In this document: piece by piece, positions 1-39,609 of the stretch
How the letters are laid out: every line of letters starts with the position of its first letter
Numbering within the stretch: position 1 is the stretch's first letter
IMG/VR virus record: IMGVR_UViG_3300008055_000088
DNA length: 39,609 nucleotides
Reading direction: 5' to 3' (one strand)
From: a virus
Translations under genes and position numbers: made by a program
Notes under the pieces: generated by a model
What the model was told of the DNA's origin: nothing
Databases searched by the model: none
The model's input: the letters and a program-made list of their open reading frames with translations, nothing else

Positions 1-99
1 CAGCCCATGGAGCCATGAGCGTGGAATCTATCGCAGCGTTAATGAGTGCCACATATTGCTGGATGCCTTGGTAGGTCTAGGCAGTTTAAACGCCTCAAC
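1..99. repeat. Terminal direct overlap, identical to 39511..39609 (circular-closure signature)
   Basis: Base-for-base identity of the first and last 99 nt, read directly. The overlap lies inside an ORF. Confidence 0.95.
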
Positions 100-142
100 T
101 GGCGATTGGCTCAAGAATCGCGCAGAGGGTCTTAATAGATAG
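1..142 (+). CDS. C-terminal end of the Amidoligase_2-like protein (continuation of 38861..39609 across the circular junction)
   Basis: The frame starting at nt 2 is open from the window edge to TAG 140..142. It is in register with the ORF left open at the 3' end of the window. Confidence 0.8.
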   Translation, partial: SPWSHERGIYRSVNECHILLDALVGLGSLNASTGDWLKNRAEGLNR

Positions 143-244
143 CAGGGCAGCCTGCCCCAAGTGGGCTAAGCGAGGGAGCGTTACCCTCGGCAGGCACGAA
201 CGCCACGGAAATACCGTGAGCGTTTAAACGAAAGGACTGGAACC

Positions 245-385
245 ATGATTGAGTTCTATATCTACAGCAAGAACGGTACTTATCTCAGCACAAGCAAAGC
301 CAAAGACTTGGCAGAACTTGCCCAAATCAAAGCAGCGCTAGAAAACAACCAGCAAAAAATCACCATCATAAAGGTAGGTGTTTAA
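245..385 (+). CDS. Hypothetical small protein (46 aa)
   Basis: ATG 245 with AAAGGA 9 nt upstream. The stop TAA lies inside GTTTAAAC (380..387). Too short for the ORF track. Packed tightly between flanking same-strand genes. Confidence 0.45.
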   Translation: MIEFYIYSKNGTYLSTSKAKDLAELAQIKAALENNQQKITIIKVGV

Positions 386-387
386 AC

Positions 388-483
388 ATGGAATACGAAT
401 ACCTCAATGGCACCGCGATGCTATTGGTAGCGCTGCTTTTATGGGCGCTATACAAGGCACGAATCAGTGGCAGAAACGAATAA
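388..483 (+). CDS. Hypothetical small membrane protein (31 aa, one hydrophobic helix)
   Basis: ATG 388 lies 3 nt after the previous stop. Translation is MEYEYLNGTAMLLVALLLWALYKARISGRNE, with AAGGTAGG upstream. Confidence 0.4.
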   Translation: MEYEYLNGTAMLLVALLLWALYKARISGRNE

Positions 484-487
484 AAAG

Positions 488-571
488 ATGACTGAAAATG
501 ATGATTGTTTAAACAACACCGTCATTTGTGGCGACTGCTTGCGACCTTCATGCAAAGGTTGTGAGCAGTAG
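488..571 (+). CDS. Hypothetical Cys-rich micro-protein (27 aa, CxxC...CxxC, C-terminal Glu-Gln)
   Basis: ATG 488 to TAG 569..571. Translation is MTENDDCLNNTVICGDCLRPSCKGCEQ. No clear SD. Confidence 0.3.
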   Translation: MTENDDCLNNTVICGDCLRPSCKGCEQ

Positions 572-623
572 CCGATATGATATACTTGGACAACTAACCA
601 ACTAAAAGACTGGAGAATAGAAT

Positions 624-1508
624 ATGTGTGGAATAGCAGGATATTGCTTAGATGCTAAGCATTACTCACGCATCAGCACTAGCGACCTCGCAGGGCAGAT
701 GTTGTACGACATAGAACACCGTGGCATGGATGCAACGGGCGCTGCATGGATAAACCCACGCAACGGTAGGCGCGTTATCAGCAAGGCAGCAACCAGTGCC
801 AGCAAATTCGTGCCAAAGGCAGGCGCTAATCTTTGCGATGGCGCAACGACTGCCATCTTGCATACGCGCTTTGCAACCCAAGGCTCGCCAACTGTTGCAA
901 GTAACAACCACCCAATCCCACGCGGTAAAATCGTACTCACTCACAACGGACACATCAGCAACGATACCGAATTGTTTAAACAACTAGGTGTGCCCCGTCT
1001 TGGACAAGTAGATAGCGAGGCTGCTGCTGCTCTCATTGCTTTCAGCAAAGACAAGCCATGGGAAATCTTGACCCAACTCTATGGCACCGCAGCCCTTGCA
1101 TGGGTTACCCAACACGACCCGCGCTCACTGCACTTAGCCCGTGTCAATTCATCACCGCTATGGCTAGGGCAATCTAATCATGGCTCCCTGTTCTACGGTT
1201 CTACCAAAGAAACCGTGGAGAACGCTGCAATCATGACCGATTCAGAGATTGATTGGTTCCATGATGCAGCCGAGGGGGAGTACTTCAAGGTACGCGATGG
1301 CGCAATCATTGAGTACCAAACTTTTAAACCGAGCAAGCCTGAGCCTCGCTACTATGGCTACGGTGGAAACTGGTGGAACGAATACGACACGGTAACAACT
1401 ACACCGCGTGCTTATGCAACCGAACTTGATTATCATGGCAAATACAATCAACGCCGAGCAGATAAGTATGCACGCTGGTGGGAGGATAAAGACGAACTGA
1501 ACTTCTAG
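624..1508 (+). CDS. Class-II (Ntn-type) glutamine amidotransferase domain protein, stand-alone
   Basis: N-terminal MCGI (Cys2 nucleophile), plus HTRFATQGS, NNHP, LTHNGHISN and DSE motifs. SD TGGAG 8 nt upstream. A terminator follows. Confidence 0.85.
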   Translation: MCGIAGYCLDAKHYSRISTSDLAGQMLYDIEHRGMDATGAAWINPRNGRRVISKAATSASKFVPKAGANLCDGATTAILHTRFATQGSPTVASNNHPIPRGKIVLTHNGHISNDTELFKQLGVPRLGQVDSEAAAALIAFSKDKPWEILTQLYGTAALAWVTQHDPRSLHLARVNSSPLWLGQSNHGSLFYGSTKETVENAAIMTDSEIDWFHDAAEGEYFKVRDGAIIEYQTFKPSKPEPRYYGYGGNWWNEYDTVTTTPRAYATELDYHGKYNQRRADKYARWWEDKDELNF

Positions 1509-1547
1509 TTCTGTACAGGTACTAGCAACTCTCTACTGTTTAAACAG

Positions 1548-1571
1548 CCCCCGCTTCGGCGGGGGTTTTTT
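1548..1571 (+). terminator. Rho-independent terminator after the amidotransferase gene
   Basis: CCCCCGC-TTCG-GCGGGGG stem-loop followed by T6. It sits 2 nt after a GTTTAAAC (1538..1545). Confidence 0.8.
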
Positions 1572-1572
1572 A

Positions 1573-1728
1573 ATGTATGTACTGAAGTACATAATGCTCA
1601 CCGTGTTTAAACAACACAAGTATTTGCCGCCGCCACCGCCGTACCCACCACCACCGCCGCCAGACCTCCTGGAATTTATTGTTATGTGTTTAAACGACAC
1701 GCCGCCAGACCTTATCTTCAAATATTAA
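1573..1728 (+). CDS. Possible polyproline micro-ORF or leader peptide (51 aa)
   Basis: Translation is MYVLKYIMLTVFKQHKYLPPPPPYPPPPPPDLLEFIVMCLNDTPPDLIFKY. Same strand as its neighbours, no SD, starts right after the terminator T-run, and contains two GTTTAAAC copies. Confidence 0.25.
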   Translation: MYVLKYIMLTVFKQHKYLPPPPPYPPPPPPDLLEFIVMCLNDTPPDLIFKY

Positions 1729-1774
1729 ATTGTTTAAACAACACGAAAATTATTTTTATTTTTTCTGCTTAACA

Positions 1775-1802
1775 TTGTTGACTTTAAGATAACGAGTATG
1801 AG
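1775..1802 (+). promoter_or_regulatory. Candidate promoter for the second early operon (TTGTTG-16 nt-TATGAG), possibly giving a near-leaderless mRNA
   Basis: Hexamers sit at 1775..1780 and 1797..1802. The ATG at 1814 has no SD. Weak match only. Confidence 0.2.
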
Positions 1803-1813
1803 AAACTTATGCC

Positions 1814-2014
1814 ATGACAAAACAAATGACAGAAGCACAAAAGATACAAGCAAAGCGCACGCATTGCCATCAAAAAGCAACGCGCATAGTCAGAGAACTC
1901 TACCGCGAGGACTTTGAACTTATCTACAACCATCTACTCACAGAGGCGGGGTTACTTCTCAATGAGTCAGGGTTTCAAAAATACAAACAACTAATAGCCA
2001 ACAAGAAAGGATAG
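1814..2014 (+). CDS. Hypothetical protein (66 aa), distant paralogue of 2195..2413
   Basis: ORF-track entry. Shares the pattern A-x-R-x(4)-L-x-R-x(6)-Y-x(7)-GL with the ORF at 2195. Confidence 0.6.
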   Translation: MTKQMTEAQKIQAKRTHCHQKATRIVRELYREDFELIYNHLLTEAGLLLNESGFQKYKQLIANKKG

Positions 2015-2018
2015 ACAA

Positions 2019-2195
2019 ATGTATTTAGCGACTGGAGAAATCATCGGCATCATCATTGCACTTACCAGTGCATTAATCGTGCTGGCTTTAGCCATTAAAG
2101 ACAACGCTCGTTTAAACAAATACAACATATACCTACGCAAGCGTAACTTAGAACTCACTAAGAAACTTGAGAACTCAGTAGAAAGACCGTTCTAA
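2019..2195 (+). CDS. Hypothetical membrane protein (58 aa)
   Basis: ATG 2019. Hydrophobic helix EIIGIIIALTSALIVLALAI. TAATG stop-start overlap with the next ORF. Confidence 0.5.
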   Translation: MYLATGEIIGIIIALTSALIVLALAIKDNARLNKYNIYLRKRNLELTKKLENSVERPF

Positions 2196-2413
2196 TGAGT
2201 GAATCACCAAAAAAAATAACACACGCAACTGCTCAAACAAAAGCCATACGCAGATTGGTAGACTTGCACCGCAAGCAATACCAAGAACTATATCGTGATG
2301 AGTGTGCCAAGTTAGGGCTGGACAATAACCCGACCAAGGAACAACGCATCGCAAAACTAAAGGAACAACTACAAAGACTGGAGGAAAAAAATGCCTACCA
2401 AACAAGGCACTAA
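2195..2413 (+). CDS. Hypothetical protein (72 aa)
   Basis: ORF-track entry, translationally coupled (TAATG) to the upstream ORF. Confidence 0.6.
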   Translation: MSESPKKITHATAQTKAIRRLVDLHRKQYQELYRDECAKLGLDNNPTKEQRIAKLKEQLQRLEEKNAYQTRH

Positions 2414-2660
2414 GCAAGGCACTTATGAGGGTTGGAAAAACTACGAAACATGGAACTGTGCGCTATGGATTAACAATGATTATCCACTGTATCTATCAGC
2501 CACAATTTTCATGAAGGCATACCGAGGTGTAAAGCCTTATCGTGATTGGGTAAGAATTGCTGGACTTGAAAACTCGCAGACCAAAGATGGTTGCAAATGG
2601 CTCAGCAGTAAATTATCCTATGCAGAACTTAATCAAATGATGGAAGGTTTAAACTCATGA
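2391..2660 (+). CDS. Hypothetical protein (89 aa; WKNYETWNCALWINND motif)
   Basis: ATG 2391 with GGAGG 7 nt upstream. Trp-rich motif of a type I recall from phage and plasmid proteins, family not verified. Confidence 0.65.
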   Translation: MPTKQGTKQGTYEGWKNYETWNCALWINNDYPLYLSATIFMKAYRGVKPYRDWVRIAGLENSQTKDGCKWLSSKLSYAELNQMMEGLNS

Positions 2661-2773
2661 AGTTAATCATCTGTCCAGTATGCAGTAAAGAGTGGCAACT
2701 GCGAAATGGTATGGCTTATCAAAGTCTAATACGCCACATCAAAGACGAACATAAGGAGAAGGTGAAAGTATGA
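2657..2773 (+). CDS. Small zinc-finger protein (38 aa, CxxC...HxxxxH)
   Basis: ATGA overlaps at both ends (2657..2660 and 2770..2773). Translation is MKLIICPVCSKEWQLRNGMAYQSLIRHIKDEHKEKVKV. Confidence 0.5.
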   Translation: MKLIICPVCSKEWQLRNGMAYQSLIRHIKDEHKEKVKV

Positions 2774-3135
2774 GCGAACACAAGCAAGTCAAAGGTGTAG
2801 TGATACGCCCCGATGGAACACATGAGGAAAGATTGTTTAAACAACTTTCCGATTATCAAACAGCCGTACAAGGAGTTATTGATGCGGTTCGTTTATACGA
2901 TTACAATGGCAGACAAGTGGGATGCGCTTATGTGGATGATGAGGGATTGCTTAAGGGCTCTGCCATGAATCCACTAGGCAGTGCTATTTCGTTTCTCTTT
3001 GGCAACACGCCTCACTTGGTAGGCAACATAGTAATCGTTGGCAAATCAGATGATGAAGGCTACGATACCGACATCCCTGATTACCTACTGACCCTGATAC
3101 AAAACATCAGCGCCAAGGAAGAATTGGTCGCATAA
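2770..3135 (+). CDS. Hypothetical protein (121 aa), DUF3846-like by pattern
   Basis: ORF-track entry. The pattern VIRPDG...LSDYQTAVQG.I..V....DDEGLLKG..NP resembles DUF3846-type proteins; this is recollection only. Confidence 0.6.
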   Translation: MSEHKQVKGVVIRPDGTHEERLFKQLSDYQTAVQGVIDAVRLYDYNGRQVGCAYVDDEGLLKGSAMNPLGSAISFLFGNTPHLVGNIVIVGKSDDEGYDTDIPDYLLTLIQNISAKEELVA

Positions 3136-3569
3136 TGTTTAAACGATTGGTCGCCATCTTCCTCATCGTCACCGCAAGCGTGGCAATAGACGACAGGTTC
3201 TTTGACAAATCACATGTGCCTATCACACCAGCCAGTGATGGAGTGGCAGGCACGGTGATTGCTTTCTATGAGAACGAATACCAACGCTACGCAGTAGACA
3301 TGCTCACACAGATGGGCAAACTGGAGCAATGGTCATGTCTTTACACACTATGGATGCGAGAATCAAACTGGAATCCACGAGCATTAAATCGTGAGAGTGG
3401 AGCATACGGAATTGCCCAGTTCATGCCATCAACATGGAAACTTGTGGGGTTTAAACGCACCGACAATGGCTTCGTTCAAGTGGAGGCAGGACTTGCATAT
3501 ATCCAGCGCAAGTATGGCGGAAATATCTGCAAGGCACTAGGTAGCAACATCTCAAGGGGTTGGTACTAA
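3135..3569 (+). CDS. Secreted lysozyme-like transglycosylase (SLT or aggregation-promoting-factor type domain)
   Basis: N-terminal signal/TM segment MFKRLVAIFLIVTASVAI. Catalytic-type motif WMRESNWNPRALNRESGAYGIAQFMPSTW. Confidence 0.7.
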   Translation: MFKRLVAIFLIVTASVAIDDRFFDKSHVPITPASDGVAGTVIAFYENEYQRYAVDMLTQMGKLEQWSCLYTLWMRESNWNPRALNRESGAYGIAQFMPSTWKLVGFKRTDNGFVQVEAGLAYIQRKYGGNICKALGSNISRGWY

Positions 3570-3754
3570 TGCAAGAATACCAAGAACTATTACAAGGATT
3601 ACAAAAGCATCTCATACTCAGTGGGCTTACCTTCAACGCAGAGATAGCCACTGAACCAATTATTACTAGACCAGTACGCGTTGACATACTGGTTGCCTCA
3701 GTTATGGAGTATCTAAATGCGACAGGTTATTCAAATACGACCAAAATTTCATAA
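3569..3754 (+). CDS. Hypothetical protein (61 aa)
   Basis: ATG 3569 overlaps the TAA of the upstream gene (TAATG). The ORF track offers an alternative start at 3560. Confidence 0.5.
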   Translation: MQEYQELLQGLQKHLILSGLTFNAEIATEPIITRPVRVDILVASVMEYLNATGYSNTTKIS

Positions 3755-4076
3755 GATACGCAACGCAATAGAAACGCGTGGGCGTAGGTACTACACACTT
3801 GTGTACAATCCAAACAACTTTAAAGATGCCAAGTGTGCTGGCGTACCAACGGAAAACTTTTATCCCCTAACGGATAAGTTTACCCCTGAACAGGAGCGCT
3901 ACATACGAGAGCGAATCTGTGGTGGTTGTCCAGTCATTGAGGCATGTGCCGAGTGGGGATTAGCCCACGAACGCTACGGTATATGGGGTGGCATGACCCC
4001 AGTGATGCGTGAAAAAGAACGCAGAAGGAGAGGTTGGGCATTGATTGACCCGCAGTTGAAAGACAGAGGAAATTAA
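3717..4076 (+). CDS. whiB: WhiB-like Fe-S transcription regulator
   Basis: Four Cys in WhiB spacing (C-x28-C-x2-C-x5-C: AKCAG...CGGCPVIEAC) followed by the GIWGG turn and a basic tail. Confidence 0.85.
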   Translation: MRQVIQIRPKFHKIRNAIETRGRRYYTLVYNPNNFKDAKCAGVPTENFYPLTDKFTPEQERYIRERICGGCPVIEACAEWGLAHERYGIWGGMTPVMREKERRRRGWALIDPQLKDRGN

Positions 4077-4091
4077 GTTAAACTAGAACAG

Positions 4092-4137
4092 CAAGCACCG
4101 CTTAGGTACCAGTCCCGAAGGCGGTGCTTGTTTATTT
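4092..4137 (+). terminator. Terminator at the convergence of the early rightward and leftward arms
   Basis: 10-bp stem CAAGCACCGC / GCGGTGCTTG (4092..4101 and 4121..4130), 19-nt loop, then TTTATTT. Confidence 0.55.
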
Positions 4138-4276
4138 ATGAAGCAGATTTATCGCCAGTAATAATACGAATAGCCCAATCAAGTCCAGCGTTTAAACCTT
4201 TACACCACTCATCTTTCTCAGGTATCTTTGCATCTTCAATCTTGCTAACAAACTTATCTATCTGTGGGTCGCTCAT
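4136..4276 (-). CDS. Hypothetical small protein (46 aa)
   Basis: ATG 4276 overlaps the TGA of the kinase gene (ATGA). Translation is MSDPQIDKFVSKIEDAKIPEKDEWCKGLNAGLDWAIRIITGDKSAS. Confidence 0.45.
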   Translation of the reverse strand: MSDPQIDKFVSKIEDAKIPEKDEWCKGLNAGLDWAIRIITGDKSAS

Positions 4277-4809
4277 AGTTTAAACACATTGTGCATTAGC
4301 ATGAATACTTCATCAGATAAATCATCAAGAGTTCCATCGTTATAGAGGACTCGTTTAAACATGTGGTTATCCAAAGCGCGTTCACTGATATGGTCATTGA
4401 CTGCGCCATGGTTGTGTCTGTTTATACGCCACACTTCCCCATCTTGATTCTCAATCATGCGTGCTTCGTTAGGGAAGCGAACATCGGGTATAACAATGCG
4501 CTCACCAGTGGCAACCTGATTCAACAAACGCCACACCCAAACATCTTCATGAATTAACTTGCGACCAACTTCGGTACCCATAACTTGAAGCAAACGGCGC
4601 ACCTCATCTTTAGACTTGGCAACATCCCAACTATACATTTGTACTACCTCGTTTAAACGCATACCATCATGAAGAATAGGGTTCAATGCAAGTAATGCTT
4701 CACGAATACCATCAGCAAACGCTATGCGTTTAAACCCATAGTTAAGTACCAGTAGTTCTGCAACTGTATCCTTACCACTGCGAGCGTATCCGCTCAATCC
4801 GATAATCAT
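4273..4809 (-). CDS. Deoxynucleoside monophosphate kinase-like P-loop kinase
   Basis: N-terminal Walker A segment MIIGLSGYARSGKDT. Size and pattern are typical of phage dNMP kinases. Confidence 0.7.
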   Translation of the reverse strand: MIIGLSGYARSGKDTVAELLVLNYGFKRIAFADGIREALLALNPILHDGMRLNEVVQMYSWDVAKSKDEVRRLLQVMGTEVGRKLIHEDVWVWRLLNQVATGERIVIPDVRFPNEARMIENQDGEVWRINRHNHGAVNDHISERALDNHMFKRVLYNDGTLDDLSDEVFMLMHNVFKL

Positions 4810-4970
4810 TTATCCTCCTTGTATGGACTTTCCTTCTGCTCTTTATGACAATTCATACACCAATAGTAATCAACTGGGTCGTCAAAATTATCGCCCGCTA
4901 GTGTGCCAACCCAAAAGTGAAAGCCAAACAAACACTTCAAACGGTTATACCAATACCAAAGGTAAATCAC
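4806..4970 (-). CDS. Hypothetical small protein (54 aa, GTG start, Trp/Tyr-rich N-terminus)
   Basis: GTGA overlap with the sigma-gene stop and ATGA overlap with the kinase start. Fills an otherwise empty 160-nt gap. Below the ORF-track size cut-off. Confidence 0.4.
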   Translation of the reverse strand: MIYLWYWYNRLKCLFGFHFWVGTLAGDNFDDPVDYYWCMNCHKEQKESPYKEDK

Positions 4971-5656
4971 TCTTGCTCCTCCTGATTTCTAATCATCGCT
5001 CTTGATTCAGCATTGGAGCGAACGCGCCTGCGCCCACGCCACACTGGTGCCTCTCCACCTAATCTGTCTTGCAACTTATTCAGTGCCCGTTTAACACGCT
5101 TACGCATGGCTTCCTCAGTAGTTCCATAAGTTTCACCAAGGGCACCAAACTCCATACCGCCATTGGCATAGCGCATACGAAGTAAGTCTTTGTCTGTCTT
5201 GTTTAAACGGTCCAAGCCTGCAGCAATATCTGACAAAAGTGCAATGCGATTGCCACCTTCGGATGGCTTAGTGCTACGACTTATGTACTCATTGCTCATA
5301 TCAGGAGTATCTGTCCAGCCTTGGTGTGTCCATACATCACGCAATAGTTCATGCAACACCTCATGTGTGTAGTAAAAACTATCATTGATTGGTGCGCGAG
5401 ATAGATGCGAGCGCTCTTTGGCTACATACTTCTGTGCTTCATTATAGAAAGTCTTACGCAGTTTAAACTTTAGACTTTCCTCTGCACTCCATTGTTCTAT
5501 CTTGTGCCAGTGTTCTAATGCCCACAATGAAAGGTGCTGGTATAAATCATCAGCAGTTACAAGTCCACGGTGTATGCGATTAGCACGGGTTGCCACCTGC
5601 CTAGCCACACCATAAATAGTTTCCCAAACTTTGTCTTGGCTATCCATCAATGCCAC
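4967..5656 (-). CDS. Sigma-70 family (ECF-like) RNA polymerase sigma factor
   Basis: C-terminal region-4-like HTH (DKDLLRMRYANGGMEFGALGETYGTTEEAMRKRVKRALNKLQDRL) and a region-2-like N-terminal half. Confidence 0.65.
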   Translation of the reverse strand: MALMDSQDKVWETIYGVARQVATRANRIHRGLVTADDLYQHLSLWALEHWHKIEQWSAEESLKFKLRKTFYNEAQKYVAKERSHLSRAPINDSFYYTHEVLHELLRDVWTHQGWTDTPDMSNEYISRSTKPSEGGNRIALLSDIAAGLDRLNKTDKDLLRMRYANGGMEFGALGETYGTTEEAMRKRVKRALNKLQDRLGGEAPVWRGRRRVRSNAESRAMIRNQEEQE

Positions 5657-6185
5657 CTGTAATTAATTCAATAGGTACGCGCCAGCCATCTATTGAAGCA
5701 TCGGCGTATTCATCTATCATAAAATCATCAGCCTTAAATGAACCAAAGATTTCAACTATGGAATAATACTCCTCATCTAAAATCTTAACGCCGAAGATTG
5801 TTCTGCCTACATCCTTCTTCCAAAAAGGAATTGCGCTTTGAGTCCTTACAGTTCTAACTTCAAACTCACCCACATCAGGTATGTTCTTGCGCCTAGAGTG
5901 CAGTTCATTGGGATACCAAGGCACTGACCATGACAAGTTGTATTCTCTAGCCACTGCCCACTCAGCAACATTGGCTCTGATATTCGCAAGAATCTCAGGC
6001 TCTAACTTTCCAAACTTCTTACCTGCTGCATAGTTAGGTCTATCAATGGAACCAAATTTGGTGAGCCAACGCTCTACTGCCAGTGTGGTACACACCCGCA
6101 CTTCTTCTTGACTCAGTTTAACAATCACTTGTTTAAACACCCACTCGCTTTCGTAGTCCCTCTGCTCCTTCGGTAAGGAACACAT
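5640..6185 (-). CDS. Hypothetical protein (possible nuclease-like IPDVGEFEVR motif); start uncertain
   Basis: The ORF-track entry 5640..6377 is trimmed here. Its first ~65 codons overlap the TOPRIM gene out of frame and look non-protein-like. Candidate starts are ATG 6185 or GTG 6140. Confidence 0.55.
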   Translation of the reverse strand: MCSLPKEQRDYESEWVFKQVIVKLSQEEVRVCTTLAVERWLTKFGSIDRPNYAAGKKFGKLEPEILANIRANVAEWAVAREYNLSWSVPWYPNELHSRRKNIPDVGEFEVRTVRTQSAIPFWKKDVGRTIFGVKILDEEYYSIVEIFGSFKADDFMIDEYADASIDGWRVPIELITGGIDG

Positions 6186-6753
6186 CGTTAACATCGCAGT
6201 TGTCAGGCATGAACACGGGGAATACATTGTCCAATTCTCTTGAGAGGGTCTTTGCCATCTCTTTACCTGCGTTATCACCATCACAAAACAACATAATCTT
6301 TTCCCAGTCTGCAAGAACACGAGAGTAAAATGGTTTCCAGTTGTTAGCCCCAGGCAATCCCACTGCTGAGAAGCCAACTTGTGTAGCGATGATGGTGTCT
6401 AATTCACCCTCGCATATCACAAGGAAATCTGTATCACTACTAAGCGCATCAACATTGTAAATGTGTGTGCTTGCTCCAGGTCTTGATAGATACTTCGGAC
6501 CGCTATCGTTGTTTAAACTACGGAAACGAATATCAATCACACCCGATGGAGTGAGGTATGGGATAGCCAACTTACCGAGGTAAGGTTCATGTCCTGCTTC
6601 AGGATTCGCCACGAATCCGAGGCGGAACATACGCGCCGTTTGCTCCGTTATACCGCGATTCATTAGGTAAGGCAACGCTTCTCCTAGGCTTGTTGCGTAG
6701 TTCTCCGTTGCTTTCGCCAGTAATTCTCTCTGCGATTTTGAGAGCCTTGCCAT
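6133..6753 (-). CDS. DNA primase, TOPRIM/catalytic part (DnaG-like)
   Basis: Motifs ICEGELDTI, GLPGANNW and FCDGDNAGKE. Strong SD AAGGAG 7 nt upstream of ATG 6753. The stop TAA lies inside GTTTAAAC 6131..6138. Confidence 0.8.
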   Translation of the reverse strand: MARLSKSQRELLAKATENYATSLGEALPYLMNRGITEQTARMFRLGFVANPEAGHEPYLGKLAIPYLTPSGVIDIRFRSLNNDSGPKYLSRPGASTHIYNVDALSSDTDFLVICEGELDTIIATQVGFSAVGLPGANNWKPFYSRVLADWEKIMLFCDGDNAGKEMAKTLSRELDNVFPVFMPDNCDVNDVFLTEGAEGLRKRVGV

Positions 6754-6997
6754 AATCCACTCCTTCTTTTTTCATGATTAATGAATACACATCTCCTGCC
6801 ATGTCGCAGGCAAAACATCTGAAGCCACCATTGTCTATGTTTAAACGAGCCGACTTCACATGGTCATTGTGAAAAGCGCAACGAATTGATTGCCACCCTC
6901 CACGATTCTGAGGAATTACAAATCCGTAATGCTCAAGTACTTTAACTATGCTGTGTTTAGAGGTTGGGGAGGACATCACTGAGTTTCTGAACGACAT
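6599..6997 (-). CDS. DNA primase zinc-finger (CHC2-type) protein
   Basis: CAFHNDHVKSARLNIDNGGFRCFACDMAGDVYSLIM matches the CHC2 zinc-finger pattern. The ATG 6997 (GGTGA upstream) is preferred to the GTG 7006. Confidence 0.75.
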   Translation of the reverse strand: MSFRNSVMSSPTSKHSIVKVLEHYGFVIPQNRGGWQSIRCAFHNDHVKSARLNIDNGGFRCFACDMAGDVYSLIMKKEGVDYGKALKIAERITGESNGELRNKPRRSVALPNESRYNGANGAYVPPRIRGES

Positions 6998-7322
6998 AGG
7001 CTTCACCTGTCCCTTTGTTGCTTGCCTTGATAATCACCAATGGTGTAGGCGCAACTGTCAATCGCTTTGCAATACGGTAGTTCTCTGCCTCAATCTCAGA
7101 CTCACGAATCCAACCACTCAAATCAATGCGACCATCACGGCGTGGAGCCTTGGCTTCCACCACATAAATACCATTGACTCCAGGAACAAACACATCACCA
7201 ATGTCATTACGACCAGCACGAGGTAAACGCTGTGCGTTTAAACCTTGTTGCATAAAGAAATCAGCAAGGTCTATTTCCCATGCAGCACCCCTACGCTTGT
7301 TGGCTACTTGCTGACTTGGCAT
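6957..7322 (-). CDS. PD-(D/E)XK-type nuclease, possible Holliday-junction resolvase
   Basis: Pattern G-AAWE...GRNDIGDV...YVVEAKA. ATG 7322 with GGAG upstream is preferred to the longer track ORF. Confidence 0.55.
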   Translation of the reverse strand: MPSQQVANKRRGAAWEIDLADFFMQQGLNAQRLPRAGRNDIGDVFVPGVNGIYVVEAKAPRRDGRIDLSGWIRESEIEAENYRIAKRLTVAPTPLVIIKASNKGTGEAYVVQKLSDVLPNL

Positions 7323-8034
7323 CGCGTTCTCTCCTCTCTGCTGCCTCTGCTGCTGCCCAATACAGGTTGTAATAGGCTTCATCAAAAGCAAATCGTTTCA
7401 TGTGTTTAGCAAGCACACCAGTATGGGCATGAACAGGTATACCTGCAGCCTTTACCTTTCGGAAGAAAGAAATATCTTCACCGATAAATTTCTCTCCTCG
7501 TTCGTTGTTCTCGCCAAACCAAAACTGGTCAGGGAACTTATCGTTTAAACCCTTGAGTATGCTCTTGTGCATCAGCACTAAACCCATGCCTGCATTATCA
7601 ACCTTTACTATCTGATTCTTAGGTAGAGGATGAAGATAACTAATCTCATACTCATTGCCAGTTTCATTAAAGACACAAGGCATAGGCTGCATGAGTGAGC
7701 CTTCCATCTGCTTAGAGATGAAATAAACACCGCTTACTATAGGTCGGGCTACCTTGTCAGCAGCATCCCATAGACTCTTTAACATCTCTTTGGTTAAGAC
7801 AATATCTGAATCAACCCACAGCGCCCAATCGGTATTGACCTGCTGCCACATCTCAATGGCTGCTTGTCTTTGTCGGGCAATCTGATTACCTTGAACACGA
7901 ACAGCATTATTAACTGGCACACCAACGGATGCTGCATGTATCAGTGTATAAACCAAGCCCTCAGTAAACTTGCCATCAGTGGTGCCATTGTCGCACCAAA
8001 TAATGGAAAGCATTTCTTTATTACTATGCGCCAT
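7291..8034 (-). CDS. GT-A fold (family-2-like) glycosyltransferase
   Basis: N-terminal beta-strand LSIIWCDNG and a DxD-type motif WVDSDI. Size is consistent. Family assignment is from motif only. Confidence 0.5.
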   Translation of the reverse strand: MAHSNKEMLSIIWCDNGTTDGKFTEGLVYTLIHAASVGVPVNNAVRVQGNQIARQRQAAIEMWQQVNTDWALWVDSDIVLTKEMLKSLWDAADKVARPIVSGVYFISKQMEGSLMQPMPCVFNETGNEYEISYLHPLPKNQIVKVDNAGMGLVLMHKSILKGLNDKFPDQFWFGENNERGEKFIGEDISFFRKVKAAGIPVHAHTGVLAKHMKRFAFDEAYYNLYWAAAEAAERRERDAKSASSQQA

Positions 8035-8440
8035 GTTTCATACTCTTTTCTGAATTGTCTAAAATTTTCATTGCATGTTCGGCTAACTCTTTAAAGTTCT
8101 CCGACATAATAATTAACTTTCCTGCGATTTCTTCTCGGCACTCTCCTCCGTGTTCTTCCCCGAGATGAGTAGCAAGTTGCGCCACATAGTCAGCAAACTG
8201 GATTGACTCAAACCAGATGGCGGAAGGGTTGAAGATTTTATTTGTCGTTTCATCAACAAATTCCACAAAGTTTGGGAGTTCATTTATCAGTGCTTCCTTT
8301 ATTACTTCGGGTAGTTTTGCTTGGAGTATCGCCTCCTCCACCATCTTCGGTGTAACTGACAGTTCCTCCACTGAAAAGTGTTTCATGTTGTTCTTGGGTG
8401 AGTTCTTTGAACCGCCCTGTTTCTTTCTCCTGCCAAACAT
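8024..8440 (-). CDS. Hypothetical protein (138 aa)
   Basis: ATG 8440 with GGAG 7 nt upstream. Helical, acidic sequence. Confidence 0.6.
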   Translation of the reverse strand: MFGRRKKQGGSKNSPKNNMKHFSVEELSVTPKMVEEAILQAKLPEVIKEALINELPNFVEFVDETTNKIFNPSAIWFESIQFADYVAQLATHLGEEHGGECREEIAGKLIIMSENFKELAEHAMKILDNSEKSMKHGA

Positions 8441-8612
8441 AAGTTCTCCATCCCACTGTCCAAGTAAAATTCTTAGGTATAAACATTAACTGCGCTTTCA
8501 TATCTGTAATCAGTGTCTTAGTAGGCACGACTACATCCTCGCTGTCCACTGAGCCTACTACTTCGCCCATGTTTTCAACTACTCGTAGTTCCCAGTTAGT
8601 ATCTTTTGTCAT
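8280..8612 (-). CDS. Hypothetical protein (110 aa); 3' 160 nt overlap the next gene out of frame
   Basis: ORF-track entry. Only the part 8441..8612 is unique, so the true end is uncertain. Confidence 0.45.
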   Translation of the reverse strand: MTKDTNWELRVVENMGEVVGSVDSEDVVVPTKTLITDMKAQLMFIPKNFTWTVGWRTYVWQEKETGRFKELTQEQHETLFSGGTVSYTEDGGGGDTPSKTTRSNKGSTDK

Positions 8613-8625
8613 TTATTTCCTTTCA

Positions 8626-9405
8626 TTACGGTGCAACTAAATCTTTAATCTGCATACTTGCAGGGTCATAAGCAAGCCATACTGGTGTTGCGCCATTGGC
8701 ATCGGCTGGTCCATATCGGTTCTTCACAGCACAGACACCCATTGATGCAAGTTGTCCATGAACTGTAAGTATTAATGATGGAGTCTGAGCAATTTTTCCA
8801 TGCAGTGCAGAGCGTGGTGGGCAAGGATTGCCATTAACGCCTTCACTTGTATGGTGGCAAACAACAACAGCAGCGCCAGTATCTCTAGCCCACCACTTGA
8901 GTTCACGCATGAGAGTGCGTAATCCGCCCCACTCATCTTGTCCATCAAGGGTTACATCTACAGCGTTATCAAGCACGATAAGTTCAACATCTTTACCAAG
9001 TCGCTCACGAGATGCAAGGATTGCATCCTCAATATCTTTAAGCGTAGGTGCTGAATCAAACTCCCACATGATGTGGTCAGCAGGCTTGAGCATTTGTGCT
9101 GCCCACTCCCTATCTGCTTCCATCATTGGTTCAACTTCTGCTTGTGACCTACCAGTTAACATCGCAAGCAAACGCAAACTCATAGTATGAGAGTGTGTAT
9201 CTGCCGAGATGTAAAGTGTTGGTACTTGCACATGCACTGCAAGTGACAGAGCAAGTGTTGATTTACCAGCCCCTGGAGGACCAGCAATCATGCTCACCTC
9301 GCCCCGTCTAAACGCTATTTGCTGCTCAAGCAGAGAGCGCCACACTGTTGGCAGTGTTGCACCCCCTGCTGATGCAGTACGAATAGCGCGAGATAAGAGG
9401 CGCAT
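8626..9405 (-). CDS. DnaB-like / RecA-fold replicative helicase (ATPase domain)
   Basis: Walker A GPPGAGKST and Walker B LIVLDNAVD. Sits in a primase-proximal replication module. Confidence 0.7.
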   Translation of the reverse strand: MRLLSRAIRTASAGGATLPTVWRSLLEQQIAFRRGEVSMIAGPPGAGKSTLALSLAVHVQVPTLYISADTHSHTMSLRLLAMLTGRSQAEVEPMMEADREWAAQMLKPADHIMWEFDSAPTLKDIEDAILASRERLGKDVELIVLDNAVDVTLDGQDEWGGLRTLMRELKWWARDTGAAVVVCHHTSEGVNGNPCPPRSALHGKIAQTPSLILTVHGQLASMGVCAVKNRYGPADANGATPVWLAYDPASMQIKDLVAP

Positions 9406-9408
9406 GAA

Positions 9409-9801
9409 CTATACGGTTACTTTGTTTTGGCAAGCCTGTCCCTGTGGTTTAGGGCAAGCGTAGAACGCCTTATATGGGCGACCTGTTGCCTTAGCAATAC
9501 CTGCTGGTACAAAGCGCATAGGTCCACTACCACAAGAACAATCAGGCGCTCCTGTTGCAGGTGCTGCTTGAGTTGGGCGTGGTACCGCAGTGGTACCTTG
9601 TATTGGTACTGAATTTGGGAAAGCATCCTTGACAACTGCCATACCTTCAACAGTTTTCTCAAGGTCAACTAACGCAGCAATGCGCTGTGTAAGTTGGTCA
9701 AGCAATAAATCAAGTTCAGCACCATCTTGGGCACGAAGGTTAATCAACATGCCATCTTTCTTGGTCTTGAAGTTAATTTGGATTGGTGTGTTCTCACTCA
9801 T
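9409..9801 (-). CDS. Hypothetical DNA-binding protein with a C-terminal Zn-ribbon (topoisomerase C4 / GRF-like)
   Basis: CSCGSGPMRFVPAGIAKATGRPYKAFYACPKPQGQAC at the C-terminus. Pro/Ala linker. Replication-module context. Confidence 0.5.
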   Translation of the reverse strand: MSENTPIQINFKTKKDGMLINLRAQDGAELDLLLDQLTQRIAALVDLEKTVEGMAVVKDAFPNSVPIQGTTAVPRPTQAAPATGAPDCSCGSGPMRFVPAGIAKATGRPYKAFYACPKPQGQACQNKVTV

Positions 9802-10627
9802 CTGTATCTCCTAGTTCGGGGTATTTATGTGATTCGGAACCATTTACTGCATAGCAAGCATGATTAACAGAACATGTACCGCACATAAATCCTGGTTGCG
9901 GTATGAATATGTTGTTGTCAACAGCAATCTTAAAGCCTTTAACCTGTGAGGCTAAACGCTTTTCAGTGTAGTGTGTTAAGTCTACTGGTTCAGTTAACTC
10001 ACCAGTACGAGCCATGAAGTAAGCACCCTTAACAGGGCGAATACCCATAGCCTTCTCGCACATAATCGCGTATGTGCCTAGTTGTGTATAGGTAACGGGT
10101 GGTTTACTAGAAGTCTTTATGTCCACAACAATTAGTTCACCAGCAGGTGAAACCATAAGTCGGTCCAAAAATCCTTTCATTAATACACCACCGATTTCTA
10201 CATTAAGTTCAGTTTCAATGGCGAACTCACCACCTGATAATTGATATGGCTGGTATCCACTATCTTGTCGGAACTGAATCCAAAAATCCACCATCTTGGG
10301 TCCATTTTCCAACCACCATGATGCATCCTCTTTGTTGGGATACGCCTTAGTAGCCCTGCCACCAGCACGGAACGGCATGCCGTTGTCAGCAAGACGATAG
10401 TTCTCCTCCCATCGTGCAGTAAATACTGCAGTAGGGTCAAAGTTATCGGGATTTGTGTCGTATATCTCTGTCGCTTCATGTAAAGATTTACCCCCTACAA
10501 GCCAGTAGGATGGGTTCTCAGCGACTTTCTGTATGCGGGTCAGGTAATATGCCCAGCCACAATTAAGCCATGAACTCATGGCACTGTGGGAGATATAGCC
10601 TTTCCCAGTCTTTTCTTCAAGTGTCAT
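9794..10627 (-). CDS. Cas4/RecB-like PD-(D/E)XK exonuclease with a Fe-S Cys cluster
   Basis: N-terminal Cys (WLNCGWAYYL), VVDIKTS (D/E-x-K), QLGTYA, and C-terminal CGTCSVNHAC. Confidence 0.8.
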   Translation of the reverse strand: MTLEEKTGKGYISHSAMSSWLNCGWAYYLTRIQKVAENPSYWLVGGKSLHEATEIYDTNPDNFDPTAVFTARWEENYRLADNGMPFRAGGRATKAYPNKEDASWWLENGPKMVDFWIQFRQDSGYQPYQLSGGEFAIETELNVEIGGVLMKGFLDRLMVSPAGELIVVDIKTSSKPPVTYTQLGTYAIMCEKAMGIRPVKGAYFMARTGELTEPVDLTHYTEKRLASQVKGFKIAVDNNIFIPQPGFMCGTCSVNHACYAVNGSESHKYPELGDTDE

Positions 10628-10752
10628 ATTTCTCCTTTGCAGGGGCGAGTGTATATGTACCTCACTCCTCTATTCGGCGACACGCCGAGAGAACTACAAG
10701 GTTGTAATTAAAAAATCAGTATACTCCTGTTCGTGCAGAACGGGCTAAGTGT

Positions 10753-10968
10753 ATGAGTTTGCTGAAGCGTAAGCGGAAGCAAAGCCAATTAAAGCACAGT
10801 TATCGTGGTATTCCCACTCATGTATGTCCTTGCGGTTCTCAACTTTTTAAAGTCGCGTGCATGTTTGAGGATGGCGAGATTGCAATGTGGTTTACTGAAG
10901 CAGAGTGTGCCTTATGTGGCGCTGAATTGACAGCCCCAACTCCGCTTGATAAAGTTGAAACGCTATAG
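10753..10968 (+). CDS. Small Zn-ribbon protein (71 aa), isolated rightward gene
   Basis: CPCG...CALCG motifs. The only + strand ORF between 4077 and 38684. Followed by its own terminator. Confidence 0.55.
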   Translation: MSLLKRKRKQSQLKHSYRGIPTHVCPCGSQLFKVACMFEDGEIAMWFTEAECALCGAELTAPTPLDKVETL

Positions 10969-11010
10969 CACTTGGGGAAGTGTTGTAGTGGTACTACTCC
11001 TTATCAGACA

Positions 11011-11068
11011 AAAACAAAAAAGCCCCCGCTCATCAAGAAATTTCTTGACGGCGGGGGTTCTTTTGTTT
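11011..11068. terminator. Bidirectional rho-independent terminator
   Basis: A-run, then CCCCCGC (11023..11029), an inner palindrome TCAAGAAATTTCTTGA, GCGGGGG (11051..11057) and a T-run. Convergent genes lie on both sides. GTTTAAAC follows at 11065. Confidence 0.8.
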
Positions 11069-11081
11069 AAACAGTATTAAG

Positions 11082-11267
11082 TTATTTTACTCTACCGAAT
11101 TCGGCAGCCGATGGGTCCAACCACTTCAACACAGGACCAAGGAAACCCGCAAGGGCAGCCACTCCTAGTGTTTTAATGTCTGTTTCACCAGCGAGGTAGA
11201 GTGCGATTGCAGCAGATGCTGCAGCACGGAACCAGGTTAGCGATACTTGCTTTAGTTGTTCCAGCAT
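11082..11267 (-). CDS. Holin-like small membrane protein
   Basis: Two hydrophobic segments. Immediately downstream of the endolysin. Confidence 0.5.
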   Translation of the reverse strand: MLEQLKQVSLTWFRAAASAAIALYLAGETDIKTLGVAALAGFLGPVLKWLDPSAAEFGRVK

Positions 11268-11798
11268 TTATTTACCTTTCTTGTTTGCCAAACCATGTAC
11301 CTTGCAACAAGTACATACCAATACTTCAGCCTTGGCAGGCTTTTTCTTAGGTGCTGAACCGATGGCTTCTGCCACTATTTGCTTGGCTAGGCTTGGTTGA
11401 TTCTTCCACCAAAACCAAGGGCTGGTATCGCCAGCGTACTCAGGTCTGATAGAAACATGGAGGTGTTTTGTATGCGGATTTTGACCCGTATACTTTCGGT
11501 CACCTTGCTTTGCATGTTGGCGTGACCAAATCTTACTATTGAATATGAGATAACTAACTCTGTTATCTTCTTTGAGGCGTTGAAAAATATCTGAACAGTC
11601 AATACCGTTCTTTGGGTCATGGGTTAAATCTACCGCAAGACCTGTGTTGTGGTCTGAGTTAGGACTTAGTGCCAAATGTGCAATGGAAGGGAGTAAACCG
11701 TCTGATGCTTTCTTGCGTAGGGGGGCAAGAGCAGTCGCCTGGCGTAGCATGGACAATGCAGCAGGGCTGGCAGACTTTGCAACTTTGGGTTTGGTCAT
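11268..11798 (-). CDS. Endolysin, LAS-superfamily (M15-like) zinc peptidase
   Basis: H-x6-D (DHNTGLAVD) and H-x-H (HLHVS) metal-ligand signature. Flanked by two small membrane proteins. Confidence 0.6.
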   Translation of the reverse strand: MTKPKVAKSASPAALSMLRQATALAPLRKKASDGLLPSIAHLALSPNSDHNTGLAVDLTHDPKNGIDCSDIFQRLKEDNRVSYLIFNSKIWSRQHAKQGDRKYTGQNPHTKHLHVSIRPEYAGDTSPWFWWKNQPSLAKQIVAEAIGSAPKKKPAKAEVLVCTCCKVHGLANKKGK

Positions 11799-11801
11799 CG
11801 C

Positions 11802-12005
11802 TCATTTCCTCAATAGTTCTTTGACTAAATCAGTTAATAGGTCAACTTTATCTTCTAGTAAATTAACTTTATCTTTAAGGCTAGAACCACCATTGGGTCT
11901 TAATTCATATAGGTAATGCTTGACCATCCAGCGCACAGCGCCAGCAAGTCCAGCAACTAAAGTTAATATGGCTACGGCTAAGCCAGCCCAATCAGCAGGT
12001 GTCAT
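11802..12005 (-). CDS. Lysis-associated membrane protein (N-terminal TM plus coiled coil)
   Basis: TM segment WAGLAVAILTLVAGLAGAV, then LKDKVNLLEDKVDLLTDLV. First gene of the lysis cassette. Confidence 0.5.
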   Translation of the reverse strand: MTPADWAGLAVAILTLVAGLAGAVRWMVKHYLYELRPNGGSSLKDKVNLLEDKVDLLTDLVKELLRK

Positions 12006-12023
12006 GTTCTTATCCTTATATGT

Positions 12024-13994
12024 TTAAACGACAGTACGAGCAGTAATCTGGAGAATTCCACCGTAGCCTGAGAAAGCGCCATCAGATGGACTTGTGCGGG
12101 TAAAAGTTACCTGCTCAATCACTGCCTCTGTTGGTTCTCCACCAGCAGTAAAATCTTGGATGATGATTGTTTCGCCTTGTGCTTCCATTTGTTCTAAGGC
12201 TTGGAGTCTACCGAGCGCATAACCTGGGAAACCCATAATGTTTTTATGGCGGTCACGCTCGGAATCAAAACAAAAGACAGGAAACTGAACAACACGAGCG
12301 CGGGTAGGAGTAGGCAAAGCCTTAACAGAGTAACCGTAAATAATAGCGCCAGTCGTGGCAGTCGTATCGTTACGATTGAGGCGGAACTTAAATTGCGCTT
12401 CAACATTAACATCCTCATAAACGGAGGATAAGTCATAGTCATAGTCCTCTGTGCTTCCTTGGGTTACAGTACGAAAGGCTGAATCCACTCCATTATCAAC
12501 GCGGAAAATATCAATATCACCTTGCAATGTTCCTTCGGTGCGTAGTTTTATACGCTTCCATGCTTTGTTTTCAAGAGTTTCATAACGGATAATACCTGTT
12601 GTTAATTCACCTGATTCAACTAATTCTGTAGCATGTTCAATGAATAAGCCATCACCATTAACACAGAAGGCTAAGCGCCCAGTAATAGTAAGTGCTACAC
12701 CTTCTACTTTACCTGTTACGCTTTCAGCATATACATCAGTTGCATAAGCATATCCACCATTTTGCAGTGGTTGACCTAAATCAACTCGGTAAATTCCAGA
12801 GTAGCCACCAATACCAGAGTCAACTCCAGCATATATGTATGAGCCAGTAGCACTCATTTTGAATACACCAAGTGAGGTTTTAAATACAAGCGGTCCATAG
12901 GACAAATCGCCAACCTCATTAGCAATAGCAACACGCAAGCCTTGGCTAGTGCCAAGGATTACATAGGTTCCTAAGTAGCCAAGTAGTCCAGTAATCTGCT
13001 CATCATTAGGAAGCGAAATGACAGTAGTCATTGTATTTAGCGTTCCATCATTAGCAACAGTTATTTTAAATACACTGCCTTGATTACCAGAAAATCCACC
13101 TACATAGATTGCTGCACCTGATTCAGCAACGGCTCTAAAAGTATATGCAGTAGGTAGTGTAGTACTACCGTTAACTGCAGTAAGAGTGCTTAGGTTTATG
13201 GATGAGCCAGTGTTTTTATTTATTTCATACACAAATGTATTGTTAGCAGTGTTATGAAAAGCAAGTATAAAACGATTCTTAACATATCCAATAGTGCCAT
13301 GAACTGCATCAGCAGTGTTGATTGCATAATCCTGATGTATGGCAGGGGAAGTTGCATCAAAGGAATAGCGCCAAACCTTTGTGGGGGTAACCATCATTAG
13401 GTCATTACCGCCCATGGTTACAGCAATAATACTTTCAGTAATGTCGGTGTTAGTTAGTATTGTACTTTCTGTTAAATCGCTTACTCTAATGCGAACCACG
13501 CGAGCAGCCTCAGTAGATGCGTACTTAACCAAGATTAGATATTCAACGCCACCAATTACCGTATTAAAAACACGGCTATCTCCTGTTGCTGCTTCTTGTA
13601 ATACTGTTCTACGCAGCAAAGATATTTGTCCAGGAGTCCAAGGGTTAATACCTATTGAATCATAGAAACGAAAGCGTGCTTCTTCTAGCGTGCCAATTAT
13701 AGGTTCCTGATAGGTAGAGCCTGCACCAAGATGAAATGATGATTGGCTTCTAATCCAGTAGCCAGAACCAGAAAGCGACTGCTCGCCTGGGTCACGGAGT
13801 TGGTCCACACGCTGAGTACGAAACTCTGCAGTCTGCCTACGGTATGGAGTGTTATCAGTAATGGCATAGATGAAAGGCATACCACCGATAGCAACATCGT
13901 ATTTATAGGTAGTTGGGTCGTAGTATGCAGAGATGCGACCCGATAGGTCAATGATTACGCGTTCGGATATATCAGGTGGTCTACTGCCTGCCAT
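12024..13994 (-). CDS. Large tail-associated structural protein (656 aa)
   Basis: Position at the end of the tail-fibre block. Beta-rich sequence. The stop TAA lies inside GTTTAAAC 12022..12029. Confidence 0.6.
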   Translation of the reverse strand: MAGSRPPDISERVIIDLSGRISAYYDPTTYKYDVAIGGMPFIYAITDNTPYRRQTAEFRTQRVDQLRDPGEQSLSGSGYWIRSQSSFHLGAGSTYQEPIIGTLEEARFRFYDSIGINPWTPGQISLLRRTVLQEAATGDSRVFNTVIGGVEYLILVKYASTEAARVVRIRVSDLTESTILTNTDITESIIAVTMGGNDLMMVTPTKVWRYSFDATSPAIHQDYAINTADAVHGTIGYVKNRFILAFHNTANNTFVYEINKNTGSSINLSTLTAVNGSTTLPTAYTFRAVAESGAAIYVGGFSGNQGSVFKITVANDGTLNTMTTVISLPNDEQITGLLGYLGTYVILGTSQGLRVAIANEVGDLSYGPLVFKTSLGVFKMSATGSYIYAGVDSGIGGYSGIYRVDLGQPLQNGGYAYATDVYAESVTGKVEGVALTITGRLAFCVNGDGLFIEHATELVESGELTTGIIRYETLENKAWKRIKLRTEGTLQGDIDIFRVDNGVDSAFRTVTQGSTEDYDYDLSSVYEDVNVEAQFKFRLNRNDTTATTGAIIYGYSVKALPTPTRARVVQFPVFCFDSERDRHKNIMGFPGYALGRLQALEQMEAQGETIIIQDFTAGGEPTEAVIEQVTFTRTSPSDGAFSGYGGILQITARTVV

Positions 13995-14096
13995 GTTGCT
14001 CCTTAAATACTAGCGTTTCTGCTGTGTCAATATGGTCATCTATGTCTTTAAAGATAGGGAATATGTCGCTTACTAGGCTCATTGTCCCCTACTTTC

Positions 14097-14447
14097 TTAC
14101 TCTATTGGTAGTACTAGTTCATCCCAAGATAGTGTTTCTTCATTCCAACGCCATAAACCTTCTGTTGGTCTAGGAGTAGGAGGTTGCCAGTCGTGGTTAG
14201 CATCAAGGCTCCACGATGGATATGGTTGCGGTGCAACAAATACATCTGCTACTGGGTCATAACTATAACCTATGCCAGCATATTGCTTGCGGATATTGTT
14301 ATTGTATGAAGTGCGTTTGCAGACTTGCCCTCTAAAATTACCATACCAAGTTTCTGTATCTAAACCTTCGATAAGTTCAGTTTCATCTATTCCAGTAATA
14401 ACCTCAGTTACTAAATTGTTCTCATCTAAAAATGCGTAATGTGCCAT
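14097..14447 (-). CDS. Hypothetical protein (116 aa)
   Basis: ATG 14447 overlaps the upstream TAA (TAATG). The track offers a TTG at 14456. Confidence 0.6.
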   Translation of the reverse strand: MAHYAFLDENNLVTEVITGIDETELIEGLDTETWYGNFRGQVCKRTSYNNNIRKQYAGIGYSYDPVADVFVAPQPYPSWSLDANHDWQPPTPRPTEGLWRWNEETLSWDELVLPIE

Positions 14448-15391
14448 TATGCCCAACTCACATTCCCTGTGCCAGCAGTTATTGTTGCTACTTTATAAGA
14501 ACCATCTGTTGCAGTTGTTCCTGTTAGACCTGCTCCAATAGTAATTGTTCCTAAAGCAGTTAAGTAACGCAAAATAACTACGCCCGAACCACCTGCGCCA
14601 CCATTACCTTGATTACCTGAGCCCCCGCCAGCACCGCCACCAGTGTTAACTGTTCCACCAACACCATTTGTTGGGTTACCATCACCACCGTTTCCACCAC
14701 CACCTGCGCCACCAGTACCAGCAGGATTATCGTAAGTAGCCTGAGTGTATCCACCGCCACCACCACCGCCAGCATAAGTTACAGATGAGCCTGTAATAGA
14801 AACCGCAACTCCTGCGCCGCCGTTACCAGAATTGAGAGTAGTATTTCTGTTTACACTCGTTCCAGCCGCACCTGCACCGCCACCGCCGCCTGTTGGAAAA
14901 CCAGTAATGCCACTATTAGTAGAATTTCCACCTGCAAAACCTTGATTCGCGGTTCCAGCGCCACCTGTTTTAGTGTTATTTTCAGACGAAGCAGCGCCTC
15001 CGCCAGAACCACCAGATGAGCCATTTTGGGTTAATCTTCCGCTTTTACCACCACCTGTAGAAGTAATGGTTGAAAATACAGAGTTAGAGCCATTTGTGTT
15101 ACTGTCAACACTTGTGCCAGCAGTACCGCCTCCACCAACGGTAACTGTATAATTAGTGTTTAAATTAACCGTAAGGCTTGTTTCAAGTGTGCCACCACCA
15201 CCAGTTGCTGTAACTGACGAGCGCAATCCACCCGCTCCTGCACCAGCAGAGTAATCTTTGTTTGCTCCACCGCCTCCTGCTACTACAAGAAAATCAAGGT
15301 TTGGGGCAACAAAAACATCTCCTGCACGCATACTCCCATAATTAGTTCTGCCTTTTATACTACTGGCAGATAATTTATATACAGGTGTCAC
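14447..15391 (-). CDS. Glycine-rich tail fibre / minor tail protein
   Basis: Long GGxGxxG-type Gly-rich tracts of the kind seen in actinophage tail proteins. Confidence 0.6.
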   Translation of the reverse strand: MTPVYKLSASSIKGRTNYGSMRAGDVFVAPNLDFLVVAGGGGANKDYSAGAGAGGLRSSVTATGGGGTLETSLTVNLNTNYTVTVGGGGTAGTSVDSNTNGSNSVFSTITSTGGGKSGRLTQNGSSGGSGGGAASSENNTKTGGAGTANQGFAGGNSTNSGITGFPTGGGGGAGAAGTSVNRNTTLNSGNGGAGVAVSITGSSVTYAGGGGGGGYTQATYDNPAGTGGAGGGGNGGDGNPTNGVGGTVNTGGGAGGGSGNQGNGGAGGSGVVILRYLTALGTITIGAGLTGTTATDGSYKVATITAGTGNVSWA

Positions 15392-15705
15392 TAGGAAATC
15401 TCCACTCCAGAGATATGGAAGTTTACACCAGTAGTAGAAGCAGAGCCAGTAATGGTTGCTGCTGGGTTAGTAGGTGGGATAACCTGCTTCATATCAATTA
15501 CCGTAGTGTCATAGGCACCAACAGTTACTGATGATGCTGAGGTTACAGTAGCAAAAGCCAGTGTAAAGTTAGCAGTAGCAGCAGTAGTATTAGTCACCAA
15601 CATATTGGTGATTACTGTAGTAGTTGTAGTATTAGGTTGTGTGTATAGGGTTGTGCTTGTTGTTGCTGCTGCTGTTCTAGCCAGCGTTTTAGATGTTACA
15701 GCCAT
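15391..15705 (-). CDS. Hypothetical Thr/Ala-rich structural protein
   Basis: ORF-track entry, start-stop coupled with the downstream gene. Confidence 0.55.
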   Translation of the reverse strand: MAVTSKTLARTAAATTSTTLYTQPNTTTTTVITNMLVTNTTAATANFTLAFATVTSASSVTVGAYDTTVIDMKQVIPPTNPAATITGSASTTGVNFHISGVEIS

Positions 15706-15759
15706 TAGTTACTGTACCTTTCTGTTTGTTTGTTTGTGAACTATCTTGAGGGATTGTGC

Positions 15760-15963
15760 CTAGCCTAAAAGCAACTTGGCTTCATCGGCACTTATGCCTA
15801 GTTTTTCCAAAAGAGCCTCTTTTGCTGCTGCCTTTTCTTGCTTCTTAATTTGCTCGGCTTTGGCATTTGCCAAATCTTTTTGGTGTTGAGCCAATTCTTC
15901 TGCCGTCATATCTCTTTTAATTATTTCGCCAGTTTCAGTATTGTGAATAACTATTGTTGTCAT
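15760..15963 (-). CDS. Hypothetical coiled-coil protein (67 aa)
   Basis: ORF-track entry, coupled to the upstream fibre gene. Confidence 0.5.
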   Translation of the reverse strand: MTTIVIHNTETGEIIKRDMTAEELAQHQKDLANAKAEQIKKQEKAAAKEALLEKLGISADEAKLLLG

Positions 15964-16724
15964 TATTTAACTCCATATAAAACATAAGAACCGCCCGAGA
16001 AATTGCTGCCATTTTGTGTGAATAAAGTAATGCTAGTTATTGCCGCAGAACCATTAAAATTCCCATTCACCATAAATTGTGTGTCATAAGCATTGGTCTG
16101 GTCTCTGACAATTGTTCTAATATCTATTGTTTTTTTATGACTGGTATTTGCGTAGTCCGCAAAAGTAATTCCGCTAAATGTATTTCTATCCGCATCTTCT
16201 TTGCCGTCATCACCTGCAGCAAATAAGCGGTCTCTAATACCATCACAACTAACTGCGGCAGTATTTTCAGCCGATTGGAAGATTCCAATCCAGCCATAAC
16301 TACTTCCTGTATCTCCATTTACTCTTATACATAAATAATCATCTGCTGCAAAATAAAAATCTCTAACATATAAAACCAAATCCACATAACTACCAGAAAT
16401 ATTGCTCAGAGTTACTGTGCTAGCAACAGGTAAGTTGTCAGCAGCAATTGAAGTCATACCACCACCAGCAGGTGCAGCCCACTTTAACCCTGTTGCTTCC
16501 CCTGACGCTGCAACTAAAATAGTGTCATTTGCCCCAACACCAAGGCGGCTAAAAGTATCTGCACCAGTTCCAACTACTAAATCTCCTTTGGCATCTATAG
16601 CAGTAGCCATAGAGTTAGTAACTGTTACCGTGCCTGATGTACCACCACCTGTGATACCAGTACCTGCGGTAATCCCGTTTATATCTGCTGCGAAATTATC
16701 CGCAAGCGTTCTTGCTTTTGTCAT
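15963..16724 (-). CDS. Tail fibre protein (253 aa)
   Basis: The N-terminal module DAKGDLVVGTGADT...GLKWAAP is shared with the C-terminus of the upstream fibre. Confidence 0.6.
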   Translation of the reverse strand: MTKARTLADNFAADINGITAGTGITGGGTSGTVTVTNSMATAIDAKGDLVVGTGADTFSRLGVGANDTILVAASGEATGLKWAAPAGGGMTSIAADNLPVASTVTLSNISGSYVDLVLYVRDFYFAADDYLCIRVNGDTGSSYGWIGIFQSAENTAAVSCDGIRDRLFAAGDDGKEDADRNTFSGITFADYANTSHKKTIDIRTIVRDQTNAYDTQFMVNGNFNGSAAITSITLFTQNGSNFSGGSYVLYGVK

Positions 16725-18703
16725 TAGTATGCTCCCATTATAGACATTACTTCAATAGAACTTGTATCTACTGCAGCCCATTCAAGACCAGTAGCAGTAG
16801 CAGAATTAGCCTGAAGATAAAATCCGTTAGTACCTACTGTAATTTTGCCAGGGGTATCTGCCGAAGTAGCCACCAGTAAATCACCTTTAGCATCAAAGAG
16901 TGAGTTAGGTATTGCAGTAGCAACATCAAAGGCTGTGAAGGTAATAATCTCCAGCACATCGCTGGCTGCTAGAGCAGGGCTTAAAGATGCAATGCTTGTG
17001 CCGTTAGTTGCTACATAGTCCTGAGCACGAACTAGCAATACACCATTTAGGTATACCTGCTCCTTGCCTACTAGGTAGGAAAGAGTATTGCCGTTGTCAT
17101 CTACACCTGACTCAGATGTTTCTCCGCCTGCTGCGGTAAATCTAAAACGGAAGATTGATGCTGTAGATGAGATACCACCCCAAGCGCTACCACTCCAAAC
17201 ATACATCTGATTATCAACTGTGTTCCAGTAAAGAGCACCAGTAAGAAGTGCGTTACCATCATTATCTAAAGTAGGTGGCGTTGACTTAGCACCTAGGTAT
17301 CTATCATCAAAGGAATCATAAGAAGCAGCAGCGCTGGTTGCTGATGTGGCTGCTGATGCAGCGCTAGTTGCTGCAGCAGAAGCAGAAGCAGCAGCAGCAG
17401 AAGTTGAGGCTGCAGCAGATGCTGCAGAAGTGGCTGCTGCAGTTGCAGATGCTGCTGCGCTTGTGGCGCTGGTAGCAGCAGCCGTGGCTGAAGCAGCAGC
17501 AGAGGTTGCTGAAGTAGCAGCAGCCGTAGCACTAGTTGCAGATGAAATTGCAGATGTTTCTGAACTGCCTGCAGATGTCGCAGCGCTCGTTGCACTTGTA
17601 GCAGCAGCAGTTGCACTCGCAGCAGCCGAGGTAGCCGAGGTAGCAGCAGCCGTAGCGCTTGCAGCAGCGCTAGTTGCGCTAGTCGCTGCAGCGCTTGCTG
17701 AAGAAGCAGATGCTGTTGCTGAGTTGGCTGCACTGGTAGCGCTTGTGGCTGCAGCAGTGGCGCTTGCAGCAGCGCTTGTAGCGCTGGTAGTAGCAGCAGT
17801 AGCAGAATTAGATGCGTTAGTTGCGCTTGTTGCAGCAGAGGTTGCACTGGTTGCTGCTGCGCTGGCGCTATTAGCAGATGCTGTAGCGCTGTTTGCTGCA
17901 GATGTAGCAGATGTCGCAGCAGCAGTTGCGCTGGCTGCAGCAGATGCTGCAGAGATTGCAGCAGAAGTAGCAGAGCCAAGGATGCTATCTACATAAATCT
18001 TTGGAGTTGCAGAGGAATCAACCATACCTGCGCTAGATAGACCAGTAATGACTGGTGAGCCAGAGATAGTTGGGCTTACAAAAGTAGCAGCAGATGCTGT
18101 AAAAGAACCAGTTAGCGTGCTTGATACAATTGTAGATGAGGTAACTGTTGAACTTGTTACTGTGGCTGAGGTAAATGTACCGCCAGTAAATGTTGCGCTA
18201 GTTGCAGTAAATGCACCAGTTACAGTACCGCTTGAGTAAACTTTATTAGTAAGAGTCTGAGCCTTAGTAGTACCAACGATAACACCATCACCAGTAGCAA
18301 TACCGTGAACATGTGTTTGATTAGCAGCAGTAAGGATTGTTTCATCAATATCATAGCCACGAGCAGCAATGTGTGCCTGTTCCTCGCGGAAGTCACGACC
18401 AGATACACCATGCCGTACCACTGCACCAGCAGAGTGGGCAACAGCCTGCGTATTGTCAGAGCCACGAGTTACAGTAAGGGTTGTGCTGGAAGCGGCAGTT
18501 ACTGTGACAACTTCTTCTTTAGATGTATCGGGGTCAACAATAAGTGTGTATGGCAACGATGATGGAAAACCGCTAACCGATGCAACAATAAAGGATGTGT
18601 TTGATTGTCCCTGAGATTGTGCGGGGATGGATGATTGGAGCGAAGTTTCTACTGCGGTTGATGAGTAGTACCGCGCTGGGGAGCCTGGGTCGCCTGCTGC
18701 CAT
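16724..18703 (-). CDS. Tail fibre protein with a long Ser/Ala/Thr heptad-repeat shaft (659 aa)
   Basis: About 230 aa of SAATSAT-type repeats. C-terminal DAKGDLLVATSADT...GLEWAAV module. Confidence 0.7.
   Translation of the reverse strand: MAAGDPGSPARYYSSTAVETSLQSSIPAQSQGQSNTSFIVASVSGFPSSLPYTLIVDPDTSKEEVVTVTAASSTTLTVTRGSDNTQAVAHSAGAVVRHGVSGRDFREEQAHIAARGYDIDETILTAANQTHVHGIATGDGVIVGTTKAQTLTNKVYSSGTVTGAFTATSATFTGGTFTSATVTSSTVTSSTIVSSTLTGSFTASAATFVSPTISGSPVITGLSSAGMVDSSATPKIYVDSILGSATSAAISAASAAASATAAATSATSAANSATASANSASAAATSATSAATSATNASNSATAATTSATSAAASATAAATSATSAANSATASASSASAAATSATSAAASATAAATSATSAAASATAAATSATSAATSAGSSETSAISSATSATAAATSATSAAASATAAATSATSAAASATAAATSAASAAASTSAAAASASAAATSAASAATSATSAAASYDSFDDRYLGAKSTPPTLDNDGNALLTGALYWNTVDNQMYVWSGSAWGGISSTASIFRFRFTAAGGETSESGVDDNGNTLSYLVGKEQVYLNGVLLVRAQDYVATNGTSIASLSPALAASDVLEIITFTAFDVATAIPNSLFDAKGDLLVATSADTPGKITVGTNGFYLQANSATATGLEWAAVDTSSIEVMSIMGAY
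17300..17985 (-). repeat. In-frame tandem repeat array (21-nt heptad units with 42-nt and ~105-nt higher-order copies)
   Basis: Recurring peptide units ATSATSAAASATAA. The array generates long artefactual ORFs in the other frames and on the other strand. Confidence 0.85.
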
Positions 18704-18711
18704 TTTCTACC

Positions 18712-19605
18712 TTATCTCTGATAGTGCGAACGGATTGGATACTGACGGCGTTGGTTATTCGCCACTTCGTTTAAACGCTGCTGATAAATGTTAAACAAGA
18801 ATCTGGCTGCGTTCTGCCCTGAACCATTTGGGCGTACGCCATCTAATATGTCTGCTGCTGCAGACTGAGCCCCAAGGCGTGAAGGGTCCAGAAAAGAAAT
18901 CATGCGGAAGGCTGCGCCATAAATAACAACATCTTCCGAATAAGAAGGAAAGCCTGTAACTGTTGAATACTCTTGTTGATTGCTAGTAAGCAGCGTTGGG
19001 CGCTTGCTATAGGTAACATGCACAGTTTGTCCAGGAACAATCTCTGAATAAATAGATAGACTCTTTGTAGTAGCAAAAGCATCTGAGTCTGCAGTTCTAT
19101 CTAACTGCCATGCACGAGCAGGGAACCACTCCTTGGAAGGACCAATAATGGAGTAGGTTACAGATAAAACATTTTCTACGGTAGCAGGGATTCCATAGGA
19201 ATACTGCGCTGCTACATAATCAAAATCATAGGAGCCAATAGCAAATACACTTGGGTACATAGCATCAATAGCATTATTAATAGCGTTCTTAATCTCTTGC
19301 CTTGGAAATAATGGAGCCATGGTTACTTTAGAATTAGTATCATGGGCAGCAGCAGTTGTGCCACGCTGCGCTCTACCCCAAGGGGCTACAGTAAGAACAT
19401 TTGATACATTGTCTGTAGAGTTAACGAATACAATTTCATCGTCAATCTGTACATAACCACGACCAATTACGCTGGCATCATAAACAGTCAGCGATGTGGT
19501 TGTGCTGGTAGCGCTAGTAGTAAGCCATGAGGCAGGCTCTGTGTTCTCTGTATAACCATGCAGTACAGCCTCAACGCGGTCTGCTAGTTGAGCAAATGTA
19601 CTCAT
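18712..19605 (-). CDS. Structural (tail/adaptor) protein, 297 aa
   Basis: N-terminal module (IDDEIVFV...V.PWGRAQRGTTAAAHD) resembles the N-terminus of the 659-aa fibre. Confidence 0.6.
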   Translation of the reverse strand: MSTFAQLADRVEAVLHGYTENTEPASWLTTSATSTTTSLTVYDASVIGRGYVQIDDEIVFVNSTDNVSNVLTVAPWGRAQRGTTAAAHDTNSKVTMAPLFPRQEIKNAINNAIDAMYPSVFAIGSYDFDYVAAQYSYGIPATVENVLSVTYSIIGPSKEWFPARAWQLDRTADSDAFATTKSLSIYSEIVPGQTVHVTYSKRPTLLTSNQQEYSTVTGFPSYSEDVVIYGAAFRMISFLDPSRLGAQSAAADILDGVRPNGSGQNAARFLFNIYQQRLNEVANNQRRQYPIRSHYQR

Positions 19606-19877
19606 AGGTTAATACTCCTTAAAGCAACTACGGCTGATAGCCCAGAGGTGCCAGCAAGTTCATTGCAGATAGCGTTTAAACCTTTATAGTCATTAGGCTG
19701 GCGGGAGGAACTAGCCTTGTAATTAAGGGCAGCAATAAGTCCTAGACCAGATGTGCCAGCATAGGCATTAGCAGCGCCCTGTGATGCCTTATAGACCGTA
19801 TAAACGGGATATGTACCACCGTTGGCTAGACGGTTAAGTTCTCCCGTAAAAGTGCTTCCTGCTGCTCCTGTTGCCAT
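19602..19877 (-). CDS. Hypothetical protein with two AGTSGL repeats
   Basis: ORF-track entry, with a TAATG coupling upstream. Confidence 0.55.
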   Translation of the reverse strand: MATGAAGSTFTGELNRLANGGTYPVYTVYKASQGAANAYAGTSGLGLIAALNYKASSSRQPNDYKGLNAICNELAGTSGLSAVVALRSINL

Positions 19878-20050
19878 TACTTACCCTTCTTCTTTTTCAT
19901 CCGTGCCACAGCAGCATTGTCCACAAGGTTCGGATACTTCCGACCCGCAGCCTTTGCTCTTGCTTTGGCAGCAGCCTTCTGTGAGGAGGTTAATTTCGTT
20001 GATGTTTTCTTTGGATTCTTCTTGTCCCAAAATGCTTTACCCTTCACCAT
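19877..20050 (-). CDS. Small Lys/Ala-rich basic protein (57 aa)
   Basis: ATG 20050 in an ATGGTGA overlap with the upstream stop. Translation is MVKGKAFWDKKNPKKTSTKLTSSQKAAAKARAKAAGRKYPNLVDNAAVARMKKKKGK. Confidence 0.5.
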   Translation of the reverse strand: MVKGKAFWDKKNPKKTSTKLTSSQKAAAKARAKAAGRKYPNLVDNAAVARMKKKKGK

Positions 20051-20310
20051 TTCACCTTATCTGCCCAATAAGCAGCGCTCATTTTGCCTTTGGCAATGTT
20101 CTTAGCATGGCGTGCTTTAAATGATTTTTGTCTAGGCGTAGACTTTTTATCGCCACTAACGCCTTGCTGACCAAAACGAATAGTCTTAACTTGGCTACCT
20201 TCTTTAGCAACCACAACATGTGACTTAGTTGGATGGCTTGGCGTACGCTTGGGTTTGTTAAAACCTGCTACGCCAGCCCTTTTAATCCGTGAGTCTTTTT
20301 TACTTGCCAC
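20044..20310 (-). CDS. Small basic protein (88 aa)
   Basis: ORF-track entry (GTG start). Lys/Arg-rich. Confidence 0.6.
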   Translation of the reverse strand: MASKKDSRIKRAGVAGFNKPKRTPSHPTKSHVVVAKEGSQVKTIRFGQQGVSGDKKSTPRQKSFKARHAKNIAKGKMSAAYWADKVKW

Positions 20311-20425
20311 GCTTCTTTGCAGCCTTCTTCATTACCATTTTCTTACCAGACTTCTTTGCTGCTTTCTTTGCTGCAGCCATACCCTTCTTTGAGTAAGAGT
20401 ATTCTTTTCCGTTTACCATTGGCAT
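20300..20425 (-). CDS. Small Lys/Ala-rich basic protein (41 aa)
   Basis: ATG 20425 with GAGGAA upstream. Translation is MPMVNGKEYSYSKKGMAAAKKAAKKSGKKMVMKKAAKKRGK. Confidence 0.45.
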   Translation of the reverse strand: MPMVNGKEYSYSKKGMAAAKKAAKKSGKKMVMKKAAKKRGK

Positions 20426-20427
20426 GG

Positions 20428-20520
20428 TTATTCCTCATCTTCTTCTTCGTAGATGTCCTCATCTTCAATGGTGGGAGAGGGCAGTCCCCACAACGGCTCT
20501 GGGATAATGGTGCTAGTCAT
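20428..20520 (-). CDS. Possible acidic micro-protein (30 aa)
   Basis: Translation is MTSTIIPEPLWGLPSPTIEDEDIYEEEDEE. It fills the gap between neighbouring genes. No SD. Confidence 0.25.
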   Translation of the reverse strand: MTSTIIPEPLWGLPSPTIEDEDIYEEEDEE

Positions 20521-20764
20521 CATCATCCTCATCCAGCATCCGTTTAATCTCATCCTCAGAAGGGGAACGGTAGTTCACCCAACTTGGATAAGAACCTTTA
20601 TCCATAACAAATGACAGGGCTATTTCAGACTTAAAGCCTGCCTTGAGCAAAGAGTTGTAGTACTCGTTAAGCCAGATACAGTACATTTCAAGTTCTGTAT
20701 ATGACTCATCCTTGACTGTACGCACGCGCCTTACTGGTTTCTTTCGTGGTTTGCGAGCAGCCAT
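20513..20764 (-). CDS. Hypothetical protein (83 aa)
   Basis: ATG with GGAGG upstream. Basic N-terminus and acidic C-terminus. Confidence 0.6.
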   Translation of the reverse strand: MAARKPRKKPVRRVRTVKDESYTELEMYCIWLNEYYNSLLKAGFKSEIALSFVMDKGSYPSWVNYRSPSEDEIKRMLDEDDDD

Positions 20765-20772
20765 GATTCCTC

Positions 20773-21024
20773 CTATGCCCCGTATGCCTTGCCTGTTTCG
20801 TTTGAAATCTTTACAGCCTCTTGAATCTTTTTCATACTTGTTCCGTTAGGTTGGATGCCTTGAGCACGAGCATCCCTATATGCCTGTAATTCTTTATCCC
20901 ATTTTTTTGCAGATACGCTTAGGTTAGAGTTTGCTTCTCCTGCGTTTATTACAAGAGTTCCAACCTTGCATCCAAAGCAACCTTCTACAAACTCAGGATG
21001 GGTCTGTTGTCTATGTAGGCTCAT
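20773..21024 (-). CDS. Hypothetical protein (83 aa)
   Basis: ORF-track entry in the head-completion region. Confidence 0.55.
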   Translation of the reverse strand: MSLHRQQTHPEFVEGCFGCKVGTLVINAGEANSNLSVSAKKWDKELQAYRDARAQGIQPNGTSMKKIQEAVKISNETGKAYGA

Positions 21025-21281
21025 GCTGGTGTTATGTATGCTCCGTAGCCCTGTGCTGTAAGGGCATCAGCAGTCTGTTGGTTAATAAGACTTTTTGTTC
21101 CACCTAAGTAATACTCCTCCGCCTGATTTGTCTGAATCTGGCTTGGATACCTAAAGGAACTATACACTCCGTTTAAACGCAAGACAGATATGCCACGCGG
21201 TAGTTCAATACGAGCAAAGAGGATATGGTCCCCTGCTGGGGTTTCATCTACGGTGGGCGTAGTGAAGTAATACATTGACAT
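21021..21281 (-). CDS. Hypothetical protein (86 aa)
   Basis: ATG 21281 lies 4 nt after GGAGG, so it is preferred to the track start (GTG 21302). Confidence 0.55.
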   Translation of the reverse strand: MSMYYFTTPTVDETPAGDHILFARIELPRGISVLRLNGVYSSFRYPSQIQTNQAEEYYLGGTKSLINQQTADALTAQGYGAYITPA

Positions 21282-21308
21282 AAGTCCTCCTAATGAACTC
21301 ACCCCAAA

Positions 21309-21337
21309 GGGGCAGACTTTTCAAATATGTCTACCCC
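21309..21337 (-). terminator. Stem-loop immediately downstream of the major capsid gene (attenuator or RNA-stabilising hairpin)
   Basis: On the - strand RNA: GGGGUAGAC-11 nt-GUCUGCCCC (9 bp including one G-U), then UUUGGGG. Confidence 0.4.
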
Positions 21338-21351
21338 TCAGAGTCAATCAA

Positions 21352-22524
21352 CTAGAGAGCAGCGATTGAAGAACCAGTTTCAATGCGATACAACGCTTCC
21401 TCGCGGTAACGGCTCCATCCAAGGACACCGTACCAACCGATTGGGCGGAAACGCATTAACTTATCGGTAACTGGACCGATAACAACACCTGGCTCCTGTG
21501 CTACGGCTTCAGCCAATGCTTGCTTACCGCAAACGATGGTTCTGAATACGCGTGTTACAGGGGTTACAGTTACAACAGTAGTTGCGGTAACTGCAGCAGT
21601 ATTGGCTACATCTACAGTAAATGTAGTTGTTGAGCCAGAAGTGCTGATTGCACTAATTTTTGCAGTAGATGCAATGCCAGTTCCAGAAATCTTGTCGCCT
21701 ACCTCAGCACGAGTTGCAATAACAGCAGAAGAAGCAACACCAAAGGTGAAGCCTGCTGAAGTACCTGCAACGGTTACTGCGGTTGTAGCGAGAGCGGTCT
21801 GGTCTGCGCCATCCTTAGCAGAGAACATGCGTGCGTTTTCTACAAAGAAAGCGCCTTCGTATGTTCCGATGGTACCTGCGAACAGGTTGCCAAGTGATGC
21901 ATCAGTGTGTGAGTGAGTATCACGCCATCCGATTGAGCCTGATTCGGCACGGAGGTCATGTGATACTTCTGGGTGAATACCGACCCAGTATAGGCTTCCT
22001 GCGCGAGGAACAGCCTTATTGGAACGGAGTTTTGCAACAACCTTGCGAAGGTCAGCAGAATCAATAGTGTCTGATGCTGTGACTGTAGCAGTAGATGTGC
22101 GGGTTCCACCGTAAATAACATTGGTGCCTTGACGAAGTGTGTTTTGTGCCACAACATCAAGAGAGTCAGCCAAGTTGTAAGCGATGATGTCTGCAACAGC
22201 AGGGTCAACATCGGATAGTGAGAACAACTGTAGTTTGCGTGTTACAAGGGCAGCGTTGCCGTACTCTGCAAGAGTTACAGATACGGTGTCAACATTGTTT
22301 AGTGCAACTGCATCTGGGTCAGTTGTTTCTGTGAGCGTTGAAGTAGCAGCCGACAAATCGTTGTAAAGTGAGAATACAACGGATGAGCCTGGCATAGCCT
22401 GTTGTACAGGCTTCTTATCCGCAACAGCACGAATCATCGGCTGAGAGCGGAGGGCAAATTCAACATAACGGTCATAAGCGGTCTGAACTAGACCACTAAT
22501 TGCCGATGTGTCTGTAAATGCCAT
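21352..22524 (-). CDS. Major capsid protein
   Basis: 390 aa, directly after the scaffold-like gene, with AGGAGGTG upstream. The N-terminal pattern (TAYDRYVEFALRSQP...PGSSVVFSLYNDL) resembles N4-gp56-type capsid proteins. Confidence 0.75.
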   Translation of the reverse strand: MAFTDTSAISGLVQTAYDRYVEFALRSQPMIRAVADKKPVQQAMPGSSVVFSLYNDLSAATSTLTETTDPDAVALNNVDTVSVTLAEYGNAALVTRKLQLFSLSDVDPAVADIIAYNLADSLDVVAQNTLRQGTNVIYGGTRTSTATVTASDTIDSADLRKVVAKLRSNKAVPRAGSLYWVGIHPEVSHDLRAESGSIGWRDTHSHTDASLGNLFAGTIGTYEGAFFVENARMFSAKDGADQTALATTAVTVAGTSAGFTFGVASSAVIATRAEVGDKISGTGIASTAKISAISTSGSTTTFTVDVANTAAVTATTVVTVTPVTRVFRTIVCGKQALAEAVAQEPGVVIGPVTDKLMRFRPIGWYGVLGWSRYREEALYRIETGSSIAAL

Positions 22525-22562
22525 GTGGGTTCACCTCCTGGTGATTGGTTGATGTAAGTTAT

Positions 22563-23015
22563 TTAATTTAAACCAAGGAGTATATCTAAGTCCTCACGAG
22601 TCTTTGCTCCTGCAATCTTTGCAAACGCATCTTCATCAACATCTGGCGCGGAGCCAGTAGAGATTAGATTGTTGATTCTTGCTTGAGCCTTGACCTCTGG
22701 ACTTTTTTCTGCAGGCTTTTCTTCAGATGAAGTTTGGATTCCAAATACATCACCGTATTCATTAACCCATTTGATAATTTCTTCCTCAGAGGAATCAATA
22801 TCTTGTGGTATAAATGCGGCAATCTTTGGGTTTAATCCCTTAGCCTGTAGTACATCCTTGACAGTACGCTGACGGGTCTGAGTTTTTAGACCTGACAACT
22901 CCTGTTCTAGTTCTTTCGCACGCTTTTCCAGCGCACGGTTTACTTTGCGGAGTTGACCAACAACATCTGTAGTAGTGTCGTCATCTTCTTCGTCATCGTA
23001 GTAATTGGTAGCCAT
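22563..23015 (-). CDS. Scaffolding protein
   Basis: 150 aa, with an acidic N-terminus (DDEEDDD) and coiled coil. Immediately upstream of the capsid gene. Confidence 0.6.
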   Translation of the reverse strand: MATNYYDDEEDDDTTTDVVGQLRKVNRALEKRAKELEQELSGLKTQTRQRTVKDVLQAKGLNPKIAAFIPQDIDSSEEEIIKWVNEYGDVFGIQTSSEEKPAEKSPEVKAQARINNLISTGSAPDVDEDAFAKIAGAKTREDLDILLGLN

Positions 23016-23135
23016 CTACCTATCTCCCTTTTCTTAGTTGTATTCGCAATCCACAATGAGGTTCGGGGAAACCAAATTGGCTATTGCTACCAGACTTATA
23101 CGCCCCCCTGGGCTGGTTGGTCAGGGTGGGGATTC

Positions 23136-24656
23136 TTATATTGGTGTAGCGGTTGAGCGAAGTGATGCTCCAGTGACTCCGCCTCTTGCGCCAAAGCGAG
23201 CACCTTCTCTTTGTGCTCTTTGTTGTGAGGCAAGTAGCGCCTGTGGGCTACCCTCCATGACTGCAGAGAGTGCTTCTTGTTCGCTGTAGTCTTGTCCTTC
23301 AATACCTGATAAACGCTTTTGTGTTCTACGCAGTTGTCCTGCTTGACCAAGAGCCTGTGCAAGTTCTCGCTCAGAAAGTTTTGCATAGGATTCTGTGCCT
23401 GCAATATTCTCTGCTTGACCAGAGGTAATACCACGAAGTTCAAATCCTGCAGCACGACCAATGCCTACAAACTGTGCAGCCTTAGCCTGCTTCTGTATCA
23501 ATGGGAGTGCTTTATCTGCATCAAGAACAAAGGCTGTTAAATCACCTTCACCTATGCCATAAAAATCAATTAATTGTTGTTTGACTGATGGGTTTAAGGT
23601 ACGAGATAAGTCCTGTCCTATTTGCAAACGGTCTTGATATTCTTTAGGAGAAACAAGATTACCAATTAAAGCACCAAAATCTTCAGGTCCATCATAAAAA
23701 CCTTTAGGTAAATCAAAGAAACGAGCAGTTTGCATCATTGCTTTTTCGTCAGCAGAATATTCTTTTTCAGTAATTGCTTTACCTTTAGCACGCAACGCTT
23801 TCATGCCTGGAAAACGCTTTTGATATTCTGGTTGGTCATATAGTTCAAGAAGTAACATTTCCTCTGAAACATCAGCCATGATACGAGTATTAATAAAAGG
23901 AGCAAGGGATTCTAGCCCATAGGCTGCAAATATAGCAGTAAGTTTATCTGAAGCCTTTTGTTTTGTAGCAAGTTTGGCTGCATCTGCTTCGGCTTTCATT
24001 TGAGCAAGTAATTTATCTGAATCTGTTTCAGATTTAACAGCAGTTCCACCACTACTACCACCACTTACAACAGACCCACTTACAACAGGCGTAGTAAATC
24101 CACTAATTCGTCTTTGTTTCCATTCAACCCCGCCGCCAATTTGCTTTGAAGCGTACCATTCATATCCAGGTTTTAATCCTGTTTCTGGCGGAGTTTCAAT
24201 CTGCCCAGCAGAACCTTTAGATGTTGATATTGCGCTAGTTAAACCTACTGCACTCATTCCCTTTTGGGCTTCTAAAAGAGCCTGTCTAGCCTCTAATTGT
24301 GCTGGACTTAAACCACCTACACCGCGTTTATAAAATGGGTCTAACAAAGGGTCTGCTAAGGCAGCATCTCTAGCAGTAAGTACTTCTTGAGCCTCAGTAG
24401 CAAGTCTTGCGGCTGTAGAACCTTCAGGGACTTGCACAGGCATACGAGATGCCATTTGAGCAGCGCCAATAGCGCCACTTTCTGCAGCGGCCAACTTACT
24501 TGGACCTGTAACTTTATCGGTAAGAGGTGATGGTTTTCCTGTTAAGGCTGCGTAACTTTGCTCAAGAGATGCTAGTTGAGTTTCTTTTTCTTCTAGCATT
24601 GCTTGGGCTTTTTTTAATTGAGCCTTAAGTTGTTTTTGTGTTAAAGGTTTAGCCAT
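23136..24656 (-). CDS. Virion-associated protein (506 aa, N-terminal coiled coil)
   Basis: ORF-track entry, coupled to the upstream gene. Lies between portal and scaffold. Confidence 0.65.
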   Translation of the reverse strand: MAKPLTQKQLKAQLKKAQAMLEEKETQLASLEQSYAALTGKPSPLTDKVTGPSKLAAAESGAIGAAQMASRMPVQVPEGSTAARLATEAQEVLTARDAALADPLLDPFYKRGVGGLSPAQLEARQALLEAQKGMSAVGLTSAISTSKGSAGQIETPPETGLKPGYEWYASKQIGGGVEWKQRRISGFTTPVVSGSVVSGGSSGGTAVKSETDSDKLLAQMKAEADAAKLATKQKASDKLTAIFAAYGLESLAPFINTRIMADVSEEMLLLELYDQPEYQKRFPGMKALRAKGKAITEKEYSADEKAMMQTARFFDLPKGFYDGPEDFGALIGNLVSPKEYQDRLQIGQDLSRTLNPSVKQQLIDFYGIGEGDLTAFVLDADKALPLIQKQAKAAQFVGIGRAAGFELRGITSGQAENIAGTESYAKLSERELAQALGQAGQLRRTQKRLSGIEGQDYSEQEALSAVMEGSPQALLASQQRAQREGARFGARGGVTGASLRSTATPI

Positions 24657-25624
24657 TATATCGCCGCATATCCAAATTTATTGAGTATACCAATTCCATA
24701 TCCTTCATAAAGGCGTGTAGCATTTTCGGTATACTGCCAGCGTTCATCTTGCTTAATTAACTTTTCAGCATCCCATGATGGGCGCATAACCATCCTGCCA
24801 GTTTTCTCATCTACCATGCTAAAGATTTTTCCATCCTTCCATAGTGGGTCGTTCCAATCAAGAGTATCTTCATCTACTTCTAATAGGTCTGCCCACTTTT
24901 TGCGCTGGACAGAGGTTACATCCCAAAGGGTGCGACCTGCAGTAAAGTCATCTGCAAGAAACGGATATAACTGTGCAGCCTTAGCGTTAATCTCACGCTT
25001 AATATCATCTGGCGTAGCGCGTACACGCAAGCCTTCTTTGGTTGTAGAACCAATTAAACGGCGTTGATAATCAGCACGACTTTGCTCACTCATTGGAAAG
25101 CCCATAAGGTTTGAATAAGCGGCTAGGTCCTGTACTGCGGTGGCATAGGCTCCGCCTTGGATTTTTCCAAAAATATCTTTATTGCTGATAATGGTATTTT
25201 CAATGTAGTCATTATCCCAATTATTAAGATAGGCGGTTTCTGCCAGACTGCTAAGATAGTCAGCAGTATCTGGGTCTGCCATATCAAGACCAATGGCTGT
25301 AGCAAGACCAGAGATTGATATTTTAAATTCATTTATCTTTTGTTGATAATACTTCTCACCAAACTTATAGCGACCCGCTATGTTGCCTGCAACAGTAGGA
25401 CCATTTTCTAAATACCAACTGCTACTGGTAATCAAATCTACAATAGCAGCAGCATTGTATAGATATTTTCCAGTTACTGGGTCGCGCACTGTATCGTAGA
25501 TAGCCTTAAGTTCTGGAACATTTTTAAGTAAGTTAACAATCCATGTAGTCATGGATACTGGTGTATCTGTGGCACTAGCAAATGGGTCGCCGCCGCCATC
25601 AATTACCATATTTGGTTTTGCCAT
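24656..25624 (-). CDS. Virion-associated protein (322 aa)
   Basis: ORF-track entry, with start-stop coupling at both ends. Confidence 0.65.
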   Translation of the reverse strand: MAKPNMVIDGGGDPFASATDTPVSMTTWIVNLLKNVPELKAIYDTVRDPVTGKYLYNAAAIVDLITSSSWYLENGPTVAGNIAGRYKFGEKYYQQKINEFKISISGLATAIGLDMADPDTADYLSSLAETAYLNNWDNDYIENTIISNKDIFGKIQGGAYATAVQDLAAYSNLMGFPMSEQSRADYQRRLIGSTTKEGLRVRATPDDIKREINAKAAQLYPFLADDFTAGRTLWDVTSVQRKKWADLLEVDEDTLDWNDPLWKDGKIFSMVDEKTGRMVMRPSWDAEKLIKQDERWQYTENATRLYEGYGIGILNKFGYAAI

Positions 25625-26787
25625 CAGGGTCTAACTCCTAACGCTTTTTCAAGAGCAGTTCCAAATACATTTGCTGTTTGAAATTCTGCATACAATGGGT
25701 CTTGCATAGCACGCTTCTCGGCAATATCAGCAGCCTCAGCCTCACCAAATCCAGGTGTAATTACTGTTACTTTCTTGCCACCAACTTTTTTAACTTCAGT
25801 TTTTGTAGGCTTAGCAAGTTGTTTTTTGCGGATTAACTCTGCAAACTCATCGGCTTCAGCATCGTCAATAACACGACCAGAACCTGCTTCTAAGTATTGT
25901 TTAAGTAAATCTCTGGAGTTAGCCTTCTTGATAAGTTGAGTGCTGTAAGAAGGACCCTTATCTGCTCCACCACCCCACAGACCACGCTGAATATCAAGTA
26001 ATTGATATGGACTTAGTTTCTGTCCTTGGCGCATAGATTCTTGTGAGTATTCGCCCCATGCTTCCCATTGGTCCTTAAGTTCTTTAAGACCAGCAGATGC
26101 ACTAACAACGCCTGCTGCAACTAATTTAGCCTTCCAATCAGCCAAAGCCTTTGGGTCAGATATAGGAAATTGGTTCTTCCATTGGTTAAGAGAAATTGTT
26201 TCAGACCTAGTTTCAACAGGTCGCCCACCAGCGAAATCAGGTGGTCTGCTTGAAACAAGTTGATTAATTCCAGTATAAACTCCACCAGTTAAAGGTGTGA
26301 TATTTGCACTGTTTGTAAAAGAACCTATATCAAATTGAGGATTTGTTCCAAGAATTTGTTGCCCCATTGCTGTTCCTGCAAGAGCATTAATGTCAACTCC
26401 ACTAGCAGAAGCAATAGCCAAAGCGTTCATCATGTCTGTATTTGCTTGGCTTTCGGTGGTTGCTGGTATATCTTCTCCACCTTCAAACATGTTAATTCCA
26501 AGTCCGACTGCTCCTAAAGCGGCTGCGCCTTTTAATGCACCTTTTTTGCTTTTAGGTTTTAATGTTTTAACTAAACCTTTTACAGCACTAGCCCCTGCTT
26601 TGGCAGAAGATACCACTCCACCCTCAAGTCTTGTCATTGCGCCAGCAGGTAAAGCACCAGATTTTTTGTATTGTTTAAACGCATCAGCATTGTTCTGGAA
26701 ATAAGTTACTGCTTTATTAAGACTATCATCTGGGATGTCGGGATAGTTTTCCCGAATACTCATTGCTATTTCTGCTCTAGTTGCCAT
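25624..26787 (-). CDS. Virion-associated protein (387 aa) with a Gly/Ala-rich hydrophobic segment
   Basis: ORF-track entry, with AAGGA upstream. Confidence 0.65.
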   Translation of the reverse strand: MATRAEIAMSIRENYPDIPDDSLNKAVTYFQNNADAFKQYKKSGALPAGAMTRLEGGVVSSAKAGASAVKGLVKTLKPKSKKGALKGAAALGAVGLGINMFEGGEDIPATTESQANTDMMNALAIASASGVDINALAGTAMGQQILGTNPQFDIGSFTNSANITPLTGGVYTGINQLVSSRPPDFAGGRPVETRSETISLNQWKNQFPISDPKALADWKAKLVAAGVVSASAGLKELKDQWEAWGEYSQESMRQGQKLSPYQLLDIQRGLWGGGADKGPSYSTQLIKKANSRDLLKQYLEAGSGRVIDDAEADEFAELIRKKQLAKPTKTEVKKVGGKKVTVITPGFGEAEAADIAEKRAMQDPLYAEFQTANVFGTALEKALGVRP

Positions 26788-26792
26788 AGTCC

Positions 26793-29700
26793 TTATCCAA
26801 GTGTCACAGGGTCATTTTGTAAAAAGCGATTATAGAAGTCATTAAACTCTGGAGATTTCTTAAGTTGCGCTACTGTGCTATTCCAGTAAGCATCTAAATC
26901 AGCATTGTCTTTTGCGGTAAGAGTAGATGCTCCACCGTATGCCCTGCGGTTTGATAACTCACGAGCAATTTGGGTGCGAGTATTTAGATAAACAGCCAAA
27001 TCCCTAGTTACTTGTCTGCGACCATTTTCTTGCATCCACTGTGGGTCAGTAAGCATTGTCTTAATAGACTGCATACGATAAATCCACTTACCTCTATCTA
27101 CATTGTAATAATCAGCAGCCCAATCTTGATTACGGCGGGTTAGGTCTGCAATCATCATTTGCTTAAGGGCAAGTAATTCCTCAGCGCCAGATTCCTGATA
27201 AGACTCATAACCTTGAGCATCAAGTTGGTAATCTAAACCTGTCATCTTTTTACGGAACTCAACCCAACCAACCTTTATATTGGCATCTTTCTTAAGTTCT
27301 GCAGGGTTTCTACGCTCACGATATTTTTCAATAGAGCCAGGAACTGGAGTGTTTCTATACTGCCAAGCATATACAGCCTCAGAGAAGTCATACTTACCAT
27401 CTGGGTCATTGACTAAGAAGCCAATCATTTCAGGTGTTGTTTGACCAATCTTGCTGATTAAGCCTTTGTACCTTTTGATATTTTGGAAAGCAGCCTGCGA
27501 AGCCTGCGCACCAGTAGGGTTGTAAGAACTAGATACAAGGGCTGGACCCATTTCTGGGTACATCTGTAAAAATAAAGTTTCTGCATCTGCGCCATAGACC
27601 TGCTGTATTCTACGGAATTGTTGTGTATAAAAACTTAATGGTGAATCATACTGTGCAGCAAATGGCATAACTAGATTAGAAAGAATCTTAACTCTGTATA
27701 AACTATCTGCTAGATTCTTTACTTCGCTTAATTCAGGCATGGTATCACGCTCGCCTAAGTTAAAACGGATTAATTCGTAACGATAAACTGTATTAAATGT
27801 ACGACTCCACGCTTCATCTTGACCGCCTAATGATGCAAGTTTTTGCATTGCTGGTGGAAATAGATTGCGAATAGTTCCTTCTTGTGGACCAAAAGGTAAT
27901 ACTGGAAGCATACTTTTTGTTACAATATCCTCTAAGTCAGGCTTTAGTTTAACAATCTCATTAACTGGAATTGTTACAAGAGGACCAAAACCTGCCAATA
28001 TTTCACCTTGCATAATAATGTCAAGACTTCGCACTGGAATAGAAACTTGTGTGCCTGATGAGCGCAAGGCTTCTGCCATGCCTTTGCCATATCCAGGAAT
28101 CTTCTCTACACCTTTAATAAAACTTGAAGGCATAGGCAGTACTATTTTGTTTTCATAAGAAAACTCAGTAGTTGGGTTGCCATCTCTATCAACCACATTT
28201 GGCTGATTACGCAGTGTGGACACAATTTGTCCAGCACGAGCGATAACCGCAGGATTCTCTGTTGCAAGACCAGACCAACGGCGAATAGTGTTTTCCCATG
28301 CGTTAAAGAACGGCATGACAAGGCGCATTTTTTCGCCAGCATAAGACTTACGAATAATCGTAAATAGAGTCTTATTTACTTCTTTGCGAGTTGACTCAAC
28401 AGCCTCACGGCGAACCTTATTAATATCATCAGTTGTTAACTGAGCATCATCACCAATGTTCATACGCTTAGTTGCTAGGGCAACATCAAGGCGTTGTTTC
28501 ATTTCTGAACGATAAACTTGGCGAGCCAACGGGTGACGGGCAAAGGTAGTTTCAGGTAATGAGCCTAGGAAATAAAACGCTCTATCAATAACCTTAGCCA
28601 AGCCATCTTGCCAGTTACGAGCCTGTGGGCTGGTTGGAACTATGCGCCCAATAATATCTGGCATCTCTGTATTATCGGCAAAATGATTCCGTAGCCAAGA
28701 CTCAGTAATTTCACCATTACGGAAGGCTTCTTGGGTTTGGCTATCTGGCAGATAACGATTGTAAGCACTGTATAAATCGCCAACAAAATCTTCTGCATCA
28801 ATAGATACATTTAACCGCTCTGATGCCACTCTATTTCCTGGCACATCAATATTGAACTTACGAGCATAGGCAGCATTTTCTGGAGCACGCAACCAAGCCA
28901 CAATTTCTTCTGGGCGTGTGTCATTGAGCATTTGCTCAATTAGTGGGTCAATACGCCCATCTGGACTACGAAAGAAAGTGTTTAATTGATTTGCATATCC
29001 TGAGTAATAATCAGGCATATTTGGAGATAAAACATTTTCTACATAGTTGCCATGTTCTGCTGCAAACATCCGTGCTGGATGGTCTACAAATCTGCGATAA
29101 GATTCTGTGTTGTCAGTTCTATCTAATAGAATCTGTCCAGGCTCACCACGGTAAGCATCATCAAATTCAACAGTTGTACCATCATAGAGTTTTTCTGTTC
29201 TACGACCAGTTCCTTGAATAACCTTTGGCGCTGCAAGGCGTTCTTCTTCTACGACTCGTGCGTTTAAACGACTTAGAAGTGCTTGTAAATCTCTACGAGT
29301 TGTTGCTTGTCCATCTGCTATTTCACGAACAAGTGAAACTATGCCTTCGGTTGGGTATCTTCCACTGGCGATGGACTCTGAGATTTCATTAACGCGCTTT
29401 CCAAAATTCTCCGAGCCAGCAATTCTGCGAACGCTCGGCGTTCTTGTGGATTCATCTGGTCTAACGGCTTTGGTGCCTTTACCCAGTGCAAACCTTTCGC
29501 TTGCTCCGACATCTCCTGTGCCTTTCGTTCCGATATATTCAAGTTCACCAAGGTCAAATACTCCTTGCTGATTGCGTGTTGTTCCTAGTCTAATGGCTTC
29601 TGCACGATTTGCAATTACATTTACGGGGTCGGACTTAATATGAGGAACACCATCAATATCGTCAATCCAAGTACCAAAATGGTCTGCACTGCCAAACTTA

Positions 29701-32700
29701 TCAAAATTAGCCTCAAAGTGGTCTGCAACAGAAGCAACCCAATTCTCTGGGTTAGTACGGGCTTGTTCCAGTGGGAACGCGTGCGTTGCCCCACGGATAG
29801 CAACTGCGACACCTTGCGTAGGTACATCACCAGTAACCATATCAGAGAACTTAAATGTTCCGCCTTGATTTTGAACAGTACGCTCAATAATCTGCAAGAT
29901 TCTGCCTTCGTCTGAAAGCAATTGTTGTGCATTTTTTGCTGCGTTTAAACGCTGTTCAGCCAAGGCTACAGTTGGTCTATTGCCAAATCCGTCAACTAGG
30001 TCAGGGTCAACAAGCACCGTAGAACCACCACGACTTTTTACATCAGGTAATACAAGTTTACCTATGCCATTAGCACGCATCCAGTTAAGCAGTTCTGGCT
30101 CTTTACCTTGCCAAGCATCACGAGTGCGAATTGTGCCTTTAGAAACACCAAGAATTGTTTGAAGTTCTGGATAATCAGCCAAGTCAAGAACTTGACGAGT
30201 TCTGGCTTGTCCTGAGTATTGCTGCATTGAGCGCAAATCTACAGTTTTGCCGTATACCTTTTGACCAATAGTTACGCCTTCTCTACCAGGCTTGCGGATA
30301 CGGAACTGTCCAGTAGTTAATAACTCTTGCGAAACTGTGTTTGGGTCAATAGATGTCCAGCGCCCTGTTGAAGGATTAAGAACTTGTATTTCGTTGCCAT
30401 TGTTAACGCTATTAATAAAACCATCACGCATATCTGCAGCAACTGTTTGAAGTGCAGCAGATGGTTGGCGCTTTGCTGGCTTCTTTGGAAGGATAGCCTG
30501 TACTTTAATATCTAAAGTACCTCTACGAATACTACTATCGCCTGCGTATGGCTTTACTTCTACTACTTTAAACTTTGTTCCAGGTGGAAGTAAAACTTCT
30601 TTTTCTGCTGCTATGTAACCGCTTGAAGGTTGAGCACCAAAAGGTGTAAGCGATGTATTAGTTGCCTCAATATCTAATCCAGGATGACCTTTAGGCAATT
30701 CAATTTCAAGTACATTTCCACCTCTAAAAGTAGATGCAACATCATATTCTTTAGATGTTGAAATAAAAGCATTATCTCCGATAATATCGCCAACTCTTGC
30801 ATTAGCGTAAATATCTCTTGTAACGCCACGATATACCGTTGTTGGTTGGACTATAACGCTGCGTTGAATTACGCGTTTAAGTCCTTCTACATATTTTCTT
30901 TGGGATGGATTTAAAGGTTCTGGAGTAACATCATCAGGAAAAGCAAAAAGATTACCGCGTAATTTGGCTTGTTCTGGACCTACTACTCCTTGGACATAAG
31001 GTGCAACAAAGTCATTGTATTCTTCAATAGATATACGACTTGCAACTTCTGGGGTACCAATTTCTGCGCCTGGAGAAAGTTCAATATTTCTAGGCATTGG
31101 ATAAGCACGACCAGAAGTACGCTTGTAAATTTCAGATGCACTGATTACTGGCATAGCCGAGGTTGCATAGCGCTCTGCCATGTCCTCGGTAAAGTTCATC
31201 GCCATAGGGCGTGTATTATCTAAAGCGCTAATTGGCGCTGGTGAACCATGGTATAAATACTCACCAGTTGCGTATTGGAATACATCAATGGCTTCTTTAT
31301 ACTGTTCATCAGTAAGTCTACCCATGCGATATAAACGCTCAATGGATTCTAGGAATACATCAAAATCTTGAAGCGCTCGCTCAGATGCAATAAGCAAAGA
31401 TTGTTTATCTGCAAATTCGCTACGCAACGCTACAGAATCCTCACGCAATCCTTGTGCTACAAGTCTGCGGTCTGTTAAGCGGTCAATATCCCGAACGCGA
31501 TTTGTGTACCAACCTTTAAATCCTTCTCGGTTAATATCACTAAGTGCCATAAGTCCATAGCCCTTAGCAAGAATAGATAAACTTGCTTCACTTAGGTTAC
31601 GAACAGTGTAACCAAGACGAAGAAGGACAGAGGCTTTCCAAAGGTCATTAAGAACACCAGTGGTGTATCGCCAAGAATCTGGGTCAGTAATTTCAGATGC
31701 GCGATTTAAGGTATTAAGCACGCCTTTATTCTTTTCAATAACACGAGAATAGTTAGCGAGGTCTACCATAGGTAGCGCGTTAGCGCCTTGGCGCTCTAGG
31801 TATGGAATCTTAAGAATTACATCATCGCCAGTCATTAAGAACTTACGGTCTTTAATCATCTGTCGCGCAGTTTCGCGGCGAGCCTTATATTGACTCCAGA
31901 TAACTTGACCAGCCTCATCGCTGATTCCAAGTTTTTGATTAATTAAAGATATAGATAAATCTTCAAATGATTCAACAACGCGAGCGCGAAGTTCTGGAAC
32001 TCCACCAGATTGTATGTAATCATTAAGATGGCGTTCAACTACAGGATTTGCTTCATCTCCAACAATACGGCGTAATAAAGTTCCAAATGCTGTTAATTCA
32101 TTATATGAATCAGAGTCGTTAAGATTAATATAACCTGATGGAGTTTCTTGGAAAGAATCGCCAACTTTCTTCATACCAAAATTTACTACTGCTACAAGAG
32201 GGTGATACTTAGTTGGTTGGAAATATCCAACGGTTGGAAACTTACTTGGCTCGTTTAAGTCAACACCTTTGACTTTAGCAGCACGGCGCTCGGCGCGGTT
32301 CATAGCCATCTTTTCAAAGGCTGGCTTACCAAATGTACGCTTAGTTAAAGCATTGCCATTTACATGTAATTTATTTAACGCTTGGAAATATGAATTGTTG
32401 TCAAGATTTGCAACATAATCACTGGCTGCATCAAGGACATTAATATCATCTACGATTCCATTGGTAGGAACTCCGTCAAGAATCATCATGTCAACTTTAG
32501 ATACATCTTTTGTTTTATCAAAAACAAATGCTAGTTCTTTACGCTTTGCAACGAGGCGAGCCATAGCCTCTGTATCTCCCAGCGCTGTGGCTGTAAGCAC
32601 ATCTGCTACATCATCTACAGTATCTGATTGACCTAGCAAGTAAGATAAAGTGTCTGCATCGTTAGATGCTTGAACCAGTGGATGTTGGCGAATTACAGTT

Positions 32701-33458
32701 TGGTCACTCTTAGCCATCCATGAAAGCGTGTTGTAAACCTCTCCGCCTTCTTCGCGCCCTTCATTTATTGTTCGGGCTAATGCTGCTGGTGACATAATTT
32801 GCACATTGCGGAGAGTGCGAGGCATAAAGAAATCTTTTGCAAGGGTTGCAGCGTTTGCATCACGCGCTCCCATAGGGCGAGTTACTAATGCCTTACGAGC
32901 AAGACCAACGCCTTTAGCAAACTTGCCAAGTGGGTCTGTTACTGTGGTAAAAAATGTGTCAATAGAACCACTGAGTGTGCGTGCTGCCCAATAAGTTTGG
33001 AATATCTCACGGTCTTTTGCATTAAAAATATCAAAATCGCCACGGAACGATTCTGTGCCTGGAGTTAATTTTGCTGTTAAATATGAGATTGCTTGACCTG
33101 GAGAAATTTGGTCACGGTTTTCCCATGACTTTTTTGTATCACCAGTAGCAAGGGCTGTTACTGCTGCAGATAATGGCTCACGAAGGTATCTACCACCAGT
33201 TTCGTAAGAAAGCATTGCTGTTGGCATTAAAACTTTATTGAAAGCAAACCCTACTGGTTTGCGAATTGGATAAGATGCTGCTAAAACTGTAGAGCGAAAT
33301 GTATCTCCTGCTATGTTAAACGCATCAGAAACCCAGTTTTTATCGTTTGACGAAACAGTAGCAAGGTCAAACAATAAAGTTGGTAAGCCAATCTCGTTGG
33401 CAAATCCATTTCCTGATAGTTTCTTGGCTGCATTACCAAGCGTTTCGCTAAAACTCAT
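26793..33458 (-). CDS. Giant virion (probably ejected internal) protein, 2221 aa, with an embedded ADP-ribosyltransferase domain
   Basis: A single uninterrupted ORF with an ATGA coupling upstream. Lies between portal and scaffold. R-S-E ART motifs are present (see the next feature). Confidence 0.85.
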   Translation of the reverse strand: MSFSETLGNAAKKLSGNGFANEIGLPTLLFDLATVSSNDKNWVSDAFNIAGDTFRSTVLAASYPIRKPVGFAFNKVLMPTAMLSYETGGRYLREPLSAAVTALATGDTKKSWENRDQISPGQAISYLTAKLTPGTESFRGDFDIFNAKDREIFQTYWAARTLSGSIDTFFTTVTDPLGKFAKGVGLARKALVTRPMGARDANAATLAKDFFMPRTLRNVQIMSPAALARTINEGREEGGEVYNTLSWMAKSDQTVIRQHPLVQASNDADTLSYLLGQSDTVDDVADVLTATALGDTEAMARLVAKRKELAFVFDKTKDVSKVDMMILDGVPTNGIVDDINVLDAASDYVANLDNNSYFQALNKLHVNGNALTKRTFGKPAFEKMAMNRAERRAAKVKGVDLNEPSKFPTVGYFQPTKYHPLVAVVNFGMKKVGDSFQETPSGYINLNDSDSYNELTAFGTLLRRIVGDEANPVVERHLNDYIQSGGVPELRARVVESFEDLSISLINQKLGISDEAGQVIWSQYKARRETARQMIKDRKFLMTGDDVILKIPYLERQGANALPMVDLANYSRVIEKNKGVLNTLNRASEITDPDSWRYTTGVLNDLWKASVLLRLGYTVRNLSEASLSILAKGYGLMALSDINREGFKGWYTNRVRDIDRLTDRRLVAQGLREDSVALRSEFADKQSLLIASERALQDFDVFLESIERLYRMGRLTDEQYKEAIDVFQYATGEYLYHGSPAPISALDNTRPMAMNFTEDMAERYATSAMPVISASEIYKRTSGRAYPMPRNIELSPGAEIGTPEVASRISIEEYNDFVAPYVQGVVGPEQAKLRGNLFAFPDDVTPEPLNPSQRKYVEGLKRVIQRSVIVQPTTVYRGVTRDIYANARVGDIIGDNAFISTSKEYDVASTFRGGNVLEIELPKGHPGLDIEATNTSLTPFGAQPSSGYIAAEKEVLLPPGTKFKVVEVKPYAGDSSIRRGTLDIKVQAILPKKPAKRQPSAALQTVAADMRDGFINSVNNGNEIQVLNPSTGRWTSIDPNTVSQELLTTGQFRIRKPGREGVTIGQKVYGKTVDLRSMQQYSGQARTRQVLDLADYPELQTILGVSKGTIRTRDAWQGKEPELLNWMRANGIGKLVLPDVKSRGGSTVLVDPDLVDGFGNRPTVALAEQRLNAAKNAQQLLSDEGRILQIIERTVQNQGGTFKFSDMVTGDVPTQGVAVAIRGATHAFPLEQARTNPENWVASVADHFEANFDKFGSADHFGTWIDDIDGVPHIKSDPVNVIANRAEAIRLGTTRNQQGVFDLGELEYIGTKGTGDVGASERFALGKGTKAVRPDESTRTPSVRRIAGSENFGKRVNEISESIASGRYPTEGIVSLVREIADGQATTRRDLQALLSRLNARVVEEERLAAPKVIQGTGRRTEKLYDGTTVEFDDAYRGEPGQILLDRTDNTESYRRFVDHPARMFAAEHGNYVENVLSPNMPDYYSGYANQLNTFFRSPDGRIDPLIEQMLNDTRPEEIVAWLRAPENAAYARKFNIDVPGNRVASERLNVSIDAEDFVGDLYSAYNRYLPDSQTQEAFRNGEITESWLRNHFADNTEMPDIIGRIVPTSPQARNWQDGLAKVIDRAFYFLGSLPETTFARHPLARQVYRSEMKQRLDVALATKRMNIGDDAQLTTDDINKVRREAVESTRKEVNKTLFTIIRKSYAGEKMRLVMPFFNAWENTIRRWSGLATENPAVIARAGQIVSTLRNQPNVVDRDGNPTTEFSYENKIVLPMPSSFIKGVEKIPGYGKGMAEALRSSGTQVSIPVRSLDIIMQGEILAGFGPLVTIPVNEIVKLKPDLEDIVTKSMLPVLPFGPQEGTIRNLFPPAMQKLASLGGQDEAWSRTFNTVYRYELIRFNLGERDTMPELSEVKNLADSLYRVKILSNLVMPFAAQYDSPLSFYTQQFRRIQQVYGADAETLFLQMYPEMGPALVSSSYNPTGAQASQAAFQNIKRYKGLISKIGQTTPEMIGFLVNDPDGKYDFSEAVYAWQYRNTPVPGSIEKYRERRNPAELKKDANIKVGWVEFRKKMTGLDYQLDAQGYESYQESGAEELLALKQMMIADLTRRNQDWAADYYNVDRGKWIYRMQSIKTMLTDPQWMQENGRRQVTRDLAVYLNTRTQIARELSNRRAYGGASTLTAKDNADLDAYWNSTVAQLKKSPEFNDFYNRFLQNDPVTLG
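30534..30941 (-). other. R-S-E class ADP-ribosyltransferase domain (residues ~840..975 of the giant protein)
   Basis: VYRG (R877, codon 30828..30830), FISTS (S900-T-S902, 30753..30761) and AEKEVLLP (E952-x-E954, 30597..30605). Confidence 0.7.
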
Positions 33459-33886
33459 AGTACGCTTTTTAAATACCTAACATAGTTTCGGAAAGCATTA
33501 GAAGTTTGTGGAAGTTCTGCCATTATTGATAGATATGGAAGCGCTGCACGCATGCGGTCAGCATCTTCTCCTGTGGCTGTAGCATCATTGGCATACATGG
33601 CTTCTGTATTCATACTTCCACCAGTGCGTACATCTTCGTCTGGTCTTTGGGTTGGAGCATTTAATGGCACAAGTTTTTGAGCGCTATCGCCTCTAAATGG
33701 GCGTTGGCTGGATGGGGATGGCACATTTGAAAATGCAGGATTTTGACCTTGCATTTTTGCGGCAGTTTGCATTTCATAAAAATCTTCCGCATTGTCTATA
33801 CCTGCTGCATATCGCGCAGGTTGTCCGCTAGTTCCAGCACCGCCTGTGCCAGATACTTGGAAATTATTTTTTGCTTCTTTTGCCAC
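33455..33886 (-). CDS. Hypothetical virion protein (143 aa)
   Basis: GTG 33886 lies 4-5 nt after GGGAGGG, so it is preferred to the track start at 33898. Confidence 0.6.
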   Translation of the reverse strand: MAKEAKNNFQVSGTGGAGTSGQPARYAAGIDNAEDFYEMQTAAKMQGQNPAFSNVPSPSSQRPFRGDSAQKLVPLNAPTQRPDEDVRTGGSMNTEAMYANDATATGEDADRMRAALPYLSIMAELPQTSNAFRNYVRYLKSVL

Positions 33887-33954
33887 TTTCCCTCCCACTT
33901 AAGTTCGGATTTAAATTTTATTGAGCAGTTTTAAAACATGCTCAGGTTCTTAAA

Positions 33955-34119
33955 TTACTTGCTGCGTGAACCGCGAGTTCCGCTTGGATTGCTTGAGAAA
34001 TATGTCTTGCCACCCTTTGAGGATGCCTTCTTAGCAAGCATTGGCTTTGCTACATTTGGCTTTCCTGCTGAACCTTGGTTTGCTGGCTTCTTGCCTGCTG
34101 CCTTCTTCATTTTCTTCAT
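33955..34119 (-). CDS. Small Lys-rich basic protein (54 aa)
   Basis: ATG 34119 with GGAGGTG upstream. Translation is MKKMKKAAGKKPANQGSAGKPNVAKPMLAKKASSKGGKTYFSSNPSGTRGSRSK. Below the ORF-track cut-off. Confidence 0.55.
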   Translation of the reverse strand: MKKMKKAAGKKPANQGSAGKPNVAKPMLAKKASSKGGKTYFSSNPSGTRGSRSK

Positions 34120-34131
34120 ATCGTCACCTCC

Positions 34132-35952
34132 CTACGCAACTGGTAGTCGTCTTACGAGGGAAGCCTGAAGATTAGGTTCACCTCTTTGAGTTAAACTTGC
34201 TAAAAGCGATTGAACATCGGGTCTACCACCAGGAGCAATTTGTCCAGGTGCTACACCTTGCATACGACCTGTTGCAGACATACCCATAGGAAGTTCGCCC
34301 TCACCTGGAGGGACCGCACCTGGTTGCCCAATCATGTCGGGACTTACTACTTCAGGGGTCATCGCTCCAGGTGGGGGATTCTGAGGCTGGAACGCATCAG
34401 ATACTGCTCTTTCAATAGAGGCACCTTTTTGGCGTTCATTTATGACGGTAGATAATTTATACAAAATATCTGATGGGTCTTGTCCCTGTGAAGCAAGTGC
34501 TGGAATTGCTTGTGCATAAGATGCGATTGCTTGTTTCATTGCATCGCGTAAATCTTCGGTATCAACTTTTTCTTCTTCTTGGGTTGCATTGAAAGAGAAA
34601 GGCATCTGACGGCGTAGAAAGTCACGGGAAATTAATTTATCTCCACGAGCCTGTAGACCAAAGACCAATGCACGGTTTGGGTCAAGTCCTGCCATCAAAC
34701 CATACTGAACATCAACAGTGTAGTCACCGTCAATGTCGCGTGATGGTTTATATTTAATTGCGTATGGAACTCCATTGCGTGTACCACGGAGTTCTTTTTC
34801 CATAGTATCAAAAACTTTTTCATCAATCTTAAGTGCAAGGCTAAGAAGTTCTACGAAGGCACGGGCAAACATTGCATGGGCTGTTTTGATTTGTGTATCA
34901 AAGCCACCCATAAGGGCTTGTACGCCACGACCTGTAACGATAGAGGCATCAATGTTTCCTGTACGAGATTCAGGATAGCGAGAACCTAGACGAAGTTCTC
35001 CCTCAAGTACCTGCTGTTGTGCAAAAGCACCTGCTGGTATCTCAATAGGCAATCTGCGAACATCGCCAGGTCTGTCAGTTCTAATAACAGCATCTGGTCC
35101 AAAGGCTAACTCATTTACATCTTGAGGGGCTACAAGGGGGGCTTGAACTGCTTTAGTAGCAGCCTCAAGCGATAGAAGTGCGTAACGAGCCTTTGCAACT
35201 TGAATTGCAAGAACATCGTCAAATTGACCCCGCGCTTGACCATCTAAGGATGGTCGCTGAACAACGCGTATAAGACACTCGCCAATTGGATTAGGCGCAC
35301 GGTCAATAACAATATTGTTTCTTGATGGAACAAAGATGATGTCTTGGTCTTTGTCATGATAGCGAACAATCTCCATCATAGAAGCAGTTGAGTCTTTGTC
35401 ATATAGTAGATGGGCATACTCTGGGTATGCGCTCATTAGTTCTGCTAATGACTTTTTAATTCTTTGGTACATGCCATGTACTTTTCCAAATCTATCAATG
35501 ATTGGATAGCATCCATAAGAATCTAAGAAACGGATGCGTGGCATGTTGTGTTCTAAATCAACTTCAACTTGAGCAGGTACGAAACCATAGGTTACATAAC
35601 GGTCTGCTGCGTTAAACATTTGAGTTTGCATGTCTGAGAAATCAATAATGCCGTTAACGATTTCTTCTCGCTTATCGGCTTTCTTGCGTTCTTTTTCAGA
35701 CACCATAGATGGGGAATTACAGTTAAATGCGGGTAGTGGCGCTATAACTTCAGATAAATCACGAGCCGATATATCCACCATGTTTGCAACGATTGGATTC
35801 TCAAATGGTCCATCTGGGAATAAATCTGGGAAAACATCGCGCATGCGACCCTTACGAACAAGAAGTACTTGTTCCATGCGGGTGTCACGGTCAGAATACA
35901 TTTGACGGTAACGGTCATAATTATCTTTAATTTCGTCTAGCGAGAGTGGCAC
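34132..35952 (-). CDS. Portal protein
   Basis: 606 aa, immediately downstream of TerL. GTG 35952 lies 5 nt after AGGAGG (the track start 35958 abuts the SD). Confidence 0.7.
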   Translation of the reverse strand: MPLSLDEIKDNYDRYRQMYSDRDTRMEQVLLVRKGRMRDVFPDLFPDGPFENPIVANMVDISARDLSEVIAPLPAFNCNSPSMVSEKERKKADKREEIVNGIIDFSDMQTQMFNAADRYVTYGFVPAQVEVDLEHNMPRIRFLDSYGCYPIIDRFGKVHGMYQRIKKSLAELMSAYPEYAHLLYDKDSTASMMEIVRYHDKDQDIIFVPSRNNIVIDRAPNPIGECLIRVVQRPSLDGQARGQFDDVLAIQVAKARYALLSLEAATKAVQAPLVAPQDVNELAFGPDAVIRTDRPGDVRRLPIEIPAGAFAQQQVLEGELRLGSRYPESRTGNIDASIVTGRGVQALMGGFDTQIKTAHAMFARAFVELLSLALKIDEKVFDTMEKELRGTRNGVPYAIKYKPSRDIDGDYTVDVQYGLMAGLDPNRALVFGLQARGDKLISRDFLRRQMPFSFNATQEEEKVDTEDLRDAMKQAIASYAQAIPALASQGQDPSDILYKLSTVINERQKGASIERAVSDAFQPQNPPPGAMTPEVVSPDMIGQPGAVPPGEGELPMGMSATGRMQGVAPGQIAPGGRPDVQSLLASLTQRGEPNLQASLVRRLPVA

Positions 35953-35966
35953 ACCCACCTCCTGTT

Positions 35967-37823
35967 CTAATAGATGTCGCTTAGTGATACGGTGTATTGC
36001 TTTGATTTGTCGTATGGAGTATGAAACATATTTAAACTGTTATGTGTACGAGCAAAGGTTCTTGCATTAGCAACACGGTCACGACAGCCAAGTTCAGCAA
36101 ACCAAAACGCCATCACGGTATCGGTCTTTTGTGATTTTGGAGAATCTGGATACCAAGTAATGAGTTGTTCAATTAAACTTTTAATACCTTCTGAGGCGTG
36201 AGTTGATGGGAACTCAATGAGTGCATCTCCATCTTCCCAACCATGGAATAGTGTCGTCAGGGATGCAACTCCGAAGTTCGTGTCCCATTTGTTTTGACCC
36301 GTGTGATGTTCTCTTAGGGTCGCACCCCGTGACGAAAGGTATTCGCGTACCTCACGGTCCTGAGTTAACATTGTTTGAAAAGCATTTTTTTCAATACGCC
36401 ACTCAGAAATTTTGTAGTCATCAGTCCAGTCTTTGATTAAACTTCTAATCTCATCTGGCTTCATGCCTGGTTTATTTGACACATCTATCAGGTATCGTTT
36501 CTGAGTAGAAATATCAATGGCTAGACATACGGCTGCGGTGTAACCGCTACCTGCAGGGTCTAAGCCAGCAATAACAATAAGTCCATCCATGCCATTAGGT
36601 CTTACGCCTGCTTTACCTTTTGGTATGCGCCCTACATTTCTAGCGCCATTAATAACGCCTTTGATGGCATCAGATGGAAATGCTGAATCTTCATGTACTT
36701 GTTGCTGTTGATAGACCATAGCCCAAAGATTTGGTGATAGACGGCTACGCTTTTTATTCAAAGCATGACCATCCCACTTGCGATATAAGCCATCTGCATC
36801 AGGGCTACCTACTCCAGATACTGGAGCCATGTTGGTCTTAGCCCAGAGGGTTACCCACTTAGAGGGGTCCTCATTAAATTCAAGTACTGCAGGTTGTGCA
36901 AAGTAAGTCCAAGGTGAATTCTCATCTGGGTAGCGCATAGGGTCGCGTACCTCGGAGTATAAATCTTTAGGGCGTAGGCGAGTGCCTATGATAAGAAGTT
37001 TGCCGCCGTTATCATCAATACGGGACATAACCTCGGATTGAATCCAATCAATCTGTTTTTCATACTCATGGGCATTGGTGTTATCCACGCAGTCATCCAT
37101 GATGATTAAGTCAGCACGAGCGCCATAGATATGACCCCTAATACCGACAGCCTGTACGGTAGGGTCTTTTTCTCCTGAGTCACGAGCCTCTGAGGAGAGG
37201 TAAATTAAGTCCTGCTTCCATGAATCAGAATTCTTTTCAAAACCACCTGGAGGTCCAAAGGTTAGTTGTAAGTCCTGATACTTAGGATGTGTTAGTCTGT
37301 TCTTAATGGAGAGCAGGAACTTTTGCGCCATAGCCTGTGTCTTAGACACAATCATGATTCTGATGTTTGGGTTCTGGCAAATCCGATAGACCGCATAGTT
37401 AACCGTGATGGTTGTAGACTTTGCGTGTTCTGGAGGGGTGTTAACGATTAATAAATCTGGAGCGCCTTGTTCATAGGTTATGGCAGGGTGTATATCCGTA
37501 GGCTGCCTGCCTTCTAATAAATCTATCCAATGGCGTTGGTGTGTAAATACCTGAGTGCCTAGATACTTTTCTGAAAACTCAGGGAAGGGTGGTACTTCCC
37601 CTCGTACACCGCCTATTTCGCCACGAGCAGTCATAGAGCGTACTTTGTCCACAGCAGTGGCAAAGGCAGTATCTACCTTTCGGTAGTACTCATAGGTCTT
37701 AACAGACCTGCCTACGGCATCCATAGCACGCTGGACAGAGTAGCCTTGCATTAAAAAATCAATAACTTGCTTCTTGATGGCATCACTTTGATGCGAAGCA
37801 GAGGTAGTTCGTTTTCTTTCCAT
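35967..37823 (-). CDS. terL: Terminase large subunit with an N-terminal HTH-like extension
   Basis: Walker-B-like DLIIMDDCVD, a P-loop-like PPEHAKSTT, and a nuclease-domain motif IAGLDPAGSG. ATG 37823 with GGGAG upstream is preferred to the track start (TTG 37835). Confidence 0.85.
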   Translation of the reverse strand: MERKRTTSASHQSDAIKKQVIDFLMQGYSVQRAMDAVGRSVKTYEYYRKVDTAFATAVDKVRSMTARGEIGGVRGEVPPFPEFSEKYLGTQVFTHQRHWIDLLEGRQPTDIHPAITYEQGAPDLLIVNTPPEHAKSTTITVNYAVYRICQNPNIRIMIVSKTQAMAQKFLLSIKNRLTHPKYQDLQLTFGPPGGFEKNSDSWKQDLIYLSSEARDSGEKDPTVQAVGIRGHIYGARADLIIMDDCVDNTNAHEYEKQIDWIQSEVMSRIDDNGGKLLIIGTRLRPKDLYSEVRDPMRYPDENSPWTYFAQPAVLEFNEDPSKWVTLWAKTNMAPVSGVGSPDADGLYRKWDGHALNKKRSRLSPNLWAMVYQQQQVHEDSAFPSDAIKGVINGARNVGRIPKGKAGVRPNGMDGLIVIAGLDPAGSGYTAAVCLAIDISTQKRYLIDVSNKPGMKPDEIRSLIKDWTDDYKISEWRIEKNAFQTMLTQDREVREYLSSRGATLREHHTGQNKWDTNFGVASLTTLFHGWEDGDALIEFPSTHASEGIKSLIEQLITWYPDSPKSQKTDTVMAFWFAELGCRDRVANARTFARTHNSLNMFHTPYDKSKQYTVSLSDIY

Positions 37824-38182
37824 AGCATCTCCCAAGACGGGGTATTTGGAGTCTTGGGGCTAAACTCCTAACCGAAGGCGTAGTCTAAACGAAGCCGAAG
37901 GTTAGGGCTTCTACTAGGGCGACCCATAGGGTCGCAGTTAAGTGTTCGGAGGCTCCGATAATTTTGCCTCCTCACTAATACTATAGGTGTCCAAAAGGTC
38001 CTTAGCGGACACTTTTGGGCATGTGATTTACGCCACATTTATAGTAAATCAGCAAAAGTGCAGGTCAGAGCCACATTTATGGGGGGCGAGGACTAGCAAA
38101 GTTATGTAAGTAGATACATACACATACACACGCCGCGTTTTTAAAAACCCTGGGGTGCGATTTTGCATCGCGCACCCGCTCT

Positions 38183-38358
38183 CTGCATAGTGTTTAAACC
38201 CTGCACGCTGCAATGCTGCACTGCTCACGCTCCCACTAGCAGCACTGGCGCGGGTGGAGGCGCTTACTCTGCATTGATAGCGCCCCCGCTCTGCACGCAT
38301 CGCCCCGCGCCCCGTGTTTAAACTTTGCAGGCTCTGCACCCGCCCCGCCTGCACTGCA
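38183..38358. repeat. GC-rich block with nine CTGCA pentamers and two CCCGCTCT..GCA units
   Basis: Read directly. Two GTTTAAAC copies (38192 and 38316) are embedded 124 bp apart. Confidence 0.8.
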
Positions 38359-38389
38359 TCAATCGCAGAGGGCAGGCAGAGGCTCATAA

Positions 38390-38405
38390 GTTACCGATGA
38401 GTAAC
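38390..38405. promoter_or_regulatory. Operator-like inverted repeat GTTAC-N6-GTAAC (copy 1)
   Basis: Sequence is GTTACCGATGAGTAAC. Followed by CCTCAAAAAAGCAG and a TAAAAT -10-like hexamer at 38420..38425. Confidence 0.45.
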
Positions 38406-38494
38406 CTCAAAAAAGCAGTTAAAATAGCAAGCCATCTCACATGCCCAATATCTTAAGATGCAAAAACATAGCGTAAAATAATGCTTTGCTCATG

Positions 38495-38510
38495 GTTACT
38501 CGCTGGTAAC
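38495..38510. promoter_or_regulatory. Operator-like inverted repeat GTTAC-N6-GTAAC (copy 2)
   Basis: Sequence is GTTACTCGCTGGTAAC. It lies 105 bp from copy 1, start to start. Confidence 0.45.
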
Positions 38511-38614
38511 TTACAGCCCATAGTTTAAACACGCAGCCCATCTCAAGCCATGGCAGATAATCAAAGTGTTTAAACCCCTCAAAAAGCAGCGTCAAATAAT
38601 GACTTTTGAGATGC

Positions 38615-38643
38615 TTGAGTTTAAACGCCAAAGATGCAACAAT
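38615..38643 (+). promoter_or_regulatory. Candidate early promoter (TTGAGT-17 nt-AACAAT) overlapping a GTTTAAAC
   Basis: Hexamers at 38615..38620 and 38638..38643, about 40 nt upstream of ATG 38685. Weak -10. Confidence 0.2.
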
Positions 38644-38684
38644 CAGACCGTGGCACCGCGCCACACTCAGACTGGAGGCACCAA

Positions 38685-38858
38685 ATGACTCAAGGCATCA
38701 CGGTTGCAGAGGTTGCAAAACCAAAGCAGACCACCCGTCTACGCAAAGTTCTTTGCGAGGTAGACGGTTATATTGCAAGAATCTCCCGCTCCACACTTAT
38801 CACCTATGGCAGCCCAATCTGCCCTGCATGCAATCAAGCCATGAAAGAGGTCAAATAA
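38685..38858 (+). CDS. Hypothetical protein (57 aa), first gene of the early arm
   Basis: ATG 38685 with GGAGG 8 nt upstream, preferred to the track start at 38634. Confidence 0.6.
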   Translation: MTQGITVAEVAKPKQTTRLRKVLCEVDGYIARISRSTLITYGSPICPACNQAMKEVK

Positions 38859-38860
38859 TC

Positions 38861-39609
38861 ATGAGCATTACTTTTGGCATGGAGTTTGAAATCCAAGGCT
38901 TGAGCCCTGCAAGGGCATCAGATTGTCTAAATAGGGCAGGCATTGATTGCGATTTAGGCGATGGCACATGGTCATCAAAATATGATGGCAGCGTGCAAAA
39001 TGGCGCAGAGGTCATCTCTCCAATACTCACCACCCCTCGCCTCAATGAGGCGCACAAAGTAACCAAAGCGCTCAAAGCAGGTGGCGCACGGGTAGACCGT
39101 GCCACGGGTTTCCATGTCCATATTGGAATCCAATCCTTGGCAGCGCCTGAATCTAATCGCTCGCCTGCGTTCAATCTCGCCAATCTAGTTTTGAATTGGT
39201 ACGCAGCGCATCACGCGATTGCAGCGCTAGTTGCACCATCCCGTTTAAACAATCGCTACTGCAAAGTTCTAGGCGAGGCACATGCCACGGAGCAGGCAAG
39301 TTATAGCAGCAATGGCAGCAGAGGCGCATGGAACCAAAACCGCTATGTCAGCCTCAACCTAGAATCTATGCACCGCCATGGCACCGTGGAGGCACGCCTG
39401 CACCAAGGCACCTTGAACGGTGTAAAAGCAATCGCATGGAGCCAATTCATCAGCGCCTTCATAGATGCAACCGCTAACAAGGGTTTAAACGCCCTAGACA
39501 TGACTGGACTCAGCCCATGGAGCCATGAGCGTGGAATCTATCGCAGCGTTAATGAGTGCCACATATTGCTGGATGCCTTGGTAGGTCTAGGCAGTTTAAA
39601 CGCCTCAAC
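38861..39609 (+). CDS. Amidoligase_2-type (GCS2 / glutamine-synthetase-like carboxylate-amine ligase) protein; open at the window end, continues at 100..142
   Basis: My own translation gives FGMEFEIQG, GAEVISP, GFHVHIG and GTVEARLHQGT motifs with no stop before the window end. It is absent from the ORF track because it lacks an in-window stop. Total is 263 aa after circular joining. Confidence 0.75.
   Translation, partial: MSITFGMEFEIQGLSPARASDCLNRAGIDCDLGDGTWSSKYDGSVQNGAEVISPILTTPRLNEAHKVTKALKAGGARVDRATGFHVHIGIQSLAAPESNRSPAFNLANLVLNWYAAHHAIAALVAPSRLNNRYCKVLGEAHATEQASYSSNGSRGAWNQNRYVSLNLESMHRHGTVEARLHQGTLNGVKAIAWSQFISAFIDATANKGLNALDMTGLSPWSHERGIYRSVNECHILLDALVGLGSLNAS
39511..39609. repeat. 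Terminal direct overlap, identical to 1..99
   Basis: Same 99-nt string as the window start. Confidence 0.95.

Follow-up and report, generated by a model that had tools for sequence, protein, structure and literature searches.

A strictly exact palindromic octamer in an uncultured actinobacterial phage genome: a possible operator-like array

Cluster A mycobacteriophages carry more than 20 repressor sites (stoperators) genome-wide, which block both initiation and elongation of transcription (PMC9283540). Start-associated sequences keep to the half of the genome that holds the non-structural genes (PMC3203893), as the sites described here are likewise largely confined to one region. A further short repeat, HIP1, is an 8-bp palindrome that has been linked to methyltransferases (PMC4390886, PMC5861425).

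The genome of an uncultured freshwater actinobacterial phage (IMGVR_UViG_3300008055_000088) contains an array of the palindrome GTTTAAAC that resembles the known phage repeat arrays, both stoperators and start-associated sequences. The window, meaning the whole stretch of 39,609 nt that was analyzed, ends with a repeat of its first 99 bases, so the assembly is circular; its 39,510 unique bases contain 41 sites. An actinophage origin, as originally proposed, is supported by the presence of a WhiB protein and by the closest cultured relatives being Streptomyces podophages (49% large terminase identity). We give about an even chance to the reading that the GTTTAAAC copies form an operator-like array, at which a symmetric DNA-binding protein, itself probably a product of the exchangeable early module, would control or mark the early region.

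Abundance and exactness of the octamer

All 41 coordinates listed in the original prediction were exact on recount, with 42 copies in the window when the duplicate at 39594 is included. Of all 8-mers GTTTAAAC is the most frequent by a wide margin, with AGCAGCAG ranking second among independent words at 18 copies. Dinucleotide-preserving shuffles (n = 100) contained a mean of 0.92 copies and a maximum of 5, and Markov models of orders 0 to 4 gave expectations of 0.9, 0.93, 1.04, 1.79, and 3.81. Expectations at orders 5 and 6 were 15.7 and 31.5. The maximal-order model that had been suggested as a check is uninformative because its training includes the sub-words of GTTTAAAC itself; an order-3 model with GTTTAAAC masked gave 0.88. 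Shuffling of synonymous codons within genes produced 2.45±1.37 copies (maximum 7), compared with 24 sites fully inside coding sequence. The tens-fold excess claimed earlier, 41 copies against about 1 expected, is borne out.

The exactness of the word is strict. C follows GTTTAAA in 41 of 42 cases, 41 of the 60 TTTAAA words fall within GTTTAAAC, and there is no degenerate halo (24 one-mismatch neighbors observed, 19.6 expected). This all-or-none pattern would suit the target of a modification, nicking, or restriction-type enzyme of phage or host, the abundance of sites then reflecting the biology of that enzyme; an exact word that lacks degenerate copies is more often the mark of such enzymes than of transcription-factor operators. 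GTTTAAAC is also the PmeI/MssI recognition sequence, and the phage has possible DNA- or nucleotide-modifying genes for a dNMP kinase, an amidoligase plus class II glutamine amidotransferase, and a glycosyltransferase. Analogues would be HIP1 with its methyltransferases and the localized nicks of T5 and phiKMV-like phages. Such a target is nevertheless quite unlikely. Near-cognate words of GTTTAAAC are not depleted. In the scanned ORFs Pfam finds no methyltransferase and no site-targeting restriction or nicking endonuclease domain, which also goes against the earlier suggestion of a modification or nicking target. The only nuclease found there by Pfam is a PD-(D/E)XK recombination-type protein.

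Distribution along the genome and reading frames

Sites are strongly clustered, with 33 of the 41 within 22% of the genome, from 38192 through the wrap to 7550 (binomial p = 5e-15). Within this dense zone lie the early operon, the distal replication genes, and what is likely the genome-end region; genes for WhiB and a sigma factor (229 aa, sigma-70 region 4) adjoin it. The dense arm lies on one side only; on the other, the first 8 kb past the large terminase gene contain no sites. A mutational or repair drive of the kind expected for an enzyme target would be genome-wide, whereas the sites are regional, and mimicry of a host palindrome, another role proposed originally, fits the clustering poorly. 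Non-coding and gene-boundary DNA, 9.5% of the bases, holds 17 sites, a density about 7-fold higher. Clusters of 3-4 sites spaced by 44-83 bp occur upstream of the first early ORF and in the 1509-1813 gap, where the cluster is kept in relatives. The features are as follows.

84..91: inside the amidoligase gene, S-L-N phase
222..229: intergenic; ATG of small ORF 245-385 begins 15 nt downstream
380..387: provides the TAA stop of ORF 245-385; ATG at 388 abuts
507..514: intergenic; glutamine amidotransferase (GATase) gene 109 nt downstream
974..981: GATase gene, F-K phase
1538..1545: first of a four-site intergenic cluster; directly 5' of terminator hairpin 1546-1567
1605..1612: intergenic cluster; cluster position kept in relatives
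1688..1695: intergenic cluster
1732..1739: intergenic cluster; ORF 1814 starts 74 nt downstream
2110..2117: ORF 2019-2195, L-N phase
2647..2654: 3' end of DUF7249 gene, 2 nt before ATG of ORF 2657; serves as the spacer between ribosome-binding site and start codon
2835..2842: DUF3846 gene, F-K phase
3137..3144: overlaps the SLT lysozyme gene start (ATG-TTT-AAA-C)
3449..3456: SLT gene, F-K phase
4190..4197: junction of convergent + and - strand gene blocks; small ORF 4136-4276, - strand
4278..4285: last codons of dNMP kinase gene; 1 nt upstream of ATG of ORF 4276
4353..4360: dNMP kinase gene
4651..4658: dNMP kinase gene
4728..4735: dNMP kinase gene; the relatives' own motif sits 4 codons off, indicating turnover
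5201..5208: sigma factor gene, R-L-N
5461..5468: sigma factor gene, F-K phase
6131..6138: provides the stop codon of the Toprim primase gene
6511..6518: Toprim primase gene
6839..6846: primase zinc-ribbon ORF
7236..7243: between glycosyltransferase gene and primase zinc-ribbon ORF
7543..7550: glycosyltransferase gene; last site of the dense zone
11065..11072: intergenic, beside a G+C-rich hairpin and T-run
12022..12029: provides the stop of a 656-aa gene; next ATG 16 nt downstream
18769..18776: adaptor gene, 57 nt before its stop; upstream of tail gene
19674..19681: ORF 19602-19877, near its 3' end; upstream of adaptor gene
21171..21178: ORF 21021-21302
26673..26680: ORF 25624-26787
29262..29269: 2221-aa gene
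29943..29950: 2221-aa gene
37868..38633: non-coding region between large terminase gene and early operon, with 5 sites and other repeats; probably contains the genome ends and early control region
38192..38199: roughly 1 kb of non-coding DNA upstream of large terminase gene; likely genome-end region
38316..38323: non-coding end region, within the repeat GTGTTTAAAC(C/T)(C/T)TGCA
38523..38530: opens a triplet with spacings of 45 and 51 bp, ahead of the first early ORF
38568..38575: middle member of the triplet
38619..38626: last member of the triplet; zinc-ribbon ORF ATG 7 nt downstream
38634..38858, + strand: zinc-ribbon ORF, 74 aa, first gene of the early operon
39243..39250: amidoligase gene
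39483..39490: amidoligase gene
39594..39601: assembly duplicate of site 84, from the 99-bp terminal overlap

Genes contain 25 of the 41 sites, and coding sites occur in two phases only, xGT-TTA-AAC (R/G/S-Leu-Asn, n = 16) and G-TTT-AAA-C (Phe-Lys, n = 9). The third phase is seen solely as a stop codon, as had been reported, at 380, 6131, and 12022. Flanking bases, previously described as not conserved, have a weak symmetric preference, K-Y-GTTTAAAC-R-M, or (T/G)(C/T)GTTTAAAC(G/A)(C/A), and TGTTTAAACA is common. Taken together, the two codon phases, the use of both coding strands, the intergenic copies, the excess over codon shuffles, and conservation well above background point to selection at the DNA level; the earlier view that the unit is the exact 8-mer, selected as DNA and not as peptide, holds. 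Clustering in one arm, weak symmetric flanks, and the lineage-specific motif switching described below were all absent from the original prediction.

Conservation and motif switching in relatives

Enrichment and positional conservation of GTTTAAAC-type sites, both raised originally as checks, are found in relatives. Between genomes that are 62-86% identical, exact conservation of the 8-mer is 63%, compared with 14.7% for background 8-mers (p = 2e-10), and the DNA word is under purifying selection. Relatives can be grouped by motif: type A has GTTTAAAC, type B an asymmetric word with one half changed, and type C (for example, phage L070) a GTCTTAAG-type site. Switching is concerted. Some relatives have GTCTAAAC, with one half-site altered, at the same positions, and within the same alignment columns GTTTAAAC is swapped for GTCTAAAC or GTTTAGAC; the double-changed word GTCTAGAC has no copies across all 80 loci. 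Codon cost sets which half is changed (TTA to CTA is synonymous, AAA to AGA replaces Lys with Arg). The cheaper route was taken in 48 of 63 cases within coding sequence; selection therefore acts on the DNA word, whichever way round it lies. Other relatives have TGTCTTAAGACA-like sites directly ahead of ribosome-binding sites, and the type C site is an imperfect palindrome of 18 bp, TTmTGwCTTAAGACAGrA. Some lineages have zero perfect GTTTAAAC and retain 7/8 bases, as expected from escape from a GTTTAAAC-specific nuclease; counting against an enzyme target, arrays persist in type C phages, in which amidoligase and amidotransferase are absent.

The type A phage L068 and L070 are 97% identical in the replication module and large terminase gene; their early modules are swapped, their motifs differ, and so do their tail-fiber-region genes. 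Within the shared part one site was lost synonymously and another became a near type C site via five amino-acid changes. The L068 site in the sigma gene, CGT TTA AAC (R-L-N-K), is lost in L070 by a synonymous AAC to AAT change; the window site 5201..5208 is probably homologous to it, judging from the shared R-L-N-K context, unaligned. A same-context counterpart of site 11065..11072 is kept in both L068 and L070.

The type C pattern bears on whether the word acts in RNA or translation, as a start-associated element or an A+U-rich enhancer preceding the ribosome-binding site, with intragenic copies as by-products. The proposed analogue is the start-associated sequence of Cluster K mycobacteriophages. 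Type C CTTAAGAC lies directly ahead of AGGAG and the start codon of most early genes, mainly in one orientation (48 vs 7), GTTTAAAC-A-AGGAG is frequent in the second phage group described below, and six window sites (222, 380, 2647, 3137, 12022, and 38619) are <=16 nt from a start codon. Against this, a nearby ribosome-binding-site/start pattern accompanies ~30% of type A sites compared with 20% of random positions, type B sites occur in both orientations ahead of start codons, their orientation set by codon cost and not by transcription direction, clusters fall in gene-free DNA, and most window sites are intragenic. We consider a start-associated role improbable.

An unrelated group of 55-65 kb phages carries the same GTTTAAAC arrays along with variants of its own, at G+C contents from 29 to 57%, which favors a factor carried along by the phage over a host-specific one. 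Weak binning hints that the hosts of the two groups belong to different phyla (Microbacteriaceae and Burkholderiaceae). This range, together with the tentative second phylum, is a poor fit to a lineage-specific host factor, such as a nucleoid or global DNA-binding protein or the reader of a Chi-like signal that protects from an end-processing nuclease, for which motif types would mirror different hosts. In favor of a host factor, motif type in the first group follows G+C (C 39-41%, A 41-50%, B 51-53%), a correlation that would also fit host-determined recognition; L070 and L068 differ not only in their early modules but also in tail-fiber-region genes; searches of the early module with Pfam and PHROGs found no phage-encoded binder; and the dense zone lies beside the putative genome end, where protection from end-entering nucleases would matter. 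However, there is one dense arm, with the first 8 kb past the large terminase empty on the other side. A site-triplet scan of 185,579 genomes gave no host genome rich in GTTTAAAC among the matches listed, which were CRISPR arrays, tandem repeats, A+T-rich chance matches, and two phage-like contigs. Known Chi sequences are asymmetric and vary between lineages, which counts against a Chi-like signal. A host factor is, overall, an unlikely reader of these sites.

Candidate binding proteins and a possible operator-like function

Since sigma factor and WhiB genes lie beside the dense zone, GTTTAAAC could be a promoter element for the 229-aa sigma factor, perhaps with the WhiB-like protein. Short, strictly conserved phage promoter elements do exist, such as the T4 late TATAAATA. 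This explanation is largely refuted and very improbable. The sigma factors of L068 and L070 differ at 2 residues, both outside the helix-turn-helix, while the motifs differ, and WhiB identity varies from 41 to 100% among GTTTAAAC phages. In mosaic genomes WhiB lies in the type A part, outside the variant block, and type B sites fill the other part. Both proteins, proposed originally as binders, are thus disfavored. Furthermore, the ±25 nt around the sites show no conserved second promoter element, a sigma-70-like promoter scan found no excess, and the orientation of type B sites is independent of genes.

Among the three roles suggested originally, a binding-site array fits best. GTTTAAAC with its weak symmetric flanks would be the recognition site for a protein on double-stranded DNA; given the twofold symmetry, orientation independence, and all-or-none exactness, the GTTT half-sites may be read by a pair of identical subunits or by two monomers. 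Selection keeps a dense array over the early/right arm (end region, the zinc-ribbon ORF-to-WhiB operon, and distal replication genes), with a few extra copies at operon or gene junctions of the late region. The factor, presumably encoded in the exchangeable early module, would occupy these sites and control the early region. Once bound at operon boundaries and gene starts, the factor could occlude transcription or block it, much as at stoperators, and it may likewise define a specificity or immunity group. Lineages would then have changed the word through a new specificity (TGTCTTAAGACA-type) or in one half-site everywhere (GTCTAAAC; ATTTAAAC or GTTTAAAT). A one-half-changed variant is not predicted by a simple altered-specificity homodimer.

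Among the early-module products, neither Pfam nor PHROGs detects a helix-turn-helix or ribbon-helix-helix protein. The primase is disfavored as the recognizing factor. For a zinc-finger protein, the third binder named originally, there are two candidate ORFs, g2657 (2657-2773) and the zinc-ribbon ORF 38634-38858, with weak evidence for each. The latter, a weak candidate binder, matches the C-terminal domain of a SprT-like family (phrog_6361), the only non-replication, non-terminase family clearly common to the second array-bearing group. Its predicted fold matches generic zinc ribbons only, and its sequence does not follow the switch from GTTTAAAC to GTCTAAAC. SprT-like relatives are common in cultured actinophages; in the only one of these phages checked, Immanuel3, a comparable array is absent and no match to the SprT-like family is on record.

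Exact copies of the palindrome and their distribution

The palindrome GTTTAAAC, the recognition site of PmeI/MssI, is by far the most frequent 8-mer of the window. Every position listed in the original prediction is exact, and an exact search finds 42 copies, including that at 39594. Bases 1-99 recur as bases 39511-39609, an exact 99-bp terminal overlap, so that the window represents a circular assembly, 39,510 bases long, that carries 41 sites and in which site 39594 duplicates site 84. The overlap marks the contig as circularised in assembly, from DNA that is either circularly permuted or terminally repetitive. Dinucleotide-preserving shuffles lead to an expectation of 0.92 copies and a maximum of 5, against the 42 found. 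Markov models predict 0.9-3.8 copies at orders 0-4, and the higher figures at orders 5 and 6 (15.7 and 31.5) arise because sub-words of the motif enter the training of these models; once the motif is masked, an order-3 model expects 0.88. A maximal-order Markov null had been suggested as a check on the excess and is uninformative, since its training includes the sub-words of the motif. The second suggested check, shuffling of synonymous codons within genes, bore out the proposal of selection at the level of DNA: 24 coding copies are observed and 2.45±1.37 expected.

GTTTAAAC behaves as an all-or-none word. Its one-mismatch neighbours are neither enriched nor depleted (24 observed, 19.6 expected), GTTTAAA is followed by C in 41 of 42 cases, and 41 of the 60 TTTAAA sequences fall within the full word. 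The flanks carry a weak symmetric bias, K-Y-GTTTAAAC-R-M. We interpret the word as a DNA-level recognition site, usable in either orientation, whose reader would most simply be a twofold-symmetric protein or two monomers. The next commonest 8-mers in the window, AGCAGCAG and GCAGCAGC, occur at 15-18 copies, which probably reflect repeated GCT/GCA/CAG-type codons in the structural genes of the minus strand.

The genome is that of an uncultured, freshwater-type actinophage with a podovirus-like gene set, and its plus-strand genes form one operon that crosses the assembly junction.

Features of the window (coordinates, strand, description)
37868-38633, non-coding stretch of about 1 kb with G+C-rich CTGCAC-type repeats and a 20-nt inverted repeat (38387-38406 / 38494-38513)
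38634-38858, plus, 74-aa zinc-ribbon ORF
38861-39510 and 1-142, plus, amidoligase, Amidoligase_2 (PF12224)
624-1508, plus, class II glutamine amidotransferase
2657-2773, plus, 38-aa ORF with a zinc-finger-like CxxC...HxxxxH pattern (MKLIICPVCSKEW...IRHIKDEH)
Early operon, plus, DUF7249 and DUF3846 proteins, SLT lysozyme and WhiB
4967-5656, minus, sigma factor
6133-7006, minus, split DnaG-type primase (zinc-ribbon ORF 6599-7006, Toprim ORF 6133-6753)
26793-33458, minus, 2221-aa protein with an ADP-ribosyltransferase exoenzyme domain at residues 855-978 (PF03496, E = 8.6e-10)
34132-35958, minus, 608-aa ORF in the portal position, without Pfam support
35967-37835, minus, large terminase
Minus, capsid, adaptor and tail genes
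Minus, PD-(D/E)XK nuclease and DnaB-like helicase
Minus, glycosyltransferase
Minus, dNMP kinase

Among cultured phages, the Immanuel3 group of Streptomyces podophages is nearest, its large terminase being 49% identical to that of the window; no cultured phage matches at the nucleotide level, and Immanuel3 itself lacks a comparable array. Among the ORFs scanned, Pfam and PHROGs searches revealed no integrase or repressor-like helix-turn-helix protein, and a methyltransferase domain was detected in none of them. The 2221-aa product is probably an ejected internal virion protein, with a predicted toxin-like activity. The two primase ORFs overlap by 155 nt in different frames, and in Immanuel3 two overlapping CDS are likewise annotated as 'DNA primase'; the arrangement in the window could represent a frameshift or a two-protein primase. 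Minus-strand ORFs called within 37868-38633 look spurious, and this stretch is a likely site of the genome termini and of early control signals. By analogy with Immanuel3, the genome ends would lie here, upstream of the large terminase gene, and the plus-strand operon would then be an inward-reading right arm.

The array covers this early arm and extends to operon junctions. Thirty-three of the 41 sites lie between 38192 and 7550 over the assembly junction, in 22% of the genome (p = 5e-15), and the other 30.6 kb hold eight sites, still about 10 times expectation. Non-coding and gene-boundary positions make up 9.5% of bases and contain 17 sites. Four are placed around a strong terminator in the gap between the amidotransferase gene and ORF 1814, and the end region holds five, including a triplet with spacings of 45 and 51 bp directly upstream of the first early ORF. 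Scans for Rfam families, tRNAs, sigma-70 promoters and terminators gave nothing relevant except one terminator, beside site 1538. Inside genes there are 25 of the 41 sites, and on both coding strands these occupy just the two open phases, x-Leu-Asn and Phe-Lys; stop codons are supplied by the sites at 380, 6131 and 12022. About six of the 41 are near start codons, several within 16 nt of one.

Conservation and variants of the word in other phages

A search with the sigma factor (77-100% identity) identified 80 related IMG/VR loci, in nearly all of which no 8-mer is more frequent than the word (0.5-4 copies per kb). In an alignment of the window with the right arms of twelve genomes that show 62-86% identity to it, exact conservation was seen in 63% of comparisons for the sites of the window and in 14.7% for other 8-mers (p = 2e-10). 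Many of the sites are confined to particular lineages, and turnover is thus seen beside conservation. Many related contigs are short fragments, so the repeated word probably adds to the broken assemblies of these phages.

Phages with GTTTAAAC arrays (type A) have relatives in which the word differs. In type B, which comprises L072-74, the right arms of L041, L043 and L053, and L368-L390, one half-site is changed to give GTCTAAAC. This variant is present at 20-26 copies and fills the same alignment columns as GTTTAAAC of type A genomes, with zero copies of GTTTAAAC itself and of the doubly changed GTCTAGAC in these genomes or arms; TTTAAA (DraI-like) has fewer than 1.3 copies expected there. 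The choice of strand follows protein cost. In the Leu-Asn phase sense GTCTAAAC prevails, 30 versus 6 (TTA to CTA is synonymous), and in the Phe-Lys phase sense GTTTAGAC is found 18 versus 9 times (Lys to Arg). Orientation follows codon phase, not gene strand. The right arms of type B fall into two backgrounds with only 55% identity between them, and one of these is nearer to type A genomes (73%). In type C (L059-61, L070, L075, L077 and L079) the CTTAAGAC-like site is an 18-bp imperfect palindrome, TTmTGwCTTAAGACAGrA, which usually adjoins the ribosome-binding site of early genes in one orientation. No protein change matching the change of word was found. The amidoligase and amidotransferase genes, adjacent in the early operon, are present in types A and B and absent in type C relatives.

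A scan of IMG/VR for three sites 30-60 nt apart recovered at least 120 loci, about one-third of them from an unrelated group of phages. These second-group genomes are 55-65 kb long, with a T7-gp4-like primase-helicase, a G+C content of 29 to 57% and a large terminase 20-23% identical to that of the window. They carry GTTTAAAC at 0.5-2.8 copies per kb, and copies often directly precede a ribosome-binding site or form triplets with a spacing of about 48 bp. In each of four second-group loci (L433, L434, L438 and L441) the perfect word is found once at most, and two of these, L438 and L441, have 33-34 TTTAAA sequences each, mostly with R...Y flanks (ATTTAAAC, GTTTAAAT, ATTTAAAT).

That every perfect copy has been purged from some lineages is compatible, if indirectly, with the proposal that the word is the target of an enzyme of strict specificity, such as a PmeI-like one. 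We know of no cognate enzyme for the host of the window phage. Phages generally avoid restriction palindromes, whereas this one is enriched about 40-fold in the PmeI site. We regard an enzyme target as distinctly unlikely to account for the array. It may be speculated that the variants changed in one half-site are escapes from a nuclease that needs the perfect palindrome, with most binding kept. Purging of perfect sites could also expose a host restriction specificity.

Profile searches identified few families common to both groups. The primase and the large terminase are shared, together with an SprT-like protein whose C-terminus is a zinc ribbon, the only part of it kept in the window; the amidotransferase matches weakly, and the small protein of ORF 4136-4276 weakly and in part. 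In the second-group locus L125, positions 11597-11836 encode a 79-aa protein with a classical CxxC-x12-HxxxxH pattern. Positions 11311-11622, also in relatives of L125, encode a protein of about 103 aa with a ribbon-helix-helix-like N-terminus (KPFMTYVSEDEHLRMKKFAKLKKITMAQMIREAI). To judge from its sequence, the latter is a possible alternative binder in the second group; its C-terminal half is the only part that weakly matches window ORF 4136-4276. Of two short phage-like contigs, the one from the first group was binned with a Microbacteriaceae MAG and the one from the second group with a Burkholderiaceae MAG, a hint that the two groups infect different phyla.

Candidate readers of the array

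Two near-identical relatives allow several candidate readers to be assessed. L068 (3300007735_000671, type A) and L070 (3300011116_000277, type C) share 97% nucleotide identity in the replication module and the large terminase gene, have exchanged an early module of about 6 kb, and differ in two extra genes in the tail-fibre region of L070. The pair is a clean example of modular recombination. In the shared part of L070, one site has been lost through a synonymous AAC to AAT change and another rebuilt to near type C through five amino-acid changes. The sigma factors of the two phages differ at two residues while their motifs differ, and the primase domains of types A and C are 98-99% identical; this near-identity excludes both proteins as readers, the primase having been considered since GTT and GTC resemble the triplets recognized by T4 and T7 primases. 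With neither co-variation with the sigma factor nor a fixed orientation upstream of genes, we consider it extremely unlikely that the sites are sigma factor promoters. WhiB is disfavoured: type A phages have hypervariable versions of it, and in the L041 and L071 mosaics its gene is found in the type A part, outside the type B block.

Searches with Pfam and PHROGs found no helix-turn-helix or ribbon-helix-helix protein in the early module. The best candidate at hand, a weak one, is the zinc-ribbon protein related to the SprT C-terminus. Its sequence does not follow the type A to type B switch, its structural model is moderate (pLDDT 70.7), Foldseek returned generic zinc ribbons only, and a PDB profile search returned nothing. 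SprT-like proteases are common in cultured actinophages.

The reading we prefer, to which we give about an even chance, is that the reader is an early factor encoded by the phage, with the array acting as operators or roadblocks or as a marking system. In its favour, the array goes with the early module when that is exchanged, and so does its specificity; in the second group, moreover, the same word is retained at widely differing host G+C. Recognition by a host factor is, on our assessment, unlikely. A triplet scan of genome contigs found no word-rich host genome among the matches listed, which were mostly CRISPR arrays and tandem repeats.

A phage-encoded reader could belong to a larger scheme, doubtful in our estimation, in which a small early protein and an iterated exact palindrome would form a portable specificity system, with the array reshaped by host restriction. 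Such a system would mark the early arm of lytic freshwater phages and set compatibility or immunity groups. It would be swapped as a module between near-identical phages such as L068 and L070, and would have spread to, or been kept in, unrelated lineages infecting different phyla. Host restriction specific for GTTTAAAC would repeatedly force a one-base change in one half-site of every copy. If true, phages that are not temperate, and whose hosts are the most abundant freshwater bacteria, would follow an immunity logic like that of stoperators.

Phage genomes rarely offer, as a handle on regulation, a short word that recurs tens of times. The present case is a clean one, with an exact 8-mer, hundreds of independent metagenomic relatives, and natural experiments in the form of module swaps, concerted single-base switching and a second group with the same word. 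The hosts are probably abundant, hard-to-culture freshwater Actinobacteria, which makes the array a testable entry into how these phages programme infection.

Comparison with known repeat words

We found no description of GTTTAAAC in phages; a literature search on the word in phages turned up cloning uses only. Stoperators, start-associated sequences (SAS) and HIP1 are the known cases of such repeated words.

By analogy, the array appears to work most like the stoperators of Cluster A phages. In both, tens of copies of one short word (41 in the window) are spread over a phage genome, many in short intergenic gaps, and the action proposed for the array is, as with stoperators, a block of transcription initiation and elongation. 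The Cluster A word diversifies between related phages, whose immune specificities have been treated from the side of their evolution (PMC6550527). The word studied here does so too: the first group has types A, B and C, and RTTTAAAY variants are found in the second group. A stoperator is an asymmetric site of 13 bp, bound by a monomeric two-domain repressor and effective in one orientation relative to transcription, and the phages are temperate, with a known repressor (PMC9283540). The window, in contrast, has an exact 8-bp palindrome, whose asymmetric variant in relatives is indifferent to orientation, in place of an asymmetric oriented 13-mer, and neither a repressor nor an integrase was found in the ORFs scanned.

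The SAS and ESAS of Cluster K share with the array their restriction to the non-structural genome arm and a suspected host or phage factor (PMC3203893). SAS is a 13-bp asymmetric word that includes the ribosome-binding site, 3-7 bp from start codons and in one orientation (PMC3203893). Type C relatives, with CTTAAGAC-AGGAG-N-ATG in one orientation, closely resemble it and are the only phages here with such start-site placement. The word of the window, unlike SAS, is palindromic, mostly off gene starts, and also present in gene-free clusters and late genes; across type A genomes a start pattern is nearby for 30% of sites and 20% of controls. A start element acting in translation is therefore, in our judgement, very unlikely.

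HIP1 of cyanobacteria (GCGATCGC) is also an exact 8-bp palindrome, tens- to hundreds-fold over-represented, that lies in coding DNA in permitted frames and is conserved beyond neutral expectation (PMC5861425, PMC4390886). The palindrome of the window, too, is short, exact and over-represented tens-fold. HIP1 characterizes whole cellular genomes and is tied to cognate orphan methyltransferases (PMC5861425, PMC4390886), whereas the array is regional (p = 5e-15) in a 39.5-kb phage without a methyltransferase in the ORFs scanned.

Two other likenesses concern single elements of the sites. The common extended form TGTTTAAACA matches the outer TGTTT...AAACA of the parS half-sites (TGTTTCAC-GTGAAACA) and the KorA operator (GTTTAGCTAAAC), but the half-site spacing is off by 4-6 bp and no ParB- or KorA-like protein was found; we treat this as a lead, not a relationship. 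The GTGTAAAC repeat of L392 was considered as a member of the array and set aside as a distinct feature, part of an oriented, promoter-like repeat of about 40 bp (..GAGTGTAAACGCACCGTGGCACG..). It belongs to a phage fragment (L392, 932-11757) with 72% G+C, in which GTGTAAAC occurs eight times, five of the copies with the full repeat.

Follow-up and report, generated by a model that had tools for sequence, protein, structure and literature searches.

An exact palindromic octamer, iterated across the early segment of a freshwater actinobacterial phage genome, co-varies with an SprT-like/zinc-ribbon protein

Introduction

Why is a single exact 8-bp palindrome, GTTTAAAC, iterated about forty times in a viral genome, with most copies crowded into one part of it? 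The question is raised by a freshwater actinobacterial phage whose sequence was analyzed as a 39,609-nucleotide stretch (hereafter, the window), an assembly that consists of a 39,510-bp circular genome and a 99-bp overlap, bases 1-99 being identical to 39511-39609. A first-pass annotation of this DNA noted the uneven distribution of the octamer and offered three possible readings: a protein-binding domain, the segment that enters the cell or is transcribed first, and a mosaic segment.

The octamer is concentrated in one arc of the genome

The window contains 42 copies of GTTTAAAC, compared to 0.92 expected from dinucleotide shuffles (the largest shuffle count was 5). Because of the terminal identity, site 39594 is a duplicate of site 84, so that 41 unique exact copies remain on the circle, against ~0.9 expected. 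The second most common 8-bp palindrome in the genome is present in 7 copies, and 41 of the 60 TTTAAA hexamers in the whole genome sit within the octamer.

As the first-pass annotation had it, 33 of the 41 copies lie in the arc from 38192 across the circular junction to 7550 (38192..39510 plus 1..7550; 8.87 kb, 22.4% of the genome); our recount on the circle confirmed these figures, and the search likewise yielded eight copies outside the arc and none in 7551-11064. Chance placement does not account for the clustering: in a circular scan statistic, 33 sites in such an arc were reached in 0 of 20,000 uniform placements (largest count, 23), and the binomial tail is 5e-15, taking the arc as pre-specified. 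In the sparse 30.6 kb, GTTTAAAC is still about tenfold enriched. One-mismatch variants show no excess (24 versus 21 expected), with 3 in the arc, which argues that recognition is all-or-none and symmetric.

The arc, which is of ordinary base composition, starts at the non-coding region adjoining the terminase gene and takes in the two rightward early operons together with the half of a leftward operon farthest from its promoter. Both boundaries are sharp. On the left, non-coding DNA at 37836..38191 has 0 sites and that at 38192..38633 has 5; on the right, the boundary near 7550 falls, as had been claimed, inside a co-oriented leftward block, within the glycosyltransferase gene 7291..8034. The previously assigned gene labels were essentially right, the "nuclease" being a RusA-like resolvase and the primase occupying two ORFs; the replication-side products are a dNMP kinase, sigma factor, primase, RusA-like resolvase, glycosyltransferase, DnaB-like helicase and Cas4-like exonuclease. 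The phage has no integrase. The features are as follows (no strand applies unless given).

38192..39609: dense arc, first part, spanning the GC-rich non-coding control region, gene A and a 5' portion of the amidoligase gene; 8 window sites, of which the final one is the copy in the overlap
1..7550: dense arc, second part; 26 sites, first across + strand genes (amidoligase gene end, GATase, small early genes, SLT, WhiB) and then across the convergent leftward set, comprising the kinase, sigma, primase and RusA genes plus a portion of the glycosyltransferase gene
38634..38858, + strand: gene A, first early gene, encoding the candidate motif reader, a zinc ribbon
38523..38626: three sites (38523, 38568, 38619; spacings 45 and 51 bp) directly upstream of gene A
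1538..1739: four sites (1538, 1605, 1688, 1732) separating the two rightward operons, which lie 305 bp apart
4190..4360: three sites (4190, 4278, 4353) where rightward and leftward transcription units converge
4651..7550: nine intragenic sites (4651, 4728, 5201, 5461, 6131, 6511, 6839, 7236, 7543) in the kinase, sigma, primase, RusA and glycosyltransferase coding sequences
37836..38191: site-free non-coding stretch from the terminase gene to the arc, with a hairpin-rich element at ~37860-38030 that is conserved in a sister clade
7551..11064: site-free stretch over the half of the leftward replication operon nearest its promoter; remainder of the glycosyltransferase gene, two unknown genes, helicase, one unknown gene, Cas4-like exonuclease, and an upstream non-coding region with a palindromic terminator
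11065..29950: eight scattered non-arc sites found by search of the window (11065, 12022, 18769, 19674, 21171, 26673, 29262, 29943)

The sites occur in coding and non-coding DNA, in two reading frames and on both coding strands; two thirds are intragenic, and most lie deep within genes. Sites 380, 2647, 3137 and 4278 abut start codons, the last 1 nt upstream of that of the small gene 4136..4276. Sites 1538 and 11065 abut terminators (hairpin 1546-1567 and 11017-11064, respectively), and two sites supply stop codons, 6131 that of the Toprim ORF, and 12022. Upstream of gene A, the middle site, 38568, begins 7 nt past a -10-like hexamer, GATAAT, an operator-like position.

The sites are conserved in relatives and replaced in a sister clade

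In the replication-module alignment (including 4190-4353), the window sites are unchanged in 11/11, 10/11 and 10/10 comparable cases in relatives with ~80% nucleotide identity, compared to a background of 29-31% of all 8-mers conserved in the same relatives (P 2e-6 to 3e-5). Amino-acid changes are the price of accommodating the sites, which are under purifying selection that acts on the DNA, not on the protein. The relatives share the polarised distribution, so the objection anticipated in the first-pass annotation, an even spread among relatives, does not hold.

A sister clade has the same polarised domain with TGTCTTAA(G) instead of GTTTAAAC, at 30-43 copies per 20 kb. The density is ~0 per kb in the terminase/portal region, 4-7 in the early operon and 2-3 from the kinase to the glycosyltransferase gene. 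The positions are partly the same: 5 of 8 sister-clade sites lie at most 15 alignment columns from GTTTAAAC columns (P = 0.001). The early regions of the two clades cannot be aligned at the nucleotide level. Module exchange has left traces: two hybrids, L055 and L143, have sites that are relics or mismatched, in keeping with the history of each module.

Motif type follows the SprT-like/ribbon protein

In other phages, the first early gene encodes an SprT-like protein with a terminal zinc ribbon; the window retains the ribbon alone. The product of gene A (74 aa, or 57 aa if started at ATG 38685) is a stand-alone zinc ribbon with the ligands C24, D27, C46 and C49 (57-aa numbering) and the invariant core KQTTRLxKV..YIxRxSRS..G.PICPxC, and is homologous to the C-terminus of the SprT-like proteins. 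The motif type follows this gene and does not follow sigma, WhiB or kinase: one relative, L065, keeps GTTTAAAC, yet its sigma, WhiB and kinase are as distant as those of the sister clade. In BLAST searches, three ribbon queries from GTTTAAAC-type phages produced 56, 64 and 38 hits, all in GTTTAAAC-type loci, and the sister-clade ribbon produced 65 hits in TGTCTTAA loci and 6 in motif-less loci. As a prediction test, loci were fetched by protein, not by motif: 78 loci contained 850 GTTTAAAC in 700 kb, compared to 8.5 expected, with at least 2 in every locus, and 66 loci picked by the sister-clade protein contained 1,550 GTCTTAA and 24 GTTTAAAC.

An unrelated freshwater phage family from the same lakes (hereafter, class B) was found via the motif alone; by BLAST, the ribbon protein is all that it shares with the window, apart from weak matches to primase and terminase. 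The ribbon ORF was not found within the partial stretches available for 20 class-B loci, and diverged SprT-like genes are also present in loci without any iterated motif (L142-L146).

Homologues are also encoded by cultured phages of Microbacterium, Arthrobacter, Dinoroseobacter and E. coli, hosts of 61-71% GC apart from E. coli, and these phages carry GTTTACAC or GTTTAAAC. Zeta1847 has 22 copies of GTTTACAC (0.1 expected), Reedo has 12 sites in 16.8 kb, R5C has four copies of CGTTTAAACG, and ECO1230-10 has five of GTTTAAAC. In three distant phages, sites flank or adjoin the promoter of the SprT-like/ribbon gene itself: the window phage, Reedo, with one site on each side of CTTGCG-17-TAGACT, and ECO1230-10, with a site 8 nt past TGTATAAT. 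Thus, motif type strictly co-varies with the SprT-like/ribbon subfamily across unrelated phages and hosts. A host factor common to phages that exchange early genes may also give such co-variation.

A candidate reader and a possible mode of action

We tentatively favor, with slightly less than even confidence, the reading that the GTTTAAAC copies are cis-acting sites for a phage-encoded, sequence-specific dsDNA-binding factor, the best candidate being the gene A product; we infer that the reader is the ribbon protein itself and not a tightly linked one. The long forms of this protein match the Pfam SprT-like family (PF10263). The SprT/Spartan/Wss1 superfamily combines a protease with a zinc-binding, DNA-binding module, and, to our knowledge, its known members bind DNA without sequence specificity and function in the repair of DNA-protein crosslinks. 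The phage proteins differ in that the protease motif has been repeatedly lost, with the ribbon alone kept, and in that a specific octamer accompanies the gene. The loss of HExxH, which affects the window's clade and several class-B phages, together with the invariant basic residues of the window's ribbon, would speak for a binding rather than a catalytic role. An AlphaFold model of the ribbon (pLDDT 75) matched only generic zinc ribbons, none significantly, one of them a sigma-binding protein, so the fold does not support a DNA-binding role. We know of no close precedent for a 57-aa ribbon that reads an exact 8-bp palindrome.

Under the preferred reading, the gene A protein would be made first and would occupy, as a symmetric dimer, its own promoter sites and also ~30 further sites, intragenic and intergenic, across the early 22% of the genome. 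The bound protein might mark or down-regulate the whole segment, as an L5-type repressor does via operator and "stoperators", presumably by repressing transcription; the likely outcome would be that early and distal replication genes, including that for the phage sigma factor, are shut off or dosed. The model gives no account of why the domain stops inside the glycosyltransferase gene.

The array is comparable to the operator and stoperator arrays of Cluster A mycobacteriophages with L5 gp71-type repressors (PMC6550527; PMC9283540). In both, an actinophage genome carries a single short site in tens of copies, at an early promoter and many further places and in syntenic positions, and the motif varies among related phages together with its cognate phage protein. 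Stoperators, however, are 13-bp, asymmetric, transcription-oriented sites in short intergenic gaps over both genome arms and are read by the monomeric helix-turn-helix immunity repressor of temperate phages; here, the sites are exact 8-bp palindromes confined to a segment of 22% of the genome, and their candidate reader, a zinc ribbon, derives from an SprT-like protein. With two thirds of the sites intragenic and no integrase, the system differs from classical stoperators, and sequence comparison thus far points to a hitherto undescribed control system of protein and binding sites.

Of the readings in the first-pass annotation, the protein-binding domain is favored by the exact, selected palindromes, their replacement in the sister clade and the co-variation with a protein, which do not tell silencing, partition and condensation apart. 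Its second reading, a segment entering or transcribed first, would be compatible with an arc that covers the two early operons and begins beside the terminase gene; the arc also reaches into the distal half of a leftward operon, and the relatives' contigs start at scattered points. Overall, the initial interpretation is partly supported.

Alternative explanations

An unlikely but substantial alternative is that another phage protein, linked to the SprT-like gene, reads the sites and that the ribbon protein is only a marker of the module. The reader could be a small regulator that has escaped recognition, or the phage sigma factor; the octamer would then serve as a promoter or operator element. 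In Zeta1847, 7 of the 22 sites are in promoter-like units (ACTTGCGC-N4-GTTTACACGCGTGTA...ATG), GTTTACAC contains the -35-like hexamer TTTACA, both this phage and the window encode a sigma factor, a "DNA binding domain protein" is encoded two genes past the Zeta1847 SprT-like gene, and the early operons encode many unannotated small proteins. However, the motif does not follow sigma identity, the class-B family shares so little else with the window, the window sites have no conserved -10 partner at a fixed spacing, and 33 promoters per 9 kb, many intragenic and on either strand, are implausible.

A host-set signal, such as a Chi-like octamer that tames the host helicase-nuclease and is dense at the DNA end exposed after injection or packaging, is disfavored as improbable; the octamer would be common to phages of the same host and change upon a host switch. 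There are precedents for an exact octamer amassed in a phage genome: in the lambdoid phage LLS, half of the 23 Chi octamers fall within the terminal 22% of the genome, and the count in Pseudomonas phage MD8 is 32 (PMC12315714). The arc, also 22% of the genome, begins near the terminase-proximal non-coding region, the usual pac/cos location, and the motif is common to the unrelated family from the same lakes. Nevertheless, this octamer, or one nearly identical to it, goes with the same protein family in Microbacterium, Arthrobacter, Dinoroseobacter and E. coli phages, whose hosts cannot have a Chi in common. Chi is host-specific, asymmetric, G-rich and read on one strand (GCTGGTGG in E. coli), whereas GTTTAAAC is strictly palindromic and AT-rich, and the contig start points are scattered among the relatives.

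Equally improbable is a phage counterpart of HIP1, in which a DNA methyltransferase (or an enzyme of similar kind) of phage or host targets the octamer, which is kept either by biased repair or for a function that depends on methylation. GTTTAAAC, a strict 8-bp palindrome with all-or-none exactness, is identical to a type II recognition site, that of PmeI, and the sister-clade core CTTAAG is the AflII site. HIP1 (GCGATCGC) and other highly iterated cyanobacterial palindromes are likewise exact, 15- to 300-fold over-represented, present in coding and non-coding DNA and conserved at orthologous positions between relatives, with lineage-specific variants, but are described as chromosomal, genome-wide and linked to orphan methyltransferases (PMC5861425; PMC4390886). 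The window motif, in contrast, is viral and restricted to a segment of 22% with sharp limits, the window proteins scanned contained no methyltransferase domain, and, across hosts, the motif tracks a non-enzymatic ribbon protein of putative DNA-binding type.

It is quite improbable that the sites are replication signals, either origin iterons or preferred primase recognition sites. Primase is the sole protein family common to five motif-bearing lineages, class-B phages have clusters of 3-5 sites directly past the primase-helicase gene, and the two motifs start with GTT and GTC, the primase triplets of T4 and T7, respectively. However, primases are common among phages in general, the ORF for the primase zinc ribbon shows no co-variation with the motif, iterons are packed into a few hundred bp and not spread over 9 kb, and priming sites would be needed genome-wide.

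More doubtful still is a signal that acts in early transcripts at the level of RNA or of translation start, for example a processing site or start-associated sequence; a palindrome would be present whichever strand is transcribed. The conserved inverted repeats of Streptomyces phage phiC31, to which that phage's repressor binds, and the Start-Associated Sequences of Cluster K mycobacteriophages are also short repeated motifs in actinophage early regions or at gene starts, but these are 13-17 bp, intergenic and number 10-20 per genome, whereas the window sites are 8 bp, mostly intragenic and not tied to start codons. The form linked to ribosome-binding sites is seen in the sister clade only. 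There, the motif runs with transcription in the early operon (in L082, 17 TTAAGAC and 6 GTCTTAA on the sense strand) and abuts the ribosome-binding site or start codon (cTTAAGAC|AGGAG, TTAAGAC|ATG), even inside the upstream gene; the four window sites at start codons fit as well. Relatives without the motif, however, already use the context (T)AAGACAGGAGAAA, and therefore the bias in orientation may be a by-product of the ribosome-binding site. Furthermore, orientation is mixed in the sister-clade replication genes, most window sites lie well inside genes, and strict palindromy has no rationale in single-stranded RNA.

Finally, a neutral mosaic footprint, with the arc coming from a donor of different oligonucleotide usage, can be dismissed almost entirely: the unalignable early regions and the hybrid sites in L055 and L143 do bear traces of exchange, but the base composition is ordinary, a single octamer is affected, the sites are conserved far above background at conserved columns of vertically conserved replication genes, and the sister clade has rebuilt the same domain with another motif, so mosaicism, as proposed in the first-pass annotation, is contradicted as a sufficient explanation.

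An exact octamer concentrated in the early and replication genes

The octamer GTTTAAAC occurs 41 times in the window against ~0.9 copies expected, the count reported in the first-pass annotation, and 33 of the 41 lie, as that annotation also had it, in an 8.87-kb arc that runs from 38192 across the circular junction to 7550 and makes up 22% of the genome. The clustering withstood the permutation test proposed for it (none of 20,000 random placements reached 33 copies per arc, the largest number being 23), and the described gap is present, with no GTTTAAAC after 7543 until 11065. Bases 1-99 recur at 39511-39609 as an exact 99-bp direct terminal repeat; the window is thus a circularly closed assembly of 39,510 bp, the repeat being most simply explained as an overlap left by the assembly of a genome that is circular or circularly permuted, and because one GTTTAAAC is duplicated in it, the 42 matches in the window correspond to 41 real sites.

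Main features of the window
Two early operons, rightward: gene A, amidoligase, class-II glutamine amidotransferase, small ORFs, DUF7249, DUF3846, transglycosylase, WhiB
38634..38858, plus strand: gene A, the first early gene, a stand-alone zinc ribbon of 57-74 aa with the invariant core KQTTRLxKV-C-x2-D-x-YIxRxSRS...G-PICPxC
38861..39510 and 1..142: amidoligase (PF12224), crossing the junction
624-1508: class-II glutamine amidotransferase, early gene
Replication block, leftward, convergent: Cas4-like exonuclease, DnaB-like helicase, glycosyltransferase, RusA-like resolvase, primase (two ORFs), sigma, dNMP kinase
6133..6753, minus strand: Toprim ORF
6599..7006, minus strand: DnaG zinc ribbon ORF
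Late block, long, leftward: tail fibre, capsid, 2,221-aa virion protein, portal, terminase

The WhiB gene and the sole GenBank relative identify the window as coming from a freshwater phage family that infects Nanopelagicales (acI) actinobacteria. That relative, the only match in a nucleotide search of GenBank phages, is the distant phage E7 (OX376640) of ‘Candidatus Planktophila’ LanE-43 (PMC10202952), in which GTCTTAAGAC is weakly enriched. None of the window proteins scanned belongs to an integrase or methyltransferase family, and searches of the window for tRNAs and Rfam families were negative.

The left boundary of the arc is sharp, with no site in the non-coding stretch 37836-38191 and five in the non-coding stretch 38192-38633, and the right end falls inside the glycosyltransferase gene. 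Two thirds of all 41 sites, and ~70% of those in the arc, overlap coding sequence, and within the arc the sites are densest in DNA free of coding constraint (10 sites in ~0.9 kb of non-coding vs 23 in ~8 kb of coding DNA). Spacing within the arc is somewhat more even than random (CV 0.72 vs 0.97, P = 0.03), with no periodicity apparent among the listed inter-site gaps, and a promoter and terminator scan of the window revealed neither an excess of promoters nor a partner element for the octamer. Two sites adjoin intrinsic-terminator hairpins: the one at 1538 directly precedes the hairpin 1546-1567, and the one at 11065 directly follows the palindromic hairpin 11017-11064. We found nothing relevant in the literature on GTTTAAAC or GTGTAAAC in phages.

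Selection on the sites as DNA

The array is exact: 41 of the 60 TTTAAA hexamers fall within GTTTAAAC, and one-mismatch variants of the octamer are at background (24 vs 21 expected, 3 of them in the arc). The sites occur in the codon phases xGT-TTA-AAC and xxG-TTT-AAA-C on both coding strands, and three of them supply stop codons. A reading as the -1 frameshift signal U_UUA_AAC was dropped because the sites stand in two frames and also in non-coding DNA. When the replication module was aligned (MAFFT) with relatives of ~81% nucleotide identity, the window sites were identical in 11/11, 10/11 and 10/10 comparable cases, compared with 29-31% of all 8-mers (P = 2e-6 to 3e-5), and relatives at 70% identity still kept 4 of 10 sites vs a background of 13%. 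The sites are under selection as DNA, which has placed one exact octamer at ~30 points along 9 kb even where amino acids had to change to accommodate it.

A sister clade with the same domain and another word

Of 80 loci that we fetched through the helicase, ~60 contain the GTTTAAAC array. In a sister group comprising a dozen or so loci, GTTTAAAC is nearly absent, and its place is taken by 30-43 copies of TGTCTTAA(G) per 20 kb, a word with the core CTTAAG that in some cases forms the full palindrome GTCTTAAGAC. In 17 loci anchored on the first early gene of that clade, the terminase and portal genes have ~0 copies per kb; the density rises to 4-7 per kb precisely at the anchor gene, is 2-3 per kb throughout kinase, sigma, primase and resolvase, and drops almost to zero in the neighbourhood of the helicase, which lies ~9 kb away from the anchor. 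Of the eight sister-clade sites in the shared replication genes, five are no more than 15 columns away from a GTTTAAAC column (P = 0.001); the Toprim stop codon, for example, is part of GTTTAAAC in the window's clade and of GTCTTAAGAC in the sister clade, and the sigma gene reads ‘AGT CTA AAG TTT AAA CTG’ vs ‘AGT CTT AAG TAC AAA CTG’. An orientation bias is seen only in the early operon of the sister clade.

The first-pass annotation had considered that the dense segment might be a mosaic piece with a separate history. Neutral mosaicism is excluded by the sister clade, which keeps the same domain with the word swapped. In the hybrid loci L055 and L143, relic sites match the ancestry of each module. 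Both are recombinants: L055 combines a replication module bearing two relic GTTTAAAC and near-sites with an early operon full of TGTCTTAA, and in L143, TGTCTTAA is confined to the replication module, the early operon being without it. The comparison of the clades points to a trans-acting reader, the specificity of which would differ between them.

A third motif type that we considered in L143-L145 was rejected, as it proved to be only an extended ribosome-binding-site context, TTACGACATAAGACAGGAG, present in 5-6 copies with no iterated array. Early genes of this phage family (L143, L144, L145, L001; L055, L075) have a common extended translation-start context, (T)AAGACAGGAGAAA, which lengthens to TTACGACATAAGACAGGAG in L145; together with the ribosome-binding site, it is often translated as the C-terminal tail of the upstream protein, ...LKTGE.

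The gene that tracks the motif

The early operon differs wholesale between the window's clade and the sister clade, and the first early gene of the latter is the sole gene that is universal there and absent from the window's clade. It encodes a 227-aa SprT-like protein (PF10263) with the motif HEVAH and a zinc ribbon at the C-terminus. Gene A is 44-73% identical to the C-termini of 176-242-aa proteins. Elsewhere in the window's clade, this ribbon forms the end of a longer protein, of 176-189 aa, which aligns full-length with SprT-like proteins and has lost HExxH. Gene A itself lacks the HExxH protease domain of the SprT-like family, PF10263 not being found in it, and is homologous to the C-terminal zinc ribbon. 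The matches to PF10263 elsewhere (E-values: L151, 1e-5, and L256, 2.5e-4, from the class B family described below; L075, 5e-6, from the sister clade) are at or just below the gathering score. Foldseek searches with an AlphaFold model of gene A (pLDDT 75) matched generic zinc ribbons only, and a PDB sequence search with the class-B protein gave no match.

Other genes were rejected as readers. The divergence of sigma, WhiB and the kinase does not follow the motif: locus L065 keeps GTTTAAAC, yet its sigma, WhiB, kinase, primase and helicase have diverged as far as those of the sister clade. The amidoligase and the amidotransferase, which are specific to the window's clade, were discarded because they are absent from class-B phages. 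Within this phage family, the two form an early-gene pair specific to the GTTTAAAC clade; the pair is also found in a more distant lineage (L172, L192, L227) with a terminase 44% identical.

An unrelated phage family and a test of prediction

Scanning IMG/VR for three GTTTAAAC within ~100 bp yielded >120 loci that included, beside relatives, an unrelated family of 33 loci, here class B. These phages have a fused primase-helicase of 555 aa, recombination genes of the Erf and exonuclease types, a LexA-like protein and also an HNH nuclease, and carry 1.3-2 sites per kb, fewer over portal and terminase. In BLAST comparisons, the window has only three proteins in common with class B: a weakly similar primase, a weakly similar terminase, and the ribbon, at 44-50% identity. 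The class-B ribbon ends a SprT-like protein in which HExxH is intact in some members and not in others.

We then fetched 78 further loci by a profile of eight class-B proteins alone (48-100% identity, contigs of ~4 to 64 kb, GC 0.46-0.61). They contain 850 GTTTAAAC in 700 kb vs 8.5 expected, with at least two in each locus, and GTCTTAA is unenriched (66 copies); conversely, 66 loci fetched by the sister-clade protein contain 24 GTTTAAAC vs 1,550 GTCTTAA in 818 kb. Since relatives are not independent samples, there were fewer evolutionary events than these locus counts suggest. When every ORF of every locus is compared, window-type ribbons match GTTTAAAC-type loci only (56, 64 and 38), and sister-type ribbons have 65 matches in TGTCTTAA-type loci, six in loci without the motif, and no other.

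Several low-GC viral contigs (0.21-0.41; L148, L178, L186, L193, L210, L238) contain 11-17 GTTTAAAC per 9-15 kb vs 0.3-0.6 expected. No ribbon ORF was seen within these loci, which are partial, so that its absence from a locus does not imply absence from the genome. At least in L238, many GTTTAAAC are tandemly spaced, and some of these contigs may represent a different phenomenon.

Arrays in cultured phages

Among GenBank phages we found 164 homologues of the protein, with the annotation ‘SprT-like protease’. In the Microbacterium phage Zeta1847 (71% GC), the top enriched octamer is GTTTACAC/GTGTAAAC (22 vs 0.1 expected), with 17 copies outside the 19-kb structural arm and seven in promoter-like units. 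The Arthrobacter phage Reedo has 12 copies in 16.8 kb, two of which bracket the predicted promoter of the SprT-like gene (CTTGCG-17-TAGACT), and an inverted GTTTACAC pair flanks the preceding terminator (L467, 6955-7010). Four CGTTTAAACG are present in 19.9 kb of the Dinoroseobacter phage R5C, and five GTTTAAAC (~0.6 expected) in the E. coli phage ECO1230-10, one of them 8 nt after a predicted extended -10 element, directly upstream of the SprT-like gene; promoters were predicted by eye or by consensus. The density of the octamer is much higher in the freshwater phages. Judging from these arrays, the word follows the protein family across hosts that share nothing, and it shifts gradually with protein divergence, from GTTTAAAC to GTTTACAC to TGTCTTAAG.

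The promoter-like units of Zeta1847 (L466; 19281, 35379, 36204, 42381, 43213, 45058, 45506) are seven near-identical stretches of ~60 nt, ACTTGCGC-N4-GTTTACACGCGTGTA-N9-13, followed in six of the seven by ATGACGAACACCACC. Each is promoter-like, embeds the 12-bp palindrome TACACGCGTGTA, and leads into the same first five codons (MTNTT) of different genes.

Comparison with known systems and possible function

The octamers are best explained, on the comparative evidence, as binding sites of a phage-encoded, symmetric, sequence-specific DNA-binding factor, with the first early protein's ribbon as the main candidate for the reader. The closest parallel is provided by the Cluster A mycobacteriophages, which have an operator and stoperators, with motif and repressor co-diverging and sites syntenic (PMC6550527). 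As in those phages, many copies of one short site are present far above chance (41 vs 0.9 in the window). The motif co-varies strictly with the SprT-like/zinc-ribbon subfamily, the candidate counterpart of a cognate repressor. The counterpart of an operator at the regulator's own promoter would be the three sites directly upstream of gene A, and operator-like placement is clear, relative to the predicted promoters, in Reedo and ECO1230-10. In three distant phages, sites stand at the promoter of the SprT-like/ribbon gene itself, which suggests that this gene is autoregulated, and the many further sites, some of them intragenic, recall the operator-plus-stoperator logic of Cluster A. However, Cluster A stoperators are asymmetric, in one orientation and in short intergenic gaps, whereas the window site is palindromic and mostly coding. 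Furthermore, Cluster A phages are temperate, with an immunity repressor, whereas no integrase, partition or repressor-type family was found among the window proteins scanned; Zeta1847 and Reedo encode integrases.

An alternative is a host-determined, Chi-like signal. Terminally clustered Chi octamers in phage LLS (PMC12315714) are a striking precedent, and the clustering in the window adjoins the terminase-proximal non-coding region. However, Chi is a single-strand, oriented signal and the window motif is palindromic; moreover, the same motif or a one-base variant occurs in Microbacterium, Arthrobacter, Dinoroseobacter and E. coli phages that share the protein, and a word that tracks a protein family across unrelated hosts argues against a host-determined signal such as Chi. 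A triple-motif scan of bacterial and archaeal genomes is uninformative about the host: most matches were tandem repeats of regular period, and the others were a few short contigs, probably of viral origin. A search for WhiB homologues, aimed at host contigs, retrieved phage proteins only.

HIP-type palindromes resemble the array in being exact 8-bp palindromes that are over-represented and kept at orthologous positions, but they are genome-wide and have a cognate DNA methyltransferase, whereas 33 of the 41 window sites are confined to a sharply bounded 22% of the genome, and no such methyltransferase family is among the window proteins scanned. Origin iterons cluster within a few hundred bp by the initiator gene, whereas the window sites are spread over 8.9 kb at a mean spacing of 277 bp, with local clusters of only 3-4.

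If a phage-encoded factor does bind the octamers, the bound sites could act as a transcriptional roadblock or shut off the early segment, and could control the distal genes of the leftward operon, including sigma; the array might also be linked to DNA entry. An octamer array combined with the rewriting of the same segment by a sister lineage is a strong signature of a cis/trans recognition system. More speculatively, and with odds that we consider to be against it, all these arrays could belong to a widespread, undescribed phage system that joins a SprT-like protein with a sequence-reading ribbon to planted GTTTAAAC-type arrays, with roles as protease tether or regulator, and with mutually blind lineages. 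Dozens of octamers would be planted over the early part of the genome, which may also be the first to enter the cell; in phages with an intact protease, the array would hold this DNA-dependent enzyme on the incoming phage DNA, where it might clear host proteins such as silencers or nucleases, and where the protease is lost, as in the window, the ribbon alone would be a domain-wide regulator. Specificity switches among GTTTAAAC, GTTTACAC and TGTCTTAAG would then create lineages blind to each other, comparable to heteroimmunity.

Should the reader be the SprT-like/ribbon protein, a function would be assigned to a gene annotated only as ‘SprT-like protease’ in >160 sequenced phages, including many Arthrobacter and Microbacterium phages of teaching collections and one E. 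coli phage. It would represent a new type of sequence-specific DNA-binding module and would carry the stoperator concept beyond temperate mycobacteriophages, to lytic phages whose hosts are the most abundant bacteria of fresh water, and it could be tested directly in the culturable Zeta1847, Reedo and ECO1230-10. The sharp domain could also reveal the staging of DNA entry or of early-to-late switching.

Other features of the genome

The primase is encoded by two ORFs in different frames with a 155-nt overlap (6133-7006, minus strand), which are separate in all relatives, corresponding either to two proteins or to a conserved programmed frameshift. The 2,221-aa protein of the virion block (26793-33458, minus strand) has weak PHROG matches around residues 888-975, to a head maturation protease and an ADP-ribosyltransferase toxin. 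In the tail-fibre gene (16724..18703), at least 10 degenerate copies of a 21/42-nt period at 17339-17968 encode an Ala/Thr/Ser-rich repeat and are the source of the GCTGCAGC and GCAGCAGC k-mers. At 37860-38030 (~9400-9560 in L082), immediately upstream of the terminase gene, there is a ~160-nt non-coding element with four short hairpins (CTAACC/GGTTAG, GCGACCC/GGGTCGC, GGAGGC/GCCTCC, GTGTCC/GGACAC) and no Rfam match. It is kept in the sister clade, its flanks are not, and it could be a pac or cos site, a late promoter or leader, or a small RNA.

Follow-up and report, generated by a model that had tools for sequence, protein, structure and literature searches.

Architecture of the locus

The window analysed here is the whole viral stretch of 39,609 nucleotides. 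It is a circularly permuted phage genome in which bases 1..99 are an exact copy of 39511..39609, so that the unit, whether circular or terminally redundant, measures 39,510 nt. Because of this 99-nt terminal repeat, the start of the window falls arbitrarily inside the ligase gene and is an assembly artefact. In the rightward direction, p57, an Amidoligase_2 ligase, three small ORFs and a class-II glutamine amidotransferase (GATase) followed one another and were closed by a strong terminator (Table 1). A sequence-only reading had listed these genes and the terminator, and all of the listed features were recovered, with coordinates that were exact or off by a few bases.

Table 1. Positions of the cassette and its associated elements in the window.
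Feature	Position	Strand	Detail
Non-coding control region	37836..38684	.	Separates the leftward terminase gene from the rightward cassette
p57	38685..38858	+	57 aa; GGAGG 8 nt upstream of start
Amidoligase_2 ligase, residues 1-249	38861..39609	+	ORF resumes at window position 100
Ligase gene, 3' end	1..142	+	Stop codon 140..142; joined ORF 263 aa
46-aa ORF, accessory	245..385	+	tblastn matches only in loci with a GATase at least 95% identical
31-aa single-pass membrane peptide, accessory	388..483	+	NG[ST]A..LLxWALYKAR
Cys-rich mini-protein	488..571	+	Motif CLN..CGDCLxxxCxGC
Extended -10 promoter-like element	574..587	+	Consensus TGTGATAYACT; window sequence TATGATATACTT
Stand-alone class-II (Ntn) GATase	624..1508	+	294 aa, starts MCGIAG
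Intrinsic terminator closing the cassette	1546..1573	+	Stem-loop 1546..1567, then T-run

The control region contained no conserved ORF. Diverged repeats of families D1-D8 recurred in it every about 110-130 nt, and five GTTTAAAC sites were located at 38192, 38316, 38523, 38568 and 38619. The sigma-70-like matches in this region were weak, and their count was no higher than chance. The use of GTTTAAAC as a marker of gene boundaries was unsupported, given that 5 of 33 sites lay near boundaries against 4.0 expected. The Rfam and tRNA scans returned nothing.

The small ORFs between the ligase and the GATase included the membrane peptide, which had 18 distinct conserved forms and whose motif occurred in 24 of the 66 distinct ligase-GATase intervals. 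The length of the Cys-rich mini-protein was 27 aa from the ATG at 488, or 34 aa from the GTG at 467. It was a short form of a 65-67-aa protein of relatives and corresponded to the long form minus the segment between two GTTTAAAC sites. The Cys pattern was conserved over 24 distinct forms, the C-terminus was variable, and the peptide was present in 39 of the 66 intervals and missing from the other 27. The zinc ribbon in which long GATases (LUZ24 gp19, an Alcaligenes protein) end was rejected as a homologue of this peptide, because the two had only a generic CxxC...CxxC in common.

The promoter-like element lay some 40-50 nt ahead of the GATase start and occurred as a single copy in the window. 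Its invariant positions were kept in 13 loci in which GATase identity went down to 58%, and the promoter search picked up TTGTGA-16-TATACT, with TG upstream, at the same place. From this conservation we infer that the element may act as a promoter. A single transcription unit for the cassette, as the sequence-only reading had it, is not assured, because this conserved element directly precedes the GATase. The stem of the terminator consisted of 9 bp, 7 of which were G-C pairs, with a 4-nt loop.

The uncultured phage probably has an actinobacterial host, judged from its gene content and its nearest relatives. The phage encodes a WhiB gene, its TerL was closest to those of Streptomyces podophages (about 50% identity), and the nearest GATase and ligase among cultured phages were those of Arthrobacter phages. 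No near-DNA relatives were found among cultured phages. The rightward module of the cassette also encodes an SLT transglycosylase with a signal peptide.

Properties of p57, the ligase and the GATase

The ligase scored 69.1 bits against Pfam PF12224 (cut-off 22, E=6.8e-19) and matched phrog_2443 with E=1e-23. PF12224 was present in 120 of 120 ligase homologues among the matches listed. The AF2 model had a pLDDT of 92.7, and its best Foldseek matches were YbdK (1TT4, 1R8G), glutamine synthetase and Dop/PafA, with GCL matched too; the E values were about 1e-5 to 3e-4 and the query-normalised TM values 0.42-0.52. A phmmer search with the ligase gave no PDB sequence match. The residues E8, E10, D42, E50, H85, H87, R128, R161, E177, R179 and H181 were invariant, and these acidic, His and Arg residues are presumably those of the metal/ATP site. 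On the predicted model, the ligase is best described as a pared-down representative of the glutamine-synthetase / gamma-glutamylcysteine-ligase / PafA-Dop fold. It did not belong to the YbdK/GCS2/EgtA family, with 16.5 bits against TIGR02050, for which the cut-off is 176.4.

The scores of the GATase were 61.7 bits against GATase_6 (cut-off 27) and 32.2 bits against GATase_7 (cut-off 25); that against GATase_4 was 18.8 bits, under the cut-off of 23. Phrog_14519 was matched with E=2e-45. Pfam detected no second domain, and no fused acceptor or synthase domain of the GlmS, PurF or AsnB type was found, so the earlier claim of a GATase with no attached synthase domain stood. The equivalog scores for complete amidotransferases were 31.8-71 bits against cut-offs of 267-418. 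In the AF2 model (pLDDT 88), only residues 1-235 folded as a domain; beyond them lay a disordered linker, one helix and a short tip. The structure 1XFF was matched by Foldseek with E=2e-17 and a target-normalised TM of 0.78, and in both sequence and structure the GATase was closest to the glutaminase domains of GlmS and PurF.

The Cys nucleophile of the GATase directly follows the initiator Met. It was invariant in 39 sequences as C2, together with R33, H80-T81-R82, T85, N108-G109 and D130. R82, N108-G109 and D130 aligned with Arg73, Asn98-Gly99 and Asp123 of GlmS, and in GlmS this Arg and this Asp hold the alpha-carboxylate and the alpha-amino group of glutamine. The GATase is a free-standing Ntn glutaminase domain whose Cys1, oxyanion hole and glutamine-binding residues are intact. 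Furthermore, its C-terminal tip (DKDELNF) was conserved, acidic and Phe-ended, and Phe was the last residue in 92 of 114 homologues. We take this tip to resemble the C-terminal tips of SSB and T7 gp2.5. The assignments to Amidoligase_2 and the class-II GATases made by the sequence-only reading were thus upheld: PF12224, GATase_6 and GATase_7 were all over threshold, and the predicted folds of both proteins matched their superfamilies.

The p57 protein was basic and zinc-ribbon-like, with three invariant Cys. Over 12 sequences, the invariant residues were K14, Q15, T17, R18, L19, K21, V22, C24, D27, Y29, I30, R32, R35, T37, G42, P44, I45, C46, P47, C49 and E55. A nearly invariant Glu lay 1-5 residues from the C-terminus and was missing in two variants. 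PHROG 6361 and 34373, both of unknown function, were matched, and nothing informative on its identity came from Pfam, NCBIfam, PADLOC or the PDB profile search.

The order p57-ligase-GATase was kept in 40 of 40 contigs with enough upstream sequence, drawn from 46 related viral contigs. When contigs were found by p57 alone, the ligase lay 3-36 nt downstream in 75 of 75, and the GATase was present wherever the contig reached far enough. The dN/dS values ranged from 0.04 to 0.25 across the three genes (0.08-0.22 for p57), which points to purifying selection on all of them. The p57 protein, encoded just upstream, is an obligate partner of the ligase. A p57-ligase fusion was seen in one contig only (L104); as Rosetta-stone evidence it is weak and a possible assembly error, because the fusion arises from a 1-nt indel when compared with its sister sequences, which end in ...SLREDV*. 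The ligase alleles were mosaic and fast-evolving, and they recombined independently of the GATase alleles among close relatives. A scan of cellular genomes with the ligase profile returned 8 loci, none of which had an adjacent GATase (0/8); a 1.5-kb contig from the bin of a Microbacteriaceae MAG was 52% identical.

Candidate reactions of the cassette

By analogy with characterised enzymes, the ligase would make a gamma-glutamyl-type amide and the GATase would hydrolyse gamma-glutamyl amides; the probability of this reading is placed at about 0.5. GS, GCL, PuuA and PafA each activate the gamma-carboxylate of Glu, and to our knowledge all characterised enzymes of the ligase fold do so. The ligase of the window may likewise spend ATP to activate a gamma-type carboxylate of glutamate and couple it to an amine carried by a host metabolite or a macromolecule, which would yield a gamma-glutamyl amide. 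The GATase would then recognise the free gamma-glutamyl head group and, through a thioester on Cys1, set the amine free. This second step, perhaps under its own transcriptional timing, might process the modification or undo it, and p57 would serve the ligase as subunit or adaptor. GS-like ligase/amidohydrolase pairs such as PuuA/PuuD and EgtA/EgtC make and then remove gamma-glutamyl amides. The family and fold assignments, the obligate synteny with purifying selection on all three genes, the neighbours with glutamyl chemistry in other phages, the alternation with gamma-glutamyl cyclotransferase (GGCT) and the possible separate control of the GATase speak for such a scheme. Inferences from the larger cassettes may not transfer, because the window is without GGCT, the ATP-grasp protein and the second ligase. 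Moreover, a ligase and a hydrolase acting on one bond would form a futile cycle unless there were an intermediate step, a separation in timing or different substrates.

The GATase is nearer to the true amidotransferase domains (GlmS, PurF, AsnB) than to EgtC, its glutamine-binding residues are all invariant, and a role as ammonia donor fits it equally well. The pair could be a split glutamine-dependent amidotransferase, in which GATase-derived ammonia passes to the ligase and a target carboxylate becomes a carboxamide. The target might be the D-Glu or meso-DAP of the peptidoglycan stem peptide, or another acid, much as in MurT/GatD or asparagine synthetase B. The C-terminal helix and acidic Phe-ended tip could dock on a partner such as the ligase. 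We consider this arrangement rather unlikely, and we know of no GS/GCL-fold ligase that takes ammonia from a GATase subunit. If free glutamate were the ligase substrate, both reactions would cancel. Furthermore, GGCT replaces the GATase as partner of the ligase in other phages and prophages, and GGCT cannot give ammonia; the independent recombination of the ligase and GATase alleles is also unexpected for a tightly co-adapted channelling complex. Modification of cell-wall peptides has nevertheless been proposed for the cassette (PMC5498523, PMC10580990), and the SLT transglycosylase of the shared rightward module agrees with such a target.

The enzymes may instead process free glutamine, glutamate and small gamma-glutamyl compounds independently and re-route host nitrogen. 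This role was proposed for a phage with ligase, GATase, GGCT and glutathione-synthase-like genes (PMC10945688), the cassette of OM43 phages was listed as an auxiliary metabolic function (PMC10580990), and the GATase pocket suits free glutamine. A metabolic role is nonetheless quite improbable here: the ligase is far under the housekeeping YbdK/GCS2 threshold and tied to a phage-specific 57-aa partner, and its mosaic, fast-evolving alleles and the protein-binding type of GATase tail look more like a host-interaction module. The pupylation analogy drawn by the sequence-only reading held only at the superfamily level. The ligase model matched the Dop and PafA structures; a Pup-like tag with a conserved C-terminal Gln/Glu was not found. 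In such tagging, the ligase would join p57 or the Cys-rich peptide via glutamate to host proteins and the GATase would mature or remove the tag. The small size of p57, its constant place immediately upstream of the ligase, its near-terminal Glu and the probable actinobacterial host are in line with tagging. We regard it as very unlikely, in that the conserved Glu is not the last residue of p57 and is absent from two variants, and YbdK and glutamine synthetase match the ligase model at least as well as Dop does. The Cys-rich peptide, which ends in Gln in the window, was rejected as a tag owing to its variable C-terminus and its absence from 27 of the 66 relatives. In addition, Asp130, which is invariant in the GATase, implies a substrate with a free alpha-amino group, which a protein-borne C-terminal Glu does not have.

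Within the preferred reading of amide formation and hydrolysis, the cassette may help to take over the host, exclude other phages or act in counter-defence. No match for the ligase, GATase or p57 was obtained with the PADLOC anti-phage defence HMMs. It is a speculative and quite unlikely extension that the invariant trio is a reversible modifier of proteins or macromolecules, with p57 as targeting subunit or tag (by its near-C-terminal Glu), the ligase as writer and the GATase as eraser. The acidic Phe-ended tip would then bring the GATase to a protein of replication or repair, either of the host or of the phage. If so, the mosaic, fast-turnover ligase alleles would reflect an arms race over the target.

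Comparison with known systems

The ligase-GATase pair is already known as the core of a documented phage cassette, and the cassette of the window is a minimal form of this widespread amidoligase / GAT-II cassette, which occurs in phages of Proteobacteria, Firmicutes, Bacteroidota and Actinobacteria. The phage cassette was reportedly predicted by Iyer et al. in 2009. It has since been described repeatedly (PMC5498523, PMC10580990, PMC3890496, PMC5513430), and PMC5498523 cites Hardies et al. 2013 on it; the novelty implied for the pair by the sequence-only reading was overstated. The carriers include LUZ24, PaP3, tf, phiEco32, 7-11, RIO-1 / PSA-HP1, CW02 and OM43 phages (PMC5498523, PMC3890496, PMC10580990). 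The homologous cassette of PaP3, the sole relative found with timing data, belongs to the middle transcription class (PMC4707531), whereas the sequence-only reading had proposed immediate-early genes. In the literature searched, no experimental function or biochemical data for any cassette member and no experimentally defined substrate were found, more than 15 years after the prediction. The clade of the window has the smallest form seen here, with three genes, and more than 100 natural sequence variants, and its obligate partner and docking-type GATase tail make it a convenient minimal system for identifying the target.

The cassettes of the LUZ24/PaP3 type likewise place an Amidoligase_2 gene directly ahead of a class-II GATase gene, on the same strand and among non-structural genes, and their function is predicted only. 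LUZ24 gp16-22 includes a RimK-like ATP-grasp protein and GGCT. The window lacks GGCT, the ATP-grasp protein and the second COOH-NH2 ligase of this type: none was found in it by tblastn with LUZ24 and Edmundo proteins, or in the neighbouring genes by Pfam and PHROG scans, and the full seven-gene form is thus not present. The GATase of the LUZ24/PaP3 type is about 395-510 aa, whereas that of the window is shorter, and the window adds the p57 partner and the acidic Phe-ended tail. The order of ligase and then GATase was also observed in LUZ24, Alcaligenes, Vibrio and Arthrobacter phages, so the co-conservation expected by the sequence-only reading was borne out in related and distant phages. In Arthrobacter phage Edmundo, GGCT, ligase and GATase are consecutive (gp96-98), and Alcaligenes and Vibrio phages have similar sets. 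Like the GATase reaction proposed here, GGCT cleaves gamma-glutamyl amides. In Firmicutes prophages, the ligase is partnered by GGCT in place of the GATase (PMC11318856).

Among cellular enzymes, YbdK/GCS2, glutamine synthetase and PafA/Dop share with the ligase the predicted fold and conserved acidic, His and Arg residues of catalytic type, but they are 350-500 aa long against 263 aa. The N-terminal glutaminase domains of GlmS and PurF have Cys1, Arg73-type, Asn98-Gly99 and Asp123-type residues, all kept in the GATase, which differs in having no fused synthase domain and in scoring far under the equivalog cut-offs. The analogy of the sequence-only reading to EgtA/EgtC, in which a gamma-glutamyl amide is made and then removed, stood at the level of the two superfamilies and failed at the family level. 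The GATase scored 19.7 bits against the EgtC model TIGR03442 (cut-off 218.65), and on this NCBIfam result and the TIGR02050 score of the ligase, orthology to EgtC and EgtA was rejected. The ORFs scanned contained no gene resembling EgtB or EgtD.

The closest cultured relatives of both enzymes are those of the Arthrobacter phages Laroye, Salgado and Edmundo (Laroyevirus), whose host is an actinobacterium. Their GATases are short too (about 295 aa) and 36-37% identical to that of the window over about 230 residues; their ligases are 27-29% identical. In place of a separate p57, the Laroyevirus ligase carries about 85 additional residues at its N-terminus, where an HTH model matched only weakly and below threshold, and the Laroyevirus cassette has GGCT and a GATase without the Phe-ended tail. 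The features specific to the clade of the window are the obligate p57, the acidic Phe-ended GATase tail, the promoter-like element of the GATase and the mosaic ligase alleles. On its own, the finding adds a new lineage and anatomical detail to a known kind of system, not a new kind of system.

Conservation and exchange of the cassette genes

The neighbourhood of the GATase gene, which encodes a class-II glutamine amidotransferase, was surveyed in related viral contigs. The GATase search gave 46 loci with 58–99% identity. The genes of p57, a small Cys-containing protein, and of the Amidoligase_2 ligase were present in the same order in all 40 loci that reached far enough upstream, and in the other six they were cut off by the contig end. 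A p57 profile search gave 80 loci, 75 of which were newly fetched. In every one of these 75 loci the ligase start lay 3–36 nt past p57; GATase came next wherever the contig had room, and TerL was divergent and upstream. The dN/dS values were 0.08–0.22 for p57, 0.10–0.25 for the ligase and 0.035–0.12 for GATase, with the ligase exceeding GATase. Hence, given the synteny in all loci with room and the dN/dS of all three genes, the conserved unit is the trio of p57, ligase and GATase. p57 is an obligate small partner protein. Chance adjacency was ruled out by the synteny, and the proposal of the sequence-only reading that ligase and GATase are co-conserved was borne out. The cassette coordinates and lengths that it gave were also correct.

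Features of the window around the cassette
Feature	Position	Strand	Remarks
Leftward gene block	4273..37835	-	dNMP kinase, sigma factor, primase, glycosyltransferase, DnaB-like helicase, exonuclease
Leftward gene block, further members	within 4273..37835	-	tail fibre, major capsid protein, 2221-aa protein, portal, TerL
Control region	37836..38684		850 nt, non-coding; between TerL and rightward module
p57	38685..38858	+	first gene of rightward module
Ligase	38861..39609 joined to 100..142	+	263 aa
Three small ORFs	245..385, 388..483, 467/488..571	+	between ligase and GATase
GATase	624..1508	+	294 aa
Intrinsic terminator, strong	1546..1567 plus T-run	+	after GATase
Rightward genes past cassette		+	DUF7249, DUF3846, signal-peptide-bearing SLT transglycosylase, WhiB-like factor
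WhiB-like factor	3717..4076	+	
Sigma factor	4967..5656	-	
Glycosyltransferase	7291..8034	-	

The p57 protein had three invariant Cys and a basic motif, KQTTRLRKV, and a Glu located 1–5 residues from its C-terminus was nearly invariant; no informative database match was found for p57. In one related contig (L104, about 150..1400), p57 and ligase were read as one ORF. Against the sister sequences, the single ORF is explained by a 1-nt indel immediately ahead of their usual stop codon, and it reflects either a natural fusion or a fault in the assembly.

The ligase gene (38861..142) was a divergence hot spot when the window was compared with three close relatives (L010, L006 and L003). Its nucleotide identity was 60–80%, against about 90–97% in the flanking p57 and GATase genes, and its dS was 1.2–1.5 against 0.3–0.48. 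Because the ligase was far more diverged than its flanks among close relatives, replacement of ligase alleles by recombination is indicated, a mosaic exchange within the cassette. Between ligase and GATase, a transmembrane peptide was encoded in 24 of 66 intervals and a Cys-rich peptide in 39 of 66, both limited to part of the clade, whereas the 46-aa ORF was limited to the nearest relatives. The spacer before this last ORF (143..244) held several short hairpins lacking trailing T-runs, one at 143..159 and others spotted by eye.

Genome setting, repeated sites and host

Window bases 1..99 were an exact copy of 39511..39609. The phage genome is 39,510 nt and circularly permuted or terminally redundant, and the duplication is most simply read as assembly overlap of a genome that is circular or circularly permuted. 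The arbitrary window start fell inside the ligase gene, whose coordinates are therefore split. Among the ORFs scanned, none was recognised as a DNA polymerase. The 2221-aa protein (26793..33458) had a weak ADP-ribosyltransferase-toxin-like stretch at residues 889–975.

The palindromic GTTTAAAC (PmeI site) was the commonest 8-mer of the window, with 41 copies in 39.5 kb, 33 of them in the arc that runs from 38192 across the origin to 7543. TGTTTAAACA with at most one mismatch was observed 24 times, against 3.1 expected. The structural genes were nearly free of GTTTAAAC sites, which clustered in the control region and in two modules, the rightward one and the leftward one for replication; this bias was repeated in 10 related loci, the most divergent one included. 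No enrichment of the sites at gene boundaries was found. The Cys-rich ORF (488..571, site at 507) equalled the long 65–67-aa form (L003 9751..9954, L002 7119..7316, L025 9742..9939) from which the stretch bounded by its two internal GTTTAAAC sites, at the CLN and RLN codons, had been deleted. Such a deletion suggests that recombination or deletion events can have their breakpoints at these sites, whose role could lie in binding, recombination or modification. In the control region (38130..38640), diverged direct repeats about 110–130 nt apart each carried a GTTTAAAC site, and long inverted repeats were likewise present. Just past the terminator (1573..1800), a C-rich low-complexity tract with a spurious ORF encoding PPPPPYPPPPPP was flanked by four GTTTAAAC sites. 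In close relatives, the whole stretch past the terminator was replaced or hypervariable; identity was 0–37% in the 60-nt windows starting at 1611 and, for L010, at 1671.

The host is likely an actinobacterium. A WhiB-family factor was present (Pfam E=4e-13), TerL shared about 50% identity with its counterpart in Streptomyces podophages, and the closest cultured relatives of both ligase and GATase were in Arthrobacter phages. Moreover, a contig that had been binned with a Microbacteriaceae MAG carried a 52%-identical ligase. The window, with a G+C of about 44%, resembled Planktophila phages, as these have been described (PMC10202952), in genome size, G+C and its WhiB, sigma factor and glycosyltransferase genes. 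Together with the gene of the 2221-aa protein, these three genes correspond to what has been published on freshwater actinophages (PMC10202952).

Families and predicted active sites

The ligase scored 69.1 bits with Pfam Amidoligase_2 (cut-off 22) and also matched PHROG 2443, annotated 'amidoligase'; no PDB sequence relative was found by phmmer. Its AF2 model was confident (pLDDT 92.7) and resembled YbdK (1TT4, 1R8G), glutamine synthetase, Dop/PafA and gamma-glutamylcysteine ligase. Thus, the HMM score and the predicted fold upheld the Amidoligase_2 assignment. E8, E10, D42, E50, H85, H87, R128, R161, E177, R179 and H181 were invariant among 42 homologues. These residues probably bind metal or ATP, and their pattern, as judged from the alignment, is that expected of an active carboxylate-amine ligase.

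GATase matched Pfam GATase_6 and GATase_7 and PHROG 14519, and it was alignable to the GlmS glutaminase domain. Its model (core pLDDT >90) best matched 1XFF, a glutamate-bound structure of the GlmS glutaminase domain alone; PurF came second. No synthase domain was found on it; the HMMs, the GlmS alignment and the predicted fold agreed with the earlier description of a class-II amidotransferase with no attached synthase. C2, R33, H80-T81-R82, T85, N108-G109 and D130 were invariant, and the GlmS equivalents by alignment were Cys1, Arg26, Arg73, Thr76, Asn98-Gly99 and Asp123. Therefore, the expected ligand of the pocket is glutamine, or a gamma-glutamyl amide whose alpha-amino acid head group is free. 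GATase scored far under the thresholds of the GlmS, PurF and AsnB equivalogs, and PADLOC, a set of defence-component models, gave no match for the ligase, GATase or p57. The parallel drawn previously with the Egt enzymes held at the superfamily level but not at the family level, where GATase was rejected as EgtC (19.7 bits against 218.65) and the ligase as a YbdK-family member (16.5 against 176.4).

In the GATase model, residues 244–267 were predicted to be disordered and were followed by a helix (267–287) and a DKDELNF end. The helix (Y..RRA.KYA.WW) and acidic tip were conserved (residues 268–294, window 1425..1505). Phe was the final residue in 92 of 114 full-length homologues, preceded by acidic residues and by Leu, Met or Phe at position -3 (DELAF, EELPF, DSHLF and similar), whereas the Arthrobacter homologue was without this tail. 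SSB and T7 gp2.5 have acidic, Phe-ended tails that dock onto partner proteins, which the GATase tip presumably resembles. In 13 loci, with protein identities as low as 58%, an extended -10-like element, TGTGATAYACT, was conserved about 40–50 nt before the GATase start; it occurred once in the window (574..587). Hence, GATase may have its own promoter and be transcribed apart from the ligase.

Functional readings and known cassettes

On the residues and models, the ligase is an intact GS/GCL-fold enzyme and GATase an intact Ntn hydrolase binding glutamine or gamma-glutamyl groups. GS, GCL, PuuA and PafA, characterised members of the ligase superfamily, activate the gamma-carboxylate of glutamate, and the recurrent cassette companions in other phages, GGCT (gamma-glutamyl cyclotransferase) and a RimK-like ATP-grasp protein, act on glutamyl linkages. 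On these grounds, the most economical reading, with a probability of about one half, is that the ligase would modify an amine-bearing target by forming a gamma-glutamyl amide and that GATase, or GGCT elsewhere, would hydrolyse such amides. A futile cycle would be avoided by an intermediate step or temporal separation. The GlmS/PurF-like character of GATase and its docking-type tail would also suit a split glutamine-dependent amidotransferase, in which both proteins turn a carboxylate into a carboxamide; however, GGCT replaces GATase elsewhere and the two genes recombine independently, and this alternative is unlikely. Rerouting of free-metabolite nitrogen is improbable for the present cassette; for that of a Planctomycetes phage, a role as auxiliary genes of nitrogen metabolism has been proposed (PMC10945688). 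Pup-like tagging is very improbable, and the pupylation parallel suggested earlier held at the superfamily level only. Overall, the earlier observation was confirmed and its interpretation upheld in part, as to the two families and their co-conservation.

The ligase-then-GATase order recurred in LUZ24, an Alcaligenes phage, Vibrio Zobellviridae phages and Arthrobacter Laroyevirus phages. LUZ24 encodes a COOH-NH2 ligase (gp16), amidoligase (gp18), GATase (gp19), RimK-like ATP-grasp protein (gp21) and GGCT (gp22), and Laroyevirus encodes GGCT (gp96), ligase (gp97) and GATase (gp98). No experimental function for the amidoligase/GATase cassette was found in the literature searched, and all the papers cited here on the cassette credit Iyer et al. 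2009 with the functional idea. A conserved 'peptidoglycan modification cassette' was described in RIO-1-like, phiEco32, 7-11, LUZ24, PaP3, tf and CW02 phages (PMC5498523). Other carriers of the cassette are LUZ24-like phages (PMC3890496), Arthrobacter cluster AL phages (PMC5513430) and OM43 phages, together with over 30 viral genomes from metagenomes (PMC10580990), and GGCT is the partner of the ligase in Clostridium prophages (PMC11318856). PaP3 ORFs 22–56 were classed as middle genes (PMC4707531); extrapolating from the homologies to PaP3p44 and PaP3p47 listed for LUZ24-like cassette genes (PMC3890496), the PaP3 counterparts would lie at about ORF43–48, inside that range. The present cassette is a lineage-specific new member of this known, uncharacterised kind of phage system, and its chief use is as a minimal three-gene model for the old question of cassette function.

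What the first reader, a model, noticed from the sequence alone, without database searches (positions are those of the whole stretch)
37836..38684. Unusually long (850 bp) repeat-dense non-coding control region between the divergent early and late arms
No credible ORF is present. The two - strand track ORFs here are Arg/Ser/Ala-rich composition artefacts. The region is modular:

(a) 37831..38012 holds five stem-loops:
- CCCAAGAC/GTCTTGGG
- CCTAACC/GGTTAGG, enclosing a CCGAAGG direct repeat
- GCGACCC-ATA-GGGTCGC
- GGAGGC/GCCTCC
- GTGTCC/GGACAC followed by TTTT

(b) A 10-bp direct repeat CCACATTTAT lies at 38033 and 38071.

(c) GTTTTTAAAAAC lies at 38137.

(d) A GC-rich block at 38183..38358 has nine CTGCA pentamers, two CCCGCTCT..GCA units and two GTTTAAAC copies.

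(e) An AT-richer part holds two GTTAC-N6-GTAAC inverted repeats, two CCTCAAAAA(A)GCAG boxes, two AGCC(C)ATCTCA boxes and three GTTTAAAC copies.

This is the density of iterons and operators expected of a replication origin combined with an early/late transcriptional switch. It could also include the packaging start, since it abuts terminase.
Basis: seen in the sequence. Interest (0 to 1): 0.65.

Follow-up and report, generated by a model that had tools for sequence, protein, structure and literature searches.

The report
Phage genome-end and early-control region
The 850-base gap between the two gene arms of this freshwater actinobacterial phage is a real non-coding control region. It most likely holds the genome ends and packaging signal, a conserved five-hairpin folded element of unknown role, and the early promoters with their operators. 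It is also where a genome-wide 8-letter DNA motif begins, a motif that is selected and changes in step between related phages.

Summary
In detail: every listed repeat and stem-loop is at its coordinates, and no ORF is conserved. The window is a complete, circularly assembled actinophage genome with WhiB, a sigma factor and a T7-type large terminase (TerL).

Only the 320 nt next to TerL (37836-38160) is conserved across hundreds of relatives.
- Five hairpins show strong covariation, and the fold reads best on the + strand.
- They are followed by single-copy boxes. The last, TTTAAAAACCCTGGGGT, is also present in Planktophila phage E7 and in Streptomyces podophages.
- In the Streptomyces phages it lies 31-32 nt inside the boundary of a 253-276 bp direct terminal repeat.
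- By homology, the physical ends and terminal repeat lie here, from about 38117 across the GC-rich CTGCA array.

The AT-rich part holds two conserved GTTAC-N6-GTAAC operators 105 bp apart, flanking promoter-like boxes.

GTTTAAAC is not a set of iterons.
- There are 42 copies against 0.9 expected, filling a 9-kb early domain.
- Sites are conserved at orthologous positions.
- Sister lineages carry GTTTAGAC or TTAAGAC at many of the same positions.

An origin function is untested and unsupported. Ends, transcripts and the protein that reads the motif need experiments.

The parts
37830..38022 (+). Five-hairpin structured element. Approximate spans: P1 37830-37859, P2 37866-37907, P3 37919-37935, P4 37941-37976, P5 37987-38022.
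   Evidence: Fold z = -4.9. In 52 homologues 96.9% of cells pair, against 88.1% in shuffles (0 of 500), and 23 pairs show changes on both sides; slid controls pair at 35-50%. Pairs with changes on both sides: 8 of 9 in P1, 6 of 7 in P3, 3 of 6 in P4. The P2 outer stem and P5 (TAGGTGTCCA...GGACA) do not vary. Strand evidence: 107 G.U cells against 25 A.C cells, and the + strand is more stable in 57 of 58 homologues.
38019..38036 (.). TGTGA-N6-CCACA palindrome, resembling a CRP/GlxR site or a small hairpin
   Evidence: Perfect TGTGA-N6-TCACA in 11 of 58 homologues and near-perfect in 27. In most of the other 20 it is replaced by runs of T or a small hairpin; a few keep a degenerate palindrome.
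38056..38070 (+). Single-copy conserved box AAGTGCAGGTCAGAG
   Evidence: GCAGGTCAG is almost invariant across the family and unique in the genome. A 15-nt exact match occurs in FlowerPower, and TGCAGGTCAG occurs in Immanuel3 and Manuel. In those phages it sits outside the right terminal repeat and on the TerL-sense strand.
38093..38116 (+). Single-copy conserved box CTAGCAAAGTTATGTAAGTAGATA
   Evidence: Conserved in all 58 homologues and unique in the genome. It ends where the homologous terminal-repeat boundary is predicted.
38117..38135 (+). C/A-rich short-repeat tract, with the predicted inner boundary of the terminal repeat at about 38117
   Evidence: The repeat pattern is kept while the unit differs between lineages: ACACAT, ATACCG, ACGC, ACACAG. 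Position 38117 is 31 nt on the TerL side of the CCCTGGGG core, which is the offset of the repeat boundary in three Streptomyces phages.
38140..38156 (+). Terminus-associated box TTTAAAAACCCTGGGGT
   Evidence: Unique in the genome. Present in all family members, in phage E7 (350 nt from TerL) and in FlowerPower, Immanuel3 and Manuel (401, 435 and 415 nt from TerL), always on the TerL-antisense strand. Variants occur across the E7 clade.
38153..38177 (+). Hairpin P6 (GGGTGCG...CGCACCC) that uses the G-run of the box as its 5' arm
   Evidence: The 3' arm changes to match in relatives: GGTGCA/TGCACC, GGGTGA/TCACCC, GGGGTC/GACCCC, CTGGGGT/ACCCCAG (read by eye). It is absent in some lineages.
38183..38358 (+). 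GC-rich block with nine same-strand CTGCA and two GTTTAAAC; candidate body of the direct terminal repeat
   Evidence: 9 CTGCA against 1.36 expected. The sequence aligns only in the closest relatives, but YTGCA-rich sequence follows the box in all lineages. The FlowerPower terminal repeat has an analogous one-strand GGACAT array after its box.
38390..38405 (.). Operator-like palindrome 1, GTTACCGATGAGTAAC
   Evidence: Half-sites are invariant and the N6 spacer is free in relatives.
38495..38510 (.). Operator-like palindrome 2, GTTACTCGCTGGTAAC, 105 bp from operator 1
   Evidence: The 105-106 bp spacing is kept in win, L210, L215, L217, L220 and L221. A pair is also seen in L243, L247 and L225 after alignment.
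38453..38484 (+). Promoter-like site between the operators: TTAAGA ... TAAAAT/AATAAT
   Evidence: Found by the consensus scan. The -10-like box aligns with CAGTATAAATCAATGG in relatives, 15-20 nt upstream of operator 2.
38615..38626 (+). Proximal -35-like TTGAGT overlapping GTTTAAAC (38619-38626), about 60 nt upstream of the first early gene
   Evidence: Relatives have TTGAC(A/T), a 17-18 nt spacer and TAAACT, with GTTTAAAC in the spacer.
38192..38626 (.). Five GTTTAAAC copies (38192, 38316, 38523, 38568, 38619), the first sites of a 9.3-kb motif domain that runs around the junction to window 7550
   Evidence: 42 copies against 0.92 expected. The first copy is at a fixed position just past the conserved module in relatives, and lineages with another motif carry that motif there.

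Best explanation
The region is the junction between the two ends of a linear phage genome that was assembled as a circle. The phage packages DNA with a T7-type large terminase (TerL), a type that produces short direct terminal repeats.

Reading the + strand away from TerL, I propose four parts:
1. 37830-38116 is the unique left-end leader. It holds a five-hairpin element whose pairing is under selection, most likely as an RNA read on the + strand, followed by single-copy recognition boxes. The function of the element is not known.
2. From about 38117 to about 38360 is the terminal repeat. It starts at the C/A tract, contains the conserved box TTTAAAAACCCTGGGGT and hairpin P6, and continues through the one-strand CTGCA array. 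These are proposed to be the signals where terminase recognises and cuts the concatemer.
3. 38360-38684 is the unique right-end region that enters the cell first. Host RNA polymerase starts early transcription here from two or three promoter-like sites. Two GTTAC-N6-GTAAC operators ten helical turns apart, and GTTTAAAC sites overlapping the promoters, would control them.
4. The GTTTAAAC sites are the first members of a network of about 40 sites across the first-ejected 9 kb. A sequence-specific reader is inferred, probably encoded in the early arm.

Shown: conservation, covariation, box homology, operator conservation, and selection and concerted change of the motif.
For: Genome and relatives:
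- The first and last 99 nt of the window are identical, so this is a circular assembly.
- The genome encodes WhiB, a sigma factor, a primase and a helicase.
- TerL matches T7-like phages. It is about 49% identical to Streptomyces Beephvirinae podophages and 47% identical to Planktophila phages E7 and F5.
- FlowerPower, Immanuel3 and Manuel have TerL as gene 1, a leftward right arm, exact terminal repeats of 253, 275 and 276 bp, and 1.76-1.93 kb of non-coding DNA across the junction.

Conserved module:
- Only 37848-38158 is conserved in all of about 60 relatives.
- The boxes are single-copy in the genome.
- The terminus box is shared with E7 and the three Streptomyces phages, at 325-435 nt from TerL and on the same strand. 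In all three Streptomyces phages the repeat boundary is 31-32 nt from the box core.
- One-strand short-repeat arrays follow the box in both groups.

Hairpins:
- Covariation statistics support the pairing.
- The strand asymmetry favours the + strand.

Operators and promoters.

Motif network.
Against: - No read-level evidence for the ends exists here. Contig breakpoints in relatives do not coincide in sequence.
- The hairpin model R1 does not match FlowerPower or E7. FlowerPower's left-end leader is not unusually structured, with z = 0.7 and -0.5. The hairpin element is therefore family-specific and not a general feature of this packaging type.
- The GCAGGTCAG box sits on the other side of the repeat, and on the other strand relative to TerL, in the Streptomyces phages. 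Module order is therefore not fully conserved.
- No convincing promoter was found upstream of P1 for a + strand RNA.
- The strand call rests mainly on four helix-end pairs.
- The promoter-like sites do not exceed shuffles: 3 found against 1.7 expected.
Confidence: 0.55

Rival explanations
1. The hairpins are the 5' untranslated leader of the late (TerL) mRNA on the - strand. The late promoter would lie among the conserved boxes at 38023-38116. P1, which ends 7-13 nt before the TerL start codon and overlaps its ribosome-binding site, would limit terminase translation or stabilise the mRNA.
For: - P1 abuts the TerL ribosome-binding site and start codon in all relatives.
- The - strand also folds well, with -72.1 kcal/mol and z = -4.8.
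- All internal helix pairs are Watson-Crick, so they fit either strand.
- The phage has its own sigma factor, which needs a late promoter.
- TATAGT lies on the - strand inside the invariant block at about 37980.
Against: - 107 G.U cells would become A.C mismatches on the - strand, against 25 the other way.
- The + strand is more stable in 57 of 58 homologues, by 7.2 kcal/mol on average.
- The spacing between boxes ii and iii varies by 15-35 nt, so together they do not form one promoter.
- Several relatives have no ribosome-binding site next to P1.
Confidence: 0.22
2. The hairpins act as DNA, not RNA. Single-stranded or extruded + strand DNA at the concatemer junction would fold. It would serve terminase recognition, hairpin-primed duplication of the terminal repeat (as proposed for T7; recalled from memory), or priming by the phage primase.
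For: - The hairpins are adjacent to the predicted repeat boundary and to TerL.
- The element is single-copy.
- G.T pairs are tolerated in DNA hairpins.
- The phage encodes a primase, a helicase and an exonuclease.
- No promoter or terminator clearly frames an RNA.
Against: - Five separate hairpins, with an invariant 10-nt stem sequence and G.U-type variation, are more typical of a folded RNA.
- Related phages with the same terminase type lack the element.
Confidence: 0.13
3. The region is the replication origin, with the repeats acting as iterons and the AT-richer part as the unwinding element. This could coexist with the other functions.
For: - The region has a dense set of repeats and an AT-richer segment at 38360-38684.
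- T7-group phages have secondary origins at promoters near their ends (recalled from memory).
Against: - The repeats are 5-mers on one strand, or an 8-mer spread over 9 kb, rather than regularly spaced 17-22 bp iterons.
- No initiator gene lies next to the region; the adjacent genes are an amidoligase, a GATase and small proteins.
- GC skew tracks gene orientation and shows no distinct switch here.
- The repeat-bearing parts are the least conserved.
Confidence: 0.1

Closest known systems
Terminal regions of Streptomyces podophages of the Beephvirinae (FlowerPower, Immanuel3, Manuel)
   Same: - A T7-type TerL as the first gene of the long arm, with early genes converging from the other end.
- A long non-coding junction.
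- The shared box TTTAACAACCCCGGGGT at 400-435 nt from TerL, on the same strand.
- A one-strand short-repeat array beside the box.
   Different: - TerL is only about 49% identical.
- Their junction is 1.8-1.9 kb, against 0.85 kb here.
- They have no P1-P5 element and no unusual folding of the left leader.
- The GCAGGTCAG box is on the other side of the repeat.
- Their right arm has no enriched 8-mer.
- The ends of the phage in the window are not measured.
T7/T3 concatemer junction: terminal repeat flanked by short repeat arrays, with pac signals and end-proximal promoters (from memory)
   Same: Terminase type, and the general logic of a short terminal repeat with short repeat arrays and packaging signals beside it.
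   Different: - In T7 the gene order is collinear, whereas here the arms diverge.
- There is no phage RNA polymerase here; the phage encodes a sigma factor instead.
- No sequence similarity was tested.
Stoperators of mycobacteriophage L5 and other cluster A phages: 13-14 bp repressor sites dispersed over the genome (from memory)
   Same: - Tens of copies of a short site dispersed through transcribed DNA of an actinophage.
- A lineage-specific consensus that changes in step across all sites.
- An orientation bias in the non-palindromic versions.
   Different: - The sites here are 8 bp, mostly palindromic, and mostly inside coding sequence.
- They are confined to a 9-kb domain.
- The orientation bias seems to follow the DNA strand rather than the direction of transcription.
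- The phage shows no lysogeny genes among those examined, and no repressor was identified.
Phage cis-acting or small structured RNAs: HK022 put, lambda 6S/qut leader, phi29 packaging RNA (from memory)
   Same: A structured element of about 190 nt, conserved by covariation, beside a promoter region or genome end and next to the packaging gene.
   Different: - There is no Rfam match.
- No transcript is shown.
- The terminase has a nuclease domain, unlike the phi29 system.
- No antiterminator context is demonstrated.
Paired operators on the same face of the helix, which repress by looping (lac, gal, lambda; from memory)
   Same: Two palindromes with invariant half-sites and a free spacer, 105-106 bp apart (ten helical turns), bracketing a promoter-like box.
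   Different: The binding protein is unknown, and looping and repression are untested.

Membership tests
Direct-terminal-repeat (T7-type) genome terminus and packaging region | Large terminase of the T7/short-DTR type | tested here: met
   tblastn finds 478 phage records, dominated by T7-like Escherichia, Pseudomonas, Salmonella and Kayfunavirus phages. The best matches are Beephvirinae at 49% over 99% of the protein. Pfam finds only a borderline Terminase_6C nuclease-domain match, 21.9 bits against a cut-off of 22.6.
Direct-terminal-repeat (T7-type) genome terminus and packaging region | A cis element homologous to one at a mapped terminal-repeat boundary in relatives | tested here: met
   The box TTTAA(A/C)AACCC(T/C)GGGGT is present here and in three phages with exact repeats of 253-276 bp. 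The boundary is 31-32 nt from the box core in all three.
Direct-terminal-repeat (T7-type) genome terminus and packaging region | Physical ends with an exact repeat at both ends of virion DNA | not testable with these tools
   Only a circular assembly with a 99-nt overlap is available. Contig ends in relatives are not consistent with each other.
Iteron-type replication origin | Three or more regularly spaced direct repeats of about 17-22 bp beside an AT-rich unwinding element | tested here: not met
   The repeats are 5-mers, two-copy 9-21 nt pairs, or an 8-mer found genome-wide.
Iteron-type replication origin | An adjacent initiator gene, or a GC-skew switch | tested here: inconclusive
   No initiator was recognised among the early-arm and replication-block genes scanned. 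Skew follows gene orientation.
Structured non-coding RNA (any Rfam family) | A match to a curated covariance model | tested here: not met
   No hit at gathering score. The only hit below it is Pox_AX with E = 3.6.
Structured non-coding RNA (generic) | Base pairs maintained by compensatory changes | tested here: met
   96.9% of cells pair, 23 of 44 pairs have changes on both sides, 0 of 500 shuffles reach this, and slid controls pair at 35-50%.
Structured non-coding RNA (generic) | The element is transcribed as a discrete RNA, with a promoter, a terminator and expression | not testable with these tools
   No clear promoter lies upstream of P1. T-runs follow P5 in some lineages only.
L5-type stoperator network | Many dispersed copies of one short site with a lineage-specific consensus | tested here: met
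   There are 23-39 copies per 10 kb. The motif switches to GTTTAGAC/GTCTAAAC at 7-8 of 10 orthologous positions in L233 and L234. Between genomes of the same motif type, 50-92% of sites are kept, mostly 73-92%, against about 7% expected.
L5-type stoperator network | Asymmetric 13-14 bp sites oriented with transcription and bound by the phage repressor | tested here: not met
   The sites are 8 bp and palindromic in most lineages. In L233 the bias keeps the same DNA strand across the switch between arms. No repressor was identified.
CRP/GlxR-type binding site | TGTGA-N6-TCACA palindrome | tested here: inconclusive
   The window has one mismatch (CCACA). The palindrome is perfect in 11 of 58 homologues and absent or degenerate in 20.

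The most novel reading that the evidence does not exclude
This phage family marks the first-ejected 9 kb of its genome, starting inside this region, with about 40 copies of an 8-bp word. A protein encoded in the early arm would read that word. Word and reader have switched specificity together several times: GTTTAAAC, GTTTAGAC, TTAAGAC. The non-palindromic versions are polar with respect to the DNA end.

That would be a new kind of domain-wide DNA signal. It could serve early-gene shut-off, protection of the entering end from host exonucleases, or control of ejection or packaging.

The five-hairpin element next to terminase would then be a new phage RNA acting in packaging or in transcription across the genome junction.
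Probability: 0.3. Interest if true: 0.85.

Novelty: new variant of a known kind. Interest (0 to 1): 0.62.

Why it matters
These phages belong to a very abundant group of freshwater actinobacterial viruses, with hundreds of related contigs and cultured relatives on 'Ca. Planktophila'. Their regulation and packaging are unstudied.

The work gives concrete, testable cis elements:
- a predicted terminal-repeat boundary;
- a terminus box conserved from Streptomyces to Nanopelagicales phages;
- a candidate structured RNA supported by covariation and absent from Rfam;
- a conserved operator pair.

It also shows that the repeats seen in this region are the visible edge of a dispersed 8-mer network. 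That network is under strong selection and evolves in concert. This is a rare natural record of a DNA word and its reader changing specificity together, and it can be tested directly with binding assays.

Tried and rejected
- A scan of bacterial genomes for TAGGTGTCCA-N8-25-GGACA, meant to find a host copy or prophage. The pattern was too unspecific.
- The hairpin model R1 on FlowerPower and E7: no match.
- Collinear similarity between this region and the FlowerPower junction. Only one 15-mer is significant; the 8-9-mers are at chance level.
- Using contig breakpoints of relatives as a proxy for physical ends. Three contigs stop 783-786 nt from TerL, but their end sequences are unrelated.
- A host-wide motif explanation for GTTTAAAC. 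No host genome could be scanned.
- A coding explanation for the motif.
- A search for a DNA-binding reader among early-arm proteins with Pfam and PHROGs. Only domains of unknown function, an amidoligase and a GATase were found.
- Literature searches found no description of the motif or the element.
- A conserved promoter upstream of P1 was looked for in the TerL 5' coding region and not found.
Full report
**What the window is.** The first 99 nt equal the last 99 nt, so the window is a circularly assembled genome of about 39.5 kb. All genes from 37835 down to 4273 are on the - strand. They are the large terminase (TerL), a 608-aa ORF, a 2221-aa protein with an ADP-ribosyltransferase domain, further unscanned ORFs that are presumably structural, and then an exonuclease, helicase, RusA, primase, sigma factor and dNMP kinase. 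A short + strand arm runs from 38685 across the junction to 4076. It holds a Cys-rich small protein, an amidoligase, a GATase, small ORFs, a transglycosylase and WhiB. WhiB and a terminase related to Streptomyces phages identify an actinophage. TerL is 47% identical to records OX376640 and OX376641.

**The observation.** The five stem-loops fold at -80.7 kcal/mol with z = -4.9. The nine CTGCA in 38183-38358 compare with 1.36 expected (0 of 2000 shuffles reach nine), and all lie on one strand. There is no tRNA and no Rfam family. ORF 38049-38387 has no Pfam match. The ORFs here are not conserved: relatives differ by 1-nt indels and by paired substitutions in the stems.

**Only part of the region is conserved.** TerL recovered more than 597 related viral contigs, of which 80 were kept. 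blastn shows that only window 37848-38158, the 320 nt next to TerL, is conserved in all of them, down to 82% TerL identity. The GC-rich block and the AT-richer part align only in the closest relatives.

**The hairpins are a selected structure.** A covariance model of P1-P5 aligned 52 homologues. On that alignment 96.9% of cells form pairs, against 88.1% after shuffling (0 of 500). Twenty-three of 44 pairs have changes on both sides, against 13.2 expected, and sliding the partners drops pairing to 35-50%. P1 (8 of 9 pairs), P3 (6 of 7) and P4 (3 of 6) show changes on both sides. The outer stem of P2 and P5 (TAGGTGTCCA...GGACA) do not vary, which suggests sequence-specific recognition as well.

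**Which strand folds.** There are 107 G.U cells and 25 A.C cells, and the + strand is more stable in 57 of 58 homologues by 7.2 kcal/mol on average. This favours the + strand, which runs away from TerL. It rests mostly on four helix-end pairs, so I put the call at about 70%. I found no convincing promoter upstream of P1. T-runs follow P5 in only some lineages.

**Single-copy boxes and the link to genome ends.** After P5 come several elements:
- a TGTGA-N6-(T/C)CACA palindrome, present in about two thirds of homologues;
- the box AAGTGCAGGTCAG;
- the box CTAKCAAAGTTATGTRGGTAGATA;
- a C/A-rich tract whose repeat unit differs by lineage;
- the box TTTAAAAACCCTGGGGT, whose G-run forms the 5' arm of a further hairpin with a covarying 3' arm.

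Each box occurs once in the genome. The closest cultured phages, FlowerPower, Immanuel3 and Manuel, have TerL as gene 1 at 624-679. Their right arm is transcribed leftward, they carry exact terminal repeats of 253, 275 and 276 bp, and 1.76-1.93 kb of non-coding DNA spans the junction. That is the same layout as this region once the genome is drawn as a circle.

They carry TTTAACAACCCCGGGGT or close variants on the TerL-antisense strand, 401-435 nt from TerL. E7 has TTTAAACACTCTGGGGT at 350 nt, and the window has its box at 325 nt. The E7 clade keeps variants of it. In all three Streptomyces phages the inner boundary of the repeat is 31-32 nt from the box core on the TerL side.

The homologous point here is about 38117. 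This is exactly where the conserved box ends and the variable C/A tract begins. A repeat of Beephvirinae length would then cover the box, hairpin P6, the first GTTTAAAC and the CTGCA array. FlowerPower's repeat likewise carries a one-strand GGACAT array after its box. This is inference by homology, and no reads were available. Against a simple one-to-one mapping, the GCAGGTCAG box lies outside the right repeat and on the other strand in the Streptomyces phages. They and E7 also lack P1-P5.

**The AT-richer part is an early promoter and operator cluster.**
- GTTAC-N6-GTAAC keeps its half-sites while the spacer varies freely.
- Two copies lie 105-106 bp apart in six lineages, and a pair is also seen in more distant ones.
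- Between them lies a conserved -10-like box, and the scan places a promoter-like site at 38453-38482.
- A proximal TTGAC(A/T), 17-18 nt spacer and TAAACT unit, with GTTTAAAC in or next to the -35 element, lies about 60 nt before the first early gene.
- The consensus scans alone do not exceed chance, so the promoters remain inferred.

**GTTTAAAC is not a set of iterons.**
- The window has 42 copies against 0.92 expected. Thirty-four of them lie between 38192 and 7550 across the junction.
- Relatives have 18-39 copies on the early side of TerL and 0-3 on the other side.
- Some lineages instead carry GTCTAAAC, or GTCTTAA(G/T), at the same density.
- Between GTTTAAAC-type genomes only 70-73% identical, 50-92% of sites (mostly 73-92%) are intact at orthologous positions, against about 7% expected. 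Against genomes of another motif type, 0-38% are intact.
- At the orthologous positions, L233 and L234 carry GTTTAGAC or GTCTAAAC at 7-8 of 10 sites inside the dNMP kinase, sigma, primase and GATase genes.
- GTCTTAA-type genomes have an entirely different early arm but nearly identical sigma and primase genes. Leftover GTTTAAAC sites are decaying there.
- Non-palindromic variants are strand-biased: 21-25 against 5-9 for TTAAGAC, and 19 against 6 for GTTTAGAC in L233 (14 against 11 in L234). In L233 the bias keeps the same DNA strand across the switch between arms.
- E7 and FlowerPower show no such motif, and no reader protein was identified.

The pattern calls for a sequence-specific reader, probably encoded in the early arm. 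Its function is open: stoperator-like shut-off, protection of the entering end, or an ejection or packaging signal.

**Verdict.** The finding is real and the region is regulatory. Its best-supported identity is the genome-end and packaging junction plus the early promoter and operator region of a phage with a T7-type terminase, not a replication origin. The new pieces are a family-specific structured element supported by covariation and the start of a concertedly evolving 8-mer network.

Noticed in passing
window 1-99 and 39511-39609: The first 99 nt are identical to the last 99 nt, inside the amidoligase gene. This is a circular-assembly overlap, so the window is a whole genome of about 39.5 kb.
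   Followed up: yes
window 38192 through the junction to 7550; loci L208-L252: An 8-bp word (GTTTAAAC here; GTCTAAAC or GTCTTAAG in sister lineages) fills a 9-kb early domain at about 3.5 copies per kb. It is kept at orthologous positions and switches identity in concert between lineages. The non-palindromic forms are strand-biased. Its reader and function are unknown.
   Followed up: partly
window 1508-1814: This is a second non-coding stretch inside the early arm. It has four GTTTAAAC copies (1538, 1605, 1688, 1732) and, right after the GATase gene, a G+C-rich hairpin (CCCCCGCTTCGGCGGGGG). It may be an internal terminator and promoter region.
   Followed up: no
loci L231, L236, L239, L242, L245 compared with L243: The whole early arm (amidoligase, GATase and the small genes) is replaced by unrelated genes in the GTCTTAA-type lineages. 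The neighbouring sigma and primase genes stay 91-97% identical, so this is a clean module swap.
   Followed up: partly
window 38685-38858; L243:8618-9187 (- strand): The first early gene encodes 57 aa here. It corresponds to the Cys-rich C-terminal end of a 189-aa protein in L243 (PHROG 6361). It is a candidate regulator, and a truncated or minimal version in this genome.
   Followed up: partly
window 26793-33458 (- strand): A 2221-aa protein carries an ADP-ribosyltransferase exoenzyme domain at residues 855-978. It is probably a large virion or ejected protein.
   Followed up: no
window 38861-142 and 624-1508 (+ strand): An amidoligase_2 and a class-II glutamine amidotransferase lie at the head of the early arm, with a glycosyltransferase (7291-8034) and a dNMP kinase (4273-4809) nearby. 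Together they could form a small-molecule, peptide or DNA-modification pathway.
   Followed up: no
L207 (OX376640.1) 2800-3157: Phage E7 keeps three features upstream of TerL despite only 47% TerL identity. These are a shortened P2-like hairpin (GGATTAACC..GTAG..AAAC..GGTTAATCC), an AAAAGCCCTGGTCA box and the terminus box.
   Followed up: partly
loci L001-L080, upstream of TerL: 29 of 80 related contigs end within 1.15 kb upstream of TerL. The region is therefore an assembly breakpoint hot spot. Hypervariability next to a conserved block is the likely cause, but a collapsed terminal repeat could also produce it.
   Followed up: partly
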